Part shown: positions 1-64,000 of the stretch, one piece after another
Position numbering within the stretch: position 1 is the stretch's first letter
Layout of the letters: each line of letters opens with the position of its first letter
DNA from: Malacoraja senta
Taxonomy: Eukaryota
DNA length: 64,000 bases
NCBI GenBank assembly: GCA_038087875.1
Contig: JAXLNO010005853.1
Location: forward strand, 62,001-126,000
Direction of reading: 5' to 3'
Position numbers and translations under genes: made by a program
Notes under the pieces: model-generated
Told to the model about the DNA's origin: nothing
Seen by the model: the letters and a program-made list of their open reading frames with translations, nothing else
Databases searched by the model: none

Positions 1-592
1 ATGCCAACGGTCACGGGTACAAAATGGCGCCGGTGTCTTCTCGCCCAGAACCGCCGGAGAGGGTGAGGATTATGGAGAGGAGATGGGTGGTATTATGATG
101 GGAGGAGACAGGTGATATAAAGAGAGGAGATGGGTGGTATTATGATTGGAATAGACAGGTGGTATTATGATGGGAGGGTACGGGTTTGGTGGGTTCGTGA
201 GGGGAGGAGAGCTTCCGTGAGCGAACGGGAGAGGTTAAGTTTATTCCTTGGAGCGCAGGAGGATATGGGATGATCTTATAGAGGTGTACAAAATCATGAG
301 AGGAATAGATCGAGTAGACACACAGAGTCTCTTGCCCAGAGTAGGGGAGTCGAGGACCAGAGGACACACGTTTAAGGTGAAGGTGAAAAGATTTAATAGG
401 AATCTGAGGGGTAACTTTTTCGCACAAAGTATGGACGAGCTGCCATAGGAGGTAGTTGAGGCAGGGACTGTCCTAACGTTTAATAAACATTTAGATAGTC
501 ACATGGATAGGACAGGTTTGAGTCCAAATGCAGGCAGGTGGAACTTGTGTAGCTGGGACATGTTGGCCGTTGTGTGGGCAAGTTGGGCCGGA
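1..592. repeat. Outer left-arm segment mirroring 57957-58554
   Basis: Shares diagnostic bases with the 57957-58554 copy (gtgact, taaatg, aataaacttaacc, ggcgccggtgtcttctcg) rather than with the 49780-50350 copy. Confidence 0.85.
245..540 (+). mobile_element. CR1 3' fragment (homologous copies at about 49800-50120 and 57990-58300, -)
   Basis: Motif DLIEVYKIMRGIDRVD..GESRTRGH. Confidence 0.8.
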
Positions 593-922
593 GCCAACAT
601 GCCATTCGCTTTCTTCACTGCCTGCTGAACCTGCATGCTTACTTTCATAGACTGATGTACAAGAACCCCCAGATCCCGTTGTACTTCCCCTTTTCCTAAC
701 TTGATGCCATTTAGATAGTAATCTGCCTTCCTGTTTTTGCTACCAAAGTGGATAACCTCACATTTATCCGCATTAAACTTCATCTGCCATGCATCTGCCC
801 ACTCCCCCAACCTGTCCATGTCACCCTGCATTCTCATAGCATCCTCCTCACAGTTCACACTGCCACCCAGCTTTGTGTCATCTGCAAATTTGCTAATGTT
901 ACTTTGAATCCCTTCATCCAAA
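593..922 (-). mobile_element. CR1 fragment (left-arm copy of 46374-46701, truncated by deletion)
   Basis: Motif SKFADDTKLGGSVNCEED. Confidence 0.9.
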
Positions 923-1989
923 TGGGAAAAGGTGAAGATACAAAGTTTTATTGAGCAGCATGGGGGTAATTGTGAAATGTTCACAGTTCCTTCAGCACTT
1001 GTTCACACATTTCTACCGTAGATCAGATCCACCCTCGTTCTGGACATACCATCTGATAGATCTATTCCATTCACCCTTGGTGTGTCCGCGGGACAGCTCT
1101 TTGAACACCTCCTCGTATAGTGACCTACGAACAGCCAGCAGACCTCTGTCTCCCATTCCATAACACATCTCATGAATTTCCACGAAAACCACCAACCTGA
1201 CAATTCCCCAAACCCATACTGCCTGTTCCACCAGGGGTGGCGCACGATTGGCAGCCCTGCCAACAGTCTTGTCTGTTTTTTCCGACCTTTTTTAAATTTT
1301 TAGTGTGTTTTATAAGTTGTGTAAATGTTCTCCGGTTTGTTATATGTGGTGGGAGGGGGAGGGGGGAGGGGGAAGTCTCTTACCTCGCCGGAGTTACGAT
1401 GATGTCCGGGTCGTACCCCCGGTTGCACTTCGGCCTAATATCAATGGACCTGGAGGCCTCCTCGGATAGACTTTGGAGCCCCTCCGCAGGATGTGGACTT
1501 AACATCGAAGCTGAACCCTTGCCTGGGATTGTTCCAATCGCATCCTGCGGACTTTACCATCGAGCTCGCAGTCGCGCGAGAGGCAGTGTCGGGAGCTCCA
1601 ACGATGCAGAGGTTCGACAAGCCCCAACCCGGGGATCCAATCGCTGCCGCGGGGGTGATGACATCCACCCGATGCATGAGCTGATGATGCGGAGGCCACA
1701 AATGCCGCCGGCTACTGTAGTCAAGATCGTCCCGGCAAAGAAGGGCTCGAGGCCCCGAACCGCAGGAGAGCAAATATGGGAAGAGATTGAACTTTCTTTT
1801 GCCTTCCATCACAGTGAGGAATGTGGAGGAGGAACTGTGGTGGATATTTATGTTAAAATGTATTTTGTGTGTCCATTGCTTTTTATTTGTATGACTGACT
1901 TGACAAATGAAATTCTTCGTATGTTGCAAAACATACTTGGCTAATAAAGTATTATTGTGATTGATTGCAATTGATCTCCTGGAGTGGAA

Positions 1990-2470
1990 AGCCTCTTCTT
2001 GAGATGATTTCAAGATGGGTGATTTCCACTCTAGGAGATCTGGGATGTCCTCCTTTTAGAGGAAACGCAGTTGCCCCCCAAATTCCACAACACCCTACAG
2101 TTGTGGATGATGCCCTCACCTGTGTCTCCTCCATTCGTACAGCTCCCCCCCCCCCTCCCTTCCTCCAGGCAGAACAGGTTTAGAGTTCCCCTGGACCTTA
2201 TCTTTTACCCCACCAGCCTCCACATCCACGAGAACATTTTATGATATTTCCACCAACTTCAACGCGATGCCCACCCCAGGTATTATCTTCATGTCGCTTC
2301 CCATTTCTGCCTTGACAAGAGACCACTTTGCCCCTGCACCCAGGTGCACTTATCCCTCCCACTCACGTCTCCCTTGCCACTGCCACTTTCCCCTGTCACT
2401 GCAAAATGCACTGGACGCAAAGGCCTCAAATTTCACATCTACTGCAACGTTTCCTGAAGGTTTGCAAGTG
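1990..2470 (+). mobile_element. Penelope-like fragment (copies at about 44920-45310 and 51260-51720, -)
   Basis: VVDDALTCVSSIR..RVPLDLIFYPTSLHI resembles the Penelope RT C-terminal region. Confidence 0.65.
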
Positions 2471-5202
2471 TCAAATGCAACAAATGGTGTTTGAGAGAAA
2501 TAAACAAACTACACACCAGTTAGCCTCACACAATTAGCATTTATTTTGCTAGAATCTATACGTGATAACTGCACACTTTGAAAGTTTCAAGGGATTAGAT
2601 AAAATCAATTTGTATTTTAATGAATATAGGAACAGTACAGCACAGGAACAGGCCCTTCCGCCCATCATGACCCTACCAATTTTGATGGCTGGTAAACTAA
2701 CCTCTTCTGCCTACATGTGATCCACATGCCCCCCTTCCCTGTATACCCATGTGTCTATCTAATTGCCTCTACAATGCCCTATCGTATCTGATTCCACTAA
2801 ACCTGGCAGGGCATTCCAGGCCCCATCACTCCATGTAGAAAAAAACCTGCCCCTCATATTAAAACTATACCCTCTAGTCTTTGTCATTTCTACCTGGGGA
2901 AAAGGTTTTGACTGTCTACCTAATCTCTGCTTCTCATAGTTTTTTATACTTCTATCAGATTTTCCCTCAATATCCGACTCTCCAGAGAAAACAATCCAAG
3001 TATGTTCAACCTCTCCTCAGAGCTCATACTTTCTAATCCTGGTAAACCTTTTCTGCACCCTCTCAAAAGAGCTTCCACATGCTTCCTGTACTGGGGCTAT
3101 CAGAACTGCACACATTTTTATTTATTCATGGTTTGACAAACCTGCTCGGAGTTTTTTTCCAAGTATGTAATTGGTAGGAAAATATGAGTAGGTGCAGTGT
3201 AGTTGCATGTTCAGAAGATCTTTAATCAAATACCACATTGAGGTAGGTATGCAAAATTCAAGCACTGATATTGGAGGAATGAAATCTAATAGGAACCAGT
3301 GGGCCGTAGAATGAGGGTGATGGTGTTAAGATATGTGGAAGACAGTTAGGAAAAGGTTTGCATTCACACACCAATCAAATAATAACTTGCCGTTTCATTT
3401 CCCCCTAAAATTGGGTACGTGTACATGAAACACAAGAGACTTGCGTGCAGGTATTGTAAGCAGTTGTAAAGACAAATGGAATGCTGTTTTTTATTGCACA
3501 AGATGAGTGTATGAAAGAAAGGATGTTTTAATGCAACATTACAGGGTACAGTTCCCCCCATCATACTAATTCAGCTAATTTTTTACCCACTCACTTAAAC
3601 CATCTATATGTCTGTGCCGGCCCATTGTGTCCTCATCACTTACTAACCCACCTATCTTTGCATCGTCAGACAGCATCTCTGCAGTACTTTTGGTGCTTTC
3701 ATCCTTTGTTTGCTTCGGATACTCTGTTCCTTTTATATACTTGCAGAAGCTCCTTTTATCCGTTTTATATTTAACAATTTTCTCCATCAATCCTGTCCTC
3801 ATAATTTTTTATGATGTTTACTTCTGTCTTACAATCTCCCAATCCTCTTATAAATAATCTTCTCAATATTACTGTTGGCATTTTCTTTCATTTTGAAACT
3901 ACTTTAGCCAACTGCATCACTCCATTGTAAATGCCTTAATTAAAGTTTAGCAAACCGGCTTCAGACACAAGTGAACTGGGTACCAGATTCTTCAATGTAG
4001 TCATCCCTCTTTACCAGGAGATCTCATCTCATGTTACAAGACGTGCCCAATCCTTGAACCCAACCACCAGTCCAATTTGGGTAAAGCCCATATTCCGGCT
4101 GTTCCGGTAATGGAAATTCTCCCGTGCAGAATTCACAAATCACCAGTGAAAAATTTGAGATGCAGAATAAAATATGCACTCTTGGAATTAGTGCGAAAAA
4201 TATATTATGTGGTTTCAGCTCACACGTAACGCTCCATAATGCAGGGGACACCTGTGATCCACAAGGAAAAGGGAATGTCTCTCCTGAGTGCAAAGGATAC
4301 TCAATGGGTCAGGCGGCATCTGTGCAGAGAGAAAGAGTTCATGCTACTGATTGAATATCTGAGACAATAAAAAAGATTGTTGGTGCAGAAAGAGTGAGAT
4401 AGAGAGAGAGGGACAGCGACAAAGGAATGTCTTATGGGGAGAGGCCTGGTTTCCATAGTAATAAATGATTGACAAAGCTATCTGGGCATTTAGAAAGAGA
4501 CCATGTAGAAACTGCAAATGCAAGCCAGAGCTACAGGAGATGGCCACTGATCAGGCCGTGCCCGTAGAGGGAGGAAAATGTTCATAATGCAGATGGATTA
4601 TCTACAACACAGCTGACCAGCTTTGACACAGACAGAGAAAGTGAGCACACCGATATTGTTGATTGCAGAGTCTAGCCTGGAAAGCTACACCATGCACTGT
4701 TCCGAGTAGTAAATGGTTGAATGGCATGGAAGAGCAGATGATGGAGTCGCAAAGGGAATGGTCCCCTCAGGATGCTGAAAGTGTAGGCAGGTGGAAGATG
4801 TGTCTGTTGGTGTACCCGCACCGATGGTAACAGAAGCTATAAAGGTTGATCCACTGAATGCAGAGACTAGTGGGTGGGAAATGAGGATCAGGGAAATACT
4901 ATTCTTGCTCTGCCTTGGGGAAAGAATTAGCAAAGAAGTTCATGAAAACGATTCAAAGCTGCCAAGGGTCTGTCAGTTAATGTAGAGATTAAACCATGGT
5001 TTAAGATGAAGGAAGACAGCTAAGAGGAATGTGAAATTTGAGTTCTATGTGGATGCAGGAATCTGCAGCAATGCAGTTGCAAATGTATCAGATACACCAC
5101 TGAGGGAGGGGCCGCTGAGTGGGACTGATGTGAGGACAGCTCCATGTACCCCACAGACACATGGTCATAGCTGCGGGAATGTAGCATTGTTTCTCTCCGA
5201 AG

Positions 5203-5669
5203 TTACACTGCCTGATCCACATCACCAGAACCTGCCACTGTCACTGGAGATGCAGCATCCCTCCTGTTGACACCGGCAATGGAGCTGAGATGGTGACGTT
5301 CACCTCTCTTCAACCAGCAGAAAGTGAGGCCAATTATAAGAAAATAGACCGCATAAATGGCAGCCCGAATGGCCAACGCTCTTAGTCCATCCTCGAATAG
5401 GCGGATCACACGCGTGTCTATCTGGTGTTCATTCACAGCCACACACGTGTATTTCCCTGGCAGCCTGGGGTGAAGCAGCTTTCCCACAGTCAGTAGTTCC
5501 TCTGGATGATGCGTGACTGTCGTCTCACTACTGTTCCCGGGCAGTGTGATGTTCCCTGGGCCGATCCACGTGATGTTTGCAGGGGGCTTCCCTTCAGCCC
5601 TGCACACAAGGGTGTGTTCTCCAGTTACATTGTCGTTCACAACAGACAGCTCCAGGATGGTGGCTGGGA
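5203..5669 (-). CDS. C2/TM/tail exon' (left arm)
   Basis: Mirror of 41705-42171; open to the same TAA. Confidence 0.85.
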
Positions 5670-6325
5670 CTTGGAGAAGGAAAAATATCAATTAAATTCA
5701 TTGAATTAATCACTGTTGATGGTGTGTGCGGATAGAGTCCATCTGAATGGGGATTGGAAGAACACACCTAGGAGACTGCAGTGAAATATTTGCAGATATG
5801 ATAGTGTCTTTGAGAAGCACATGGATCTACTGGGAATGGAGGGATATGGATCATGTGTCGGCAGATGATATTAGTTTAACTTACAGTACCATTATATTCT
5901 GCACAGATATTGAGGGCCAAAGGGCCTGTTCCTGTGCTGTACTGTTCTATGTAATAATCAGTGAGAGAACATACAGGTTCCTGGAGTCAATGTGAATGAA
6001 AGAGACGGATGCAAATACCCCAGGGCAGTCTGTGGATCTTTGCAACACAGACCATGCCACAGACACAGGGACTGGAGGTTCAGCAGGTGAATGTGGTTCT
6101 GAATCTCTGATCCTGCTGCAGGGAGCTCCGTGCATCCTGGCAGGAATCAGCACTGTTTTCCAACCACTAGGGGCAGTGCTGAGCAAGGGAAGCCCAGGGC
6201 AAGGAATGGAACCTACAATGGATTGGGTCGATCTCGGCTCCAGCTGTCAGTGGATCTCATGTCCTCTTACAGTTGTTAATGTGATTTTATCGTTCACAGC
6301 ACAACACAGACAGATCTTTCCTTAC

Positions 6326-6688
6326 CCACAACCTCCAGTTTCATCTCATCCTGAGTCACCGTCTCCTGTGTGGAATTCCTGACCCAAACGTAACAGAAAT
6401 AGTCACTGCTGTCGTTCAGTCTGAGCTCCTTCACTCTGATAGAGGCGTCTCCCTGGTCTAGTTTTCCCACCAGCTCATATCGACCTCCTCCCTTTACAGT
6501 GGCAGTGTAGGGAGGGTTCACAGAGTGGGGGTGAGTGTGATTAAAGACTGTGGACTCTTCCCGTGGATTCCCCTTCATCCAGCGGACAGTGATGGGGCTG
6601 GGATTCTTGTTCAAGTTGCTGAAGAAGCAGGGCAGTGTGGCTGAATCTCTTCTCTTCCCAATCACCATGGATGTGTTCTTCTTTCCAT
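6326..6688 (-). CDS. V-set exon 4' (left arm)
   Basis: Mirror of 40686-41048; open frame with intact splice sites. Confidence 0.85.
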
Positions 6689-6921
6689 CTTGTATAGAGA
6701 AAAGTTCTATTTAACAATTTATTCCACATGGTTTATAAAAATACATCACCCATGCCTGTGGCTTTGATTCTCCATCCCACTCCCACTCTGATCTGTCTGT
6801 CTCAGACCTCCTGCACTGTTCTAATGAGGCCCAATCTCAAGTAACAGCACCTCATCTTCTGTCTGGGCAGCATGAAGCCTTTGTGCTAACATTTAAAGCA
6901 ACAATTTTAATAACTTGCTTA

Positions 6922-7324
6922 AGAGCCAGTCCAACATACGCGATTTTGTAGGTGACTACAGGTGACTGGGTAGTCACCACACGGTCGCCGGGTGTCACCT
7001 GTATGGTTGTGAGTCGTCTCCTTAAGTCGCCCAAAGAGCCGTAGCATTTTTCTGGTCACCGCTGCATTTTGAAATGGTGAAAACCTTTCGGCGACACTCG
7101 GCGACCTTGGGCTTGTCGTAGCTTGTCTTCTCCTGACGTTGATGCTGTCGTAGGTTGTCACCAGGATAACGTATGTTGTCGCCAGGATAACGTAGGTTGT
7201 CGCCGGTGCTGACCTCAATTCAATTGGCGACTACCTACGTCAACCTACGTCAACCGGCGACAGGTACCGGCGTCAAGAGAAGTCTTCAGTTGTCTTCAGT
7301 TGTCACCAAAGTGGGACAGGCCCT
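6922..7324. mobile_element. PIF/Harbinger-like MITE
   Basis: TIRs agagccagtcc and agggcctgtcc (reverse complement), TTA TSD on both sides, internal ggcgac repeats. Confidence 0.7.
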
Positions 7325-7379
7325 TTACTGTTTGTATAAGAACTGGCCAGAACTGCCTCAGAAGTCAATAGTACCTGAC

Positions 7380-7595
7380 CCATACCACCATAACCATAGG
7401 CTGATGACAATATCACTGGAGATGCCACAAGACTCCCGTCAACACCAACATTGGAGATGAGACAGTGACGTTCACCTCTGTTCAAACATGAGAAAGTGAA
7501 GCCAATTGCAAGAGTACAGTCCACATAAGTGGCAGCTCAAATATCAAACCCACTCATGGGCTGTAGTGTGCTTATTGAAAATGCAAGAGTATCAT
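7380..7595 (-). pseudogene. Decayed TM exon (left-arm mirror)
   Basis: Reverse complement of 39775-39990; lies in ORF 7303..7524. Confidence 0.7.
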
Positions 7596-7877
7596 GAGGA
7601 GGGCAGATAAACGTAGAACTGCCGAAAGATTCTGCAATTTTTAATCTAAATACAGATATAGGCAGAGAAATGGCAGATGGAGTTTGATCTGAACATGTGT
7701 GAAGTGTTGACTTTGGGAGGTTGAATGCAAGTGGAAAGTAGACAAGGGCAAGACCCTTAAAACCACTGATGTACAGAAAAATATTGGGATCCAATTCCAT
7801 AACTCCCTGAAAATGGCAACATGTTAAAAACGTGTACAGTATTCTTGTTTAATTGGTCAAGGTACTGAATACAAGAT

Positions 7878-8087
7878 GTGTAGGAAGGAACTGCAGATGC
7901 TGGTTAAAACCGAAGATGGACACAAAAAGCTGGAGTAACTCAGTGGGACAGGCAGCATCTCTGGAGAGAAGGATGGGTCACGTTTTGGGTTGGGAAGAAG
8001 ATACTCAACCCAAAACGTCATCCATTCCTTCTCTCCAGAGATGCTACCTGTCCCGGTGAGTTACTCCAGCTTTTAGTGTCGATCTAC
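7878..8087. repeat. Penelope-derived inverted-repeat hairpin (mirror at about 39285-39492)
   Basis: About 75-bp arms (gctggagtaactca..cgttttgggttg and caacccaaaacg..tgagttactccagc) around a short loop. Confidence 0.75.
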
Positions 8088-8089
8088 TG

Positions 8090-8640
8090 AATACAAGAGT
8101 CAGGAAGTCATGTTGTAGCTCTATACAACTTTAGTTACGACACTGGGATTATTGCATTCAGTTTTATGTGCAGTTCTCACCCATTACAGGAAGGATGTGG
8201 AGACTTTGGAAAGGGTTCAGAAGAGGTTTACCAGAATGCTGCCTGGATTAGAGGGTATTAGTTATATGAAAAGGTCGGACATACTTGAACTGCTTTCTCT
8301 GGACTGTTGAAAGTTTATAAAAATATGAAAGACATGGATAGGAGAGAGAGTCAGAACCTTTTGCCTGTGGCAGAAATGTCAATGAATAGACGGTATTGTG
8401 ATAAGGACAGAAGGGAAAAGATGAAAGGAGATATGTGGGGAAAGTTATTGTTTACACAGAGGGTGGTGGGTGCCAGGAAAATACTGCTAGGGGTGGAGGT
8501 GGAGGCAGCTACGATAGTGGAGTTTTAGAGGCTTTTTGAAATGCAGGTAATGGAAGAAATGTATCACCTGCAGGTAGACGAGATCAACGTAGCATCATGT
8601 TCGGTACAGACATTGCGGGCCAAAGGGCCTGTTCCTGTGC
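8090..8640 (+). mobile_element. Older CR1 3' fragment (mirror at about 38730-39280)
   Basis: Degenerate LERVQRRFTRMLPGL and KVYKNMK motifs. Confidence 0.7.
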
Positions 8641-8726
8641 TGGTCTACGCTGTCACTGGGAGCTCATTCCTCTTAAGGTTGTTCAATATGATATTATCGT
8701 TTTCAGCATAACATACGTTTCCTTAC

Positions 8727-9089
8727 CCACAACCAGCAGTTTCATCTCATCCTGAGTCACAGTCGTCAACGTTGAAGTCCTGACATAAACATGACAGGAG
8801 TAATCACTGGCGTCACCCAGTTTGAGTCCCTTCACTCTGATGGAGGCATCTCCCTGCTCAAGGTTTCCCACCAGCTCATATCGATCTTCTTCATTTACAT
8901 TTTCAGGAATGCGATGTCCTGCTGGGCGGGGAGAAGTGTGACGAAAGACAACAGACCATTTAGGTGGATTCCCCTTCATCCAGCTGATGGTGATGGGGCT
9001 GGGATTCCTGTTTGAGGGACTGAAGGAGCAGGGCAGTGTGGCAGTCGCACCCTTCCTTCCAATCACTATGGATGCTCTGTCATTATCAC
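8727..9089 (-). CDS. V-set exon 3' (left arm)
   Basis: Mirror of 38281-38643; open frame with intact splice sites. Confidence 0.85.
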
Positions 9090-9450
9090 CTTGCATAGAG
9101 AAGAGTTTTAAAGTGTGAATATGATTTAGTATTTGAATACAATAAGCACACGGTCTTTATCAATAGTTCATCCATACTTGTGACTTGGATTGTCCATCCC
9201 ATTCTCACTCTGATCCATCTGTTCCTGACCTCCTGCACTATTCTAATAAGGGCCAATCTCAAGTAAAGACATCTCAGCTTCAGTCTGGGCAAGATGGAGC
9301 CTTGACCTTGAAGACCAGGAACCAGAGAGGAGGATGGAGGGTGACTAAAGGAGCGGTTAACTGAATTAGGAGGGGTGGGGGGGTGGGGGTCTTAGGGTCT
9401 GCACCCGAAGCTCATCTGAGGGAGGCACGGTTCATAGGATCTTACGCGAT

Positions 9451-10460
9451 AGGAATAGAATTAGACCATTCGGCCCATCAAGTCTACTCCGCCATTCAAT
9501 CGTGGCTGATCTATTGTTCCTAACTCAATTCTCCTGCCTTCTCATAACCTCTGACACCTGCACTAATCAGGAATCTATTTATCTCTGCCTTAAATATATT
9601 CACTGACTTTGCCTCCACAGCCTTCTGTGGCAAAGAATCACATAGATTCAACCCACTCCGACGAAAGAAATTCCACCTCATCTCCTTCCTAAAAGAACGT
9701 CCTTTAATGCTGAGGCTAAAACTTCTCATCTTAGACTCTCCCACTAGTGGAAACATCCTCCCCACATCCAAGCCTTTCACTATTCTGTCTGTTTCAATGA
9801 GGTCCCCCCTCATTCTTCTAAACTCCAGTGAACATAGGCCCAGTGCTGTCAAATATTCATCTGATGTTAACCTACTCATTCCTGAGATCATTCTTGTGAA
9901 CCTCCTCTGGACCCTCTCCAGAGCCAGCACATCCTTCCTCAGATATGGTGCCTAAAATTGCTCACAATATTCCAAATGTGACCTGACCAGCGCCTGAAAG
10001 AGTCTCAGCATTACATCCCTACTTTAGTATATAAGCCCTCTTGAAATAAATGCTAGCATTGCGTTTGCTTTCTTTACAACTGATTCGACTTGCAGATTAA
10101 CTTTTTGGGAATCCTGCACCAGCATTCCCAAGTCGCCTTGCACCTCCGATTTCTGGAGTCTCTCTCCATTTAGAAAATAATCAACGCCTTTAATCCTATT
10201 ACCAAAACACATGACTCCACACTTTTCAACACTTTTCCATCTGCCACTTCTCTGCCCACTCTCCAAACCTATCCAAGTTCTTCTGCAGAGTCCCTGCTTT
10301 CTTTGCACTACCTGCCCCTCCACCTATTTTCTTATTATCCGCAAACTTAGCCACAAAGCCTTCAATCCCCTCATCCAAATCAATAATATACAGCGTGAAG
10401 AGCAGCAGCCCCAGCACCGAGCCCTGCGGAACTCTGCTAGTAACTGGCAGCCAACCAGAA
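9451..10460 (-). mobile_element. CR1 LINE fragment (mirror at about 36915-37925, +)
   Basis: Motifs VPQGSVLG, KFADN and LEFRRMRGDLIE. Confidence 0.9.
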
Positions 10461-11749
10461 AAGGCCTGGGTAACCGAATTAGGAGTGGTGGGGAGTTTTA
10501 ACTTCCGCGCCTTAATCAAATCTGCGGGAGGAACCCCCCCCACCGCACACCTCCCATGGGGAAGAAGGGCTGAAGATGGCTGTACAAGGTGAGGGTCAAC
10601 ATTCCAGGACAACTGGAATGGAGGCGGCGGATGCAATGGGCCTCTGTGGCCACTGCATCAAGGACTGTAAAATGGTGCAAAATGGCAACTGGTGCCCAGA
10701 CTCAGTGGGTTCTTCTGTACATTATGTACTAACCGGGGGGATTGTGCTTATTGATGTAAGGTGATATTCTTACTGATCTGTATGCAAAAATGTATTTCAC
10801 TGTAATTGGTACATGTGATAATAAAGAAACCATTGAACTGAAAATAGACACAAAATGCTGGAGTAATTCAGCGGGCAGGCAGCATCTCTGGATAGAATGA
10901 ATGGGTGACGTTTCGGGTCGTGACTCTTCTTCAGGAGAACTGAGTCAGTATCACAGATGCTGTAGAACTCGCCAGTTCTGATAGAAACAGCGGGCAAGTC
11001 ACCTGAAATTGTTCTATTCAAGGTTGACCCATTGAACCATTGAGTCAACATTGAATACAACAATTTCTGGTAACTTTCCCGTTGTTTTTTATCAGAAGTT
11101 CTACAGCAGGTTATCCATCTGTGATACTGACACAGTTCTCCTCTCTCCACTGACACTGCCTGATCTGCTGGGTGTTTCTTGCAGCTCTGACGTGCATTTT
11201 ACAGCTCTGGTTTATATCTTTGTTTGTGTTCTCTGTCTCCAGTTTCCTTCCTTAATTTATCAACCAGATAATTTCATCAACAGCAAACCTAGACTCACCC
11301 TTTCAGAGATATTTCCTATTTCCGATTCACCCCTCTATACAACCTCTGCAACTTCAGCTAATTTATTTTAAGTTGCAATAATCGTCGAGAAAATAACTGA
11401 TTAGTATTCCATTTTGCTTATCTTCAGTAGAACTGGTTAGTTCTGATAAAAGAGAGAAAATGTATCATCCAAAATTCTTGAATTCAATGGAGTCTGCAAT
11501 GATGCAGTGAGCCCTGTTCTTCAAATTGTATTAGACCGGTTATAAGGAAGTCACAAAAAATAGTCAGAGGGGGAATTGCATGGATGATTAAAATTACAAG
11601 CAACAGGAAGCTCAGGATTAACCATGTAGATTGAATAAAAGGTTTTCCCTCGTTCCCCCACCCATCAACTGCATTTATTCCTTGGGAAAGCAGCCAACAT
11701 AATCAAGGATCACTCACACCCGAGTTACTCTCTCTTCTCCCCTCCCCCA

Positions 11750-11987
11750 TTACCAGAACCAGAGGCTGACAACAATGTCACTGGAGGTCCCATGATTCTC
11801 CCATGAACACCAGCAATGGAGATTAGACATGATGTTCACCTATGTTGAACCACTAGAAAGTGAAGTCAATCACAAGAAAGTAGACTCAATAAACGGCAGC
11901 TGAAATGATCAACCTGTCCATTCCCTCCCGCACACACAGGTATCTCCAGATACATTATCACCATCGCTCCAAGATGGTGGCTGAAGC
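11750..11987 (-). pseudogene. Decayed C2/TM exon (left-arm mirror)
   Basis: Reverse complement of 35443-35680. Confidence 0.75.
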
Positions 11988-12187
11988 CTAGAGAGGGATA
12001 AAAGTCAATTACATTCACTGTTATTCATTGGTGCAGGGGGAGAACCAGGAAGGGGTGAAGATTTGAAAGAGACCCAGCAGGAGAATGGAGTGCAATATTC
12101 AGAGAGGAAACAGAACGAAGCTCATTCTTCTCACCGTTGTTCAATGTGATTTTATCATTTACTCCTCAACACTGAATGTTTCCTTAC

Positions 12188-12556
12188 CCAAAACCTGTAG
12201 TCCCGTCTCATCCTGAGTCACCTGAATATTTTTCTTCTGAGGGGATTTCCAGATCCAAACATGACAGAAATAGTTGTTGGTGTCATTCAACGTGAGTCCC
12301 CTCACTCTGATGGAGGCGACTCCCTTGTCCAGGTTTCCCACCAGCTCATATCGACCTCCTCTATTTACATTGTCAGTCCCGTGACCGCTTGTGGGGTCGG
12401 AGCGGGTATGATTAAAGACAACGGACTCTTCCCATGGAGTCCCCTTCATCCAGAGGATAGTGAACACCCTGCTCTTTGTGCTCGAGGGGCTGAAGGTGCA
12501 TCTCAGTGTGGCACCACCTCCTCTCTTCCCGATCACCATGGATGCGCTGACATCAC
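12188..12556 (-). CDS. V-set exon 2' (left arm)
   Basis: Mirror of 34880-35242; 369 nt owing to an in-frame 6-nt difference (PQKKNI vs PQNI); GDASI is changed to GVASI. Confidence 0.8.
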
Positions 12557-13889
12557 CTCGTATAGAGAATGATTTAAAATATGGACATCATTCATTGGTC
12601 GAATGCATTAACCACATTTTCTTCATCAATACTTCACCTGTGTCTGTGACCATGTAGATAGACACAAAATGCTGGAGTAACTCAGCGGATCAGGCAGCAT
12701 CTCTGGAGAAAAGGAGTAGGTGATGTTTCAGAATGGAACCCTTCTTCAGACCTGAAGAAGAATCTATTCCATTTCTCCATAGATGCTGCCTGGCACGTTG
12801 TGTTACTCCAGCATGTTGTGTCTATCTTCGGTATAAATCAGCATCTGCAGTTCCTTCCTACACATCTGTGACCATGTTTCTCCATCCCACTCCCACTCTG
12901 ACCCATCTGTCCCTGACCCTCCTGCGCTGCTCTAGAGCGGTGAAATGTAACTGTAAATGTAACTTCATCTTCTTTATAAATAATATGCAGAATTCTCAAA
13001 TCAACTTGAATAATTGCAGGTGACCTGCTTGTATTTTTATATAACCTACAATGTTGCTAAATCATGCCTAAAACCTTGGAACATTGTGGTGTCAGTCCTG
13101 CCCCTCGCTCACCAAAACTCTAATGGCCACAACATCATAGTTCCATGCATTAATCCAAACTCTATATTCATCTGCCTTACACATAATACGCATAGCATTG
13201 AAATAAACACACTTCAGCCCATCAGTTCCATTGTGTTCATTAACCTGACCCTGCCAGCCCTTCTGATCAGTCTTAAGCTGAAGTCTACATCCCATTCAAT
13301 TCCTCCACCTGCTCCAGTTCCCAACCTTCTGCCAAACTAGATTAAACCCTCCTAAGTGGCAGCAACACACCTTCCTACATGGATATTGTCGCCCCTCCAG
13401 TTAACTCTGCATTCAGACCTGATTCATTTTACAGCAATTTATGTTTTAATTCTTGATGAAGGGGAAGTTCTGTTGTCAATGTAAGTGGAGTTTAGGGTTA
13501 GGGTGAACAATATATCTAGCAGGATTGATAAGGAAGGATCCAGTGGATGTAGTATACCTCTACTACATTTTCTACTGCATGTTGTACTACATGTTCATTT
13601 TCCATCGAATGTAACAAGATTGCAGATGGAATATGAAAAGGTGGAGAAGGTGTGTGTGATAAATATTGACAGACACACACCGAGTGATAATACCTACACA
13701 GAAATGAGAGATAAGATAGTTAAACAGAACAATGCTCAAGGGTTCCATGGAACATGTGGAGAACGTACGAGACACAGTTAAATAAAACAAATGTGACACA
13801 TTGAGGCAATGGTTAGTGAAGTGCGAGACGCTGGGCTCAATGATGAAAGCATGAAGTACAAGATTACGATAGCTACATTGCCATAAAAC

Positions 13890-14220
13890 AGAACAAATCA
13901 GGAGAGAAACAGATGATTGTCAGGTTGATGGGAAAAGTTACAATAAAAAAATGTATTTTATGTTGCAGAGAAGTGGGAAGGTGGAGGAATCTGTGATAGG
14001 TTGGGGACAGGATTGTCCTGGTGATCGGCTGTTGTGGTCACTTGATTGGTAAGTGAATATGAGTAAATATAGGGGTGAAGGCTGTGTTGAACCTGTTCAA
14101 CTACAAGAGATTTGTTTCCATTTCCAGTCATCACTCTCCAGGATGTCAAGGATGATAGAGGATGCATAAAAGTTCCTTCAGAGTCACCTCCAGGGTTAGA
14201 CTGGAAAAGCTGGTTCAGTC
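13890..14220 (+). mobile_element. Possible highly degraded L1 ORF1 relic (mirror at about 33220-33550, -)
   Basis: Broken frames give GEKQMIVRL..K.IL..R..VKAVL..EDA.KFL, loosely like an L1 ORF1 RRM-CTD; many stops. Confidence 0.3.
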
Positions 14221-14446
14221 TTCTTGGAAAGTCGAGATGAGATTCGATTGAAGTGGACACAATAACAACTAGTTTTGAAGACAAGGAGACAGATTTAAAT
14301 TGTCATGAACATAAGCAAAAATGATGCAAAGTACATTTCATTAATCCAGGGCCTCACTGCCTGTGACGTTGGTAGATTCAAACAATGCTTCAGATAGAGA
14401 GATTGCCGATACTGCTGTTGTTGAATGAATATAAGATAATGATGAG

Positions 14447-15030
14447 TCATTGTACAGGAGGCAGACCCATAATCTGGTTGAGTGCTGCCAGAACAATGAT
14501 CTTGCTGTGAACTTGAGCCAAACCAAGGAGTTCATTGTTGACTTGGGGAAGGGAAAACCTAGATTCCATCAACCTGTTATCATTGGGAGCACGACAGTGG
14601 TGAGAGTGAAGAGCTTCAAGTTCCTGGACATGCACTTCACTGAGTTTTCCAGGGCCCAGTACATTGATGCAATCACAAAGTAAGCTCATCAGCTCTTCCA
14701 ATTCCTCAGATGTTTGAGTCACATCATCAAATGCACTATAACTTCTACAGGTGTACCGTGGACCATACTGACTGGTTACTTCACAGCCTCCTTTGGTAAC
14801 CAGAATGCCCCAAAAACCAAGGAGGCTGCAGAAAGACATTGCCCAGTCCATCATGGATTTCAACCTCCACAACAATGAAAGGACTTACAGGTGTTGCCTC
14901 AGGTGGGCAGCCAATATCACAGTTGCACAGAACACGGCTTGATCTCCTCTTGTTGCTACTGCCAGGTAGAAGGTACAGGAAATGTGAACCATTATCTCCA
15001 GGTTCAAGAAGACAATCTTACCATTAAACA
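14447..15030 (+). mobile_element. Rex1/Babar-like LINE RT C-terminal fragment (mirror at about 32405-32990, -)
   Basis: NLVECCQNNDLAVNLSQTKEFIVD..VRVKSFKFL resembles the Rex1-type WC..NNL.LN..KTKE.IVDFR motif. Confidence 0.7.
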
Positions 15031-15285
15031 GGTTGTTTTGATATCACTATAGATCTCCCTCCTGAACTGTGATTCAGCAATCCTGTTATTCATCCATAAC
15101 AGATCAGTGCTGAAGTTTGGTTGTGTTTAGGTTCATTGTTGCATCATCAGGCTCTTGAACCAAGACTGAGCACCAAACTATTGTGTACTTTGTATAAGGT
15201 TACACCAAGTACTTCAAATGTTATTCAAATGATTTTACCATGTATAACAAATATTGTATTATTGTTTGTTGTGAAATTATTATAT

Positions 15286-16314
15286 TAGCAATATTACAAA
15301 ATTTTGAGATTTTAAAAATAAAGTCTGCAATTTATCCCATCAGATAAAGCATAAAAATAAGTTTAATTTAACACTTAATTCACTTTCATATCTTCAGTAT
15401 TAAAAAAGTTATGGCCATTATCATACTCAGAAATTAGCATCTAGTTCCCTATTGCTTTTCCATTGACTTAACACAAAAGCTGTGATCGAGGACAGTTAAA
15501 AGCCGATAACTTTCTTAAAAATTATGATAACTGAAAGAAATTTTCAGTTATTATAGATTGAAGCATTCTGAAACAAATATGAAACAATCTTACTTCGAAG
15601 ACATGAAAGTAAAGCATATAATTAGTTAGTTACCTAATTGTAGCTAATTACAAAATTCAATTACTAGATCTAAACATCTATCAATTTCTTAAGAATAGAT
15701 TAACATTTTTTAAATAGCCTAAGTGTCCAAATAACATTCACACAATAATTCACAATATAACATAATTTTTAAATCTAATTTTCATGAATTTACAGGCCAA
15801 ACAGAAGGAATTGAATGTTTAATACCTGTAAATTAATGGGCATTTAATTCATCTTGCGAGTGAGGATTTCTGGAACGCGATCTTTTGGAACGTTCATTTG
15901 CGGTGAATTTAACCCCGTATTGGCATGAAAAATACTGCCGTTAATTCGGGGAATAAAATCACCGTGTCGCATGAAAAAATGTGAATTAAAGGCTTCTTAA
16001 GAAGCACTTTTATACATTTAAAGAAACCACTTTCGTTTACCTGTCCCGTGTGTGAAATCCGTCCCCGTTACCGGCGTTGACGCTTCAGGAGCTGCTTTTA
16101 AAATTACTCTAGCGCTGACATTGACGATTTAATAAAAATAAAAAATTCACAAAACGCCGGTAGGAACGATTTGTCAGCCAAGGCTTGTACTCCAACAAAA
16201 TATTAACCAAGACAAGGGAGGAGAAACCCGCCCCCCCTTAAAGGCGCCAAAATCGCGCACACGGCCAGTGGCAGAATTACACCGCGACTGAAGGTAAGTT
16301 TTGTAACATACCTA
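15286..16314. mobile_element. Shorter, internally deleted copy of the same 7-bp-TSD transposon family
   Basis: Ends are tagcaatattacaaaa and ttttgtaacataccta; exact TSD attatat at 15279-15285 and 16315-16321. Confidence 0.85.
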
Positions 16315-16494
16315 ATTATATGTTGCATCAATGTGCCTGCAAAGTTGCAGCAATGAATAATTGTATTGTTCTAACCCCAGTGCATATGACTATTAAACAC
16401 ACCTGACTGGTGTAATTTGGGGGATTGTGTGGAAAGAATGGGGGACTGGGACTGATGGATGTCAATGGTCAGACGGCTCTGGGGAATAGATAGA

Positions 16495-16866
16495 TTCCAG
16501 GAAGGCCAGGAAGCGAGCGGGCAAGATCATCTCTGACCCCTCTCACCCTAGCCACAAACTCTTTGAATCACTTCCCTCTGGAAGGCGACTCCGGACTGTC
16601 AAAGCTGCCACAGCCAGACATAAAAACAGTTTTTATCCACGAGTAGTTGCTTTAAACAGCCAAAAATCTGATGCCTCCCTTTGATCTGGTATTTTGTTGG
16701 TTCACATGCTTGATCAATGGTGTTTTATTATTAATGTTTAGTGTTTTCTGAGTAATTCGTAACTGTCACTGTATGTCATGTTGTTACGTGGGCGGAGCAC
16801 CAAGGCAAATTCCTTGTATGTGAATACTTGGCCAATAAACTTACTTACTTATTTACTTACTTACTT
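16495..16866 (+). mobile_element. Rex1-like LINE 3' end with (TTAC)n tail (mirror at about 30556-30945, -)
   Basis: KIISDPSHP.HKLFESLPSGRRLRTV..RHKNSFYPR, followed by AATAAA and a (TTAC)n tail. Confidence 0.7.
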
Positions 16867-17879
16867 CACAAGTACTTGTGGAAAGTTTCTTTCCTCCTGC
16901 TTATGATTCAAAAACCACAGGTCAGGGATTTGGAAAAAGTAGTCAGACATTCAGGACAGAGGTCAAGAAATTCCCTCCAAGAATGTTTGTGAACCTACTG
17001 AATTTTCCATCCCAGAGTTTAGTTTGTTGTCACCTGTACCAAGGTACGGGGTAAAGCTTTTATTACATGCTAACTTGTCAACAAAAAGACTATACATGAT
17101 TACAATCAAGCAATCCACATTGTGCAGAAGCTGTGGATAAAAAGTAGTTGAGTAAGTTCAAACTAAAGGTCCACAGTTTTTCTGGGTCTCATGGAGATCA
17201 CTGTCTGGGGGATCTCTCAGTGAATGAACAAGGTCCAGAATTAGCCATGATTTAATGGATGAGAGTTGGTTCGAGCATCTGTGTGCCTGACTCCTTCTCC
17301 CATTTCACGTAATAGTCGAAGCATTGTTTTAAGAACCCGGGACTACCCCTACCTGTTCACTAACACTGACTGAACAAATGCTGTCTCTCCAATCTGCCAG
17401 GGTCAATTTTGATTCTCTGTTTCACCATTCTACACTTAATGCTGCCTCGAGAAAGTAACCAACATTATCAAGGACAACTAATACCCTGACATTCTCACAC
17501 CCAGAAGATACAAACACTTGACAGTAGTTACCACCAGATGGAAGAACAACTTCTTACCTATTGTTAGAGTCTTGAATGGACCTCACAAATGCTGGGGTTG
17601 AATTACCCAATCTTCCAATCTACCGCGTTAAACGCTTGCACTATTCTTTAGTAGCGCTTTCACTGTAGCTGTCATACTACATTCTCCACTTTGTTTATTT
17701 TCTCTTTTACAGTGCCTGATGCACACATCTAAGGTATGATTCTTCCAACCTCATCTATTGCATTATGTGTCCCCAATGTGATGAATACTTGTGTTCAGTT
17801 TGCCAAGGCCTGCTGGAGCTCCTGGTTACCAAGCTTTTTAACTCCTCTTTCTGTTCCCACACTGACCTGACTGTCACTG

Positions 17880-18450
17880 GCCTTGTGTATTATCAGTGTG
17901 AGAGCAACGCAAACTGGAAGAACAGCAGCTCATGGTCAGCTTGAGTAGCTTATAACCCAACCGTATGAACACTGAACTCTCAAAGTTCAAGTAATACCTC
18001 CCCCCCCCCCCCCTACCAGCCCACTGTGTACACATTGCTCCCATTATCCCTGTCACACTGCTCCTTCTCCCGTATTCATCTCCCATCCTTGAATCCCATA
18101 ATTCCTTCTATCACAAGTCTTTCCCCTGCCCATCTCCCCAGGCCCATTCCACCCATTTACCTCCACCTTTACATTTTGTTTCCTTGTCTGACACCTTTTA
18201 CGTTTCCTTTTCACCACTTGCCATTATCACTGTCCATCCATCTGATAAGCACCTCCCCCGTGCCCACCCCCCACCTCCATCCACCTATCATTGGGCAAGC
18301 TTTGCCTCGTTCCCAACTTTCTCCCTACTACTCCATCAGTTTGAAGGGAACCGACCCGGATAATTGCCTGTCCATTTCCTCCACCGATGCTGCTTGACCC
18401 ACTGTGTCTTCAGCACTTTGTGTTTAGCTCATGGTTCCAGCATCTGCAGT
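17880..18450 (+). mobile_element. Penelope-like 3' end (mirror at about 28970-29540, -)
   Basis: RKLEEQQLMVSLSSL.PNRMNTELSKFK followed by the typical C-rich 3' region. Confidence 0.65.
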
Positions 18451-18917
18451 TTCTAGTGCCTCAATGGTATGATTTGTCTGGATAGCACTCGGAAAAATGT
18501 CACTGTATCTCAGTGCCCCAGACAATAATAAACCAATACCAATATCTGAAACTTAACTGGAGGAGACATAATATGTGACTATAACAGCAGGCCAGATGTG
18601 GCAATGACATCACCCCATTCCACAGTGACTGTACATCATGGTCAAGGCAGAAATGAGGAGTATGAGTGAAGATGGTTATCACAAACTACAGCAGGATCTT
18701 GATCAGTGGGGCAAGTGGGTTGAGGGATGGTTAATAGAGTTAAATTCAGTTTAGTGCAACGTGTTGTATTTTAGGCAGTCAAACCAGGGCATGATCTCCC
18801 AGTGATGTACCCAACAAGTCAGCAGCTTGAACAATTACCAGCCATGCCAGTATCATCGGAATCACAGGAAGCAGGGAGGAAGACAAATTGTTTGTTTGCA
18901 GCACAATAATTCCTCAC

Positions 18918-19298
18918 CTGATACTGTGATTTTCCCATGTTGGCATCCAAACTTTCCTGCATTTCCCGGGAGCTCAACACGACAGTTGAGGATCTTGTTT
19001 GTATCCGTCGTTCTCAGCTGATTAATGATTATGGAAGCATCGTTCTTCCGAGGGTTCCCCATTGGTTTGTAGCGGTTTTCTACATTATCCAGGATGTTAT
19101 TAATATACTTGCCGCTTGATCGATAATTTGTGTATTTGAAAAAGATCTTCTGGGTCTTCCACTCACTCCAGATGATGCTTATTTTGCCTTTGTATTGATG
19201 GTTAGGGTGAGTGAACTTGCAGTACAGAACCACCGGCTTCCCCTCCCTCCCCATCACATTGTCCGGTGTCTCCATGGTCCAACCGTTTATACTGTTGC
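18918..19298 (-). CDS. V-set exon 1' (left arm)
   Basis: Mirror of 28123-28503 with 4 substitutions by hand count, CRVE retained and splice sites intact. Confidence 0.85.
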
Positions 19299-19726
19299 CT
19301 GTGAAGACACAGAGATGTAACGTTAAGACTAAACTGAGGGCCACAGTCACTGTAGGAGGCTGCGCCCACCCTGGGTCCCTGCCCTTGTGGAAGGCGGTTG
19401 AACTGCGATGCTGCTGTGTTGTGTGTCACCCTCACCACGTGGTGAGCTGTGAGAAATGGGAGAGGTGGAACTGTGACACTAACAGTGGTTCCCCTTCTCC
19501 GGGCTGTGCTGGCTCTTCACTGGAGCCACATCTCTCACAGCTTTAAGCTGCTGTCCAGGAGAGACCTTGCATTTACATCACTTCCCTCACAGTCAGGGGA
19601 TGGTCCATAAAGCTTCACAGGTTTAAAGTGTTGGTGGTGAAGTAGCGATGGGAATGCAACAGGCAAGTAGTGCACAGAAAGATCCCACTAGGGAAGTACC
19701 TGACCACTGATCGAGGATGTACACAG

Positions 19727-19940
19727 CTGGCACAGTGGAGTAGCTAGTGGAGCTGCTAACTCACAACTCCTGGGATTCACAGTTTAATCCTGCCCTCGGA
19801 TGCTGTGTGTAGTCTGCACTTTCCACCTATAACTGTATGGGTTTCTCTTACTTAGGTTGTTTCCCACATCCCAAAGATGCGCATCGTTAATTAACAGACT
19901 ACTCTAAGTTGCCTTCAGTGTTTCGGTGAAGGGTCGAAAC
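19727..19940 (+). mobile_element. tRNA-derived SINE (mirror at about 27480-27695, -; related copy at about 54885-55080)
   Basis: ggcacagtgg..tttaatcctg tRNA-like head and cccacatcccaaagatg core. Confidence 0.6.
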
Positions 19941-21573
19941 TGGGGCTGTGGAGCCATGGATTGATTTTTGAGCTGAATTACTGCTCAATTCTTGTGATAT
20001 TCTAGTTGCTGTGCTAATCCACAAGAATTCTGGTTACTGCGATGCTCGGGACATTTTAATTACTGCACTAATTTCCATGACTTTCTCGTTTGTGCTCTAA
20101 ATGCTTGGGGCATTGGACCAGTTCTGCAGCAGGAAAGACGTCTCCAAGATCAATGGGTTGCACCTCAGCCACACTGGGACAATGTTGTAGTAGGGAGATT
20201 TATTGGTGCACGAGGAAGAGTTTGAGCCAAACAGGCAAAGTAATGGATCAGTATCTATTACTAGTGTGTGGCAACAGAAAAGAGATATAATGTGCACCAA
20301 GATTGTGAGTGGCAGATAGCAGGAAAGTAGTAAATATGTGAGTGAGCCTGGTTATTCATAGGTAGAAATATCTATATGGGAAAATGAAGCAGAGTCCGGG
20401 CAGGATCAGACATTTAATGGTCCTGGCTACAAGGTATTGATAATGGAGAGGGGAAGGGATATTTTAGATGGGGCGGTAATACTGATTGAGGAAAATTAGT
20501 ATTGGTTTATTATTTTCATGTGTGCTGAGATAAGCGAAAAATTATTTTGTGTGTTATCCGGCTAAATTGTACCATTCATGATTACATCACGTAGTGCATT
20601 AGAGAAAACAAATAGAGTAAAGAATAAAGCATTACACATACAGAGGAAGTGTCGTATAAAAAAATGTTTGTGGCCACAACAAGGTATATTGGAAGATCGG
20701 GGATTCATTCTTAGCATATGAGATGTTACTTTGAGAAAGGTATTATCCCTGGTGCAGGTTTTCACTGAACCTCACTACATGTGACAATAATAAACCAAAC
20801 CCAATTTGATTAGGATCAGAATCAACAACGAGAGCAACGACATTCAGAGCAACACAGGAAGCCATTCGGCTGTTCAAGCCTGGTCAACAGTCAATATGAT
20901 TATGGCTCTTAAACCCAAATCAATACAGAATTGAACTCTGTCCCCATTCCTTGCCCAGATTTCTCTAGCCCAGGAAAATATCCAGCTCCTTGCTGAAGAC
21001 AAGAGGTGGCTTGGCTTGAACTACTTTGAACTTGATAATTTCTATAGGTGCATTACACTCAGAATAGATATTTCTCATCAACTTTGCCTTTCTCACCTTT
21101 ATGCCAAGGACACAATGCCCTTCACCCCCTCTCAAGGGCTAATATCTTCATCCAGAAGTGTGGGTTTGACAACTAAACACAACCTCCCCAGCTGCTCTGA
21201 CACCAGCATTATAATCTCAAACCCATCCTTTACTGTATTGTAAAATGTTTGTATTAAATGTCTTCACACACACACATACTCCCTTTCTGGAAGACTGCCT
21301 CACCTTAAGTACAGCATCAAAAGATTTGATTACGCCATGGATAAATTTGTCACAAATGTAAGAAACCATATCTGATAGTAATCAGGTTCTTGTTAAATAC
21401 AGTTGTACCTCATTTGAACAAACATTTGACATGCAGAAAAACAAATTGCAGGAGTTCCTCAACGCGTTAGGTTGCATCTGTGGAGGCAGAGGGATGGTTG
21501 GCGTTTCATGTCAATACCCTACATCATCCCTCAATGCATCACCAAATATTTGATATGTGATACCGTGCATAAT

Positions 21574-22061
21574 TAGAAACATAGATAGAAACATAGAAAA
21601 TAGGTGCAGGAGGAGGCCATTCGGCCCTTCGAGCCAGCTCCGCCATTCATTGTGATCATGGCTGATCGTCCCCTATTAATAACCCGTGCCTGCCTTCTCC
21701 CCATATCCCTTGACTCCACTAGCCCCTAGAGCTCTATCTAACTCTCTCTTAAATCCATCCAGTGATTTGGCCTCCACTGCCCTCTGTGGCAGGGAATTCC
21801 ATAAATTCACATCTCTCTGGGTGAAAACGTTTTTTCTCACAGTCTTAAATGACCTCCCCTTTATTCTAAGACTGTGGCCCCTGGTTCTGGACTCGCCCAA
21901 CATTGGGAAAAAAATTCCTGCATCTAGCTTGTCCAGTCCTTTTATAATTTTATATGTTTCTATAAAATCCCCCCTCATCCTTCTAAACTCCATTGAATAC
22001 AAGCCTAGTCTTTTCAATCTTTCCTCATATGACAGCCCCGCCATCTCAGGGATCAATCTCG
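21574..22061 (-). mobile_element. CR1 LINE 3' fragment at the inner edge of the left arm (runs into gap)
   Basis: Mirror of 24734-25194. Confidence 0.9.
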
Positions 22062-22261
22062 NNNNNNNNNNNNNNNNNNNNNNNNNNNNNNNNNNNNNNN
22101 NNNNNNNNNNNNNNNNNNNNNNNNNNNNNNNNNNNNNNNNNNNNNNNNNNNNNNNNNNNNNNNNNNNNNNNNNNNNNNNNNNNNNNNNNNNNNNNNNNNN
22201 NNNNNNNNNNNNNNNNNNNNNNNNNNNNNNNNNNNNNNNNNNNNNNNNNNNNNNNNNNNNN
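22062..22261. other. Assembly gap (200 N)
   Basis: Run of N. Confidence 1.
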
Positions 22262-24375
22262 GGGGAGAGAGAGAAGAGGGAGAGAAAGAGAAAAGGGGAG
22301 AGAGAGGGGGAGAGAGGGGGGTGAAAGAGAGGTGGGGGAGAGAGATAATGATGGAGAGAAGGTGGGAGAGAGGGGGGACAGAGAGAAGGGAGAGAGAGGG
22401 AAGGGGAGAGAGAGGGGAGGGGGGTGGGAGAAGGGGAGAGAGAGAAGGAGAGAGAGAAGGGAGAGAGAGAGGGGGGAGAGAGAGGGGAGAGAAAGAGAGA
22501 AGGGGAGAGAGAGAAGGGAGAGAGAGGGGAGAGCGAAAGAAGAGGGGACAGAGGAGAGAGTGAAGGGGGAGAGAGAGGGGAGGGCNNNNNNNNNNNNNNN
22601 NNNNNNNNNNNNNNNNNNNNNNNNNNNNNNNNNNNNNNNNNNNNNNNNNNNNNNNNNNNNNNNNNNNNNNNNNNNNNNNNNNNNNNNNNNNNNNNNNNNN
22701 NNNNNNNNNNNNNNNNNNNNNNNNNNNNNNNNNNNNNNNNNNNNNNNNNNNNNNNNNNNNNNNNNNNNNNNNNNNNNNNNNNNNNAGAGAAGGTGAGAGA
22801 GAGAAGGGAGAGAGTGGGCAGAAGCGAGAGAGGAGGAGAGAGAAGGGGACAGAGAGGGGGAGAGAGAGGAGAGAGAAGGGAGAGAGAGAAGAGGGTAGAG
22901 AAGAGAGAAAGGGAGAGAGAGAAGGGAGAGAGGGGGAGAGAGAGAGGAGAGAGAGAAGGAGAGAGAGGGGAGAGAGGAGAGAGAGGGGGGGGAGAGAGGA
23001 GGGGGGAAGAGAGGAGAAGAGAGAAGTGGGAGAGACAAAGGAGAGAGAGAGAAGGGAGAGAGAAGAGGGGAGAGAAAGAGGGGGAGAAAGAGAGAAGGGG
23101 AGAGAGAGAATGGAGAGAGGGGGGGAGAGAGAGAAGGGGAGTGAGAGAAGGGGAGAGAGAGAAGGAGAGATGGGGATAGAGAGGAGGGGAGAGAGGGGGG
23201 AGAGAGGGAGAGAAAGAAAGAAGGGGAGAGAGAGAAGGGAGAGAGGGGAGAGAGAGAGAGAATGAGGAGAGAGAAGGAGAGAGAGGGGAGAGAGAAGGGG
23301 AGAGAAAGGAGAGAGAGGGAGAGAGAGGAGGGGGAGTGAGAGAGGGAGTGAGAGGGAGAGAGAGGAGGGGGAGAGATAGAGAGAAGGGAGAGAGAGAGGG
23401 AGAGAGTGGGCGAAGAGAGAGAGGAGGAGAGAGAAGGGAGAGAGAGAGGCGGAGAGGGGGGGAGAGAGGAGAGAGAGATGGGGAGGAGAGAGAAGGGGGA
23501 GAGAGAGAAGGGGGGAGAGAGGAGAGAGAGGAGGTTGAGAGAGGGAGAGAGAGAAGGGGAGAGAGAGAAGGGGGAGAGAGAAGGAGAGAGGGGGAGAGTG
23601 AGAGATAGGGGAGAGAAAGAGAGAAGGGGAGAGAGAAGGAGAGAGAGGGGAGAGAGAGGATGGGGGAGAGAGAGAAGGAGAGAGAAAGTAGAGGAGGAGG
23701 AGAGAGTGAAGAGAAGAGTGAGAGAGAGGATGGAGAAGAGGAGGGGGGAGAGGGAGAGAGGAGGAGAGAGAGGTGGGAGAGAGATAGGAGAGGGGGAGAG
23801 AGGGAGGAGGGAGAGAGAAGGGAGAAAGAGAGGGGGGGAGAGGTGTTGGGGAGTGTGAGATGGTGTGTGTGAGGTGAGAGAGGGGAGAGGGGGGAGAGGG
23901 GGAGAGGGGGGAGAGTGGGGGGAGAGATGGTGGGAGAGAGGAGGGGGAGAGGGAAGGAGAGAGAGAGGAGAGGAGGAGGGAGAGATGGGAGGAGTGTGAG
24001 GAGAGAGGGGGAGAGAGGAAGGGAGTGGAGAGAGGGTGAGGGGGAGATGAGGAGGGGGAGATGAGGGGGAAGAAGGAGGGAGAGAGAGAGGGAGAGAATG
24101 AGGAGGGAGAGAAAGGAGAGAGAGGAAGGAGAGGGAGAGCAAGGGAGAGGGGCAGAGAGAAGAGGGGGAGAGAGAGGAGGAGGGAGAAGGGGAGAGAAAA
24201 ATGAGAGAGGTGGAGAGAGAGGAGAGGGGGAAACAGAGGGGATGGGGATAGAGGAAAGGAGGGAGAGAGAAAGAAGGGAGAGAGGGGGGGAGAGGGGGAG
24301 GGGAGAGAGGGGAGTGGGAGAGAGACAAGGGGGGAAAGAGAGAGAAGGGAGAACGAGAAGGGAGAGAGGGGGGGA
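22262..24375 (+). repeat. GA-rich polypurine low-complexity tract (palindrome spacer), with a 200-N gap inside
   Basis: Almost pure G/A on the + strand; it is not mirrored by a TC tract. Confidence 0.95.
22586..22785. other. Assembly gap (200 N)
   Basis: Run of N. Confidence 1.
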
Positions 24376-25194
24376 GATGCGTGGCAGATGCAGTATAATA
24401 TAGATAAATGTGAAGTTATCCACTTTGGCGGCAAAAACAAGGGGGCAGATTATTATCTCAATGGGGGTTAGGTTAGGTAAGGGTGAGGTACAGCGAGACC
24501 TGGGTGTCCTTGTACACCGGGCACTGAAAGTTGTCGTGCAGGTACAGCAGGCAGTGAAGAAAGCTAATGGAATGTTGGCCTTCATAACAAGAGGATTTCA
24601 GTATAGAGTAAAGAGGTTCTTCTGCAGTTGTATAGGGCTCTGGTGAGACCACATCTGGAGTATTGTGTACAGTTTTGGTCTCCTAATTTGAGGAAGGACA
24701 TCCTTGTGATTGAGGCAGTACAGCGTAGGTTCACGAGATTGATCCTGAGATGGCGGGGCTGTCATATGAGGAAAGATTGAAAACACTAGGCTTGTATTCA
24801 ATGGAGTTTAGAAGGATGAGGGGGGATCTTATAGTTACATATAAAATTAGAAAAGGACTGGACAAGCTAGATGCTGGAAAAATGTTCCCAATGTTGGGCG
24901 AGTCCAGAACCAGGGGCCACAGTCTTAGAATAAAGGGGAGGTCATTTAAGACTGAGGTGAGAAAAAACTTTTTCACCCAGAGAGTTGTGAATTTATGGAA
25001 TTCCCCTGCCACAGAGGGCAGTGGAGGCCAAATCACTGGATGGATTTAAGAGAGAGTTAGATAGAGCTCTAGGGTCTAGTGGAGTCAAGGGATATGGGGA
25101 GAAGGCAGGCACGGGTTATTGATAGGGGACGATCAGCCAAAGGGTCGAATGGCCTCCTCCTGCACCTATTTTCTATGTTTCTATCTATGTTTCT
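24376..25194 (+). mobile_element. CR1 LINE 3' fragment at the inner edge of the right arm
   Basis: Motifs [10 protein letters not shown] and LGLYSMEFRRMRGD; ctatgttt tail. Confidence 0.9.
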
Positions 25195-25444
25195 AATTAT
25201 GCACGGTATCACATATCAAATATTTGGTGATGCATTGAGGGATGATGTAGGGTCTTGACATGAAACGCCAACCATCCCTCTGCCTCCACAGATGCAACCT
25301 AACGCGTTGAGGAACTCCTGCAATTTGTTTTTCTGCATGTCAAATGTTTGTTCAAATGAGGTACAACTGCATTTAACAAGAACCTGATTACTATCAGGTA
25401 TGGTTTCTTACATTTGTGACAAATTTATCCATGGCGTAATCAAA

Positions 25445-25936
25445 GCTATAAAGTTATAAAAAAACTTGATAACATATAATTTCATCATCACCCAGCACAA
25501 ATGCATTTTGGAATCCTTTTCATATTTTGCTTCTGGTTATAAACAAGGAACAATCTTGCTTCTTACTTCCTGGTCAACTTTCTGAGAATTCTGCAAGCTC
25601 TTTCTAATCAAGATAAAAGTGAAGTGCGGTGTGGACTTGAAATGTTGCTGGTGTATTTTGCAATGCACCACAGACGGCAGACAGAGGGTGAAGCCCTTGT
25701 TGCTGCTGTCAGTTCCACTCAGATACTGCAAAGACAAGGGCTGGGTGATTGAAATGCAAAGTGTCAAATTGACGTCCATTTGAAGCTGTCTGATAATTCT
25801 TGCAAAGTCTCTTGAGCCCTTTTACACTCAATGTTAACTGTAAAATTCAGAAAACTACAGGAAACAGCGAGGAGTCTCGGTTCTACTCAGCCAGTGGAAA
25901 GACTTACGGCATTTGAAAGCTCGACGAGAGAAGAGA
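25445..25936 (+). promoter_or_regulatory. Presumed promoter/5' UTR of the receptor gene, present in one arm only
   Basis: Non-repetitive sequence directly upstream of the leader ATG. It contains ETS-type ACTTCCTG (25565-25572), RUNX-type TGCGGT (25625-25630) and AGATAA; such short motifs are weak evidence. Confidence 0.4.
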
Positions 25937-25985
25937 ATGCTGTTCATTTTGCTTTGTGCCTTTGCACTGCCTGTCACCGCTAAAC
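25937..25985 (+). CDS. Leader (signal peptide) exon MLFILLCAFALPVTAK
   Basis: ATG at 25937 with A at -3, a hydrophobic core, a V-T-A cleavage-type motif, and a consensus GTAAGT donor at 25986. The 49 nt length gives phase 1, matching V1. Not shown in the ORF track because it is too short. Confidence 0.85.
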
Positions 25986-28900
25986 GTAAGTATCCTTTAA
26001 TAAGGAGCAGCAGTTGGTTTTCTGGCTGCTTCACTGTGAGTGAAATGATTAACTGTATGAGATAGACTTGTGTGTCCGTGGAAACAGAGCAGGATCAGTC
26101 TTTTGATGCTGTACTTAAGGTGAGGCAGTCTTCCAGAAAGGGAGTATGTGTGTGTGTGAAGACATTTAATACAAACATTTTACAATACAGTAAAGGATGG
26201 GTTTGAGATTATAATGCTGGTGTCAGAGCAGCTGGGGAGGTTGTGTTTAGTTGTCGAACCCACACCTGGATGAAGATATTAGCCCTTGAGAGGGGGTGAA
26301 GGGCATTGTGTCCTTGGCATAAAGGTGAGAAAGGCAACGTTGATGAGAAATATCTATTCTGAGAGTAATGCACCTATAGAATTATCAAGTTCAAAGTAGT
26401 TCAAGCCAAGCCACCTCTTGTCTTCAGGCAAGGAGCTGGATATTTTCCTGGGCTAGAGAAATCTGGCAAGGAATGGGACAAAGTTCAATTCTGTATTGAT
26501 TTGGGTTTAAGAGCCATAATCATATTGACGGTTGACCAGGCTTGAACAGCCGAATAGCTTCCTGTGTTGCTCTGAATGTCTTTGCTCTCATTGTTGATTC
26601 TGATCCTAATCAAATTGGGTTTGGTTTATTATTGTCACATGTACTGAGGTTCAGTGAAAACCTGCACCAGGGATAATACCTTTCCCAAAATAACATCTCA
26701 TATGCTAAGAATGAAATGTTATTGAGATCTTCCATATACCTTGCAGTGGCCACAAACATTTGTTTATACGACACTTCCTCTGTATGTGTAATGCTTTATT
26801 CTTTACTCTATTTGTTTTCTCTAATGCACTATGTGATGTAATCATGAATGGTACAATTTAGCCGGATAACACACAAAATAATTTTTCGCTTATCTCAGCA
26901 CACATGAAAATAATAAACCAATACTAATTTTCCTCAATCAGTATTACCGCCCCATCTAAAATATCCCTTCCCTCTCCATTATCAATACCTGTAGCCAGGA
27001 CCATTAAATGTCTGATCCTGCCCGGACTCTGCTTCATTTTCCCATATAGATATTTCTACCTATTAATAACCAGGCTCACTCACATATTTACTACTTTCCT
27101 GCTATCTGCCACTCACAATCTTGGTGCACATTATATCTCTTTTCTGTTGCCACACACTAGTAATAGATACTGATCCATTACTTTGCCTGTTTGGCTCAAA
27201 CTCTTCCTCGTGCACCAATAAATTTCCCTACTACAACTGTCCCAGTGAGGCTGAGGTGCAACCCATTGATCTTGGAGACGTCTTTCCTGCTGCAGAACTG
27301 GTCCAATGCCACTAGAATTTAGAGCAGAAACGAGAAAGTCATGGAAATTAGTGCAGTAATTAAAATGTCCCGAGCATCGCAGTAACCAGAATTCTTGTGG
27401 ATTAGCACAGCAACTAGAATATCACAAGAATTGAGCAGTAATTCAGCTCAAAAATCAATCCATGGCTCCACAGCCCCAGTTTCGACCCTTCACCGAAACA
27501 CTGAAGGCAACTTAGAGTAGTCTGTTAATTAACGATGCGCATCTTTGGGATGTGGGGAAACAACCTAAGTAAGAGAAACCCATACAGTTATAGGTGGAAA
27601 GTGCAGACTACACACAGCATCCGAGGGCAGGATTAAACTGTGAATCCCAGGAGTTGTGAGTTAGCAGCTCCACGAGCTACTCCACTGTGCCAGCTGTGTA
27701 CATCCTCGATCAGTGGTCAGGTACTTCCCTAGTGGGATCTTTCTGTGCACTACTTGCCTGTTGCATTCCCATCGCTACTTCACCGGCAACACTTCAAACC
27801 TGTGAAGCATTATGGGACCATCCCCTGACAGTGAGGGAAGTGATGTAAATGCAAGGTCTCTCCTGGACAGCAGCTTAAAGCTGTGAGAGATGTGGCTCCA
27901 GTGAAGAGCCAGCACAGCCCGGAGAAGGGGAACCACTGTTAGTGTCACAGTTCACCTCTCCCATTTCTCACAGCTCACCACGTGGTGAGGGTGACACACA
28001 ACACAGCAGCATCGCAGTTCAACCGCCTTCCACAAGGGCAGGGGACCCAGGGTGGGCGCAGCCTCCTACAGTGACTGTGGCCCTCAGTTTAGTCTTAACG
28101 TTACATCTCTGTGTCTTCACAGGCAACAGTATAAACGGTTGGACCATGGAGACACCGGACAATGTGATGGGGAGGGAGGGGAAGCTGGTGGTTCTGTACT
28201 GCAAGTTCACTCACCCTAACCATCAATACAAAGGCAAAATAAGCATCATCTGGAGTGAGTGGAAGACCCAGAAGATCTTTTTCAAATACACAAATTATCG
28301 ATCAAGCGGCAAGTATATTAATAACATCCTGGATAATGTAGAAAACCGCTACAAACCAATGGGGAACCCTCGGAAGAACGATGCTTCCCTAATCATTAAT
28401 CAGCTGAGAACGACGGATACAAACAAGATCCTCAACTGTCGTGTTGAGCTCACGGGAAATGCAGGAAAGTTAGGATGCCAACATGGGAAAATCACAGTAT
28501 CAGGTGAGGAATTATTGTGCTGCAAACAAACAATTTGTCTTCCTCCCTGCTTCCTGTGATTCCGATGATACTGGCATGGCTGGTAATTGTTCAAGCTGCT
28601 GACTTGTTGGGTATATCACTGGGAGATCATGCCCTGGTTTGACTGCCTAAAATACAACACGTTGCACTAAACTGAATTTAACTCTATTAACCATCCCTCA
28701 ACCACTTGCCCCACTGATCAAGATCCTGCTGTAGTTTGTGATAACCATCTTCACTCATACTCCTCATTTCTGCCTTGACCATGATGTACAGTCACTGTGG
28801 AATGGGGGTGATGTCATTGCCACATCTGGCCTGCTGTTATAGTCACATATTATGTCTCCTCCAGTTAAGTTTCAGATATTGGTATTGGTTTATTATTGTC

Positions 28901-31900
28901 TGGGGCACTGAGATACAGTGACATTTTTCCGAGTGCTATCCAGACAAATCATACCATTGAGGCACTAGAAACTGCAGATGCTGGAACCATGAGCTAAACA
29001 CAAAGTGCTGAAGACACAGTGGGTCAAGCAGCATCGGTGGAGGAAATGGACAGGCAATTATCCGGGTCGGTTCCCTTCAAACTGATGGAGTAGTAGGGAG
29101 AAAGTTGGGAACGGGGCAAAGCTTGCCCAATGATAGGTGGATGGAGGTGGGGGGTGGGCACGGGGGAGGTGCTTATCAGATGGATGGACAGTGATAATGG
29201 CGAGTGGTGAAAAGGAAACATAAAAGGTGTCAGACAAGGAAACAAAATGTAAAGGTGGAGGTAAATGGGTGGAATGGGCCTGGGGAGATGGGCAGGGGAA
29301 AGACTTGTGATAGAAGGAATTATGGGATTCAAGGATGGGAGATGAATACGGGAGAAGGAGCAGTGTGACAGGGATAATGGGAGCAATGTGTACACAGTGG
29401 GCTGGTAGGGGGGGGGGGGGAGGTATTACTTGAACTTTGAGAGTTCAGTGTTCATACGGTTGGGTTATAAGCTACTCAAGCTGACCATGAGCTGCTGTTC
29501 TTCCAGTTTGCGTCTGCTCTCACACTGATAATACACAAGGCCAGTGACAGTCAGGTCAGCGTGGGAACAGAAAGAGGAGTTAAAAAGCTTGGTAACCAGG
29601 AGCTCCAGCAGGCCTTGGCAGACTGAACACAAGTATTCATCACATTGGGGACACATAATGCAATAGATGAGGTTGGAAGAATCATACCTTAGATGTGTGC
29701 ATCAGGCACTGTAAAAGAGAAAATAAACAAAGTGGAGAATGTAGTATGACAGCTACAGTGAAAGCGCTACTAAAGAATAGTGCAAGCGTTTAACGCGGTA
29801 GATTGGAAGATTGGGTAATTCAACCCCAGCATTTGTGAGGTCCATTCAAGACTCTAACAATAGGTAAGAAGTTGTTCTTCCATCTGGTGGTAACTACTGT
29901 CAAGTGTTTGTATCTTCTGGGTGTGAGAATGTCAGGGTATTAGTTGTCCTTGATAATGTTGGTTACTTTCTCGAGGCAGCATCAAGTGTAGAATGGTGAA
30001 ACAGAGAATCAAAATTGACCCTGGCAGATTGGAGAGACAGCATTTGTTCAGGCAGTGTTAGTGAACAGGTAGGGGTAGTCCCGGGTTTTTAAAACAATGC
30101 TTCGACTATTACGTGAAATGGGAGAAGGAGTCAGGCACACAGATGCTCGAACCAACTCTCATCCATTAAATCATGGCTAATTCTGGACCTTGTTCATTCA
30201 CTGAGAGATCCCCCAGACAGTGGTCTCCATGAGACCCAGAAAAACTGTGGACCTTTAGTTTGAACTTACTCAACTACTTTTTATCCACAGCTTCTGCATA
30301 ATGTGGATTGCTTGATTGTAATCATGTATAGTCTTTTCGTTGACAGGTTAGCATGTAATAAAAGCTTTTCACCGTACCTTGGTACAGGTGACAACAAACT
30401 AAACTCTGGGATGGAAAATTCAGTAGGTTCACAAACATTCTTGGAGGGAATTTCTTGACCTCTGTCCTGAATGTCTGACTACTTTTTCCAAATCCCTGAC
30501 CTGTGGTTTTTGAAACATAAGCAGGAGGAAAGAAACTTTCCACAAGTACTTGTGAAGTAAGTAAATAAATAAGTAAGTAAGTTTATTGGCCAAGTATTCA
30601 CATACAAGGAATTTGCCTTGGTGCTCCGCCCACGTAACAACATGACATACAGTGACAGTTACGAATTACTCAGAAAACACTAAACATTAATAATAATAAA
30701 ACATTAATGTTAAAACACCATTGATCAAGCATGTGAACCAACAAAATACCAGATCAAAGGGAGGCATCAGATTTTTGGTTGTTTAAAGCAACTACTCGTG
30801 GATAAAAACTGTTTTTATGTCTGGCTGTGGCAGCTTTGACAGTCCGGAGTCGCCTTCCAGAGGGAAGTGATTCAAAGAGTTTGTGGCTAGGGTGAGAGGG
30901 GTCAGAGATGATCTTGCCCGCTCGCTTCCTGGCCTTCCTGGAATCTATCTATTCCCCAGAGCCGTCTGACCATTGACATCCATCAGTCCCAGTCCCCCAT
31001 TCTTTCCACACAATCCCCCAAATTACACCAGTCAGGTGTGTTTAATAGTCATATGCACTGGGGTTAGAACAATACAATTATTCATTGCTGCAACTTTGCA
31101 GGCACATTGATGCAACATATAATTAGGTATGTTACAAAACTTACCTTCAGTCGCGGTGTAATTCTGCCACTGGCCGTGTGCGCGATTTTGGCGCCTTTAA
31201 GGGGGGGCGGGTTTCTCCTCCCTTGTCCTGGTTAATATTTTGTTGGAGTACAAGCCTTGGCTGACAAATCGTTCCTACCGGCGTTTTGTGAATTTTTTAT
31301 TTTTATTAAATCGTCAATGTCAGCGCTAGAGTAATTTTAAAAGCAGCTCCTGAAGCGTCAACGCCGGTAACGGGGACGGATTTCACACACGGGACAGGTA
31401 AACGAAAGTGGTTTCTTTAAATGTATAAAAGTGCTTCTTAAGAAGCCTTTAATTCACATTTTTTCATGCGACACGGTGATTTTATTCCCCGAATTAACGG
31501 CAGTATTTTTCATGCCAATACGGGGTTAAATTCACCGCAAATGAACGTTCCAAAAGATCGCGTTCCAGAAATCCTCACTCGCAAGATGAATTAAATGCCC
31601 ATTAATTTACAGGTATTAAACATTCAATTCCTTCTGTTTGGCCTGTAAATTCATGAAAATTAGATTTAAAAATTATGTTATATTGTGAATTAGTGTGTGA
31701 ATGTTATTTGGACACTTAGGCTATTTAAAAATGTTAATCTATTCTTAAGAAATTGATAGATGTTTAGATCTAGTAATTGAATTTTGTAATTAGCTACAAT
31801 TAGGTAACTAACTAATTATATGCTTTACTTTCATGTCTTCGAAGTAAGATTGTTTCATATTTGTTTCAGAATGCTTCAATCTATAATAACTGAAAATTTC

Positions 31901-34900
31901 TTTCAGTTATCATAATTTTTAAGAAAGTTATCGGCTTTTAACTGTCCTCGATCACAGCTTTTGTGTTAAGTCAATGGAAAAGCAATAGGGAACTAGATGC
32001 TAATTTCTGAGTATGATAATGGCCATAACTTTTTTAATACTGAAGATATGAAAGTGAATTAAGTGTTAAATTAAACTTATTTTTATGCTTTATCTGATGG
32101 GATAAATTGCAGACTTTATTTTTAAAATCTCAAAATTTTGTAATATTGCTAATATAATAATTTCACAACAAACAATAATAAAATATTTGTTATACATGGT
32201 AAAATCATTTGAATAACATTTGAAGTACTTGGTGTAACCTTATACAAAGTACATAATAGTTTGGTGCTCAGTCTTGGTTCAAGAGCCTGATGATGCAACA
32301 ATGAACCTAAACACAACCAAACTTCAGCACTGATCTGTTATGGATGAATAACAGGATTGCTGAATCACAGTTCAGGAGGGAGATCTATAGTGATATCAAA
32401 ACAACCTGTTTAATGGTAAGATTGTCTTCTTGAACCTGGAGATAATGGTTCACATTTCCTGTACCTTCTACCTGGCAGTAGCAACAAGAGGAGATCAAGC
32501 CGTGTTCTGTGCAACTGTGATATTGGCTGCCCACCTGAGGCAACACCTGTAAGTCCTTTCATTGTTGTGGAGGTTGAAATCCATGATGGACTGGGCAATG
32601 TCTTTCTGCAGCCTCCTTGGTTTTTGGGGCATTCTGGTTACCAAAGGAGGCTGTGAAGTAACCAGTCAGTATGGTCCACGGTACACCTGTAGAAGTTATA
32701 GTGCATTTGGTGATGTGACTCAAACATCTGAGGAATTGGAAGAGCTGATGAGCTTACTTTGTGATTGCATCAATGTACTGGGCCCTGGAAAACTCAGTGA
32801 AGTGCATGTCCAGGAACTTGAAGCTCTTCACTCTCACCACTGTCGTGCTCCCAATGATAACAGGTTGATGGAATCTAGGTTTTCCCTTCCCCAAGTCAAC
32901 AATGAACTCCTTGGTTTGGCTCAAGTTCACAGCAAGATCATTGTTCTGGCAGCACTCAACCAGATTATGGGTCTGCCTCCTGTACATTGACTCATCATTA
33001 TCTTATATTCATTCAACAACAGCAGTATCGGCAATCTCTCTATCTGAAGCATTGTTTGAATCTACCAACGTCACAGGCAGTGAGGCCCTGGATTAATGAA
33101 ATGTACTTTGCATCATTTTTGCTTATGTTCATGACAATTTAAATCTGTCTCCTTGTCTTCAAAACTAGTTGTTATTGTGTCCACTTCAATCGAATCTCAT
33201 CTCGACTTTCCAAGAAGACTGAACCAGCTTTTCCAGTCTAACCCTGGAGGTGACTCTGAAGGAACTTTTATGCATCCTCTCTCATCCTTGACATCCTGGA
33301 GAGTGATGACTGGAATTGGAAACAAATCTCTTGTAGTTGAACAGGTTCAACACAGCCTTCACCCCTATATTTACTCTTATTCACTTACCAAACAAGTGAC
33401 CACAACAGCCGATCACCAGGGCAATCCTGTCCCCAACCTATCACAGATTCCTCCACCTTCCCACTTCTCTGCAACATAAAATACATGTCTTTATTGTAAC
33501 TTTTCCCATCAACCTGACAATCATCTGTTTCTCTCCTGATTTGTTCTGTTTTATGGCAATGTAGCTATCGTAATCTTGTACTTCATGCTTTCATCATTGA
33601 GCCCAGCGTCTCTCACTTCACTAACCATTGCCTCAATGTGTCACATTTGTTTTATTTAACTGTGTCTTGTAAGTTCTCCACATGTTCCATGGAACCCTTG
33701 AGCATTGTTCTGTTTAACTATCTTATCTTCATTTCTGTGTAGGTATTATCACTCGGTGTGTGTCTGTCAATATTTATCACACACACCTTCTCCACCTTTT
33801 CATATTCCATCTGCAATCTTGTTACATTCGATGGAAAATGAACATGTAGTACAACATGCAGTAGAAAACGTAGTAGAGGTATACTACATCCACCAGATCC
33901 TTCCTTATCAATCCTGCTAGATATATTGTCCACCCTAACCCTAAACTCCACTTACATTGACAACAGAACTTCCCCTTCATCAAGAATTAAAACATAAATT
34001 GCTGTAAAATGAATCAGGTCTGAATGCAGAGTCAATTGGAGGAGCGACAATATCCATGTAGGAAGGTGTGTTGCTGCCACTTAGGAGGGTTTAATCTAGT
34101 TTGGCAGAAGGTTGGGAACTGGAGCAGGTGGAGGAATTGAATGGGATGTAGACTTCAGCTTAAGACTGATCAGAAGGGCTGGCAGGGCCAGGTTAATGAA
34201 CACAGTGGAACTGATGGGCTGAAGTGTGTTTATTTCAATGCTATGCGTATTATGTGTAAGGCAGATGAATGTAGAGTTTGAATTAATGCATGGAAATATG
34301 ATGTTGTGGCCATTAGAGTTTTGGTGAGCGAGGGGCAGGACTGACACCACAATGTTCCAAGGTTTTAGGCGTGATTTAGCAACATTGTAGGTTATATAAA
34401 AATACAAGCAGGTCACCTGCAATTATTCAAGTTGATTTGAGAATTCTGCATATTATTTATAAAGAAGATGAAGTTACATTTACAGTTACATTTCACCGCT
34501 CTAGAGCAGCGCAGGAGGGTCAGGGACAGATGGGTCAGAGTGGGAGTGGGATGGAGAAACATGGTCACAGATGTGTAGGAAGGAACTGCAGATGCTGATT
34601 TATACCGAAGATAGACACAACATGCTGGAGTAACACAACGTGCCAGGCAGCATCTATGGAGAAATGGAATAGATTCTTCTTCAGGTCTGAAGAAGGGTTC
34701 CATTCTGAAACATCACGTACTCCTTTTCTCCAGAGATGCTGCCTGATCCGCTGAGTTACTCCAGCATTTTGTGTCTATCAACATGGTCACAGACACAGGT
34801 GAAGTATTGATGAAGAAAATGTGGTTAATGCATTCGACCAATGAATGATGTCCATATTTTAAATCATTCTCTATACGAGGTGATGTCAGCGCATCCATGG

Positions 34901-37900
34901 TGATCGGAAAGAGAGGAGGTGGTGCCACACTGAGATGCACCTTCAGCCCCTCGAGCGCAAAGAGCAGGGTGATCACTATCCTCTGGATGAAGGGGACTCC
35001 ATGGGAAGAGTCCGTTGTCTTTAATCATACCCGCTCCGACCCCACAAGCAGTCATGGCACTGACAATGTATATAGAGGAGGTCGATATGAGCTGGTGGGA
35101 AACCTAGACAAGGGAGACGCCTCCATCAGAGTGAGGGGACTCACGTTGAATGACACCAACAACTATTTCTGTCATGTTTGGATCTGGAAATCCCCTCAGA
35201 ATATTCAGGTGACTCAGGATGAGACGGAACTACAGGTTTTGGGTAAGGAAACAGTCAGTGTTGAGGAGTAAATGATAAAATCACATTGAACAACGGTGAG
35301 AAGAATCAGCTTCGTTCTGTTTCCTCTCTGAATATTTCACTCCATTCCCCTGCTGGGTCTCTTTCAAATCTTCACCCCTTCCTGGTTCTCCCCCTGCACC
35401 AATGAATAACAGTGAATGTAATTTACTTTTATCCCTCTCTAGGCTTCAGCCACCATCTTGGAGCGATGGTGATAATGTATCTGGAGATACCTGTGTGTGC
35501 GGGAGGGAATGGACAGGTTGATCATTTCAGCTGCCGTTTATTGAGTCTACTTTCTTGTGATTGGCTTCACTTTCTAGTGGTTCAACATAGGTGAACATCA
35601 CGTCTAATCTCCATTGCTGGTGTTCATGGGAGAATCATGGGACCTCCAGTGACATTGTTGTCAGCCTCTGGTTCTGGTAATGGGGGAGGGGAGAAGAGAG
35701 AGTAACTCGGGTGTGAGTGATCCTTGATTATGTTGGCTGCTTTCCCAAGGAATAAATGCAGTTGATGGGCGGGGGAACGAGGGAAAACCTTTTATTCAAT
35801 CTACATGGTTAATCCTGAGCTTTCTGTTGCTTGTAATTTTAATCATCCATGCAATTCCCCCTCTGACTATTTTTTGTGACTTCCTTATAACCAGTCTCAT
35901 GCAATTTGAAGAACAGGGCTCACTGCATCATTGCAGACTCCATTGAATTCAAGAATTTTGGATGATACATTTTCTCTCTTTTATCAGTAACCAGTTCTAC
36001 TGAAGATAAGCAAAATGGAATATTAATCAGTTATTCTCTCAACGATTATTGCAACTTAAAATAAATTAGCTGAAGTTGCAGAGGTTGTATAGAGGGGTGT
36101 TGATGAAATTATCTGGTTGATAAATTAAGGAAGGTAACTGGAGACAGAGAACACAAACAAAGATATAAACCAGAGCTGCAAAATGCACGTCAGAGCTGCA
36201 AGAAACACCCAGCAGATCAGGCAGTGTCAGTGGAGAGAGGAGAACTGAGTCAGTATCACAGATGGATAACCTGCTGTAGAACTTCTGATAAAAACAACGG
36301 GAAAGTTACCAGAAATTGATGTATTCAATGTTGACTCAATGGTTCAATGGGTCAACCTTGAATAGAACAATTTCTGGTGATTTGCCCGCTGTTTGTATCA
36401 AAACTGGCGAGTTCTACAGCATCTGTGATACTGACTCAGTTCTCCTGAAGAAGAGTCACGACCCGAAACGTCACCCATTCACTCTATCCAGAGATACTGC
36501 CTGCCCGCTGAATTACTCCAGCATTTTGTGTCTATTTTCGGTTCAATGGTTTCTTTATTATCACATGTACCAAGTACAGTGAAATACATTTTTTCATACA
36601 GATCAGTAAGAATATCACCTTACATCAATAAGCACAATCCCCCCGGTTAGTACATAATATACAGAAGAACCCACTGAGTCTGGGCAACAGTTGCCATTTT
36701 GCACCATTTTACAGTCCTCGTTGCAGTGGCCACAGAGGCCCATTGCAGCCACCCCCTCCATTCCAGTTGTCCTGGAATATTGACCCTCACCTTGCACAGC
36801 CCTCTTCAGCCCTTCTTCCCCAGGGGAGGTGTGCGGTGGGGGGGTTCCTCCCGCAGATGTGATTAAGGCGCGGAAGTTAAAAAACGCCACCACTCCTAAT
36901 TCGGTTACCCAGGCCTTTTCTGGTTGGCTGCCAGTTACTAGCAGAGTTCCGCAGGGCTCGGTGCTGGGGCCGCTGGTCTTCACGCTGTATATTATTGATT
37001 TAGATGAGGGGATTGAAGGCTTTGTGGCTAAGTTTGCGGATAATACGAAAATAGGTGGAGGGGCAGGTAGTGCAGAGAAAGCAGGGACTCTGCAGAAGAA
37101 CTTGGATAGGTTTGGAGAGTGGGCAGAGAAGTGGCAGACGGAAAAGTGTTGAAAAGTGTGGAGTCATGTATTTTGCTAATAGGATTAAAGGCGTTGATTA
37201 TTTTCTAAATGGAGAGAGACTCCAGAAATCGGAGGTGCAAGGCGACTTGGGAATGCTGGTGCAGGTTTCCCAAAAAGTTAATCTGCAAGTCGAATCAGTT
37301 GTAAAGAAAGCAAACGCAATGCTAGCATTTATTTCAAGAGGGCTTATATACTAAAGTAGGGATGTAATGCTGAGACTCTTTCAGGCGCTGGTCAGGCCAC
37401 ATTTGGAATATTGTGAGCAATTTTAGGCACCATATCTGAGGAAGGATGTGCTGGCTCTGGAGAGGGTCCAGAGGAGGTTCACAAGAATGATCCCAGGAAT
37501 GAGTAGGATAACATCAGATAAATATTTGACGGCACTGGGCCTATGTTTGCTGGAGTTTAGAAGAATGAGGGGGGACCTCATTGAAACAGACAGAATAGTG
37601 AAAGGCTTGGATGTGGGGAGGATGTTTCCACTAGTGGGAGAGTCTAAGATGAGCAGTTTTAGCCTCAGCATTAAAGGACGTTCTTTTAGGAAGGAGATGA
37701 GGTGGAATTTCGTTCGTCGGAGTGGGTTGAATCTATGGGATTCTTTGCCACAGAAGGCTGTGGAGGTAAAGTCAGTGGATATATTTAAGGCAGAGATAAA
37801 TAGATTCCTGATTAGTGCGGGTGTCAGAGGTTATGAGAAGGCAGGAGAATTGAGTTAGGAACGATAGATCAGCCACGATTGAATGGCGGAGTAGACTTAA

Positions 37901-40900
37901 TGGGCCGAATGGTCTCATTCTACTCCTATCGCGTAAGATCCTATGAACCGTGCCTCCCTCAGATGAGCTTCGGGTGCAGACCCTAAGACCCCCACCCCTC
38001 CTAATTCAGTTAACCGCTCCTTTAGTCACCCTCCATCCTCCTCTCTGGTTCCTGGTCTTCAAGGTCAAGGCTCCATCTTGTCCAGACTGAAGCTGAGATG
38101 TCTTTACTTGAGATTGGCCCTTATTAGAATAGTGCAGGAGGTCAGGAGCAGATGGATCAGAGTGAGAATGGGATGGACAATCCAAGTCACAAGTATGGAT
38201 GAACTATTGATAAAGACCGTGTGCTTATTGTATTCAAATATTAAATCATATTCACACTTTAAAACTCTTCTCTATGCAAGGTGATAATGACAGAGCATCC
38301 ATAGTGATTGGAAGGAAGGGTGCGACTGCCACACTGCCCTGTTCCTTCAGCGCCTCAAACAGGAATCCCAGCTCCATCACCATCAGCTGGATGAAGGGGA
38401 ATCCACCAAAATGGTCTGTTGTCTTTCGTCACACTTCTCCCCGCCCAGCAGCACATCGCATTCCTGAAAATGTAAATAAAGGAGATCGATATGAGCTGGT
38501 GGGAAACCTTGAGCAGGGAGACGCCTCCATCAGAGTGAAGGGACTCAAACTGGGTGACGCCAGTGATTACTCCTGTCATGTTTATGTCAGGACTTCAACG
38601 TTGACGACTGTGACTCAGGATGAGATGAAACTGCAGGTTGTGGGTAAGGAAACGTATGTTATGCTGAAAACGATAATATCATATTGAACAACCTTAAGAG
38701 GAATGAGCTCCCAGTGACAGCGTAGACCAGCACAGGAACAGGCCCTTTGGCCCGCAATGTCTGTACCGAACATGATGCTACGTTGATCTCGTCTACCTGC
38801 AGGTGATACATTTCTTCCATTACCTGCATTTCAAAAAGCCTCTAAAACTCCACTATCGTAGCTGCCTCCACCTCCACCCCTAGCAGTATTTTCCTGGCAC
38901 CCACCACCCTCTGTGTAAACAATAACTTTCCCCACATATCTCCTTTCATCTTTTCCCCTCTGTCCTTATCACAATACCGTCTATTCGTTGACATTTCTGC
39001 CACAGGCAAAAGGTTCTGACTCTCTCTCCTATCCATGTCTTTCATATTTTTATAAACTTTCAACAGTCCAGAGAAAGCAGTTCAAGTATGTCCGACCTTT
39101 TCATATAACTAATACCCTCTAATCCAGGCAGCATTCTGGTAAACCTCTTCTGACCCCTTTCCAAAGTCTCCACATCCTTCCTGTAATGGGTGAGAACTGC
39201 ACATAAAACTGAATGCAATAATCCCAGTGTCGTAACTAAAGTTGTATAGAGCTACAACATGACTTCCTGACTCTTGTATTCAGTAGATCGACACTAAAAG
39301 CTGGAGTAACTCACCGGGACAGGTAGCATCTCTGGAGAGAAGGAATGGATGACGTTTTGGGTTGAGTATCTTCTTCCCAACCCAAAACGTGACCCATCCT
39401 TCTCTCCAGAGATGCTGCCTGTCCCGCTGAGTTACTCCAGCTTTTTGTGTCCATCTTCGGTTTTAACCAGCATCTGCAGTTCCTTCCTACACATCTTGTA
39501 TTCAGTACCTTGACCAATTAAACAAGAATACTGTACACGTTTTTAACATGTTGCCATTTTCAGGGAGTTATGGAATTGGATCCCAATATTTTTCTGTACA
39601 TCAGTGGTTTTAAGGGTCTTGCCCTTGTCTACTTTCCACTTGCATTCAACCTCCCAAAGTCAACACTTCACACATGTTCAGATCAAACTCCATCTGCCAT
39701 TTCTCTGCCTATATCTGTATTTAGATTAAAAATTGCAGAATCTTTCGGCAGTTCTACGTTTATCTGCCCTCCTCATGATACTCTTGCATTTTCAATAAGC
39801 ACACTACAGCCCATGAGTGGGTTTGATATTTGAGCTGCCACTTATGTGGACTGTACTCTTGCAATTGGCTTCACTTTCTCATGTTTGAACAGAGGTGAAC
39901 GTCACTGTCTCATCTCCAATGTTGGTGTTGACGGGAGTCTTGTGGCATCTCCAGTGATATTGTCATCAGCCTATGGTTATGGTGGTATGGGTCAGGTACT
40001 ATTGACTTCTGAGGCAGTTCTGGCCAGTTCTTATACAAACAGTAAAGGGCCTGTCCCACTTTGGTGACAACTGAAGACAACTGAAGACTTCTCTTGACGC
40101 CGGTACCTGTCGCCGGTTGACGTAGGTTGACGTAGGTAGTCGCCAATTGAATTCACCGAGGTCAGCACCGGCGACAACCTACGTTATCCTGGCGACAACA
40201 TACATTATCCTGGCGACAACCTACGACAGCATCTACGTCAGGAGAAGACAAGCTACGACAAGCCCAAGGTCGCCGAGTGTCGCCGAAAAGTTTTCACCAT
40301 TTCAAAATGCAGCGGTGACCAGAAAAATGCTACGACTCTTTGGGCGACTTAAGGAGACGACTCACAACCATACAGGTGACACCCGGCGACCGTGTGGTGA
40401 CTACCCAGTCGCCTGTAGTCACCTACAAAATCGCGTATGATGGACTGGCTCTTAAGCAAGTTATTAAAATTGTTGCTTTAAATGTTAGCACAAAGGCTTC
40501 ATGCTGCCCAGACAGAAGATGAGGTGTTGTTACTTGAGATTGGGCCTCGTTAGAACAGTCCAGGAGGTCTGAGACAGACAGATCAGAGTGGGAGTGGGAT
40601 GGAGAATCAAAGTCACAGGCATGGATGATGTATTTTTATAAACCATGTGGAATAGATTGTTAAATACAACTTTTCTCTATACAAGATGGAAAGAAGAACA
40701 CATCCATGGTGATTGGGAAGAGAAGAGATTCAGCCACACTGCCCTGCTTCTTCAGCAACTTGAACAAGAATCCCAGCCCCATCACTGTCCGCTGGATGAA
40801 GGGGAATCCACAGGAAGAGTCCACAGTCTTTAATCACACTCACCCCCACTCTGTGAACCCTCCCTACACTGTCACTGTAAAGGGAGGAGGTCGACATGAG

Positions 40901-42171
40901 CTGGTGGGAAAACTAGACCAGGGAGACGCCTCTATCAGAGTGAAGGAGCTCAGACTGAACGACAGCAGTGACTATTTCTGTTACGTTTGGGTCAGGAATT
41001 CCACACAGGAGACGGTGACTCAGGATGAGACGAAACTGGAGGTTGTGGGTAAGGAAAGATCTGTCTGTGTTGTGCTGTGAACGATAAAATCACATTAACA
41101 ACTGTAAGAGGACATGAGATCCACTGACAGCTGGAGCCGAGATCGGCCCAATCCATTGTAGGTTCCATTCCTTGCCCTGGGCTTCCCTTGCTCAGCACTG
41201 CCCCCAGTGGTTGGAAAACAGTGCTGATTCCAGCCAGGATGCACAGAGCTCCCTGCAGCAGGATCAGAGATTCAGACCCACATTCACCTGCTGAACCTCC
41301 AGTCCCTGTGTCTGTGGCATGGTCTGTGTTGCAAAGATCCACAGACTGCCCTGGGGTATTTACATCCGTCTCTTTCATTCACATCGACTCCGGGAACCTG
41401 TATGTTTTCTCACTGAATATTACATAGAACAGTACAGCACAGGAACAGGCCCTTTGGCCCTCAATATCTGTGCAGAACATAATGGTATTGTAAGTTAAAC
41501 TAATATCATCTGCCGACACATGATCCATATCCCTCCATTCCCTGTAGATCCATGTGCTTCTCAAACACACTATCATATCTGCAAATATTTCACTGCAGTC
41601 TCCTAGGTGTGTCCTTCCAATCCCCATTCAGATGGACTCTATCCGCACACACCATCAACTGTGATTCATTCAATGAATTTAATTGAATTTTTTCCTTCTC
41701 CAAGTCCCAGCCACCATCCTGGAGCTGTCTGTTGTGAGCGACAATGTAACTGGAGAACACACCCTCGTGTGCTGGGCTGAAGGGAAGCCCCCTGCAAACA
41801 TCACGTGGATCGGCCCAGGGAACAGCGCACTGCCTGTGACCAGTAGTGAGATGACAGTCATGCATGATCCAGAGAAATTACTGACTGTGGGAAAACTGCT
41901 TCACCCCAGGCTGCCAGGGAAATACACGTGTGTGGCTGTGAATGAACACCAGAGAGACACGTGTGAGATCCACCTATTCGAGGATGGACTAAGAGCGTTG
42001 GCCATTCGGGCTGCCATTTATGCGGTCTATTTTCTTATAATTGGCTTCACTTTCTGCTGGTTGAAGAGAGGTGAACGTCACCATCTCAGCTCCATTGCCG
42101 GTGTCAACAGGAGGGATGCTGCATCTCCAGTGACAGTGGCAGGTTCTGTTGATGTGGATCAGGCAGTGTAA
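25937..42171 (+). CDS. Siglec-15-like Ig-superfamily receptor, complete predicted gene (leader-V1-V2-V3-V4-C2-TM-tail), join 25937-25985, 28123-28503, 34880-35242, 38281-38643, 40686-41048, 41705-42171; 661 aa
   Basis: The six exons sum to 1986 nt (662 codons including stop). Every intron is GT-AG and phase 1, and there is no internal stop. V1 (WTMETP..VLYCKFTHPNHQYKGKISIIW..RYKPMGNPRKNDAS..CRVE) and C2 (VCWAEGKPPANITWIGP..GKYTCVAVN) resemble my recollection of human SIGLEC15 (WSMQVP..LPCTFTHPHRHYDGPLTAIW..GNPRRNDLS..YFCRVE; LCTAEGEPPPALAWSGP..GRYTCTAAN). No database search was run and splicing is predicted. Confidence 0.8.
28123..28503 (+). CDS. V-set exon 1 (Siglec-15-like, retains F-strand CRVE arginine)
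   Basis: Acceptor gtcttcacag|GC, donor TCAG|gtgagg, 381 nt; B-strand Cys (LYC), C-strand Trp (IIW) and F-strand Cys (NCRVE). Confidence 0.9.
31124..32151. mobile_element. Mirror copy of the 15286-16314 transposon
   Basis: TSD atataat on both sides. Confidence 0.85.
34574..34780. repeat. Penelope-derived hairpin insertion with ~14-bp TSD (mirror at about 12655-12862)
   Basis: Flanked by the direct repeat aacatggtcacaga; internal inverted arms. Confidence 0.7.
34880..35242 (+). CDS. V-set exon 2
   Basis: Acceptor ttctctatacgag| (GAG), donor TTGG|gtaagg, 363 nt; motifs LRCTF, ILWMKG, GDASIRV, DTNNYFC. Confidence 0.85.
35443..35680 (+). pseudogene. Decayed C2/TM exon downstream of V2
   Basis: cagccaccatcttggagc..gataatgtatctggaga and attggcttcactttctagtggttcaacataggtgaacatcac align with the start and TM end of 41705-42171. 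Most of C2 is deleted and the ancestral frame has stops. Mirror at 11750-11987 (-). Confidence 0.8.
36915..37925 (+). mobile_element. CR1 LINE fragment
   Basis: Mirror of 9451-10460. Confidence 0.9.
38281..38643 (+). CDS. V-set exon 3
   Basis: Acceptor tctatgcaag|, donor GTGG|gtaagg, 363 nt; motifs LPCSF, ISWMKG, GDASIRV, DASDYSC. Confidence 0.9.
39775..39990 (+). pseudogene. Decayed C2-end/TM exon downstream of V3
   Basis: gctgccacttatgtggac..attggcttcactttctcatgtttgaacagaggtgaacgtcac aligns with the functional TM/tail (IGFTFSCLNRGERH vs IGFTFCWLKRGERH). It contains an in-frame TGA and its 5' part is replaced by a CR1 fragment. Mirror at about 7380-7595 (-). Confidence 0.75.
40046..40452. 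mobile_element. PIF/Harbinger-like MITE (mirror)
   Basis: TAA TSD on both sides; mirror of 6922-7324. Confidence 0.7.
40686..41048 (+). CDS. V-set exon 4
   Basis: Acceptor ttttctctatacaag|, donor GTGG|gtaagg, 363 nt; motifs LPCFF, VRWMKG, GDASIRV, DSSDYFC. Confidence 0.9.
41705..42171 (+). CDS. C2-set + transmembrane + cytoplasmic exon
   Basis: Acceptor ttccttctccaag|TC, C2 Cys pair, hydrophobic stretch LAIRAAIYAVYFLIIGFTFCWL, basic stop-transfer KR, and TAA ending at 42171. A possible internal donor AGAG|gtgaac lies at 42070/42071. Confidence 0.85.
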
Positions 42172-45100
42172 CTTCAGAGAGAAACAATGCTACATTCCCA
42201 CAGCTATGACCGTGTGTCTGTGGGGTACATGGAGCTGTCCTCACATCAGTCCCACTCAGCGACCCCTCCCTCAGTGGTGTATCTGATACATTTGCAACTG
42301 CATTGCTGCTGATTCCTGCATCCACATAGAACTCAAATTTCACATGCCTCTTAGCTGTCTTCCTTCATCCTAAACCATGGTTTAATCTCTACATTAGCTG
42401 ACAGACCCTTGGCAGCTTTGAATCATTTTCATGAACTTCTTTGCTAATTCTTTCCCCAAGGCAGAGGAAGAATAGATTTTCCCTGATCCTCATTTTCCAC
42501 CCACTAGTCTCTGCATTCATTGGATCAACCTTTATAGCTTCTGTTACCATCGGTGCGGGTCCACCAACAGACACATCTTCCACCTGCCTACACTTTCAAC
42601 ATCCTGAGGGGACCATTCCCTTTGCGACTCCATCATCTGTTCTTCCATTCCATTCAACCATTTACTCGGAAAGTGCATGGTGTAGCTTTCCAGGCTAGAC
42701 TCTGCAATCAACAATATCGGTGTGCTCACTTTCTCTGTCTGTGTCAAAGCTGGTCAGCTGTGTTGTAGATAATCCATCTGCATTATGAACTTGTTTTCCT
42801 CCCTCTACGGGCACGGCCTGATCTGTGGCCATCTCCTGTAGCTCTGGTTTGCATTTGCAGTTTCTACATGTTCTCTTTCTAAATGCCCAGATAGCTTTGT
42901 CAATCATTTATTACTATGGAAACCAGGCCTCTCCCCATAAGACATTCCTTTGTCCCTGTCCCTCTCTCTCTATCTCACTCTTTCTGCACCAACAATCTGT
43001 TTTATTGTCTCAGCTATTCAATCAGTAGCATGAACTCTTTCTCTCTGCACAGATGCCGCCTGACCCGTTGAGTATCCTTTGCACTCAGGAGAGACATTCC
43101 CTTTTCCTTGCGGATCACAGGTGTCCCCTGCATTATGGAGCGTTACGTGTAAGCTGAAACCACATCATTTTTTTTCGCACTAATTCCAAGAGTGCATATT
43201 TTATTCTGCATCTCAAATTTTTCACTGGTGATTTGTGAATTCTGCAAGGGAGAATTTCCATTACCGGAACAGCCGGACTATGGGCTTTACCCAAATTGGA
43301 CTGGTGGTTGGGTTCAAGGATTGGGCACGTCTTGTAACATGAGATGAGATCTCCTGGTAAAGAGGGATGACTACATTGAAGAATCTGGTACCCAGTTCAC
43401 TTGTGTCTGAAGCCGGTTTGCTAAACTTTAATTAAGGCATTTACAATGGAGTGATGCAGTTGGCTAAAGTAGTTTCAAAATGAAAGAAAATGCCGACAGT
43501 AATATTGAGAAGATTATTTGTAAGAGGATTGGGAGATTGTAAGACAGAAGTAAACATCTTAAAAAATTATGAGGACAGGATTGATGGAGAAAATTGGTAA
43601 ATATAAAACGGATAAAAGGAGCTTCTGCAAGTATATAAAAGGAACAGAGTATCCGAAGCAAACAAAGGATGAAAGCACCAAAAGTACTGCAGAGACGCTG
43701 TCTGACGATGCAAAGACAGGTGGGTTAGTAAGTGATGAGGACACAATGGGCCGGCACAGACATATAGACGGTTTAAGTGAGTGGGTAAAAAACTCGCTGA
43801 ATTAGTATGATGGGGGGAACTGTACCCTGTAATGTTGCATTAAAACATCCTTCCTTTTATACACTCATCTTGTGCAATAAAAACCAGCATTCCATTTGTC
43901 TTTACAACTGCTTACAATACCTGCACGCAAGTCTCTTGTGTTTCATGTATACGTACCCAATTTCAGGGGGAAATGAAACGGCAAGTTATTATTTGATTGG
44001 TGTGTGAATGCAAACCTTTTCCTAACTGTCTTCCACATATCTTAACACCATCACCCTCATTCTACGGCCCACTGGTTCCTATTAGATTTCATTCCCCCAA
44101 TATCAGTGCTTGAATTTTGCATACCTACCTCAATGTGGTATTTGATTAAAGATCTTCTGAACATGCAAATACACTGCACCCATTCATATTTTCCTACCAA
44201 TTACATACTTGGAAAAAAACTCCGAGCAGGTTTGTCAAACCTTGAATAAATAAAAATGTGTGCAGTTCTGATAGCCCTAGTACAGGAAGCATGTGGAAGC
44301 TCTTTGGAGAGGGTGTAGAAAAGGTTTACCAGGATTAGAAAGTATGAGCTCTGAGGAGAGGTTGGACATTTTCTCTAGAGAGTCGGATATTCAGGGAAAA
44401 TCTGATAGAAGTATAAAAAACTATGAGAAGCAGAGATTAGGTAGACAGTCAAAACCTTTTCCCCAGGTAGAAATGACAAAGACTAGAGGGTATAGTTTTA
44501 ATATGAGGGGCAGGTTTTTTTCTACATAGAGTGATGGGGCCTGGAATGCCCTGCCAGGTTTAGTGGAATCAGATACAATAGGGCATTGAAGAGGCAATTA
44601 GATAGACACATGGATATACAGGGAAGGGGGGAATGTGGATCACACGTAGGCAGAAGAGGTTAGTTTACCAGCCATCAAATTTGGTAGTGTCATGATGGGC
44701 CGAAGGGCCTGTTCCTGTGCTGTACTGTTCCTATATTCATTAAAATACAAATTGATTTTATCTAATCCCTTGAAACTTTCAAAGTGTGCAGTTATCACGT
44801 ATAGATTCTAGCAAAATAAATGCTAATTGTGTGAGGCTAACTGGTGTGTAGTTTGTTTATTTCTCTCAAACACCATTTGTTGCATTTGACACTTGCAAAC
44901 CTTCAGGAAATGTTGCAGAAGATGTGAAATTTGAGGCCTTTGCGATATGTGCACCTGGGTGCAGGGACAAAGTGGTCTCTTGTCAAGGCAGAAATGGGAG
45001 GCGACATGAAGATAAGACCTGGGGTGGGCATCACGTTGTGGTTGGTGGAAATATCATAAAATTTTCTCGTGGATGTGGAGGCTGGTGGGGTAAAAGATAA

Positions 45101-46373
45101 AGTCCAGGGGAACCCTAAACCTGTTCTGTCTGGAGGAAGGGAGGGGGGGGAGCTGTACGAATGGAGGAGACACAGGTGAGGGCATCATCTACAACTGTAG
45201 GGTGTTGTGGAATTTGGGGGGCAACCGCATTTCCTCTGAAAGGAGGACATTCCAGATATCCTAGAGTGGAAATCACCCATGTTGAAATCATCTCAAGAAG
45301 ATGCTTTCCACTCCAGGAGATCACAATCAATCAATCACAATAATACTTTATTAACCAAGTATGTTTTGCAACATACAAAGAATTTCATTTGTCAATTCAG
45401 TCATACAAATAAAAAGCAATGGACACACAAAATACATTTTAACATAAACATCCACCACAGTGACTCCTCCACATTCCTCACTGTGATGGAAGGCGAAAGA
45501 AAGTTCAATCTCTTCCCTTATTTGCTCTCCCTCAGTTCGGGGCCTCGAGCCCTTCATTGACGGGACGATCTTGACTACAGTAGCCGGCGGCATTTGGGGC
45601 CTCCGCATCATCAGCTCCTGAATCGGGGGGATGTCATCACCCCCCGCGCTGGCGATTGGATCCCCGGGTTGGGGCTGGTCGAACCTCTGCGTCGTTGGAG
45701 TTCCCGACCCTGCCTCTCGCGAGACTGCGAGCTTGATGGTAAAGTCCGCAGGATGCGATTGGAACAATCCCAGACAAGGGTTCAGCTTCGAAGTTAAGTC
45801 CACATCCTGCGGAGGGGCTCCAAAGTCAATCCGAGGAGGCCTCCAGGTCCATTGATATTAAGCCGAAGTGCAACCGGGGATACGACCCGGAAATCATCGC
45901 AACTCCGGCGAGGTAAGAGGCTTCCCCCGACCCCCTCCCCCTCCCCCCACATACAACAAACCGGAGAACATTTACACAACCTTTAAAACACACTAAAAAA
46001 TTAAAAAAGGACGGAAAAACAGACACGACTGTTGGCGGGGCTGCCAATCGTGCACCGCACCTGGTGGAACAGGCAGTATGGGTTTGGGGAATTGTCAAGT
46101 TGGTGGTTTTCGTGGAAAGTGATGAGATATGTTATGGGATGGGAGACAGAGGTCTGCTGGCTGTTCGTAGGTCACTATACGAGGAGGTGTTCAAAGAGCT
46201 GTCCCGTGGACACACCAAGGGTGAATGGAATAGATCTATCAGATGGTATGTCCAGACCGAGGGTGGAACTGATCTACGGTAGAAATGTGTGAACAAGTGC
46301 TGATGGAACTGTGAACATTTCACAATTACCCCCATGCTGCTCAATAAAACTTTGTATCTTCACCTTTTCCCAT

Positions 46374-47325
46374 TTGGATGAAGGGATTCAAAGTAACATT
46401 AGCAAATTTGCAGATGACACAAAGCTGGGTGGCAGTGTGAACTGTGTGGAGGATGCTATGAGAATGCAGGTTGACTTGGACAGGTTGGGGGAGTGGGCAG
46501 AAGCATGGCAGATGAAGTTTAATGCGGATAAATGTGAGGTTATCCACTTTGGTAGCAAAAACAGGAAGGCAGATTAGTATCTAAATGGCGTCAAGTTGGG
46601 AAAAGGGGAAGTACAACGGGATCTGGGGTTCTTGTACATCAGTCTATGAAAGTAAGCATGCAGGTACAGCAGGCAGTGAAGAAAGCGAATGGCATGTTGG
46701 CCTTTATAACAAGAGGAATTAAATATAGGAGCAAAGAGGTCCTTCTGCAGTTGTACAGAGCCCTAGTGAGAACACACCTGGAGTATTGTGTGCAGTTTTG
46801 GTCCCCTAATTTGAGGAAGGACATTCTTGCTATTGAGGGAGTGCAGCGTAGGTTTACAAGGTTAATTCCTGGGATGGCGGGACTGTCATATGCTGAGAGA
46901 ATGCAGCACCTGGGCTTGTACACTCTGGAGTTTAGAAGGATGAGAGGAGATCTCATTGAAACATATAAGATTGTTAAGGGCTTGGACACGCTAGAGGCAG
47001 GAAACATGTTCCCGTTGTTGGGGGAGTCCAGAACCAGGGGCCACAGTTTAAGAATAAGGAGTAAGCCATTTAGAACGGAGACGAGGAAACACTTTTTCTC
47101 ACAGAGAGTGGTGAGTCTGTGGAATTCTCTGCCTCAGAGGGCGGTGAAGGCAGGTTCTCTGGATGCTTTCAAGAGAGAGCTAGAAAGGACTTAAAAATAG
47201 CGGAGTCAGGGGATATGGGGAGAAGGCAGGAACGGGCTACTGATTGGGGATGATCACATTGAATGGCGGTGCTGGCTCGAAGGGCCAAATGGCCTACTCC
47301 TGCACCTATTGTCTATTGTCTATTG
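46374..47325 (+). mobile_element. 5'-truncated CR1 LINE (RT C-terminus, 3' tail)
   Basis: Motifs SKFADDTKLGG and [10 protein letters not shown]; (ctattgt)n tail; ccat TSD; empty site in unit 2 near 52790. Confidence 0.95.
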
Positions 47326-48237
47326 CCATTCCCGCCCCAGCTTTTGCTGACTTTTACAGGATGATATTATAGAACACGATTCACCAAGAGAATCAGATGA
47401 AAAGGCAGCCCTTTCGTACCATGACAGGAAAATAAAATGACTCCTTGACAAATAACAAGAGCAACACAGTAGACTGTAAATCAAATGGCAGTAAAGTTGA
47501 GGAAGGGGAGAAGACCAGGGTGGGGACATTAAAAAATGGAGCACTGTGAGCAGAGGTGCAAGGTTCAGCCACTGATTCTGGATGTTTCTCTCTGTAGGGG
47601 AGACATTCAGGAAAGGGCTTAGACTGGAGTGGAGAAATTGTACAAATATCAAGCTGCCAACAGAAATTGTTGAATAATTCATAGACATAGATCACACAGA
47701 GCACAGGAACAGGCACTCGGCCCATTTCCTCCATTCTGACCATCCAATGCCCTCCAGTACTGATCCTACTTACCTGCACTTAGTCCACGAAGGGGAAGGG
47801 GAGGCGGTGGTTGGATTCACTCGCGTTCTAGAAACTTCCACGGACGCCCAGCTTCCATCACACCACACGGTCAGGCCAGCAGGCTATGTTTCCTCCGGAT
47901 TTCTCCCTATCCCTCTTAATCTCTCCTTATCCCTCTGGATCTCTTCCTCTCCCTCAGGATCTCTTACTCAAGACCTCTCCATCTTCCTCAGGATCTGTTT
48001 CCTCCAACAGGAGTACTCGTTCTCCCTCAGGATCTCTCCCTACTCTCTAGGCCTCCACCAACCACCCACAGCTGGAGCGGCAACCATGGTGCACCATCTC
48101 TCCATCCCAGCGACCACCCGCACTCCCTTCACAAACCCTCCCCCTCTCTCACAAACTCACCCATCAGTCTTCTCTACTCACAAACTCACCCATCCCCTCC
48201 CCTCAGAAATCCACTCTGAGAACGTCAAAGAGTGACA

Positions 48238-49753
48238 CATAGATCATTTTCCAATGTTCAATAGATTCAGGATCAGTTCCTGTGGATTGGAGGATAGCTA
48301 ATGTTATCCCACTTTTCAAGAAAGGAGCGAGAGAGAAAACGGGGAATTACAGACCAGTTAGCCTGACTTCGGTGATGGGAAAGATGCTGGAGTCAATTAT
48401 TAAAGATGTAATAATGGGGCATTTGGATAGTAGCAAAATGATTAGTCCAAGTCAACATGGATTTATGAAAGGGAAATCATGCTTGACTAATCTTCTGGAC
48501 TTTTTTGAGGATGTGACAAGTAAAATGGATGAAGGGGTGCCAGTGGATGTAGTGTATCTAGACGTTCAGAAAGCCTTTGATAAGGTCTCGCACGGGAGAC
48601 TGGTGACTAAAATTGGAGCACATGGTATTGGGGGTAGGGTGTTGACATGGATAGAAAATTGGTTGGCAGACCGGAAGCAAAGAGTAGGAGTGAACGGGTC
48701 CTTTTCAGAATGGTAGGCAGTGGCGAGTGGAGTGCCGCAAGGCTCGGTGTTGGGGCCGCATCTGTTTACCATATATATTAATGATTTGGAAAAGGGAATT
48801 AGGAGCAACACTAGCAAGTTTGCGGATGACACAAAGCTGGGTGGCAGTGTGAACTGTGAAGAGGATGTTAGGAGGTTGCATGGTGACCTGGACAGGTTGA
48901 GTGAGTGGGCAGATGCGTGGCAGATGCAGTATAATATAGATAAATGAGAGGTTATCCACTTTGGCGGCAAAAACAAGGAGGCAGATTATTATCTCAATGG
49001 GGTTAGGTTAGGTAAGGGGGAGGTGCAGCGAGACCTGGGTGTCCTTGTACACCAGTCACTGAAAGTTGGCATGCAGGTACAGCAGACAGTGAAGAAAGCT
49101 AATGGAATGTTGGCCTTCATAACAAGAGGATTTCAGTATAGGAGTAAAGAGGTTCTTCTGCAGTTGTATGGCGCTCTGGTAAGACCACATCTGGAGTATT
49201 GTGTGCAGTTTTGGTCCCCTAATTTGAGGAAGGCATCCTTGTGATTGAGGCAGTGCAGCGTAGGTTCACGAGATTGATCCCTGGGATGGCGGGACTGTCA
49301 TATGAGGAAAGATTGAAAAGACTAGGCTTGTATTCACTGGAGTTTAGAAGGATTAGGGGGGATCTTATCGAAACATATAAAATTCTAAAAGGACTGGACA
49401 AGCTAGATGCAGGAAAAATGTTCCCAATGTTGGGCGAGTCCAAAACCAGGGGCCACAGTCTTAGAATAAAGGGGAGGTCATTTAAGATTGAGGTGAGAAA
49501 AAACGTTTTCACCCAGAGAGTTGTGATTTTATGGAATTCCCTGCCACAAAGGGCAGTGGAGGCCAAATCACTGGATGGATTTAAGAGAGAGTTAGATAGA
49601 GCTCTAGGGGCTAGTGGAGTCAAGGGATATGGGGAGAAGGCAGGCACGGGTTATTAATAGGGGACGATCAGCCATGATCACAATTAATGGCGGTGCTGGC
49701 TCGAAGGGCCGAATGGCCTCCTGCACCTATTTTCTATGTTTCTATGTTTCTAT
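48238..49753 (+). mobile_element. 5'-truncated CR1 LINE
   Basis: Motifs NYRPVSLTS, QHGFMKGKSCLTNL, VPQGSVLGP and KFADDTK, with in-frame stops; (ctatgttt)n tail; gaca TSD; empty site near 57935. Confidence 0.95.
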
Positions 49754-52700
49754 GACACAGCGTGGAAACAGGCCCTTCGGCTTAACTTGCTCACACACCG
49801 GCCAAAATGACCCAGCTACCAGTTCCACCTGCCTGCGTTTGGAACCAAACCTGTCCTATCCATGTGCCTGTCTAACTGTTTCTTCAACGTTAGGACAGTC
49901 CCTGCCTCAACTACCTCCTCTGGCAGCTCGTCCGTACTTTGTGCGAAAAAGTTACCCCTCAGATTCCTATTAAATCTTTTCACCTTCACCTTAAACGTGT
50001 GTCCTCTGGTCCTCGACTTCCCTACTCTGGGCAAGAGACTCTGTGTGTCTACCCGATCTATTCCTCTCATGATTTTGTACACCTCTATAAGATCATCCCT
50101 CATCCTCCTGCGCTCCAAGGAATAAACGTAACCTCTCCCTTTTGCTAACGGAAGCTCTCCTCCCCTCACGAACCCACCAAACCCTTACCCTCCCATCATA
50201 ATACCAACTGTCTATTCCTATAATAATACCACCCATCTCCTCCCATCATTATACCGCCCATCTCCTCTCCATAATCCTCACCCTCTCCGGCGCGGGGAAG
50301 GTTCTGGGCACGAATACACCAGCGCCATTGTGTACCCGTGACCTTTGGCAACGCGTGGGCGCGGCGGGGAGCGACGGGTCGAGTGGCGGCGAGGAGCGGC
50401 CTCCCTCGGCGGGAAGGAGGGAGGACGGGAGAGAGCCGGTGGGTTTCCGAGAGGGATGGGCGACGGTGACGGGCCAAAGCACCGTGAGTGGAGCCGCCAT
50501 CTCTCAGGCCCTGGGACCCCGGGGTCGGGTCCCGGCATCCCGAGCTGTCTGTGTGGAGCTCGCAACCTTGTCCCCGGCAGCGATCTCCGCTTCACTGCCA
50601 CACACATGAGTCGATGGCTCACTGTTATCAATGATTTTCGTGTAATGCCCGGCAGAAACAGCCCCTTCGGCCCACTGTGTCCGTACTGACCATCAGGAAA
50701 CCATGTACACTGTGTGTAGAAATATCGCAAACATGGGAGCAGTCTTGACCTACCATCAACCTCATTAGAGACTCTAGAACTATCTTTTATTGGACTTTAC
50801 TGGAATTTACCTTGCACTAATGGTTATTCCATTTATCCTGCATTTGTACACTGTGAACGACTCGGTCATGTGTAGTCTTTTTTGCTGACTGCTTTTTTGC
50901 TTAACATATGATAGGTTTACAAGAATGATCCCAGGAATTAGTAGGTTAACATATGATGAGCATTTGACGCATTGGGCCTGTACTCGCTGGAGTTTAGAAG
51001 AATGAAGGGGTGACCATCATTGAAACGAACAGAATAATGAAAGGCTTGGACAGAATGGATGTGGGGAGGATGTTTCCAATAGTGAGATAGTCCAGGACTA
51101 GAGATCATAGCCTCACAAAGCGTGCTGTTATCACACCTATAGATTCTACCAAAATAAATGCTAATTGTGTGAGGCTAACTGGTGTGTAGTTTGTTTATTT
51201 CTCTCAAACACCATTTGTTGCATTTGAAACTTGCAAACCTTCAGGAAACGTTGGAGAAGAAGACGTGAAATTTGGGGCCATTGCGTCCAGTGCATTTTGT
51301 GGTGACAGTGGAAAGTGGCAGTGGCATGGGAGACGTAAGTGTGGAGGGGATGAGCGCACCTGGGAGCAGGGGCAAAGTGGTCTCATGTCAAGACAGAAAT
51401 GGGAGGCGACATGAAGATAAGACCTGAGGTGGGCATCACGTTGAAGTTGGTGGAAATTTCATAGAATGTTCTCATGGATGTGGAGGCTGGTGGGGTAAAA
51501 GATAAGGTCCAGGGGAACTCTAAACCTGTTCTGCCTGGGGGAAGGGAGGGGGGGGGGAGCTGTACGAATGGAGGAGACACAAGTGAGGGCATCATCTACA
51601 ACTGTATGGTGTTGTGGAGTGTGGGGGGCAACCGCGTTTCCTCTAAAAGGAAGACAACCCAGATCTTCTAGGGTGGAAATCACCCATGTTGAAATCATCT
51701 CAAGAAGAGGCTTTCCACTCCAGGAGATCGCAATCAATCAATCACAATAATACTTTATTAGCCAAGTATGTTTTGCAACATACGAGGAATTTCATTTGTC
51801 AAGTCAGTCATACAAATAAAAAGCAACGGACACACAAAATACATTTTAACATAAACATCCACCACAGTGTCTCCTCCACATTCCTCACTGTGAAGGAAGG
51901 CGAAAAAAAGTTCAATCACTTCCCTTATTTGCTCTCCCGCGGTCGGGGGCCTCGAGCCCTCCGTTGACAGGATGATCTTGACTCCTTTAGCTGGTGGCAT
52001 TTGGGCCCTCCGCATCATCAGCTCCTGCGTCGGGAGGATGTCAGCTCCCCCCGCCGGCGATCGGACCCCCGGGTCTGGGCTGCTCGAACCTCTGCGTCGT
52101 TGGAGCTCCTGACCCGGCCTCTCCCGAGACTGCAAGCTCGATGGTAAAGTCCGCAGGCCGCGATTGGAGCGATCCCAGGTAAGGGATCAGATTCGATGTT
52201 AAGTCCACGACCTGCACAGGGTCCCTAAAGTCAGTCCGAGGAGGCCTCCAGCTCCACTGATGTTAGGCCGCAGAGCGACTGGAGATATGACCCCGAAAAC
52301 ATGGCTTCTCCGGCAAGGTAAGAGACTGAAAAATAAAGTTTCCCCCTCCCCCTTACTCCTCCCCCCTCATAAAACAAACCGGAGAACATTTACAGAAACT
52401 TTAAAAACACACTAAAAATTATAAAAAGGACAGCAAAACAGACACGACTGTTGGCGGGGCTGCCAATCGTGCGCCACCCCTGGTGGTACAGGCAGTATGG
52501 GTTTGGGGAATTGTCAGGTTGGTGGTTTTCGTGGAAAGTGATGAGGTGTTATGGAATGGGAGACAGAGGTCTGCTGGCTGTTCATAGGTCACTATACGAG
52601 GAGGTGTTCAAAGAGCTGTCCCGTGGACACACCAAGGGTGAATGGAATAGATCTATCAGATGGTATGTCCAGAACGAGGGTGGATCTGATCTACGGTAGA

Positions 52701-54188
52701 AATGTGTGAACAAGTGCTGATGGAACTGTGAACATTTCACAATTACCCCCATGCTGCTCAATAAAACTTTGTATCTTCACCTTTTCCCATGCCCACCCCA
52801 GCTTTTGCAGACTTTTACAGGACGATTTTATAGAATACGATTCACCAAGAGAATCAGATGAAAAGGCAGCCCTTTCGTACCAGGACAGGAAAATAAAATG
52901 ACTCCTTGACAAATAACAAGAGCAACACAGTAGACTGTAAATCAAATGGCAGTAAAGTTGAGGAAGGGGAGAAGACCAGGGTGGGGACATTAAAAAAGGG
53001 AGCACTGTCAGAGCCGGATTTACGTATAAGCTTGACAAGCTTAAGCTTAGGGCCTCGAGATCTAGGGGGGCCTCGCAGAGCCAGATTTACCACTAGGCTT
53101 CATAGACTGAAGCTTTGGGCCTCGAAATCTAGGGGGCCTCTGGCCAAGGCAGGACACCTGGCGTTCAACTCTGGGCGGGCCCCCCTCTCTATCTCTCTCT
53201 CTCTCTGTCTGTCAATCTCCGTCTCCGCCCGCCATCCGTATCCGTGTCCAGGCCGCCGGGTCTCCGCTCTCCGCTCGCTCCTCATCCGCCGGCACGGCAG
53301 GCCGCCTAGCACATGCGCACTGCTACGGCCAGCACATCCTCCCCCCTGCACATGCGCACAACCACGGCCCTCACATCATCGGCCGCCCTGCACATGTGCA
53401 CTGCCACGGCAACTGGTCAGCGCTGGGCACTTTCTCCCTCCCTTTGAATTGTGGGAGATCTGGCCGCCATTGCTGTCCGGTCGCCACCTCGCCACGACCG
53501 CTGAAAACCAACTCAGAATCACTCCCTGAACCTGGATCTGGAGCAACTCCCTGGAGTAACTCTTGCTTCTGGTTTCCTGGTCCTCCATAAATATTCTAAA
53601 TGGAATGTAAACTGGAGGTGGTGGAGGGCGGAACAATAACAGCCTATTGCATTTTATCTGTTTATTTATTATGTATATATATGGTCTAAGGTATATAAAC
53701 ACACTGAACTTTTATCTCCTGTTCTGTATTATGTTGACATATTCTGTTGTGCTGCAGCAAACAAGAATGTCATTGTCCTATCTGGGACACATGACAATAA
53801 AACTCTCTTGACTCTTGACTTGGACTTAAGCAAAAAAGGGTTCTAGGGGAAAAAGGAGGTACCTTAAATTTAGTTGTGTCTGGTTGGGTAACTATGGTAG
53901 GGTGAAGACTATTCCATGCTTTAATTGTGCGGGGGAACTCCATGGAGCAGCCAGTAACTGGATAGAAAAAATTGGGTGACGTTTTGGGTAGAGACCCTTC
54001 TTTAGAATCCCTCTGGTTTTAGTGATTTTAGTTTAATTTAAAGATACAGCGTGGAAACTGGCCCTTTGACCCACCGAGTCCACGCCGACCACCGATCACC
54101 CGTACACTAGTTCTATCCCACACATTAGCGGAGTAAGTCAAGAGTCAAGAATGTTTTATTCTCTCACATCCCAGTTAGAACAATGAAA

Positions 54189-54423
54189 NNNNNNNNNNNN
54201 NNNNNNNNNNNNNNNNNNNNNNNNNNNNNNNNNNNNNNNNNNNNNNNNNNNNNNNNNNNNNNNNNNNNNNNNNNNNNNNNNNNNNNNNNNNNNNNNNNNN
54301 NNNNNNNNNNNNNNNNNNNNNNNNNNNNNNNNNNNNNNNNNNNNNNNNNNNNNNNNNNNNNNNNNNNNNNNNNNNNNNNNNNNNNNNNNNNNNNNNNNNN
54401 NNNNNNNNNNNNNNNNNNNNNNN
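54189..54423. other. Assembly gap (235 N)
   Basis: Run of N. Confidence 1.
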
Positions 54424-55094
54424 NGTTCTATCATATAGTATCGTGTGTGTAGGAACTGCAGATGCTGGTTTAAACTGAAGATAGACACAAAAAGCTGGAA
54501 TAACTCAACAGGTCAGACAGAATCTCTGGACAAAAGGAAAATATTACGTTTTGGGTTGGGTCTGAAAGGTTCCTGCACACCTTTGGAATGTGGAAGGAAA
54601 CAAGAGCACCCGGAGAAAACCCACGCGATCAAAGAGAAAAGGAGCAAACTCCATACAGACAGCGCCCATATTCAGGATCAATTCCGGGTCTCTGGCACTT
54701 TTAGGCAGCAGCTTTATGGCAAATGTACTGCCCCATAATCTTGAACTTAATTAAAACATACAGTAGCTGTAAAGGGGGACATAGCGTCACTTGGAGATTT
54801 AAAACTGAAAATGAATATTTTCCTTTTCTTAGTAACCAAAGTTATCAATGTATAATTTTTTGTGTGTTGGAAAACAAAATATAGTGGCACAGCTGGTAGA
54901 CTTGCTGTCTCACACGCCAGAGATCTGTGTTTGATCCTGTCCTCAGGCACTGTCTGTGTTGAATTTGCACATTCTCCCTGTAAGCGTGTGGGTTTCCTCC
55001 CACATCCCAAAGATGCATTGGCTTTGTAGGTTAACTTGTCTCTGTAAAATTGCCCCTAATATGTAGGGAGTGGATAAGGAAAGTGGGATAACTG

Positions 55095-56222
55095 AACTTG
55101 TGTGAATGGGTAGACAAAAATGCTGGAGATACTCAGCGGGTGAGGCAGCATCTATGGAGCGAAGGAAATAGGTGACGTTTCGGGTCGAGACCCTTCTTCC
55201 TACTGATGTGAGGGTGGGGGGGACGGGAAGAAGAAAGGAAGAGGCGGAGACAGTGGGCTGAGGGAGAGCTTGGAAGGGGAGGAGAAAGCAGGGATTACCT
55301 GAAATTGAAAAGTCAATGTTCATACCGCTGGGGTGTAAACTGCCCAAGCGAAATATGAGGTGCTGCTCCTCCAATTTACAGTGGCCTCACTCTGGCCATG
55401 GAAGAGGCCCAGGACAGAAAGGTCGGATTCGGAATGGGAGGGGGAGTTGAAGTGCTGAGCCACCGGGAGATCAGGTTGGTTATTGCGGACTGAGCGGAGG
55501 TGTTGGACGAAGCGATCGCCAAGCCTATGCTTGGTCTCACCGATATAGAGCAGCTGACACCTAGAGCAGTGGATGCAATAGATGAGGTTGGAGGAGGTGC
55601 AGGTGAACCTCTGCCGCACCTGGAAAGACTGCTTGGGTCCTTGAATGGAGTCAAAGCAACAAGTGTTTGGGTGGTTTGGGTGGTAAGGGACGAATTGACC
55701 AGGGTGTTATGGAGGGAGCGGTCTCTGCGGAAAGCCATCAGGGGAGGAGATGGGAAGATGTGGCCAGTGGTGGGTCCCATAGGTAGACAAAAAAGCTGGA
55801 GAAAAATCACCGGGTAAGGCATCATCTATGGAGCGAAGGAATAGACGACGTTTCGGGTCGAGACCCTTCTTCAGATTGATGTCGGGGGGGGGACATGAAA
55901 AAGAAAGGAAGAGGTGGAGACAGTAGGCTGTGGGAGAGCTGGGAATGGGCGAGGAAGGAGGGAGAAAGCAAGGACTACCTGAAATTAGAGAAGCCAATGT
56001 TCATACCGCTGGGGTGTAAACTACCCAAGCGAATATGAGGTGGAGCTCCTCCAATATGCGATGGCCCTCACTCTGGCCATGGAAGAGGTCCAGGACAGAA
56101 AGGTCGGATTCGGAATGGGAAGGGGAGTTGAAGTGTTGAGCAACCGGGAGATCAGGTTGGTTATTGTGAACTGAGTAGATGTGTTGTGCGAAGCGTTCGC
56201 CAAGCCTGCGCTTGGTCTCACC
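55095..56222 (-). mobile_element. Two tandem Penelope-like 3' fragments (GIY-YIG endonuclease)
   Basis: ORF 55320..55619 reads NLIYCIHCSRCQLLYIGETKHRLGDRF..HL; a partial repeat lies at 56001-56222. Confidence 0.85.
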
Positions 56223-57489
56223 AAGGTTGATCATACGCTGAATAATCCAACCACATTTCTGTTTGGAAGTGGAAAGAAATAATAGAAATTGCATTCATTG
56301 CAACGTGTAAAAAGAGTTGAGATACTGTATTATAATTTTGCTGTGTGTCATTGTGGTATATATCATGTCTTGATTGGTGAATATGTTTAGTTTGTGACTT
56401 TATTTGAAGCAAAAATATGTAAATGCTTCATTGAGCATAATTCCATCTGGTAACAACGCACTTCGTCCGAACACATTATCGCACGCGTCATGCAAGCCGT
56501 CTTAAATGACGACCTAAACTGACATTTGGCAACTTAAAAAGCTGCCAAGGTTGCCCGGCTGATAACGGAGAAAAAAAAATAAGTGAGATCCCTGCAAGGT
56601 GTATGATATTTTTGAAACTGTCATAGGCATTTCTTACATACGCTGTCACAACGCACTGTAGTATCTAAACAACCCTTCAGTAATTTTCCTTGCCCTCCAT
56701 TTCAGAATAATAGTGTTTTAAGCCAATAACTCAACACTAGCACTGGCAATAAATAAATAAATAAAAAAGCGCGGCTTTCCAGCCCCTTATCTCATTGGCA
56801 ACGCTCGGCTGCAAATCGGTGTCAATCTGGTGGACCATCTTCCTCTAGTCGTGGGGGTGGGGGATTGGGAGGGCCCTCACAAGTGGAACAGCTTAGGGCC
56901 TCTCTTCATCTAATCCGGCCCTGAGCACTGTGAGCAGAGTTGCAAGGTTCAACCATTGATTCCGGATGTTTCTCTCTGTAGGGGAGACATTCAGGATAGG
57001 GCTTAGACTGGAGTGGAGAAGATTGTAGAAATATCAAGCTGCCAACAGAAATTGTTGAATATTTCATAGACATGGATCACACTGAGCACAGGAACAGGCA
57101 CTCGGCCCATTACCTCCATTCTGACCATCCAATGCCCTCCAGTACTGATCCTACTTACCTGCACTTAGTCCACGAAGGGGAAGGGGAGGGGGTGGGTGGA
57201 TTCACTCGCGTTGTAGAAACTTCCACGGACACTCAGCTTCCATCACACCACACGGTCAGGCCAGCAGGCTATGTTTCCCCCGGATTTCTCCCTATCCCAC
57301 TGGATCTCTCCTTATCCCTCTGGATCTCCCCCTCTCCCTCAGGATCTCTTACGCAAGACCTCTCCATCTTCCTCAGGTTCTGTTTCCTCCATCAGGAGCA
57401 CTCGTTCTCCCTCAGGATCTCTCCCTTCCCTCTAGGCCTCCACCAACCACCCACAGCTGGAGCAGCAACAATGGTACACCATCTCTCCA

Positions 57490-57918
57490 TCCCCAGCGAC
57501 CACCCGCACTCCCTTCACAAACCCTCCCCCCCTCTCACAAATTCACCCATCCAGTCTTCTCTACTCAAACCCTCCCGTTCCCTCCCCTCACAAACTCACC
57601 CATCCCCTCCCCTCACAAACTCACCCATCCCCTCCCCTCACAAACCCATCCAGTCCCCTCCCCTCACAAACACATCCCACTCCCTGCCCTCACAAACCCA
57701 TCCAGTCCCCTCCCCTCACAAACCCATCCCGTCCCCTCCCCTCACAAACCCATCCCGTCCCCTCCCCTCACAAACACATCCCATCCCTGCCACTCTCCTC
57801 ACAAACCCTCCCATCCCCTCCTCTCACAAACTCACCCATCCCCTCCCCTCCATAATCCACCCATCGCCTCTCCCCACAAACCCTCCCATCTCGTCCCCTC
57901 CCCTCACAAATCCACTCT
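57490..57918 (+). repeat. C/A-rich minisatellite (~20-bp ccctcccctcacaaacccat), expanded in unit 2
   Basis: About 430 bp here versus about 110 bp at 48105-48215 in unit 1. Confidence 0.85.
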
Positions 57919-58877
57919 AAGAACGTCATAGAGTGATACAGCGTGGAAACAGGCCCTCCGGCCCAACCTGCCCACACACCGGCCAACATGTCCCAGCTAC
58001 ACTAGTTCCACCTGCCTGCGTTTGGACCCAAACCTGTCCTATCCATGTGACTGTCTAAATGTTTATTCAATGTTAGGACATTCCCTGCCTCAACTACCTC
58101 CTCTGGCAGCTCGTCCATACTTTGTGCGATAAAGTTACCCCTCAGATTCCTATTAAATGTTTTCACCTTCACCTTAAACGTGTGTCCTCTGGTCCTCGAC
58201 TCCCCTACTCTGGGCAAGAGACTCTGTGTCTACCCGATCTATTCCTCTCATGATTTTGTACACCTCTATAAGATCATCCCTCATCCTCCTGCGCTCCAAG
58301 GAATAAACTTAACCTCTCCCTTTCGCTCACGGAAGCTCTCCTCCCCTCACGAACCCACCAAACCCGTACCCTCCCATCATAATACCACCTGTCTATTCCA
58401 ATCATAATACCACCCATCTCCTCTCTTTATCCCACCTGTCTCCTCCCATCATAATACCACCCATCTCCTCTCCATAATCCTCATCCTCTCCGGCGCGGGA
58501 AAGGTTCTGGGCGAGAAGACACCGGCGCCATTTTGTACTCGTGACCGTTGGCAATGCGTGGGCGTGGAGGGGAGCGACGGGCCGAGTGGCGGTGAGGAGC
58601 GGCCACCCTCGGCGGGAAGGAGGGAGGACAGGAGAGAACCGGTGGGTTTCCGAGGGGGATGGGCGAAGGCCGGTGAGGCGGTCAGCGGGGCAGGTCGCCG
58701 GGGACGGTCCGAAGCACCGCGAGTGAAGCCGCCACCGCCGCTGCCTGTCAGGCCCAGGGACCCCGGGGTCGGGTCCCGGCCTCCTGAGCTGTCGGTGTGG
58801 AGCTCGCAACCATCTCCACTTCCTTCCTACACACGTGAGTCGATGTCTCACTGTTATCAATGATCTTCCTGGTAATG

Positions 58878-61249
58878 TAGGAATGTTACAACATTTTGAG
58901 ATTAAAAAAATCAAGCCTGTAATTTATCCCATCAGATAAAGCATAAAAAGAACTTTAATTTGATATCTAATTCACTTTCATATCTTCAGTATTAAAAAGG
59001 TTATCGTAATTTTCATACTCGGAAATTAGCATCTTGTTCCCTATTGCTTTTCCATTGACTTAACACAAAAGTTGTGATCGAGGACAGTCAAAAGCCCATA
59101 ACTTTCTTAAACATTAAGAGAACTGAAAGAAAATTTCAGTTATTATAGATTGAAGCATTCTGAAACAAATATGAAACATCTTACTTCGATGACCTGAAAT
59201 GAAAGCATATAATTAGTTAGTTACCTAATTATAGCTAATTACAAAATTGACCGTTGTGACGGAAATAGTAATAAACACCCAGACTGCCTTGAAAATTCAA
59301 AAATGTGATATTCTCAAGATCAGAACTTTAATATTATTGTATTATATGCTGTAAGTCCATAACAGATAGGTAAATAAATTACAATTTCTAGCAATAGACC
59401 AAGTCTTTATGGAGAAGATCAGTTGCTAGCTGGTACATTGGCATATCATAATCAGTAGCATCATCATCATACTCCTCACATTGTAACCAATAAACAACTC
59501 TGTACACCTTGTTTTTCCTCAACTTTTCTACTTTGGCATTGTAAACTACAGGTTTTTGCTCTTCAAACCACACATGACATGCCTTTCTGCCCATTACTTT
59601 CCCATTAAGAATGTTCTGTAGATCATCACATTTGGAGTAGTCCAAATTCGGATCATCTCTGCGAATGCTGTCTAAATCTGTTTCTTTTGCTGGGCATTTG
59701 GACTGACAATTTTGCATTTCTTCTTTGGAGACATCGTATATAATGTAAAGAAAAAAACTCACTGAACAGCATTAACAGAAACCTCATCCTATTCCTGCCA
59801 TTTTTGGGCTACTAACGTTAGATTCTTCTTATCTGTCCCATTCCGCCCATCGGCTGATTGCTTTTACTACATTAATTGCCAGAAGATCTATTTTATTTAA
59901 ATGGAAAGACTCTAATCCTCCTACCACACTCCATTGGAATTCTGAAACGATATCATGTTCAAATTTAAAAACAATTAGGAGTGATATTGTTGAACCCTTG
60001 GTTCAATTTGATAGGACTTGGGGAGCTTTATTGAACATTTTCACACATTATAAATTGTTCCCTCTCCAACCGTTATAATAATTATTTTACCTTTATACGG
60101 TGGAACGGACTTGGTGACAAACAGGGACTTAAATTGTTGAAATTCTTTGCAGCCCAGATTTAGTTTTGCTTATTTTAGTTTAGGGAGTTTTGTTTTTCTC
60201 TTTACTTTGAGGTCTATACTCAATGTGTATTTGGACACTGCTCATACTCAGGTTATACTTGTTATTAATGTAACCCTGATCCCTATGGATCAATATCACT
60301 GTTATGTTTATCATTATTTTTTTTGTTTTGTTTTTGTTTTTGAAAAAAATTAATAAAAAGATTTTAAAAGAAAGAAAGAAACAAGTTATAATTTGCATTT
60401 TTAGAAAAAAAGGAAGAAATGATAACGTTAAACGCTAAAACAAATAGTAAATACCCAACAAAAATTCAAACAATTAATTCATCTATTCAATTAAATTCAT
60501 CTAAATTCAATTATTCGATCTAAACATCTATCCATTTCTTAAGAAAATGCTAATTTTTTTAAATAGCCTAAGTATCCAAATAACAAATAACAAACTGATC
60601 CCATTCACACACGTTCACAATATAACATGATTTTTAAATCTCACTTTGTCATGAATTTATATGCAAATGGAAGGAATTTAATGTTTAATTCCTGTAAATT
60701 AATTGAGAAACATCCACTCTCAAGATAAAATAATTATTTTTTGCACAATACATCTGACTAAAACTGTTGTGGATATTTAGTGTGAAAATATTGATCATGT
60801 TGCCGTTGCCGTAAATTTTAAGCCAATATCGGCAGGCAAGACATGGCCGATTCGTATGGGGGCCTAAATAACATTTTCGCCTCATAAGATAAAAAATAAA
60901 GTCACACCAAAAAGCAAAATAATATGTTAAATATAAGACATACCTTTTGTTTTGTCCTGCACTTGCGATCAGTGATGTTGAAGGCGGTGAAGGCTTTTTT
61001 AGTCGCGTTTAAGTTTAATACAGCGACGCAATGGTGCAGCAATTTTTTTAATTAAACCCGCGAGCGGAAGGGCGAACGATTTTTCTTCTTCAGCTAGCAG
61101 CCCGAGGAAATCCCTCTCCGACAACCAATACAAACCTGCATTTTAATCCCGCCCCCCCACCCCACCCGCGCCCCAAAGATTCCGAAATTGCACGCACCGG
61201 GAGTGGCAGATTTGTAGTTCCGCTGATTACAGGTTTTGTAACAAAGCTA
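58878..61249. mobile_element. TIR DNA transposon with TAG..CTA ends and 7-bp TSD (long copy, with coding remnant)
   Basis: Ends are taggaatgttacaa and ttgtaacaaagcta; TSD ggtaatg/ggtaata; empty site near 50640. A minus-strand ORF remnant lies at 59388-59762, and both ends are homologous to 15286-16314. Confidence 0.8.
59765..60380 (+). mobile_element. 5'-truncated L1/Tx1-type LINE (ORF2 C-terminus, 3' UTR, A-rich tail) nested in the transposon
   Basis: The + frame reads PAIFGLL..IAFTTLIARRSILFKWKDSNPP..W..QFDRTW, typical of fish-type L1 ORF2 C-termini; it ends in AATAAA and an A-rich tail. Confidence 0.65.
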
Positions 61250-61519
61250 GGTAATATCCGGTAGAAACAGGCCCTTCGGCCCACTGAGCCTGTACTGACC
61301 ATCAGGAAACCATGTACACTGTGTGTAGAAATATCGCTAACAAGGGAGCAGTCTTGATCTACCATCAACCTCATTAGAGACTCTAGAACTATATTTTATT
61401 GGACTTTACTGGAATTTACCTTGCACTAAAGGTTATTCCCTTTCTCCTGCATTTGTACACTGTGAACGGCTTGATCATGTATAGTCTTTTTTGCTGACTG
61501 CTTTTTTGCTTAACACATG

Positions 61520-62010
61520 ATAGGTTTACAAGAATGATCCCAGGAATTAGTAGGTTAACATATAATGAGTATTTGACGCATTGGGCCTGTACTCGCTGGA
61601 GTTTAGAAGAATGAGGCGGGGACCATCATTGAAACGAACAGAATAATGAAAGGCTTGGACAGAATGGATGTGGGGAGGATGTTTCTAATAGTGAGAGAGT
61701 CCAGGACTAGAGATCATAGCTTCAGAACTAAAGGACATTCCTTTAGGAAGGAGATGAGGAGGAATTTTTATAGTCAGAGGGTGGTGAATCTGTGGAATTC
61801 TTTGCCACAGAAGGCTGCGGAGGCTGTCAATGGATATTTTTAAGGCCAAGATAGATAAATTCTTGATTAGTACAGGTGTCATAGGTTATGGGGAGAAGGC
61901 ATGCGAATGGGGTGAGCAGGGAGAGATAGATCCGCCATGATTGAATGGGGGAGTAGATTTGATGGGCCAAATTGCCTAATTCAGCTCCTTTCCCATAGGA
62001 ATTTATGACC
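61520..62010 (+). mobile_element. CR1 3' fragment (truncated copy at about 50900-51111)
   Basis: Motif LGLYSLEFRRM..RVVNLWNSLPQKA. Confidence 0.8.
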
Positions 62011-62793
62011 TTACTAGACTAACTGGGACCCTTTAGGTCCCATTCTCACACGGGAGGGCTGGTCCCCCAACGCAATATTCCACCTCTCCACCAATTCCAA
62101 TATTCCACCACTCACGCATAGCCCCCAACTGCACAGGCACAGCTGACCCTCTCATCCCCTCACCTCCCCACTCCGCCCCTTGCCCTTCCCACCCCCCATG
62201 CACTCACTCCATCCCCCCCTCAAACCACCCCCTCCCCATCCACTCTTAGAGGCTCTCCGGCAGCGCAACCATTCCCTCCCATTGGGGTCCCATTGTGACG
62301 TAGATAACGCAGGTATTACTGTGCAGGTGCAGCTGATGGGCACGGCAAGTGGAAAAGGGATTTATTAAAGCTTAAAATGTGAATAACTCTTAAAATATAA
62401 CAACAATTTATATGTTAAAGAGGAGATTTATTCAGTCCATTCTTTCTTGTTGCATCTTTTGTTGCGTTCTGCAGCTGGGGGAGGGCGTCGTCTTCAGGCG
62501 GGGGTTATCGGGGGCCGGTCGGGGAGCATCCTGCAGCCTGGGGAGGGGCACGGCTTCAGACGGTGTTGTTGGGGGCCGATGGGGGAGGGGGGAATATCCT
62601 GCAGCCGGGGGAGGGGGTCGGCTTGAGGCAGAGGCCAGTGGGGGGAGCTTTCTGGAGGACTAGTATGGGTGTTGTGGACCAAAGTGACTGGTTTCCAGAG
62701 GGCTGCCATGGCCTACCACTGCCGTGGCCTGCCGCTGGGGGGGGGGTGATGTGTGAGGGGAGAGGGTTGGGGGTGTGTGTGCAGGGGTGGTGA

Positions 62794-63490
62794 GACTTGT
62801 GGACTCACAGTTCACTCACTCACGGCTTGCGGACTCACAGTTCACTCAGCCACATCTTGTGGACTCACAGTTCACACAGCCACAGCTTGTGGACTCACAA
62901 TTCACTCATCTAGGGCTTGCAGACTCACGGTTCACTCAGCCACGGCTTGTGGACTCACAGTTCACTCAGCCACGGCTTGCGGACTCACAGTTCACTCAGC
63001 CACGGCTTGCGGATTCACAGGTCACTCAGCCACGGCTTGCGGACTCACAGTTCACTCGGACACGGCTAGCGGACTCACAGTTCACTCGGCCACGGCTTGC
63101 GGATTCACAGTTCACTTAGTCATGGCTTGTGGACTCACAGTTCACTCAGCCACGACTTGCGGACTCACAGTTCACTCAGCCACGGCTTGCGGACCCACAG
63201 ATCAGTCACTCACAGCTTGCGGACTTGCAGTTCAATCACTCACGGCCTGCGGACTCACAGTTCAGTCACTCACGGCTTGTGGACTCACTGTTCAGTCACT
63301 CACGGCTTGCGGACTCACAGTTCAGTCACCCACGGCTTTCGGACTCACAGTTCAGTCACTCACGGCTTGCGGACTCACAGTTCAGTCACTCACGGCTTGC
63401 GGAATCACAGTTCAGTAACTCACGGCTTGTGGACTCACAGTTCAGTCACTCACGGCTTGTGGACTCACAGTTCAGTCACTCATGGCATGT
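62794..63490 (+). repeat. 30-bp minisatellite, 23 units (ggactcacagttcactcagccacggcttgc and variants)
   Basis: Direct head-to-tail units with no unique spacers. Confidence 0.95.
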
Positions 63491-64000
63491 AGACCTAATG
63501 GAAGGTTTCAGAAAGCATGGGGACCTTTTTTAAATGCATTCCAGGTTTTGCAAATGCTTGATCATCAAGTACAGTTTAACAGCTTAACAGTCTATCCATT
63601 CACTTATCGTGGATTATTGTTGTGACAGGCTGATATTTGCATATGCTCACTGGCAATGACTGGGGAGTGATTATTTTTGGTATCTCGTTTTTTTGGGGGG
63701 GGGGTTTCATTGTTGTCTCGTTATATGTTGGCATAAGTTGTTTTTTATCTATTCTTTTCGTACACTCTATCTGTAAAAAATGGACAACTTTGCACTTTGT
63801 TATGTCTTGAAAACTAAACAATAAGATTTTGATTTTTTTTAAAAGGGAAGAATTCTTCAGGTTACTAGTTTTAAAAATGGCAGACCGATTTTCCTTTTAC
63901 AAACATGAGAAAATAGTCATGAGTCAAACTAATAGCCAGACAAGTCAAACCTGCTTCATCTTTGATGAAAATATAGCTGATATTCCATTGTCCTGCACTA

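What the first reader, a model, noticed from the sequence alone, without database searches (positions are those of the whole stretch)
1..58554. Palindrome of more than 21 kb per arm with head-to-head receptor copies; real duplication or haplotype mis-join?
Seen: 593-22061 mirrors 24734-46701, and 1-592 mirrors 57957-58554, so the symmetry runs off the left edge of the window. The arms differ by scattered substitutions, small indels (for example ~50 bp near 11280 and ~70 bp near 2350-2420) and two large structural differences. Inference: these independent lesions fit a true palindrome with history. However, the left arm ends in an N gap at the centre, which is also the typical signature of a falsely duplicated haplotig.
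Basis: partly seen in the sequence, partly recalled or inferred. Interest (0 to 1): 0.75.

Follow-up and report, generated by a model that had tools for sequence, protein, structure and literature searches.

The report
Probable uncollapsed haplotype, not a palindrome
The mirror-image pair of immune-receptor genes in this skate sequence is really there in the assembly, but it is most likely the two parental versions of one gene stitched together back-to-back across assembly gaps. It is probably not a true giant palindrome in the chromosome.

Summary
Bases 593-22061 mirror 46701-24734 (21,275 aligned columns, 98.05% identity, 415 substitutions, 42 indel events). Bases 2-593 mirror 58553-57956 at 95%. 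Each arm carries a Siglec-15-like receptor gene (four V-set exons, then a C2+TM exon), with the 5' ends facing the centre.

I favour an assembly artefact (about 0.7): two alleles of one locus, joined in inverted orientation.
- The left arm stops exactly at a 200-N gap. The right contig stops inside the gene's own upstream polypurine tract, which Amblyraja also has.
- The differences are natural and symmetric (141 left-derived, 141 right-derived).
- In the only two other samples holding this sequence, contigs form one path mixing left and right letters, including derived letters of both lineages.
- Where both letters survive as separate contigs in the deep sample, three left-derived letters and one ancestral left letter sit at 12-17%, not 50%. 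The arm differences therefore segregate and are not fixed between two loci.
- The 1.95% divergence matches the 1.56% heterozygosity published for the little skate. That this window is little skate is my inference.
- Amblyraja has no inverted copy within 9.4 kb upstream of its orthologue.

Absolute copy number could not be measured, so a real young inverted duplication remains possible (about 0.25-0.3). Scan notes list many similar duplications across 200-N gaps in this genome.

The parts
1..22061 (-). Left arm (copy L). 593-22061 is collinear with the right arm; 1-592 continues the mirror after an 11.25-kb deletion relative to R. It ends at an assembly gap.
22062..22261 (.). 200-N assembly gap at the inner end of the left arm. 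The letters on either side are not continuous.
22262..22585 (+). 324-bp GA-rich island between two gaps; its orientation in the scaffold is arbitrary.
22586..22785 (.). Second 200-N gap, inside GA-rich low complexity.
22786..24370 (+). 1.6-kb polypurine (GA-rich) tract contiguous with the right arm. It is the gene's own upstream tract. Amblyraja L005 has a 1.6-kb tract (36001-37600) 0.6 kb upstream of where homology starts (38234), on the same strand relative to the gene.
24371..24733 (+). 363 bp of a dispersed ~960-bp repeat ('T1'; other copies at 46372-47323 and 48784-49745). It has no mirror only because the left contig ends.
24734..46701 (+). Right arm (copy R), collinear with 22061-593.
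25445..26098 (+). 654-bp piece present only in R. It is ancestral (present in Amblyraja L003 and L005), so L carries a derived deletion.
25937..25985 (+). Leader (signal-peptide) exon: ATG, hydrophobic MLFILLCAFALPVTA, then a GTAAGT donor. It is the only copy in the window and matches the N-terminus of Amblyraja LOC116971577. Copy L lacks it.
28120..28508 (+). V1 exon of copy R (Siglec-type V-set; approximate ends). Its mirror in L is about 19270-18907 on the minus strand.
34897..35271 (+). V2 exon ORF of R (mirror in L 12539-12159). 8 amino-acid changes and a 2-codon in-frame indel between the copies.
38274..38687 (+). V3 exon ORF of R (mirror in L 9096-8683).
40706..41080 (+). V4 exon ORF of R (mirror in L 6668-6294).
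41683..42171 (+). C2-set plus transmembrane exon ORF of R (mirror in L 5691-5203). 17 nonsynonymous differences between the copies.
46702..57955 (+). 11.25-kb piece present only in R. It holds an older (~90% identity) tandem repeat of the gene's 3' flank (44951-50463 versus 51116-58666) and the 236-N gap 54189-54424. L looks like a deletion running from inside a T1 copy (L position 593) to 57956.
57956..58554 (+). Continuation of the right arm, mirroring 593-2 at 95%.
2354..2415 (-). 62 bp present in L, in the third copy (51116-52790) and in the outgroup runs, so R carries a derived deletion. Both forms appear in sample X23; only the deleted form is seen in X24.
11281..11327 (-). 47 bp present only in L.

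Best explanation
The 'palindrome' is a false (heterotype) duplication. The two arms are the two parental haplotypes of one Siglec-15-like receptor locus.

Inferred steps:
- The assembler failed to collapse the haplotypes because they differ by about 2%, with several indels and an 11-kb structural variant.
- Both contigs broke at the same hard-to-read place, a ~960-bp dispersed repeat followed by a >=1.6-kb polypurine tract just upstream of the gene.
- The scaffolder then placed the second haplotype next to the first in inverted orientation, bridging them with placeholder gaps.

Shown here:
- the mirror itself;
- its end at a gap;
- the natural, symmetric substitution pattern;
- the fact that the arm differences are not fixed in other samples;
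- the absence of an inverted partner within 9.4 kb upstream of the Amblyraja orthologue.

The true locus would then be a single gene (leader, V1-V4, C2+TM) behind a polypurine tract. One allele (L) would carry a 654-bp deletion of the leader exon and an 11.25-kb deletion in the 3' flank.
For: 1. The left arm ends exactly at the 200-N gap. The centre holds two gaps and a 324-bp island.

2. The apparent spacer is contiguous with the right arm only. It corresponds in position and strand to a 1.6-kb polypurine tract upstream of the Amblyraja unit in L005. Both contigs therefore stop at the same genomic feature.

3. Divergence is 1.95% overall (0.2-4.8% per kb). Transitions:transversions is 1.14, close to the 1.17 (123:105) counted between species in run X1. 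Derived changes are split 141 left: 141 right. This is real, equal-age sequence divergence, not sequencing error.

4. The level matches the 1.56% heterozygosity reported for the little skate. That genome was built from noisy long reads and purged of haplotigs only at whole-contig level (PMC10115646). The VGP paper describes exactly this error class, and notes that Purge_Haplotigs misses partial duplications at contig boundaries (PMC8081667).

5. Contigs of the only two samples holding this sequence (X23, X24) form one path over the unique parts of 300-6299.
- The path differs from L by 1.2-1.5% and from R by at least 1.0-1.8%, where L and R differ by 2.5-3.1%.
- All 28 listed differences at an L/R site carry the R letter.
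- The path also keeps L letters at many sites, and it carries derived letters of both lineages.

6. Where both letters survive as separate contigs in the deep sample X24, three L-derived letters (3275, 3513, 3675) and the ancestral L letter at 3654 have depths of 19-27 against 135 (12-17%). At 2066/2069 and 5636 the split is about 40:60. The 62-bp indel shows both forms in X23 but only the R form in X24. Fixed paralogous differences would give 50% everywhere.

7. In the control run X1 several positions show 2-4 contigs. So multiple copies, when present, can show up in this kind of data.

8. Amblyraja L003 has no inverted arm in the 9.4 kb upstream of the orthologous leader region. In L005 the upstream neighbour is a unit in direct orientation.

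9. Unverified scan notes list many duplications across 200-N gaps in this genome, including internal exons of conserved genes.
Against: 1. Absolute copy number was not measured. Every depth ratio I could read fits one heterozygous locus and two homozygous loci equally well: the two forms sum to the flank depth, and the third copy sits at 0.37-0.49 of the arm total.

2. Logan contigs pop bubbles, and each contig carries one mean depth. A single path therefore does not prove a single sequence. Only 40 of 458 differences were listed, so agreement between X23 and X24 cannot be quantified.

3. X23 and X24 are coded runs of unknown library type. Minor fractions of 12-30% suggest pools. I cannot show that they are individuals other than the reference animal.

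4. The family really does duplicate. Amblyraja has at least three loci in - + - orientation that are 92-98% identical to each other. Rhinoraja has at least seven genes. A real 98% paralogue is therefore plausible.

5. The species of the window is inferred, not shown, so the heterozygosity match is conditional.
Confidence: 0.7

Rival explanations
1. A real, young, tight palindrome. An inverted duplication of at least 22-34 kb of the receptor unit arose in this skate lineage after its split from Amblyraja, with a breakpoint at the upstream polypurine tract. The arms have since diverged by 2% and partly exchange sequence by gene conversion.
For: - Both copies keep all five Ig exons open.
- The family is expanding, with near-identical paralogues in both orientations in Amblyraja and many copies in Rhinoraja.
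- The third copy, which lies in the R-only segment, has 0.37-0.49 of the summed depth of the two arm forms in X24 and X23, close to the 0.5 this model predicts.
- Minor branches in X23 near 25-30% would fit four copies per diploid.
- A long inverted repeat with a polypurine centre would also break an assembly.
Against: - The arm differences are not fixed. L-lineage derived letters sit at 12-17% in X24, the other samples carry a mixture of both lineages' derived letters, and the 62-bp indel differs between samples.
- Those samples would then have nearly identical arms, while the reference chromosome has arms that differ in every block. Efficient conversion and 2% divergence do not go together.
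- Copy L lacks the only leader exon.
- There is no inverted partner at the Amblyraja orthologue.
- No sequence crosses the centre.
Confidence: 0.18
2. Two real paralogues in head-to-head orientation that are not a tight palindrome. The placeholder gaps hide an unknown and possibly large stretch, as with Amblyraja LOC116971575 (-) and LOC116971577 (+), whose 5' ends are about 200 kb apart.
For: - Amblyraja has a - + - arrangement, with paralogues 92-98% identical.
- Gap lengths here are placeholders (finding note).
Against: - L and R are collinear over the whole 21.5 kb and beyond, including shared lineage-specific repeat insertions, and are equidistant from every Amblyraja paralogue. They split after the species did.
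- The same non-fixation evidence applies as for the tight palindrome.
- Amblyraja paralogues are only patchily similar to each other outside the gene body.
Confidence: 0.1
3. A fold-back artefact: a chimeric long read with a missed adapter, or an assembler turning back at a contig end, so that one molecule was written twice in opposite directions.
For: Inverted symmetry sits exactly at a contig end beside a gap.
Against: - The arms differ by 415 substitutions with a natural spectrum, split 141:141 by outgroups.
- They also differ by a 654-bp deletion and a 62-bp deletion, each derived on a different arm, and by an 11.25-kb structural difference.
- Letters of both arms are found in other samples.
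- One molecule read twice would give near-identical arms.
Confidence: 0.02

Closest known systems
Heterotype false duplication (retained haplotig) in primary genome assemblies, as described by the Vertebrate Genomes Project (PMC8081667)
   Same: - Two copies at allelic-level divergence sit in a highly heterozygous, repeat-rich genome.
- One copy ends at a gap.
- The locus is a fast-evolving immune gene cluster.
- If this is the little skate, the assembler pipeline purged only whole contigs.
   Different: - The copies lie inverted rather than in tandem.
- Half-depth, the usual proof, was not measured here.
Large genomic palindromes kept alike by arm-to-arm gene conversion (for example the ampliconic palindromes of mammalian sex chromosomes; my own knowledge)
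   Same: Inverted arms of tens of kb with a short centre and a gene in each arm.
   Different: - Arm identity here is 98%, not above 99.9%.
- The differences segregate among samples.
- One arm lacks the first exon.
- No molecule is shown to cross the centre.
- The centre is the gene's ordinary upstream tract.
Siglec-15-like receptor cluster of skates (Amblyraja radiata LOC116971575/577/578; Rhinoraja longicauda 'sialic acid-binding Ig-like lectin 15' genes)
   Same: - Same gene unit (leader, V-set exons, C2+TM exon).
- DNA identity to the arms is 90-95% for Amblyraja and 86-91% for Rhinoraja.
- Members occur in both orientations.
   Different: In those assemblies the paralogues lie 200-340 kb apart or in tandem. 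None forms a tight head-to-head mirror within the flanks I could read.

Membership tests
False haplotig (heterotype) duplication | The duplicated block abuts a contig end or assembly gap. | tested here: met
   The left arm ends at 22061|22062 (N). The right contig ends inside the GA tract at 22786.
False haplotig (heterotype) duplication | Divergence between the copies is at the level of allelic heterozygosity of the species. | tested here: inconclusive
   Divergence is 1.95% here, against 1.56% published for the little skate. Other-sample contigs differ from L by 1.2-1.5%. The species of the window is inferred only.
False haplotig (heterotype) duplication | Each copy is at half the diploid read depth in the sequenced individual. 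| not testable with these tools
   Only one read-laying run of at most 6 kb was available, on contigs, with no single-copy control in the stretch.
False haplotig (heterotype) duplication | Differences between the copies behave as alleles in other individuals (variable frequency, recombinant haplotypes). | tested here: met
   In X24, L letters are at 12-17% at 3275, 3513, 3654 and 3675, and about 40:60 at 2066/2069 and 5636. The 62-bp indel differs between X23 and X24. Contigs carry derived letters of both lineages. Caveats: the data are bubble-popped contigs and the samples are of unknown make-up.
Genuine palindrome / inverted segmental duplication | Two inverted arms of high identity. | tested here: met
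   98.05% identity over 21,275 columns.
Genuine palindrome / inverted segmental duplication | Both arms are present in every genome copy, with differences fixed between the arms (or arms near-identical through conversion). | tested here: not met
   Letter frequencies are far from 50% at four of seven informative sites in X24. The reference arms are 2% apart, while the other samples show one mixed path.
Genuine palindrome / inverted segmental duplication | Continuous sequence or single molecules cross the centre. | not testable with these tools
   The centre holds two N gaps, and short-read contigs cannot span the 1.6-kb GA tract.
Genuine palindrome / inverted segmental duplication | The same arrangement at the orthologous locus of relatives (if old). 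| tested here: not met
   There is no inverted arm in the 9.4 kb upstream of Amblyraja L003, and the L005 neighbour is in tandem. Consistent with this, the arms split after the species did.
Siglec-15-like Ig receptor (the gene carried by each arm) | N-terminal V-set domain, membrane-proximal C2-type Ig domain, and a transmembrane segment with a basic residue. | tested here: met
   Pfam finds V-set in four exons and Ig_3/Ig_2/I-set/C2-set_2 in the last. The TM stretch contains Arg. The best named relatives are annotated Siglec-15 at 84% identity. Having four V-set exons is not the canonical one-V architecture. Sialic-acid binding was not tested.

The most novel reading that the evidence does not exclude
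A genuine, young (about 2% diverged) inverted duplication of at least 22-34 kb in a skate immune-receptor cluster. Its symmetry centre is a kilobase-scale polypurine tract, so the duplication could have been triggered by fork stalling or breakage at a triplex-prone tract. One arm has already lost its leader exon, and the arms exchange sequence often enough that their differences are polymorphic.
Probability: 0.2. Interest if true: 0.5.

Novelty: not a real feature. Interest (0 to 1): 0.2.

Why it matters
If the mirror is an artefact, this skate has one receptor gene here, not two. In that case gene counts for this expanded Siglec-15-like family in the assembly are inflated. Ideas built on the mirror, such as a shared leader between invertible cassettes or palindrome-driven gene conversion, lose their basis.

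What remains of biological interest is allelic. Two haplotypes of an immune receptor differ at 38 nonsynonymous against 13 synonymous sites. One of them lacks the signal-peptide exon and 11 kb of flank, which would be a presence/absence-type polymorphism.

The case also flags a class of error (duplications across 200-N gaps) that scan notes suggest is common in this genome and should be screened before any copy-number claim.

Tried and rejected
1. Depth-based copy number. The only read-laying run used Logan contigs over an arm stretch with no single-copy control. Every ratio I could extract is predicted equally by one heterozygous locus and by two homozygous loci, so I could not use depth to decide.

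2. Word shares from the two run searches (0.67/0.67 and 0.57/0.74 for the left and right stretches). These fit a single mixed path and also a bubble-popped pair, so they are not decisive.

3. Agreement between X23 and X24 at arm differences. It could not be quantified because only 40 of 458 differences were listed. In the worst case the counts force the observed overlap.

4. Looking for the arms' exon ORFs in public assemblies by exact sequence (10 ORFs). None is on record.

5. Finding the window's own annotated proteins, or reading beyond the window. Three protein searches returned only relatives. The L. erinacea Siglec-15 protein P0010 has no encoding contig on record. The species therefore stays inferred: about 7% from Amblyraja radiata and about 10% from Rhinoraja longicauda.

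7. Fold-back chimera. Rejected because of the symmetric, natural divergence and because each arm carries its own derived deletions.

8. X23/X24 as a single-copy outgroup carrying only ancestral letters. Rejected because their contigs carry derived letters of both arms.

9. Sequencing error as the source of the differences. Rejected on three grounds: the ts:tv ratio equals the interspecies value, derived changes are split 141:141, and both letter sets occur in other samples.
Full report
**What is in the sequence**

The window has three N runs: 22062-22261 (200), 22586-22785 (200) and 54189-54424 (236).

Self-BLAST shows that 593-22061 is the reverse complement of 46701-24734, in four collinear blocks of 94.8, 97.4, 98.4 and 93.1% identity. 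2-593 is the reverse complement of 58553-57956 at 95%.

A global alignment of the arms gives:
- 21,275 aligned columns and 415 substitutions (1.95%);
- 221 transitions and 194 transversions;
- 42 indel events, including 62 bp present only in the left arm (2354-2415), 47 bp only in the left arm (11281-11327), and 654 bp only in the right arm (25445-26098).

The right arm also has 11,254 bp (46702-57955) that the left arm lacks. Divergence is uneven: 2-5% per kb in the outer 6 kb, and 0.2-0.6% per kb around 14.6-19.6 kb.

**The genes**

Each arm carries one Ig-superfamily receptor unit, with its 5' end toward the centre.
- Four exons score as V-set and the last as C2/I-set Ig followed by a transmembrane stretch.
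- The closest named relatives are 'sialic acid-binding Ig-like lectin 15' genes of Rhinoraja longicauda (84% on the last exon) and uncharacterized genes of Amblyraja radiata.
- All five exon ORFs are open in both copies. They differ at 38 nonsynonymous and 13 synonymous sites and by one in-frame 2-codon indel.
- The true leader exon lies at 25937-25985: ATG, a hydrophobic signal peptide and a GTAAGT donor, matching the Amblyraja N-terminus. It sits inside the 654-bp right-only piece and occurs only once in the window.
- That piece is present in Amblyraja, so the left copy carries a derived deletion of its only signal-peptide exon.

**The centre is not a neutral spacer**

- The 1.6-kb GA-rich tract 22786-24370 is contiguous with the right arm.
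- In Amblyraja locus L005, a 1.6-kb polypurine tract lies 0.6 kb upstream of the start of homology with the arm, on the same strand relative to the gene. The tract therefore belongs to the gene unit.
- The right contig simply ends inside its own upstream tract.
- The left contig ends about 363 bp short of where its own tract should begin, inside a copy of a ~960-bp dispersed repeat.
- The 324-bp GA island between the two gaps has the wrong strand to be the left arm's continuation.

Both contigs thus break at the same hard-to-read feature and are joined only by placeholder Ns.

**The outer end**

I compared the arms with Rhinoraja L001/L002 and Amblyraja L005.
- The right-only 11.25 kb contains an older tandem repeat of the 3' flank (about 90% identity between units).
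- The left arm looks like a deletion from inside a repeat copy (position 593) to 57956.
- The block order in the relatives supports 1-592 as the true continuation of the arm, so the mirror is open-ended on the left.

**Age and nature of the differences**

I used Amblyraja and Rhinoraja as outgroups.
- 141 differences are derived on the left copy and 141 on the right; 8 fit neither, and 125 have no outgroup.
- The transition:transversion ratio (1.14) equals the 1.17 (123:105) seen between species in the laid contigs of run X1.
- Each copy has its own derived deletion: 654 bp in L and 62 bp in R.

These are two real sequences of equal age, not one molecule read twice and not polishing noise. Both copies are equidistant from each Amblyraja paralogue and share lineage-specific repeat insertions, so they split after the species did.

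**Other samples**

Only two coded runs, X23 and X24 (one organism, two samples, one 2023 study), hold most 31-mers of either arm. The shares are 0.67/0.57 for the left stretch and 0.67/0.74 for the right. All other runs are relatives about 5-7% away.

I laid Logan contigs on 300-6299.
- Each of X23 and X24 gives one contig path through the unique parts.
- That path differs from the left arm by 1.2-1.5% and from the right arm by at least 1.0-1.8%, where the arms differ by 2.5-3.1%.
- All 28 listed differences at an arm-difference site carry the right-arm letter. Individual contigs nevertheless carry only some of the differences in their range, for example 13 of 16, 9 of 21 and 1 of 5.
- Counting against polarity, the contigs must hold derived letters of both lineages.

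Bubble popping could produce a mixed path from a sample that holds both sequences. The stronger evidence is where both letters survive as separate contigs in the deep sample X24.
- Left letters at 3275, 3513, 3654 and 3675 (three of them left-derived) have depths of 19-27 against 135, that is 12-17%.
- At 2066/2069 the split is 61:88, and at 5636 about 41:59.
- The 62-bp piece is seen in both forms in X23 (9.0 and 5.4) but only in the deleted form in X24 (148).

Differences fixed between two loci would sit at 50% everywhere, so the arm differences are segregating variants.

If two loci existed, most chromosomes in these samples would have nearly identical arms, while the reference chromosome would have arms that differ in every block. 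One locus with several haplotypes explains the same data without that contrivance.

**Context**

- The little skate paper reports 1.56% heterozygosity, a hybrid assembly from noisy long reads, haplotig purging by whole-contig coverage, Hi-C scaffolding and gap closing. Its chromatin libraries were made from fins of several embryos (PMC10115646).
- I could not prove that the window is little skate. It is a skate about 7% from Amblyraja radiata and about 10% from Rhinoraja longicauda.
- Notes of this scan, unverified, list many tandem and inverted duplications across 200-N gaps in the same genome. They include duplicated internal exons of conserved genes and other inverted copies of Siglec-like genes.

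**What keeps the real-duplication reading alive**

- Amblyraja has at least three loci of this gene in - + - orientation over 640 kb, 92-98% identical to one another. Rhinoraja has at least seven genes. Recent real duplication and sequence exchange do happen in this family.
- The third copy in the right-only segment has 0.37-0.49 of the summed arm depth, near the 0.5 expected if both arms are in every chromosome.
- Absolute copy number was never measured.
- In the flanks I could read, the relatives show no tight head-to-head mirror. The 9.4 kb upstream of the Amblyraja orthologue L003 holds no inverted arm.

**Verdict**

- The mirror is real in the assembly.
- It is most likely an uncollapsed haplotype joined in inverted orientation (about 0.7).
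- A real young inverted duplication, tight or with hidden distance, keeps about 0.25-0.3.
- A fold-back chimera is excluded.
- The decisive tests are read depth and long-read continuity in the reference individual, and genotyping of single animals.

Noticed in passing
window 25937-25985 (within 25445-26098): The only signal-peptide exon of the receptor in the whole window lies in the 654-bp piece that the left copy has lost by a clean deletion. The left copy therefore has intact Ig exons but no leader.
   Followed up: yes
window 44951-50463 versus 51116-58666: An older tandem duplication (about 90% identity) of the gene's 3' flank sits inside the right-only 11.25-kb segment. Rhinoraja L001 has a single unit.
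   Followed up: partly
window 5203-5691 / 41683-42171 and the V exons: The two copies differ at 38 nonsynonymous against 13 synonymous sites, and exonic divergence (2.5%) exceeds non-exonic (1.9%). The C2+TM exon alone has 17 amino-acid changes. There is no sign of purifying selection between the copies.
   Followed up: partly
window 593-923, 21585-22061, 24371-25139, 46372-47323, 48784-49745: A ~960-bp dispersed repeat ('T1') recurs at both arm ends and in the flank, and also in the Amblyraja and Rhinoraja loci. Position 593 is an edge of very high-copy repeat in all four runs laid.
   Followed up: partly
window 62796-63486: A 30-bp tandem repeat of 23 copies at 87% identity (unit begins CTTGCGGACTCACAG...).
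   Followed up: no
window 57566-57900: A C-rich 26-bp tandem repeat of 13 copies.
   Followed up: no
L003 1701-2800 and 3801-4800; L005 31901-32400 and 36001-37600 (Amblyraja radiata chr CM021368.1): Kilobase polypurine/polypyrimidine tracts lie upstream of the Amblyraja gene units too. They are purine-rich on the sense strand in L005 but pyrimidine-rich on the sense strand in L003, which suggests local inversions around these tracts.
   Followed up: no
L005 8910-30564 and 38234-51298: The annotated Amblyraja gene LOC116971575 (33.7 kb, 518 aa) spans the tail of one receptor unit and the head of the next tandem unit. The gene model probably merges two genes.
   Followed up: no
window 922 (X23 record 9): An X23 contig matching 922-1257 runs on for 207 letters unlike the repeat that both arms have at 593-923. 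This hints at a haplotype without that repeat insertion.
   Followed up: no

What the first reader, a model, noticed from the sequence alone, without database searches (positions are those of the whole stretch)
25937..42171. Siglec-15-like receptor with four tandem V-set domains, a non-canonical architecture
Established: Siglecs have a single N-terminal V-set domain followed by C2-set domains, and Siglec-15 is V-C2-TM. Seen: here a Siglec-15-like V1 is followed by three more V-set exons, which are related to each other and distinct from V1, and then a Siglec-15-like C2/TM exon. I found no second leader in the introns. The V2-V3 and V3-V4 introns are largely filled by TEs and relic exons, leaving little room for separate promoters. 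Inference: a single 661-aa L-V-V-V-V-C2-TM protein, possibly a lineage-specific receptor family.
Basis: partly seen in the sequence, partly recalled or inferred. Interest (0 to 1): 0.8.

Follow-up and report, generated by a model that had tools for sequence, protein, structure and literature searches.

The report
Skate Siglec-15-like receptor, four V domains
This skate gene encodes a Siglec-15-like immune receptor whose sugar-binding tip is followed by three extra, duplicated V-type domains; the same layout is already in automatic gene models of related skates but appears undescribed in the literature I could search.

Summary
Six exons with correct phases and AG/GT sites give an open 661-aa protein: leader, V1, V2, V3, V4, and one exon holding C2, a membrane span and a short tail.

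V1 is a Siglec-15-type V domain. Human Siglec-15 is its best match among solved structures and reviewed AlphaFold models, and the sialic-acid arginine (CRVEL) is kept. V2-V4 are a distinct V-set type without that arginine.

The single-gene reading is supported. RefSeq models from Amblyraja and Leucoraja join V1-V2-V3-V4-C2, and the Amblyraja locus has the same exon order. About a dozen sharks, rays and a chimaera carry leader-V1-V2type-C2-TM genes. An RNA-like contig from a relative joins V2 directly to V3.

Decayed C2/TM exons behind V2 and V3 show that the gene grew by tandem duplication of a V2type+C2/TM unit. An arginine in the membrane span and a tyrosine-free tail indicate an activating, adaptor-coupled receptor. 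Relatives include near-identical inhibitory partners.

No transcript from this species was seen, and the V1-V2 junction was not observed directly. A second copy lies inverted in the window.

Verdict: a real, lineage-specific variant of a known receptor family, and moderately interesting. Other first-stage notes on this genome flag related features (s1-140928, s1-140161, s1-141033).

The parts
25937..25985 (+). Leader (signal peptide) exon, 49 nt coding, phase 1, GT donor
   Evidence: The same leader peptide is joined to V1 in the skate RefSeq models P0161, P0164 and P0002. It is the only copy in the window.
28123..28503 (+). V1 exon: Siglec-15-type V-set domain with GW(T)ME N-terminal motif and CRVEL (canonical arginine kept)
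   Evidence: Best PDB hit is human Siglec-15 7ZOZ, E 1.8e-13, against CD33 at 1e-5. AlphaFold model pLDDT 89. Best Swiss-Prot AFDB hit is Q6ZMC9 Siglec-15, TM 0.80, E 4.7e-10, with the next hit at 6e-7. Tree placement. Arginine status.
34880..35242 (+). V2 exon (V2-type V-set, 363 nt, phase 1-1)
   Evidence: Pfam V-set 6.6e-16. Orthologous to domain 2 of the Amblyraja and Leucoraja four-V models, support 100/100. Joined directly to V3 in X1 contig record 1.
35410..35657 (+). Relic C2/TM pseudo-exon behind V2: acceptor and first bases of C2, then about 220 nt of C2 deleted, then a TM/tail part with four in-frame stops
   Evidence: blastn to 41671-41725 and 41997-42138; translation; tblastn; sequence.
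38281..38643 (+). V3 exon (V2-type V-set, 363 nt, phase 1-1)
   Evidence: Pfam V-set 2.9e-13. Orthologous to domain 3 of the Amblyraja and Leucoraja models, 100/100. Joined to V2 in the X1 contig, which ends exactly at 38643.
39828..39965 (+). Relic TM/tail pseudo-exon behind V3 (C2 part gone, stop at its start)
   Evidence: blastn to 42004-42141, 77.5%; translation. A counterpart lies before V4 in the Amblyraja locus L001 at 28358-28489.
40686..41048 (+). V4 exon (V2-type V-set, 363 nt, phase 1-1)
   Evidence: Pfam V-set 5.6e-13. 95% identical to domain 4 of the Leucoraja model, clade 100/99.
41705..42171 (+). Last exon: C2-type Ig domain, membrane span (residues about 604-627) with Arg608, and a 34-aa tyrosine-free tail ending in a stop
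   Evidence: Pfam I-set/Ig_2/C2-set_2. PDB: Siglec-15 domain 2 at E 6e-5. Hydropathy and tail. The same TM and tail occur in Rhinoraja models P0005 and P0151.
5203..19298 (-). Inverted second copy of the gene without a leader: V1' 18918-19298, V2' 12188-12556 (+6 nt), V3' 8727-9089, V4' 6326-6688, C2/TM' 5203-5669. All are open with intact splice sites.
   Evidence: Arms are 97-98% identical in DNA. dN/dS between copies is 0.89. Derived amino-acid changes are 16 in copy A and 20 in copy B.

Best explanation
One gene encodes a type-I membrane receptor of 661 aa: signal peptide, a Siglec-15-type V domain at the tip, three tandem V2-type V-set domains, one C2-type domain, a membrane span carrying an arginine, and a short tail without tyrosines. 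Shown: the exons, their phases and the open frame; V1's specific kinship with Siglec-15, including the arginine that binds sialic acid in human Siglec-15; the same domain order in gene models of three other skate genera; a spliced V2-V3 contig in a relative; and the decayed C2/TM exons. Inferred: cartilaginous fishes ancestrally had leader-V1-V2type-C2-TM. In the skate lineage a V2type+C2/TM unit was duplicated in tandem twice. The inner C2/TM exons decayed, and because all V exons are phase 1-1 they were spliced into one longer ectodomain. Also inferred: V1 binds sialylated glycans. V2-V4 act mainly as a stalk that lifts V1 away from the membrane, possibly with binding roles of their own. The arginine in the membrane span recruits an ITAM adaptor, so this is the activating partner of near-identical inhibitory receptors with ITIM-like tails seen in Leucoraja and Rhinoraja.
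For: Exon structure and open frame. V1 is Siglec-15-type: 7ZOZ E 1.8e-13 with shared CxFTHP, GNPRxND and CRVE motifs; AFDB Swiss-Prot best hit Q6ZMC9, TM 0.80; in the tree the cartilaginous-fish V1 clade (100/97) is sister to bony-vertebrate Siglec-15 V domains (74/88); arginine kept; role of R143 from PMC10264397. Same architecture elsewhere: P0001, P0163, P0183, P0162 and P0164; Amblyraja locus order V1, V2, V3, relic TM, V4, C2; each of V2, V3 and V4 has its own orthologue in Amblyraja and Leucoraja (99-100 support). The V1-V2type-C2-TM form occurs in Callorhinchus, Heptranchias, Heterodontus, Cetorhinus, Chiloscyllium, Mustelus, Pristis, Hypanus, Mobula, Narcine and Leucoraja. Transcript: the 1145-nt X1 contig covers V2 and V3 back to back, with 411 further nt upstream of V2. 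X1 has no depth over repeat-free intron stretches, whereas the DNA-like runs cover them. Selection for open frames: V2-V4 differ at about 26% of bases yet are all open. Substitution-only simulation gives P about 0.005 for that, while the relic exons of the same units carry 1-4 stops and large deletions. Activating type: a single hydrophobic span with Arg608 and no tyrosine in the tail. Paired partners: within Rhinoraja, P0005 and P0167 are near-identical through V and C2 (80% over the whole 255-column alignment, which also covers the unrelated TM end) and diverge abruptly before the membrane, one with the Arg-TM and short tail, the other with a neutral TM and YSxV motifs. Leucoraja P0163 is a four-V form with PIYSVV and LIYSIV in its tail.
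Against: No RNA from this species was seen. The one RNA-like contig is about 95% identical, so it comes from a relative or paralogue. Its 411 nt upstream of V2 could not be read, and the run was not listed as holding V1. The V1-V2 and V4-C2 junctions are therefore supported only by homologous gene models, whose transcript support I could not check. At least one neighbouring Amblyraja model (P0002) is clearly chimeric. dN/dS is high, 0.79 against Amblyraja and 0.89 between the two copies. That fits a fast-evolving immune receptor but also relaxed constraint. Sialic-acid binding, adaptor pairing and a stalk role are inferences. The membrane span does not resemble that of the conserved two-V orthologue.
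Confidence: 0.75

Rival explanations
1. The gene is single, but V2, V3 and V4 are cassette exons used in varying combinations, so the 661-aa form is only one of several isoforms (V1-V4-C2, V1-V2-V3-C2 and so on). This does not exclude the main reading.
For: All three exons are 363 nt and phase 1-1, so any subset keeps the frame. The X1 contig stops exactly at the V3 donor (38643), as an assembly graph does at a branch. RefSeq lists several isoforms for related genes.
Against: The Leucoraja isoforms retrieved (X1, X3) both contain all four V domains. A contig end can equally reflect paralogue variation. No skipping junction was seen.
Confidence: 0.3
2. The locus is a decaying or silent copy: intact by youth rather than by selection, and not expressed as a receptor.
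For: dN/dS is 0.79-0.89. The window holds two copies, one without a visible leader. No transcript from this species was seen. Relic exons show that parts of the locus do decay.
Against: V2-V4 have stayed open over about 26% base divergence while their sister C2/TM exons decayed. Splice sites are intact in both copies. Fold-defining residues are invariant across 14 species. Orthologous domains are intact in three other skate genera. Copy A has a leader with a proper donor.
Confidence: 0.1
3. V1 (with the leader) and V2-V4 (with C2/TM) belong to separate genes, and the four-V protein is an artefact of reading exons together.
For: The V1-V2 intron is 6.4 kb and the junction was not observed directly. 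Run X1 was not listed as holding V1.
Against: V1 is followed by a V2-type domain in gene models of about a dozen cartilaginous fishes predicted independently. V1's exon ends in phase 1 with no membrane anchor of its own. No second leader exists in the window. The X1 contig carries 411 nt upstream of V2, the length of V1 plus 30 nt, and its last two bases before V2 are AG, as at the end of V1.
Confidence: 0.05

Closest known systems
Siglec-15 of bony vertebrates (human Q6ZMC9, structure 7ZOZ)
   Same: V1 is its closest relative by sequence and by predicted fold. It shares the GW-S/T-M N-terminal motif, CxFTHP, GNPRxND and the CRVE arginine. It also has a C2-type domain, a positively charged membrane span and a short tail.
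   Different: Three V2-type V-set domains sit between V1 and C2. The human C95-C104 extra disulfide is absent. The membrane charge is an arginine near the outer end of the span. The gene belongs to a multi-copy, fast-evolving family rather than a single conserved gene.
[quoted passage not shown] Leucoraja XP_055488168.1, Pristis, Hypanus, Mobula, Heterodontus, Callorhinchus
   Same: Same V1 type, same V2 type, same C2 and the same order. They are the evident ancestral form.
   Different: They have one V2-type domain, not three. The conserved shark and ray orthologue has leucine in place of the arginine (CLVDL) and a lysine-bearing membrane span unrelated to the one here.
RefSeq 'uncharacterized protein' models XP_032874704.1 (Amblyraja radiata) and LOC129695366 (Leucoraja erinacea)
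   Same: Same V1-V2-V3-V4-C2 order, domain-by-domain orthology and 86-95% identity in V2-V4.
   Different: The Leucoraja gene has a neutral membrane span and a long tail with ITIM-like motifs, so it is the inhibitory type. The Amblyraja model lacks a clean membrane span.
Siglec-12 (two V-set domains) and the paired receptors Siglec-5/14 and Siglec-11/16
   Same: There is precedent for more than one V-set domain in a Siglec. There is also precedent for near-identical ectodomains on activating and inhibitory partners (PMC6288428).
   Different: Those are mammalian CD33-related Siglecs. Here the extra V domains are of a different, arginine-less type and number three.
Other V-exon amplifications in the same family: Callorhinchus LOC103188797 (V1 x3 + V2type), Heptranchias (V2type x2), lungfish LOC122808572 (seven V1-type domains)
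   Same: They show the same evolutionary habit of duplicating phase 1-1 V exons inside a Siglec-15-like gene.
   Different: Different lineages amplified different domains. Skates amplified the V2 type, and together with its C2/TM exon.

Membership tests
Siglec family (I-type lectins) | N-terminal V-set domain with the conserved arginine on strand F that binds the sialic-acid carboxylate | tested here: met
   V1 aligns to human Siglec-15, with its CRVE arginine opposite R143 (role of R143 in PMC10264397). CRVEL is shared with bony-vertebrate Siglec-15 V domains.
Siglec family (I-type lectins) | Actual binding of sialylated glycans | not testable with these tools
   Needs recombinant V1-Fc, wild type and arginine mutant, on glycan arrays or cells.
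Siglec family (I-type lectins) | V-set domain followed only by C2-set domains | tested here: not met
   Three further V-set exons lie between V1 and C2. The known exception is Siglec-12, with two V-sets.
Siglec-15 | V domain closest to Siglec-15 rather than to other Siglecs or V-set families | tested here: met
   PDB: Siglec-15 at 1.8e-13 against CD33 at 1e-5. AFDB Swiss-Prot: Siglec-15 TM 0.80, E 4.7e-10, against 6e-7 for the next hit. Tree: sister to coelacanth, lungfish, gar, salamander and teleost Siglec-15 V domains with moderate support, 74/88. No CD33-type or other Siglec V domains were in the tree.
Siglec-15 | Two-domain ectodomain V-C2 | tested here: not met
   There are five Ig domains, V-V-V-V-C2.
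Siglec-15 | Positively charged residue in the membrane span for ITAM-adaptor pairing, and a short tail | tested here: met
   Arg608 lies inside the only hydrophobic span, and the 34-aa tail has no tyrosine. The feature is as described in PMC10264397. Which adaptor it pairs with was not tested. From my own knowledge, human Siglec-15 uses a lysine.
Siglec-15 | Extra C'-C'' disulfide (human C95-C104) | tested here: not met
   There are no cysteines in the corresponding stretch of V1 (alignment).
Siglec-15 | One-to-one orthology with the conserved single-copy gene | tested here: inconclusive
   Skates also have a separate conserved two-V gene (P0169, P0184) that RefSeq names Siglec-15. The window's gene belongs to an arginine-bearing, multi-copy sub-lineage together with Pristis_b, Narcine, Heptranchias and Callorhinchus genes. 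Synteny was not examined.
Paired activating/inhibitory immune receptors | Near-identical ectodomains combined with a charged-TM short tail or with an ITIM-bearing long tail | tested here: met
   Within Rhinoraja, P0005 (Arg-TM) and P0167 (neutral TM, YSxV motifs) are near-identical through V and C2, 80% over the whole 255-column alignment, which also covers the unrelated TM end. The window has the Arg-TM, and Leucoraja P0163 is a four-V form with an ITIM-like tail. The inhibitory partner in this species' own genome was not located.

The most novel reading that the evidence does not exclude
Cartilaginous fishes turned the otherwise single, conserved Siglec-15 into a fast-evolving family of paired activating and inhibitory receptors, a functional counterpart of mammalian CD33-related Siglecs, KIR or LILR. 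Ectodomain length in this family is tuned by repeated V-exon amplification: two to four V domains here, seven in a lungfish. The arginine-less V2-type domains may be a second ligand-binding module rather than a passive stalk, possibly combined by cassette splicing.
Probability: 0.3. Interest if true: 0.65.

Novelty: new variant of a known kind. Interest (0 to 1): 0.45.

Why it matters
Siglec-15 is treated as the one Siglec conserved in form (V-C2-TM) across vertebrates, and it is a drug target in bone disease and cancer. This locus and its relatives show a different history in the oldest jawed-vertebrate lineage. There the gene carries a second kind of V domain, has multiplied into activating and inhibitory partners, and changes ectodomain length by exon duplication. 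The decayed exons record the intermediate steps. That makes it a clear example of how immune receptors are built from tandem units, and it puts the question of what the extra V domains bind within reach of experiment. The architecture is already in automatic annotations, though, and domain amplification in Ig receptors is common, so the surprise is moderate.

Tried and rejected
- **Word-indexed protein searches.** The search with V1 and the one with coelacanth Siglec-15 returned only three hits each. No mammalian Siglec-15, CD33-type or other Siglec V domains could be added to the tree, so the claim that V1 groups with Siglec-15 rests on fish and amphibian sequences plus the PDB and AFDB rankings.
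- **V1-V2 junction.** The stretch limit of read laying (6000 nt) is shorter than the V1-V2 span (6378 nt), so that junction could not be covered. The unread 411 nt of the X1 contig were not among the loose ends printed.
- **Run holding V1.** Run X1 was not listed as holding V1. I take this as uninformative, because V1 is the most divergent domain among paralogues (77-79% amino-acid identity).
- **Fold search for V2.** It did not discriminate: JAML, CAR, Siglec-15, P0 and TIM-3 all came within E 1e-7 to 5e-7. By sequence profile the best single-domain PDB match of the V2 type is Siglec-15, at 51.8 bits. Language-model neighbours are CD33-like and CD22-like V fragments. These are leads, not proof, that the V2 type is itself a Siglec-type V domain.
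- **Is copy B drifting faster than copy A?** It is not: 20 against 16 derived changes.
- **Invertible single-promoter locus (note s1-140161).** I rejected this idea. The palindrome centre is a purine-rich tandem repeat with two assembly gaps, so a second leader may simply be unassembled.
- **Literature.** Four searches found no description of multi-V Siglec-15-like genes in cartilaginous fishes. Subscription journals are not covered.


Full report
**What is in the sequence**

The leader at 25937-25985 begins with ATG, encodes a hydrophobic 16-residue signal peptide and ends at a GTAAGT donor in phase 1. V1 (28123-28503, 381 nt) and three 363-nt exons follow: V2 34880-35242, V3 38281-38643 and V4 40686-41048. 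All have AG acceptors and GT donors and are phase 1-1. A last exon (41705-42171) runs to a stop. Spliced, they give an open 661-aa protein.

Pfam V-set matches all four V exons, and the last exon matches I-set, Ig_2 and C2-set_2. V2-V4 are 53-59% identical to one another and about 25-30% identical to V1.

The last exon also holds the only hydrophobic span of the protein (residues about 604-627), which contains Arg608. After it come a KRGERHH stop-transfer stretch and a 34-residue tail without tyrosine.

**V1 is a Siglec-15-type domain**

- Against all solved structures, V1's best match is human Siglec-15 (7ZOZ, E 1.8e-13), with CD33 next at 1e-5. The alignment shares CxFTHP, GNPRxND and CRVE.
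- The arginine of CRVE aligns with R143. According to PMC10264397, R143 makes the salt bridge to sialic acid and is required for binding.
- An AlphaFold model of V1 (pLDDT 89) has human Siglec-15 as its best Swiss-Prot neighbour (TM 0.80, E 4.7e-10). All others score 6e-7 or worse, with TM of 0.69 or below.
- I built a domain tree of 82 V domains. The window's V1 sits in a cartilaginous-fish V1 clade (100/97). That clade is sister, with moderate support (74/88), to the V domains of coelacanth, lungfish, gar, salamander and teleost proteins that NCBI names Siglec-15.
The caveat is that I could not obtain mammalian Siglec-15 or other Siglec V domains for the tree.

**V2-V4 are a separate V-set type**

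- They lack the arginine, having CHV or CYV after the F-strand cysteine.
- They form a clade (98/89) with the second domain of the two-V genes of sharks, rays and chimaera.
- By sequence profile, their best single-domain match among solved structures is again the Siglec-15 V domain, at 51.8 bits.
- A profile-profile comparison with V1-type domains gives 99.1% probability.
- Protein-language-model neighbours are CD33-like and CD22-like V fragments.
- Fold search does not discriminate among V-set families.

I therefore regard the V2 type as an old, diverged, probably Siglec-related V domain, but this is not proven.

**One gene or several**

A profile search of 1.84 billion proteins with V2-V4 found RefSeq models with the same layout:
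- Amblyraja radiata XP_032874704.1 has V1-V2-V3-V4-C2.
- Leucoraja erinacea LOC129695366 isoforms X3 and X1 (694 and 790 aa) have V1-V2-V3-V4-C2-TM with a long tail.
- Partial models in Rhinoraja longicauda and A. radiata join leader-V1-V2-V3.

The Amblyraja locus has the same exon order, including a relic TM exon before V4. In the tree, each of the window's V2, V3 and V4 pairs with domain 2, 3 or 4 of those models (99-100 support). The four-V arrangement therefore predates the split of these skate genera.

More broadly, genes of about 400 aa with leader-V1-V2type-C2-TM occur in Callorhinchus, Heptranchias, Heterodontus, Cetorhinus, Chiloscyllium, Mustelus, Pristis, Hypanus, Mobula, Narcine and Leucoraja. 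So V1 and a V2-type exon belong to one gene throughout the class.

Direct transcript evidence is limited to one run, X1, whose RNA label is the tool's guess:
- It covers V2 and V3 at depth about 36 but has zero depth over repeat-free intron stretches, unlike the DNA-like runs X2-X4.
- Its 1145-nt contig aligns 34878-35241 immediately next to 38280-643, which is the predicted V2-V3 splice.
- The contig carries 411 more nt upstream of V2 that the tool did not print. That length equals V1 plus 30 nt, and the two bases before V2 are AG, as at the end of V1.
- The contig is about 95% identical to the window, so it comes from a relative or a paralogue.
- The V1-V2 and V4-C2 junctions of this gene were not seen. 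The stretch limit of the read tool is shorter than the V1-V2 intron.

**How the gene was built**

Behind V2 lies a C2/TM exon remnant (35410-35657). It keeps the acceptor and first bases, has lost about 220 nt of C2, and has four in-frame stops in the TM part. Behind V3 lies a TM/tail remnant (39828-39965) with a stop at its start. Intron sequence around the V exons is also homologous between units.

The simplest history is tandem duplication of a V2type+C2/TM unit, decay of the inner C2/TM exons, and splicing of the symmetric V exons into one message. V3, V4 and the second domain of the skate two-V gene form a clade in the quick tree (SH-aLRT 98), so at least that duplication is skate-specific.

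The same habit appears elsewhere in the family. Callorhinchus has V1 three times, Heptranchias has the V2 type twice, and a lungfish gene has seven V1-type domains.

**Selection**

dN/dS is high:
- 0.79 against the Amblyraja orthologue;
- 0.74-0.98 among V2-V4;
- 0.89 between the two copies in the window.

On its own this cannot separate fast immune-receptor evolution from relaxed constraint. However, V2-V4 differ at about 26% of bases and are all open with intact splice sites. A substitution-only simulation gives about 0.005 for that outcome, while the sister relic exons decayed. The fold-defining residues are invariant across 14 sequences from ten species. I read this as selection for an intact, rapidly changing ectodomain.

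**Likely function**

The Arg-bearing membrane span and the tyrosine-free tail mark an adaptor-dependent, activating receptor (principle as in PMC10264397).

Inhibitory counterparts exist in relatives. Within Rhinoraja, P0005 (the same Arg-TM and tail as here) and P0167 (neutral TM and a long tail with YSxV motifs) are near-identical through V and C2 and diverge abruptly before the membrane. The 80% figure from that alignment covers all 255 columns, including the unrelated TM end. Leucoraja P0163 is a four-V inhibitory form. This is the pattern of paired receptors such as Siglec-5/14 (PMC6288428).

Sialic-acid binding by V1, a stalk role for V2-V4 and the identity of the adaptor are inferences. 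The conserved two-V orthologue of sharks and rays has leucine instead of the arginine, so the window's gene belongs to the sub-lineage that could still be a lectin.

**Context**

The gene is one arm of a large inverted duplication. Arm A at 24794-46000 matches arm B at 22000-1297 at 97-98% identity. Copy B has all five Ig exons open and spliceable. It lacks the 651 bp (25448-26098) that hold the promoter region and leader, and only one leader exists in the window. The centre (22262-24377) is a purine-rich tandem repeat with two N gaps. A second leader may therefore be unassembled, and I draw no conclusion from its absence.

**Known or new**

Four literature searches found no description of multi-V Siglec-15-like genes in cartilaginous fishes, but subscription journals are not covered. 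Siglec-12 is a known Siglec with two V-sets. The architecture is already in RefSeq as 'uncharacterized protein' or 'Siglec-15'. I class it as a new variant of a known kind: real, lineage-specific and evolutionarily instructive, but not a new type of system.

Related first-stage notes on this genome:
- s1-140928 (relic exons) agrees with what I found independently.
- s1-140161 (single leader between the cassettes) I checked only partly.
- s1-141033 (a second V-set in a Siglec on another piece of the genome) agrees with the family-wide pattern but was not tested here.

Noticed in passing
window 1297-22000 (-) and 24794-46000 (+): The window holds a large inverted duplication (palindrome) with arms at least 21 kb long and 97-98% identical, each carrying a copy of the receptor gene. 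It may extend beyond both ends of what I compared.
   Followed up: partly
window 22062-24377: The palindrome centre is a strongly purine-skewed tandem repeat (GC skew 0.94, AT skew 0.80 in 22001-24000), interrupted by two 200-N gaps (22062-22261, 22586-22785). The centre is therefore not reliably assembled.
   Followed up: partly
window 21322-21324 versus 25448-26098: Copy B lacks the 651 bp that carry the promoter region, the leader exon and the start of intron 1 in copy A. In both copies a CR1-type element tail abuts this point, but the two tails are only 92.7% identical, so they may be independent insertions.
   Followed up: partly
window 36400-36600, 37400-38000, 39200-39600: These are extremely high-copy repeats (summed contig depths up to millions in DNA-like runs) inside the V2-V3 and V3-V4 introns. 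CR1-like reverse-transcriptase ORFs lie at 36829-37858 and 24750-25049.
   Followed up: no
P0169, P0170, P0173, P0007, P0176, P0175, P0180 (RefSeq 'Siglec-15' of rays and sharks): The conserved two-V orthologue has CLVDL or CLVNL, that is leucine where Siglecs have the sialic-acid arginine, and a highly conserved lysine-bearing membrane span. It may not be a lectin at all.
   Followed up: partly
P0002 (Amblyraja radiata XP_032874700.1): This is a chimeric gene model. V3-like, V3-like and C2 are fused through a translated 5' UTR to leader and V1, and the model then reads into the V1 intron.
   Followed up: no
P0155 and P0156 (Callorhinchus milii), P0171 (Heptranchias perlo), P0004 (Protopterus annectens): Other lineages show independent V-exon amplifications in Siglec-15-like genes: V1 x3 or x2 plus V2 type in the elephant shark, V2 type x2 in the sevengill shark, and seven V1-type domains in a lungfish. 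Gar, salamanders and a serrasalmid teleost have V1-V1 models.
   Followed up: partly
P0021, P0009, P0018, P0022, P0024, P0028, P0031: A second two-V family exists. Its second domain is sister to the V2 type (100/96) and its first domain forms its own clade. The named members are from Heptranchias and Narcine. This looks like a paralogous receptor family built on the same two-domain plan.
   Followed up: no
window 38643 (run X1, contig record 1): The RNA-like contig ends exactly at the V3 donor site, which hints at alternative continuations (splice variants or paralogues) downstream of V3.
   Followed up: no

Follow-up and report, generated by a model that had tools for sequence, protein, structure and literature searches.

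Architecture of the receptor locus

The window analysed here, a stretch of 64,000 nucleotides from the skate Malacoraja senta, carries a chondrichthyan Siglec-15-like receptor gene whose older form comprises a leader, V1 (a sialic-acid V-set), one more V and a single exon for a C2 domain and transmembrane segment (C2+TM). Sharks, rays and the chimaera (Callorhinchus, Heptranchias, Mobula and others) have this V1-V-C2-TM form, with a single V of the V2-V4 type; the basal chondrichthyan form itself already carries two V domains. In the window, the ectodomain consists of V1, V2, V3, V4 and C2 (Table 1), a composition that departs from the one V-set plus one C2-set of the Siglec-15 family. By sequence match to the PDB, the N-terminal V-set is nearest to Siglec-15 and conserves the sialic-acid-binding arginine: the best match of V1 is the human protein 7zoz (7zoz_A, E 1.8e-13), with CRVE aligned to CRVE. 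In the live terminal exon, the transmembrane segment contains the Arg of 'LAIRAAIY...'; in chimaera and ray relatives, a Lys stands in mid-TM. A donor downstream of 'WLKR' could turn the 'terminal' exon into an internal one in some isoforms (RefSeq model P0002). The leader exon sits within a 650-bp stretch that is absent from the mirrored left arm of an inverted duplicate.

The V exons are open in every copy, with dN/dS of 0.4-1.6. RefSeq models from Amblyraja radiata (XP_032874704.1) and Leucoraja erinacea (XP_055488229.1) have the order V1-V2-V3-V4-C2. In the V tree, V2, V3 and V4 each make up a clade with 99-100% support, and the best tree places the V domains of all skates in a single clade (69/83). 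Skate Siglec-15-like receptors are fast-evolving and copy-number-variable; a charged TM with a short tail is found in some copies, an ITIM-type tail in others. A literature search found no account of the architecture of this gene family, nor of the relics described below.

Table 1. Coordinates of exons, relics, unit blocks and transposons at the locus, with the relics of three other skates
Feature	Position	Strand	Evidence or remark
Leader (signal peptide) exon	25937..25985	+	Phase-1 donor; read from sequence
V1 exon, Siglec-15-type V-set	28123..28503	+	Pfam V-set; sialic-acid arginine motif CRVE kept
Unit A upstream intron block	34486..34879 (34486-34570 + 34783-34879)	+	Split by 212-bp SINE-like insert 34571-34782
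V2 exon, phase 1-1, open	34880..35242	+	Splice sites; V-set E 2.7e-16; in RNA contig
Relic 1, dead C2+TM exon copy	35443..35680	+	Self-blastn, tblastn; lesions
Block Q, single-copy spacer	35796..36337	+	Homologous to sawfish inter-unit spacer; single-copy depth
Transposon block between Q and unit B	36341..38066	+	Depth 1e4-1e6; RVT_1 E 1.9e-6
SINE-like part of transposon block	36445-36546
LINE RT fragment in transposon block	36784-37950	+
Unit B upstream intron block	38067..38280	+	Homology to unit A and C blocks
V3 exon, phase 1-1, open	38281..38643	+	V-set match, splice sites; in RNA contig, joined to V2
LINE fragment, same family as 36784-37950	38722..39827	-	Self-blastn; high-copy depth; nested SINE-like element 39283-39496
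Relic 2, dead TM+tail part of C2+TM exon	39828..39996	+	Without acceptor, without C2
Unit C upstream intron block	40493..40685	+	End of Q still attached from ~40470
V4 exon, phase 1-1, open	40686..41048	+	V-set match, splice sites; RNA contig begins 40685
Live C2 + TM (Arg in TM) + short tail exon	41705..42171	+	Stop TAA 42169-42171
3' UTR blocks	42172..42871	+	utr165 42172-42337, P 42338-42674, Q-like 42708-42871
Relic 1 mirror copy in inverted duplicate	11750..11987	-	2 differences in 238 nt
Relic 2 mirror copy in inverted duplicate	7374..7542	-	0 differences
A. radiata locus L002, relics	relic 1 14948-15264; relic 2 28353-32
L. erinacea locus L004, relics	14989-15298; 19332-19579
Rhinoraja locus L003, relic 1	7122-7378

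Two decayed copies of the terminal exon

Behind V2 and V3 lie two relics of the terminal exon, in the order and orientation that the live exon has behind V4. They are 75-78% identical to the live exon and to each other (E 1e-18 to 1e-28). With the live exon as query, tblastn matched nothing beyond that exon itself, both relics and the mirror copies of these in the inverted arm. Relic 1 retains the polypyrimidine tract, an AG displaced by 1 nt and ~75 nt of C2 as far as the first Cys; ~200 nt of C2 are deleted, and the TM and tail then follow and are disabled by two stops (TAG, live codon 42055; TGA, 42022) and the loss of 1 nt. In self-blastn, its segment 35517-35657 aligns to 41997-42138 (75.5%, E 1e-18), and 35410-35464 aligns to 41671-41725 (78%), spanning the acceptor region and the first codons. 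Relic 2, whose homology begins at 39823-39828, has a TGA at the TM arginine codon and aligns both to the live exon (39828-39965 to 42004-42141, 77.5%, E 1e-24) and to relic 1 (35518-35678 to 39823-39983, 78%, E 1.8e-28). The minus-strand LINE fragment directly 5' of it stands in place of the unit B intron and of the C2 part of the relic; this LINE, putatively a CR1 element, belongs to a family recognized by a weak RVT_1 match on its plus-strand fragment.

An earlier, sequence-only reading had placed such relics about 200 bp behind V2 and V3 and expected them to align significantly to the live exon, as both do. Its description of relic 1, with stops and most of C2 deleted, holds, distance included. 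Relic 2 exists and carries its stop, but the start proposed at 39775 is ~50 nt too far left, and the relic lies 1.18 kb after V3. The same reading had noted that its interpretation would fail if the relics were a dispersed repeat. They are single-copy in DNA runs of three related species (bin depth 50-210, against 1e4-1e7 for the flanking transposons), and contigs from these runs span both.

The same relics with the same lesions are present in the genomes of A. radiata and L. erinacea, and relic 1 is also found in Rhinoraja longicauda. The lesions of relic 1 are common to the window, A. radiata and Rhinoraja, and the death of this exon therefore predates the split of these genera. Relic 1 is 95.6% identical to its A. 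radiata copy; relic 2 is 95% identical to that of A. radiata and 93.5% to that of L. erinacea. Identity between skate genera (93-96%) is the same as in introns. With their stops, frameshifts and deletions, their neutral change, their single-copy depth in the DNA runs and no further copies in the window than the mirror-arm ones, both relics are pseudo-exons and not mobile or dispersed repeats, and the two internal terminal exons are indeed dead, as had been proposed.

Skipping in mature RNA was examined in a run from a related skate, ~5% divergent from the window, whose RNA nature is guessed and not on record. A 1145-nt contig maps to 34990-35241 and 38280-38643 and joins V2 to V3 between 35242 and 38281 over relic 1, at a canonical GT..AG junction (G/GTAAGG ... 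AAG/GTGAT); depth is zero over the unique intron and relic 1 bins (relic 1 bin 35390-35589). The V3-V4 joint was not seen directly in this run, where contigs break off precisely where V3 ends and begin anew at V4. The intron between V3 and V4, relic 2 included, has about a third of the depth of the exons and is partly retained. Since no RNA contig crosses that joint, the V3-V4 splice, and with it the skipping of relic 2, rests on the RefSeq models of the two other skates. That splicing passes over the dead exons, as previously suggested, is in agreement with these data.

We also considered that the relics might still serve as alternative terminal exons for short receptor forms, or as regulatory elements. 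The tract and AG of relic 1 open a 50-codon frame, and the RNA coverage of the relic 2 intron could be taken in the same sense. This frame is, however, disrupted by a 4-nt deletion in A. radiata, relic 1 has no RNA depth, relic 2 has no acceptor, and both diverge between genera at the intron rate; continued use is very improbable.

Probable tandem duplication within one gene

The three units are paralogous across the upstream intron, the V exon, the start of the next intron and the C2/TM exon. The homology that the sequence-only reading had noticed upstream of V2, V3 and V4 extends over ~200 bp, in three blocks, and weakly to 34424 in unit A. Its proposal of a triplicated V-C2-TM unit is upheld in a refined form: the unit of duplication is a segment inside one gene and not a whole gene, as no leader or V1 remains between units. 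We consider that an intragenic tandem duplication occurred twice in the skate lineage, that transcripts splice V1 to V4 to the last C2+TM exon and that the internal copies of the end-exon are skipped and have decayed (probability roughly 0.85). The duplicated segment would measure ~2-3 kb, beginning ~200 bp upstream of the second V, taking in that V, the intron behind it and the C2+TM exon, and ending after the first part of the 3' UTR. Transcripts would then join V1-V2-V3-V4 to the last C2+TM exon past the two internal copies, which are skipped and would have turned into relic 1 and relic 2 by decay at the neutral rate. As the V exons are in phase 1-1, a V-to-V splice leaves the frame intact.

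Could the V exon alone have been duplicated, the C2/TM-like pieces having come separately by gene conversion or as inserted fragments of paralogues? Skates possess many paralogues in this family and also hybrid exons, one of them a V3/V4 hybrid in Rhinoraja, a copy that lost a unit again. Against this, each relic lies behind its V with order and orientation preserved, the V-to-C2TM intron of unit A survives at both ends (35243-35304 and 35410-35442), and unit 1 of the sawfish aligns continuously from V through the intron to C2TM. The relics moreover carry an ancestral 9-nt block that has been lost from the live skate exon, and are therefore not recent conversions from it. Of the explanations weighed here, this one is the least credible.

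The DNA between units bears on another scenario, in which three complete tandem genes (leader-V1-V-C2TM) fused after clean deletion of the intergenic DNA, leader and V1 of genes 2 and 3. Whole-gene tandem copies do occur in the family: two adjacent genes are merged in model P0003 of Mobula birostris, and model P0006 of A. radiata continues into the leader of the next gene. The inter-unit DNA, however, consists wholly of utr, P and Q blocks leading into the upstream-V block, plus transposons. Block Q preceded the upstream intron of unit B until transposons inserted. In unit C it is directly contiguous with the upstream-V block; the same contact appears in unit B when the transposons are taken out, and in the sawfish, where the 3' UTR blocks of the live exon recur between units. 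This contiguous junction, devoid of gene-start remains, is seen in four loci. Gene fusion would require two independent precise deletions of >8 kb each and is unlikely, if somewhat less so than the other two alternatives.

The intragenic reading raises the question of when the new V domains became usable. The first AATAAA/ATTAAA lies at 43839, 1.67 kb past the stop, and unit homology ends at most ~0.7-0.9 kb past the stop. The duplicated segment thus seems to have ended upstream of the poly(A) signal, so that the internal end-exons probably lacked a poly(A) site from birth and may never have been usable as terminal exons. This argument assumes that the present 3' end is the ancestral one and that the missing UTR homology after the relics is original and not due to transposon loss; no 3'-UTR homology was found behind either relic, an absence that could have either origin. 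With an acceptor but no 3'-end signal from birth, read-through, skipping and domain gain would have been possible at once. The order previously proposed, in which the terminal exons died and splicing consequently read through, may therefore be reversed.

Relatives, timing and comparison with known systems

Intact V-C2-TM units had been suggested as something to look for in related species. The other skates have the same relics; the sawfish gene contains a nearly whole C2+TM exon, which is frameshifted and skipped. This copy may derive from the same duplication as those of skates or from a parallel one. The trees of the units contradict each other as to the order of duplications, the V exon tree grouping (V2,V3),V4 at 84/77 and the flank tree A,(B,C) at 92/94. 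The tree of TM/tail DNA, a star, gives no dating relative to the skate-sawfish split. A skate-only clade is preferred by the V protein tree, and the AU test does not reject V4 with other batoids (p 0.24); the flank tree permits a sawfish-only clade (p 0.41). BLAST identities had pointed to sawfish copies older than the species split, a view dropped after full alignment, in which the difference is 0.21 between sawfish copies 1 and 2 and 0.24-0.31 between sawfish and skate.

It is conceivable, though we hold it only tentatively, that the array predates the skate-sawfish split and was resolved in opposite ways: skates would have kept all V exons while the internal end-exons rotted, and the sawfish would have retained a single V with the last end-exon, besides the nearly whole, frameshifted and skipped first C2+TM exon. 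Lacking a poly(A) site from birth, the internal end-exons would have let the receptor gain in-frame V domains in one mutational step. If so, the locus would offer a natural series of intermediate states of Ig-domain accretion.

That IgSF receptors grow by tandem duplication is as a rule deduced from the similarity of their domains alone. In the present locus the by-products of duplication, dead copies of the last exon and unit junctions, are readable in the introns, and relatives hold different stages: one V; one V with a skipped, near-intact end-exon; four V; and a V3/V4 hybrid with a unit lost. The locus thereby poses a testable question: if the exon with the stop codon is part of a duplicated block, can the new domain be used immediately, or must that exon first be disabled? 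It also documents a fast-evolving, copy-number-variable Siglec-15-like receptor family in skates.

The gene resembles Siglec-15 in that V1 is nearest to its V-set, with CRVE conserved, and is followed by a C2-type domain and a TM with a basic residue. RefSeq models of sharks and rays bear the name 'sialic acid-binding Ig-like lectin 15'. Mammalian Siglec-15 has one V and one C2. Cartilaginous fish possess a further V that lacks the arginine, and in skates this type is present three times; in Siglec-15 the basic TM residue is a mid-membrane Lys for adaptor pairing, whereas here it is an Arg near the outer end. In two-domain KIR genes, exon 3 is skipped, a pseudoexon left by intragenic duplication in immune receptor genes. 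There too, an Ig-domain-related exon stays in the gene, is skipped, decays and records an earlier architecture; in the skates, by contrast, the skipped exons are copies of the last, stop-bearing exon and the outcome is domain gain, not loss. Teleost IgD repeats its C-delta2-3-4 blocks by tandem block duplication of constant-domain exons. As in the skate gene, several exons are repeated together within a single gene, and the frame is preserved by symmetric phase-1 Ig exons; the IgD blocks, however, hold internal exons only, so that nothing has to be bypassed and no fossil exons are left. Within the same family, Callorhinchus milii LOC103188797 (XP_042192088.1) also gained V domains by tandem duplication, but in that gene only the Siglec-type V1 exon has been triplicated, with two identical copies, and its model shows no terminal exon. 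Set beside these systems, the skate locus is a clear but mechanistically ordinary example of receptor growth, and a new example of a known process.

Gene layout and the decayed copies of the end exon

A single gene was read from the sequence on the + strand, made up of a leader, four V exons and one exon encoding a C2-type domain and a TM segment, hereafter the live exon. Every V exon encodes a Pfam V-set domain with phase 1-1 and canonical AG/GT sites, and V2, V3 and V4 resemble one another. The closest solved structure to V1 is human Siglec-15 (E 1.8e-13), its arginine motif CRVE being conserved, and the best structure match of V4 is also the Siglec-15 V-set (E 1.3e-6). The residue at the Siglec arginine position is Tyr in V4 and His in V2 and V3.

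Coordinates of the exons, decayed exon copies and repeated intron blocks in the window
Feature	Position	Strand	Remarks
Leader exon	25937-25985	+	
V1 exon	28123-28503	+	
Upstream intron homology, unit A	34486-34570 and 34783-34879	+	SINE-like insert splits the block
V2 exon	34880-35242	+	
Relic 1	35443-35680	+	self-comparison, protein-level search
Upstream intron homology, unit B	38067-38280	+	
V3 exon	38281-38643	+	
Relic 2	from 39823-39828 to 39996	+	homology to live exon
Upstream intron homology, unit C	40493-40685	+	
V4 exon	40686-41048	+	
Live exon	41705-42171	+	C2-type domain, TM segment with arginine, short tail ending TAA

The sequence-only reading had placed homologues of the live exon behind V2 (relic 1) and V3 (relic 2), and both self-comparison and a protein-level search of the window bear this out. 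In the self-comparison the relics and the live exon match pairwise at 75.5-78% over 138-164 nt (E 1e-18 to 1.8e-28), the alignment to 41705-42171 on which that reading depended being thus significant, and an additional match spans relic 1 from the acceptor region into its first codons. The live exon protein matches only itself, the two relics and their copies in a mirrored, inverted duplicate of the gene. The polypyrimidine tract of relic 1 is kept, its original AG has become GG, with another AG now one base upstream. The C2 remnant covers about 75 nt, to the first cysteine; about 200 nt are then gone and the homology resumes just before the TM. With TGA and TAG codons in the live-exon frame and a 1-nt deletion, this relic agrees with its earlier description as an exon with stops and most of C2 deleted. 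Relic 2 has neither acceptor nor C2 and carries a TGA at the TM arginine codon; the homologue and its stop had been correctly recognized at 39775-39990, with a start placed too early. Its 5' side borders on a minus-strand LINE fragment; a second LINE of this family, on the + strand, occupies 36784-37950, and the family gives a weak RVT_1 match.

The homology expected in the intron upstream of V2, V3 and V4 is present in all three units (A, B and C, each comprising this block, its V exon, the following intron and a relic or the live exon), which also share the opening 60-70 nt of the intron behind each V. Contigs from DNA of three related species show relic bins at a depth of 50-210, as for V exons, against 1e4 to 1e7 for neighbouring transposons; the relics are therefore not a dispersed repeat found genome-wide. 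A hairpin-forming SINE-like element, matching itself in both orientations, occurs at 34571-34782, 36445-36546, 39283-39496, 54443-54561 and 55111-55199, with an extremely high copy number in skate DNA runs (summed depth 1e6-1e7).

The inverted duplicate mirrors 26099-44944 at 21324-2416 (97.7% BLAST identity, 1.65% mismatches) and holds a copy of every feature of the + strand gene within that span (exons, relics and blocks), the leader exon lying within a 650-bp stretch (25448-26098) missing from this left arm (junction 21322-21324). Two N gaps and a satellite-like array (22262-24388) occupy the centre of the inverted repeat. Divergence between the arms peaks in the part of the live exon that codes for C2 (41705-41980, against 5669-5394 on the minus strand), with 18 differences in 276 nt (6.5%) and a dN/dS of about 1.2. 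The neighbouring TM part differs by 1%, the arms as a whole by 1.65%.

Splicing past the relics and maintenance of the V exons

RNA evidence comes from one run, presumed to be RNA, of a relative that differs from the window by about 5%; with zero depth in the unique intron bins surrounding relic 1, it is not a DNA run. A 1145-nt contig aligning to 34990-35241 and 38280-38643 is V2 spliced to V3 at canonical sites, with 3038 nt skipped, relic 1 included. It stops precisely at the final base of V3; another contig begins at V4 and measures 2306 nt, in keeping with V4 plus the C2+TM exon plus about 1.5 kb of 3' UTR. The V3-V4 joint is absent from the contig joints listed for this run. Four-V forms are known from automatic annotation models only, of which RefSeq XP_032874704.1 (Amblyraja radiata) and XP_055488229.1 (Leucoraja erinacea), both V1-V2-V3-V4-C2, lend independent, model-based support to this order. 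Splicing reads through relic 1, as had been proposed, and on these models probably relic 2 as well. Unlike the V2-V3 intron, where depth is zero, the V3-V4 intron (38644-40685, relic 2 included) is covered at a contig depth of 13-16 against 36-58 for exon contigs, about one third, which may reflect a retained intron, pre-mRNA or an internal transcript.

In all copies examined the V exons have kept an open frame; the relics, by contrast, gathered stops and frameshifts within 170-240 nt. Together with dN/dS values of 0.66-0.94 among V2-V4 and, from small counts, 0.4-1.6 for V exons between copies and species, this indicates that the V exons are maintained but fast-evolving. Fast evolution is usual in immune receptors.

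Extent of the duplicated unit

The protein-level search of the window detected no leader-like or V1-like sequence between the units. The spacer behind relic 1 holds a single-copy block, Q (35796-36337), which directly abuts the upstream intron block of unit B once the transposon block 36341-38066 is taken out, and the end of Q is attached to unit C too. Behind the live exon lie two other blocks, utr165 and P, and a Q-like piece (42172-42871). Because spacer blocks join upstream-V blocks with no leader or V1 between them, the repeated unit is a segment inside the gene and not a whole gene; the triplication of a V-C2-TM unit stands in this sense.

It had further been supposed that the first two terminal exons died and that splicing consequently read through. 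Both states are found; their order may be the reverse. The first AATAAA/ATTAAA lies 1.67 kb 3' of the stop codon and the unit homology ends before it, at most 0.7-0.9 kb past the stop, from which we infer that the internal end-exon copies never possessed a 3'-end signal of their own. Transcription would then run on from the start, V-to-V splicing would immediately yield a longer in-frame receptor, and the skipped end exons would decay only afterwards.

Skates, sawfish and known routes to domain gain

Both relics occur in the same layout in A. radiata (relic 1 95.6% and relic 2 95% identical to the window) and L. erinacea (92.8% and 93.5%). These identities equal those of neighbouring intron blocks, and the relics therefore drift neutrally. 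The TAG, the 1-nt deletion, a 4+1-nt deletion and the C2 deletion of relic 1 recur in the window, in A. radiata and in Rhinoraja longicauda, so their common ancestor already carried a dead exon. The R. longicauda locus (L003, 7122-11450) contains relic 1, a single V and, behind it, a live C2+TM exon. The V is a hybrid that begins V3-like and turns V4-like, and the locus looks like what unequal crossing-over of V3 with V4 would be expected to yield, with relic 2 removed. An A. radiata paralogue carries two V3-type domains, so that unit number is evidently still changing.

Exactly where relic 2 is broken at its 5' end, the A. radiata locus L002 has an extra 1.4 kb (26967-28353); the V3-V4 intron there measures 11.8 kb against 2 kb in the window. 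In L002 (30469-30836 and 34492-39860) and in the L. erinacea locus L004 (21522-21804), what the exon of the last unit has in common with the window exon is limited to its first 283 nt, the C2 part; a different TM follows, spliced to ITIM-type tail exons, in contrast to the arginine-containing TM and short tail of the window gene. Judging from sequence, the two forms look like paired activating and inhibitory receptors.

Outside skates, the family layout is leader-V1-V-C2-TM (Callorhinchus, Heptranchias, Mobula, Pristis and others), some models being partial (e.g. Scyliorhinus, Heterodontus, Hemitrygon). In the V tree V2, V3 and V4 each form a clade with 99-100% support, and the best tree groups all skate V domains as one clade at a support of only 69/83. 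A paralogue in the sawfish Pristis pectinata (L001, 10567-16288) runs from V1 through one V, a C2+TM exon 'a', a second unit deleted for both V and C2+TM, to an intact exon 'b' used by RefSeq model XP_051876576.1. Exon 'a' has an open C2, has lost the second cysteine and is frameshifted before the TM; this nearly complete exon thus lies between the V and the used C2+TM exon. A younger duplication of a UTR/spacer piece (11023-12314 and 13095-14657, 83-93%) is also seen. The block order utr, P, Q, upstream-V repeats between the sawfish units, a recurrence that favours a common origin of the sawfish and skate arrays. Unit-to-unit divergence within skates (0.22-0.33) is about five times that between genera and about equal to skate-sawfish intron divergence. 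The sawfish copies differ by 0.21 from each other and by 0.24-0.31 from skate units, a sawfish-only clade is not rejected by a tree test and the TM/tail tree is a star. The odds between shared and parallel duplication are about even.

A full-text literature search found no description of the family architecture or of the relics. In a Callorhinchus milii protein (XP_042192088.1), the Siglec-type V1 domain is present three times in tandem, with two identical copies, ahead of V-C2-TM-ITIM; within this one family the multiplied domain is V1 in the chimaera and another V in skates. Tandem duplication of phase-symmetric Ig exons is a textbook route to domain gain, and other receptor genes are also known to hold skipped pseudoexons. 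The locus can be regarded as a further case of this known process, special in that the stop-codon exon lay within the duplicated block, that the dead exon copies and unit junctions remain legible, and that different stages are visible across related species.
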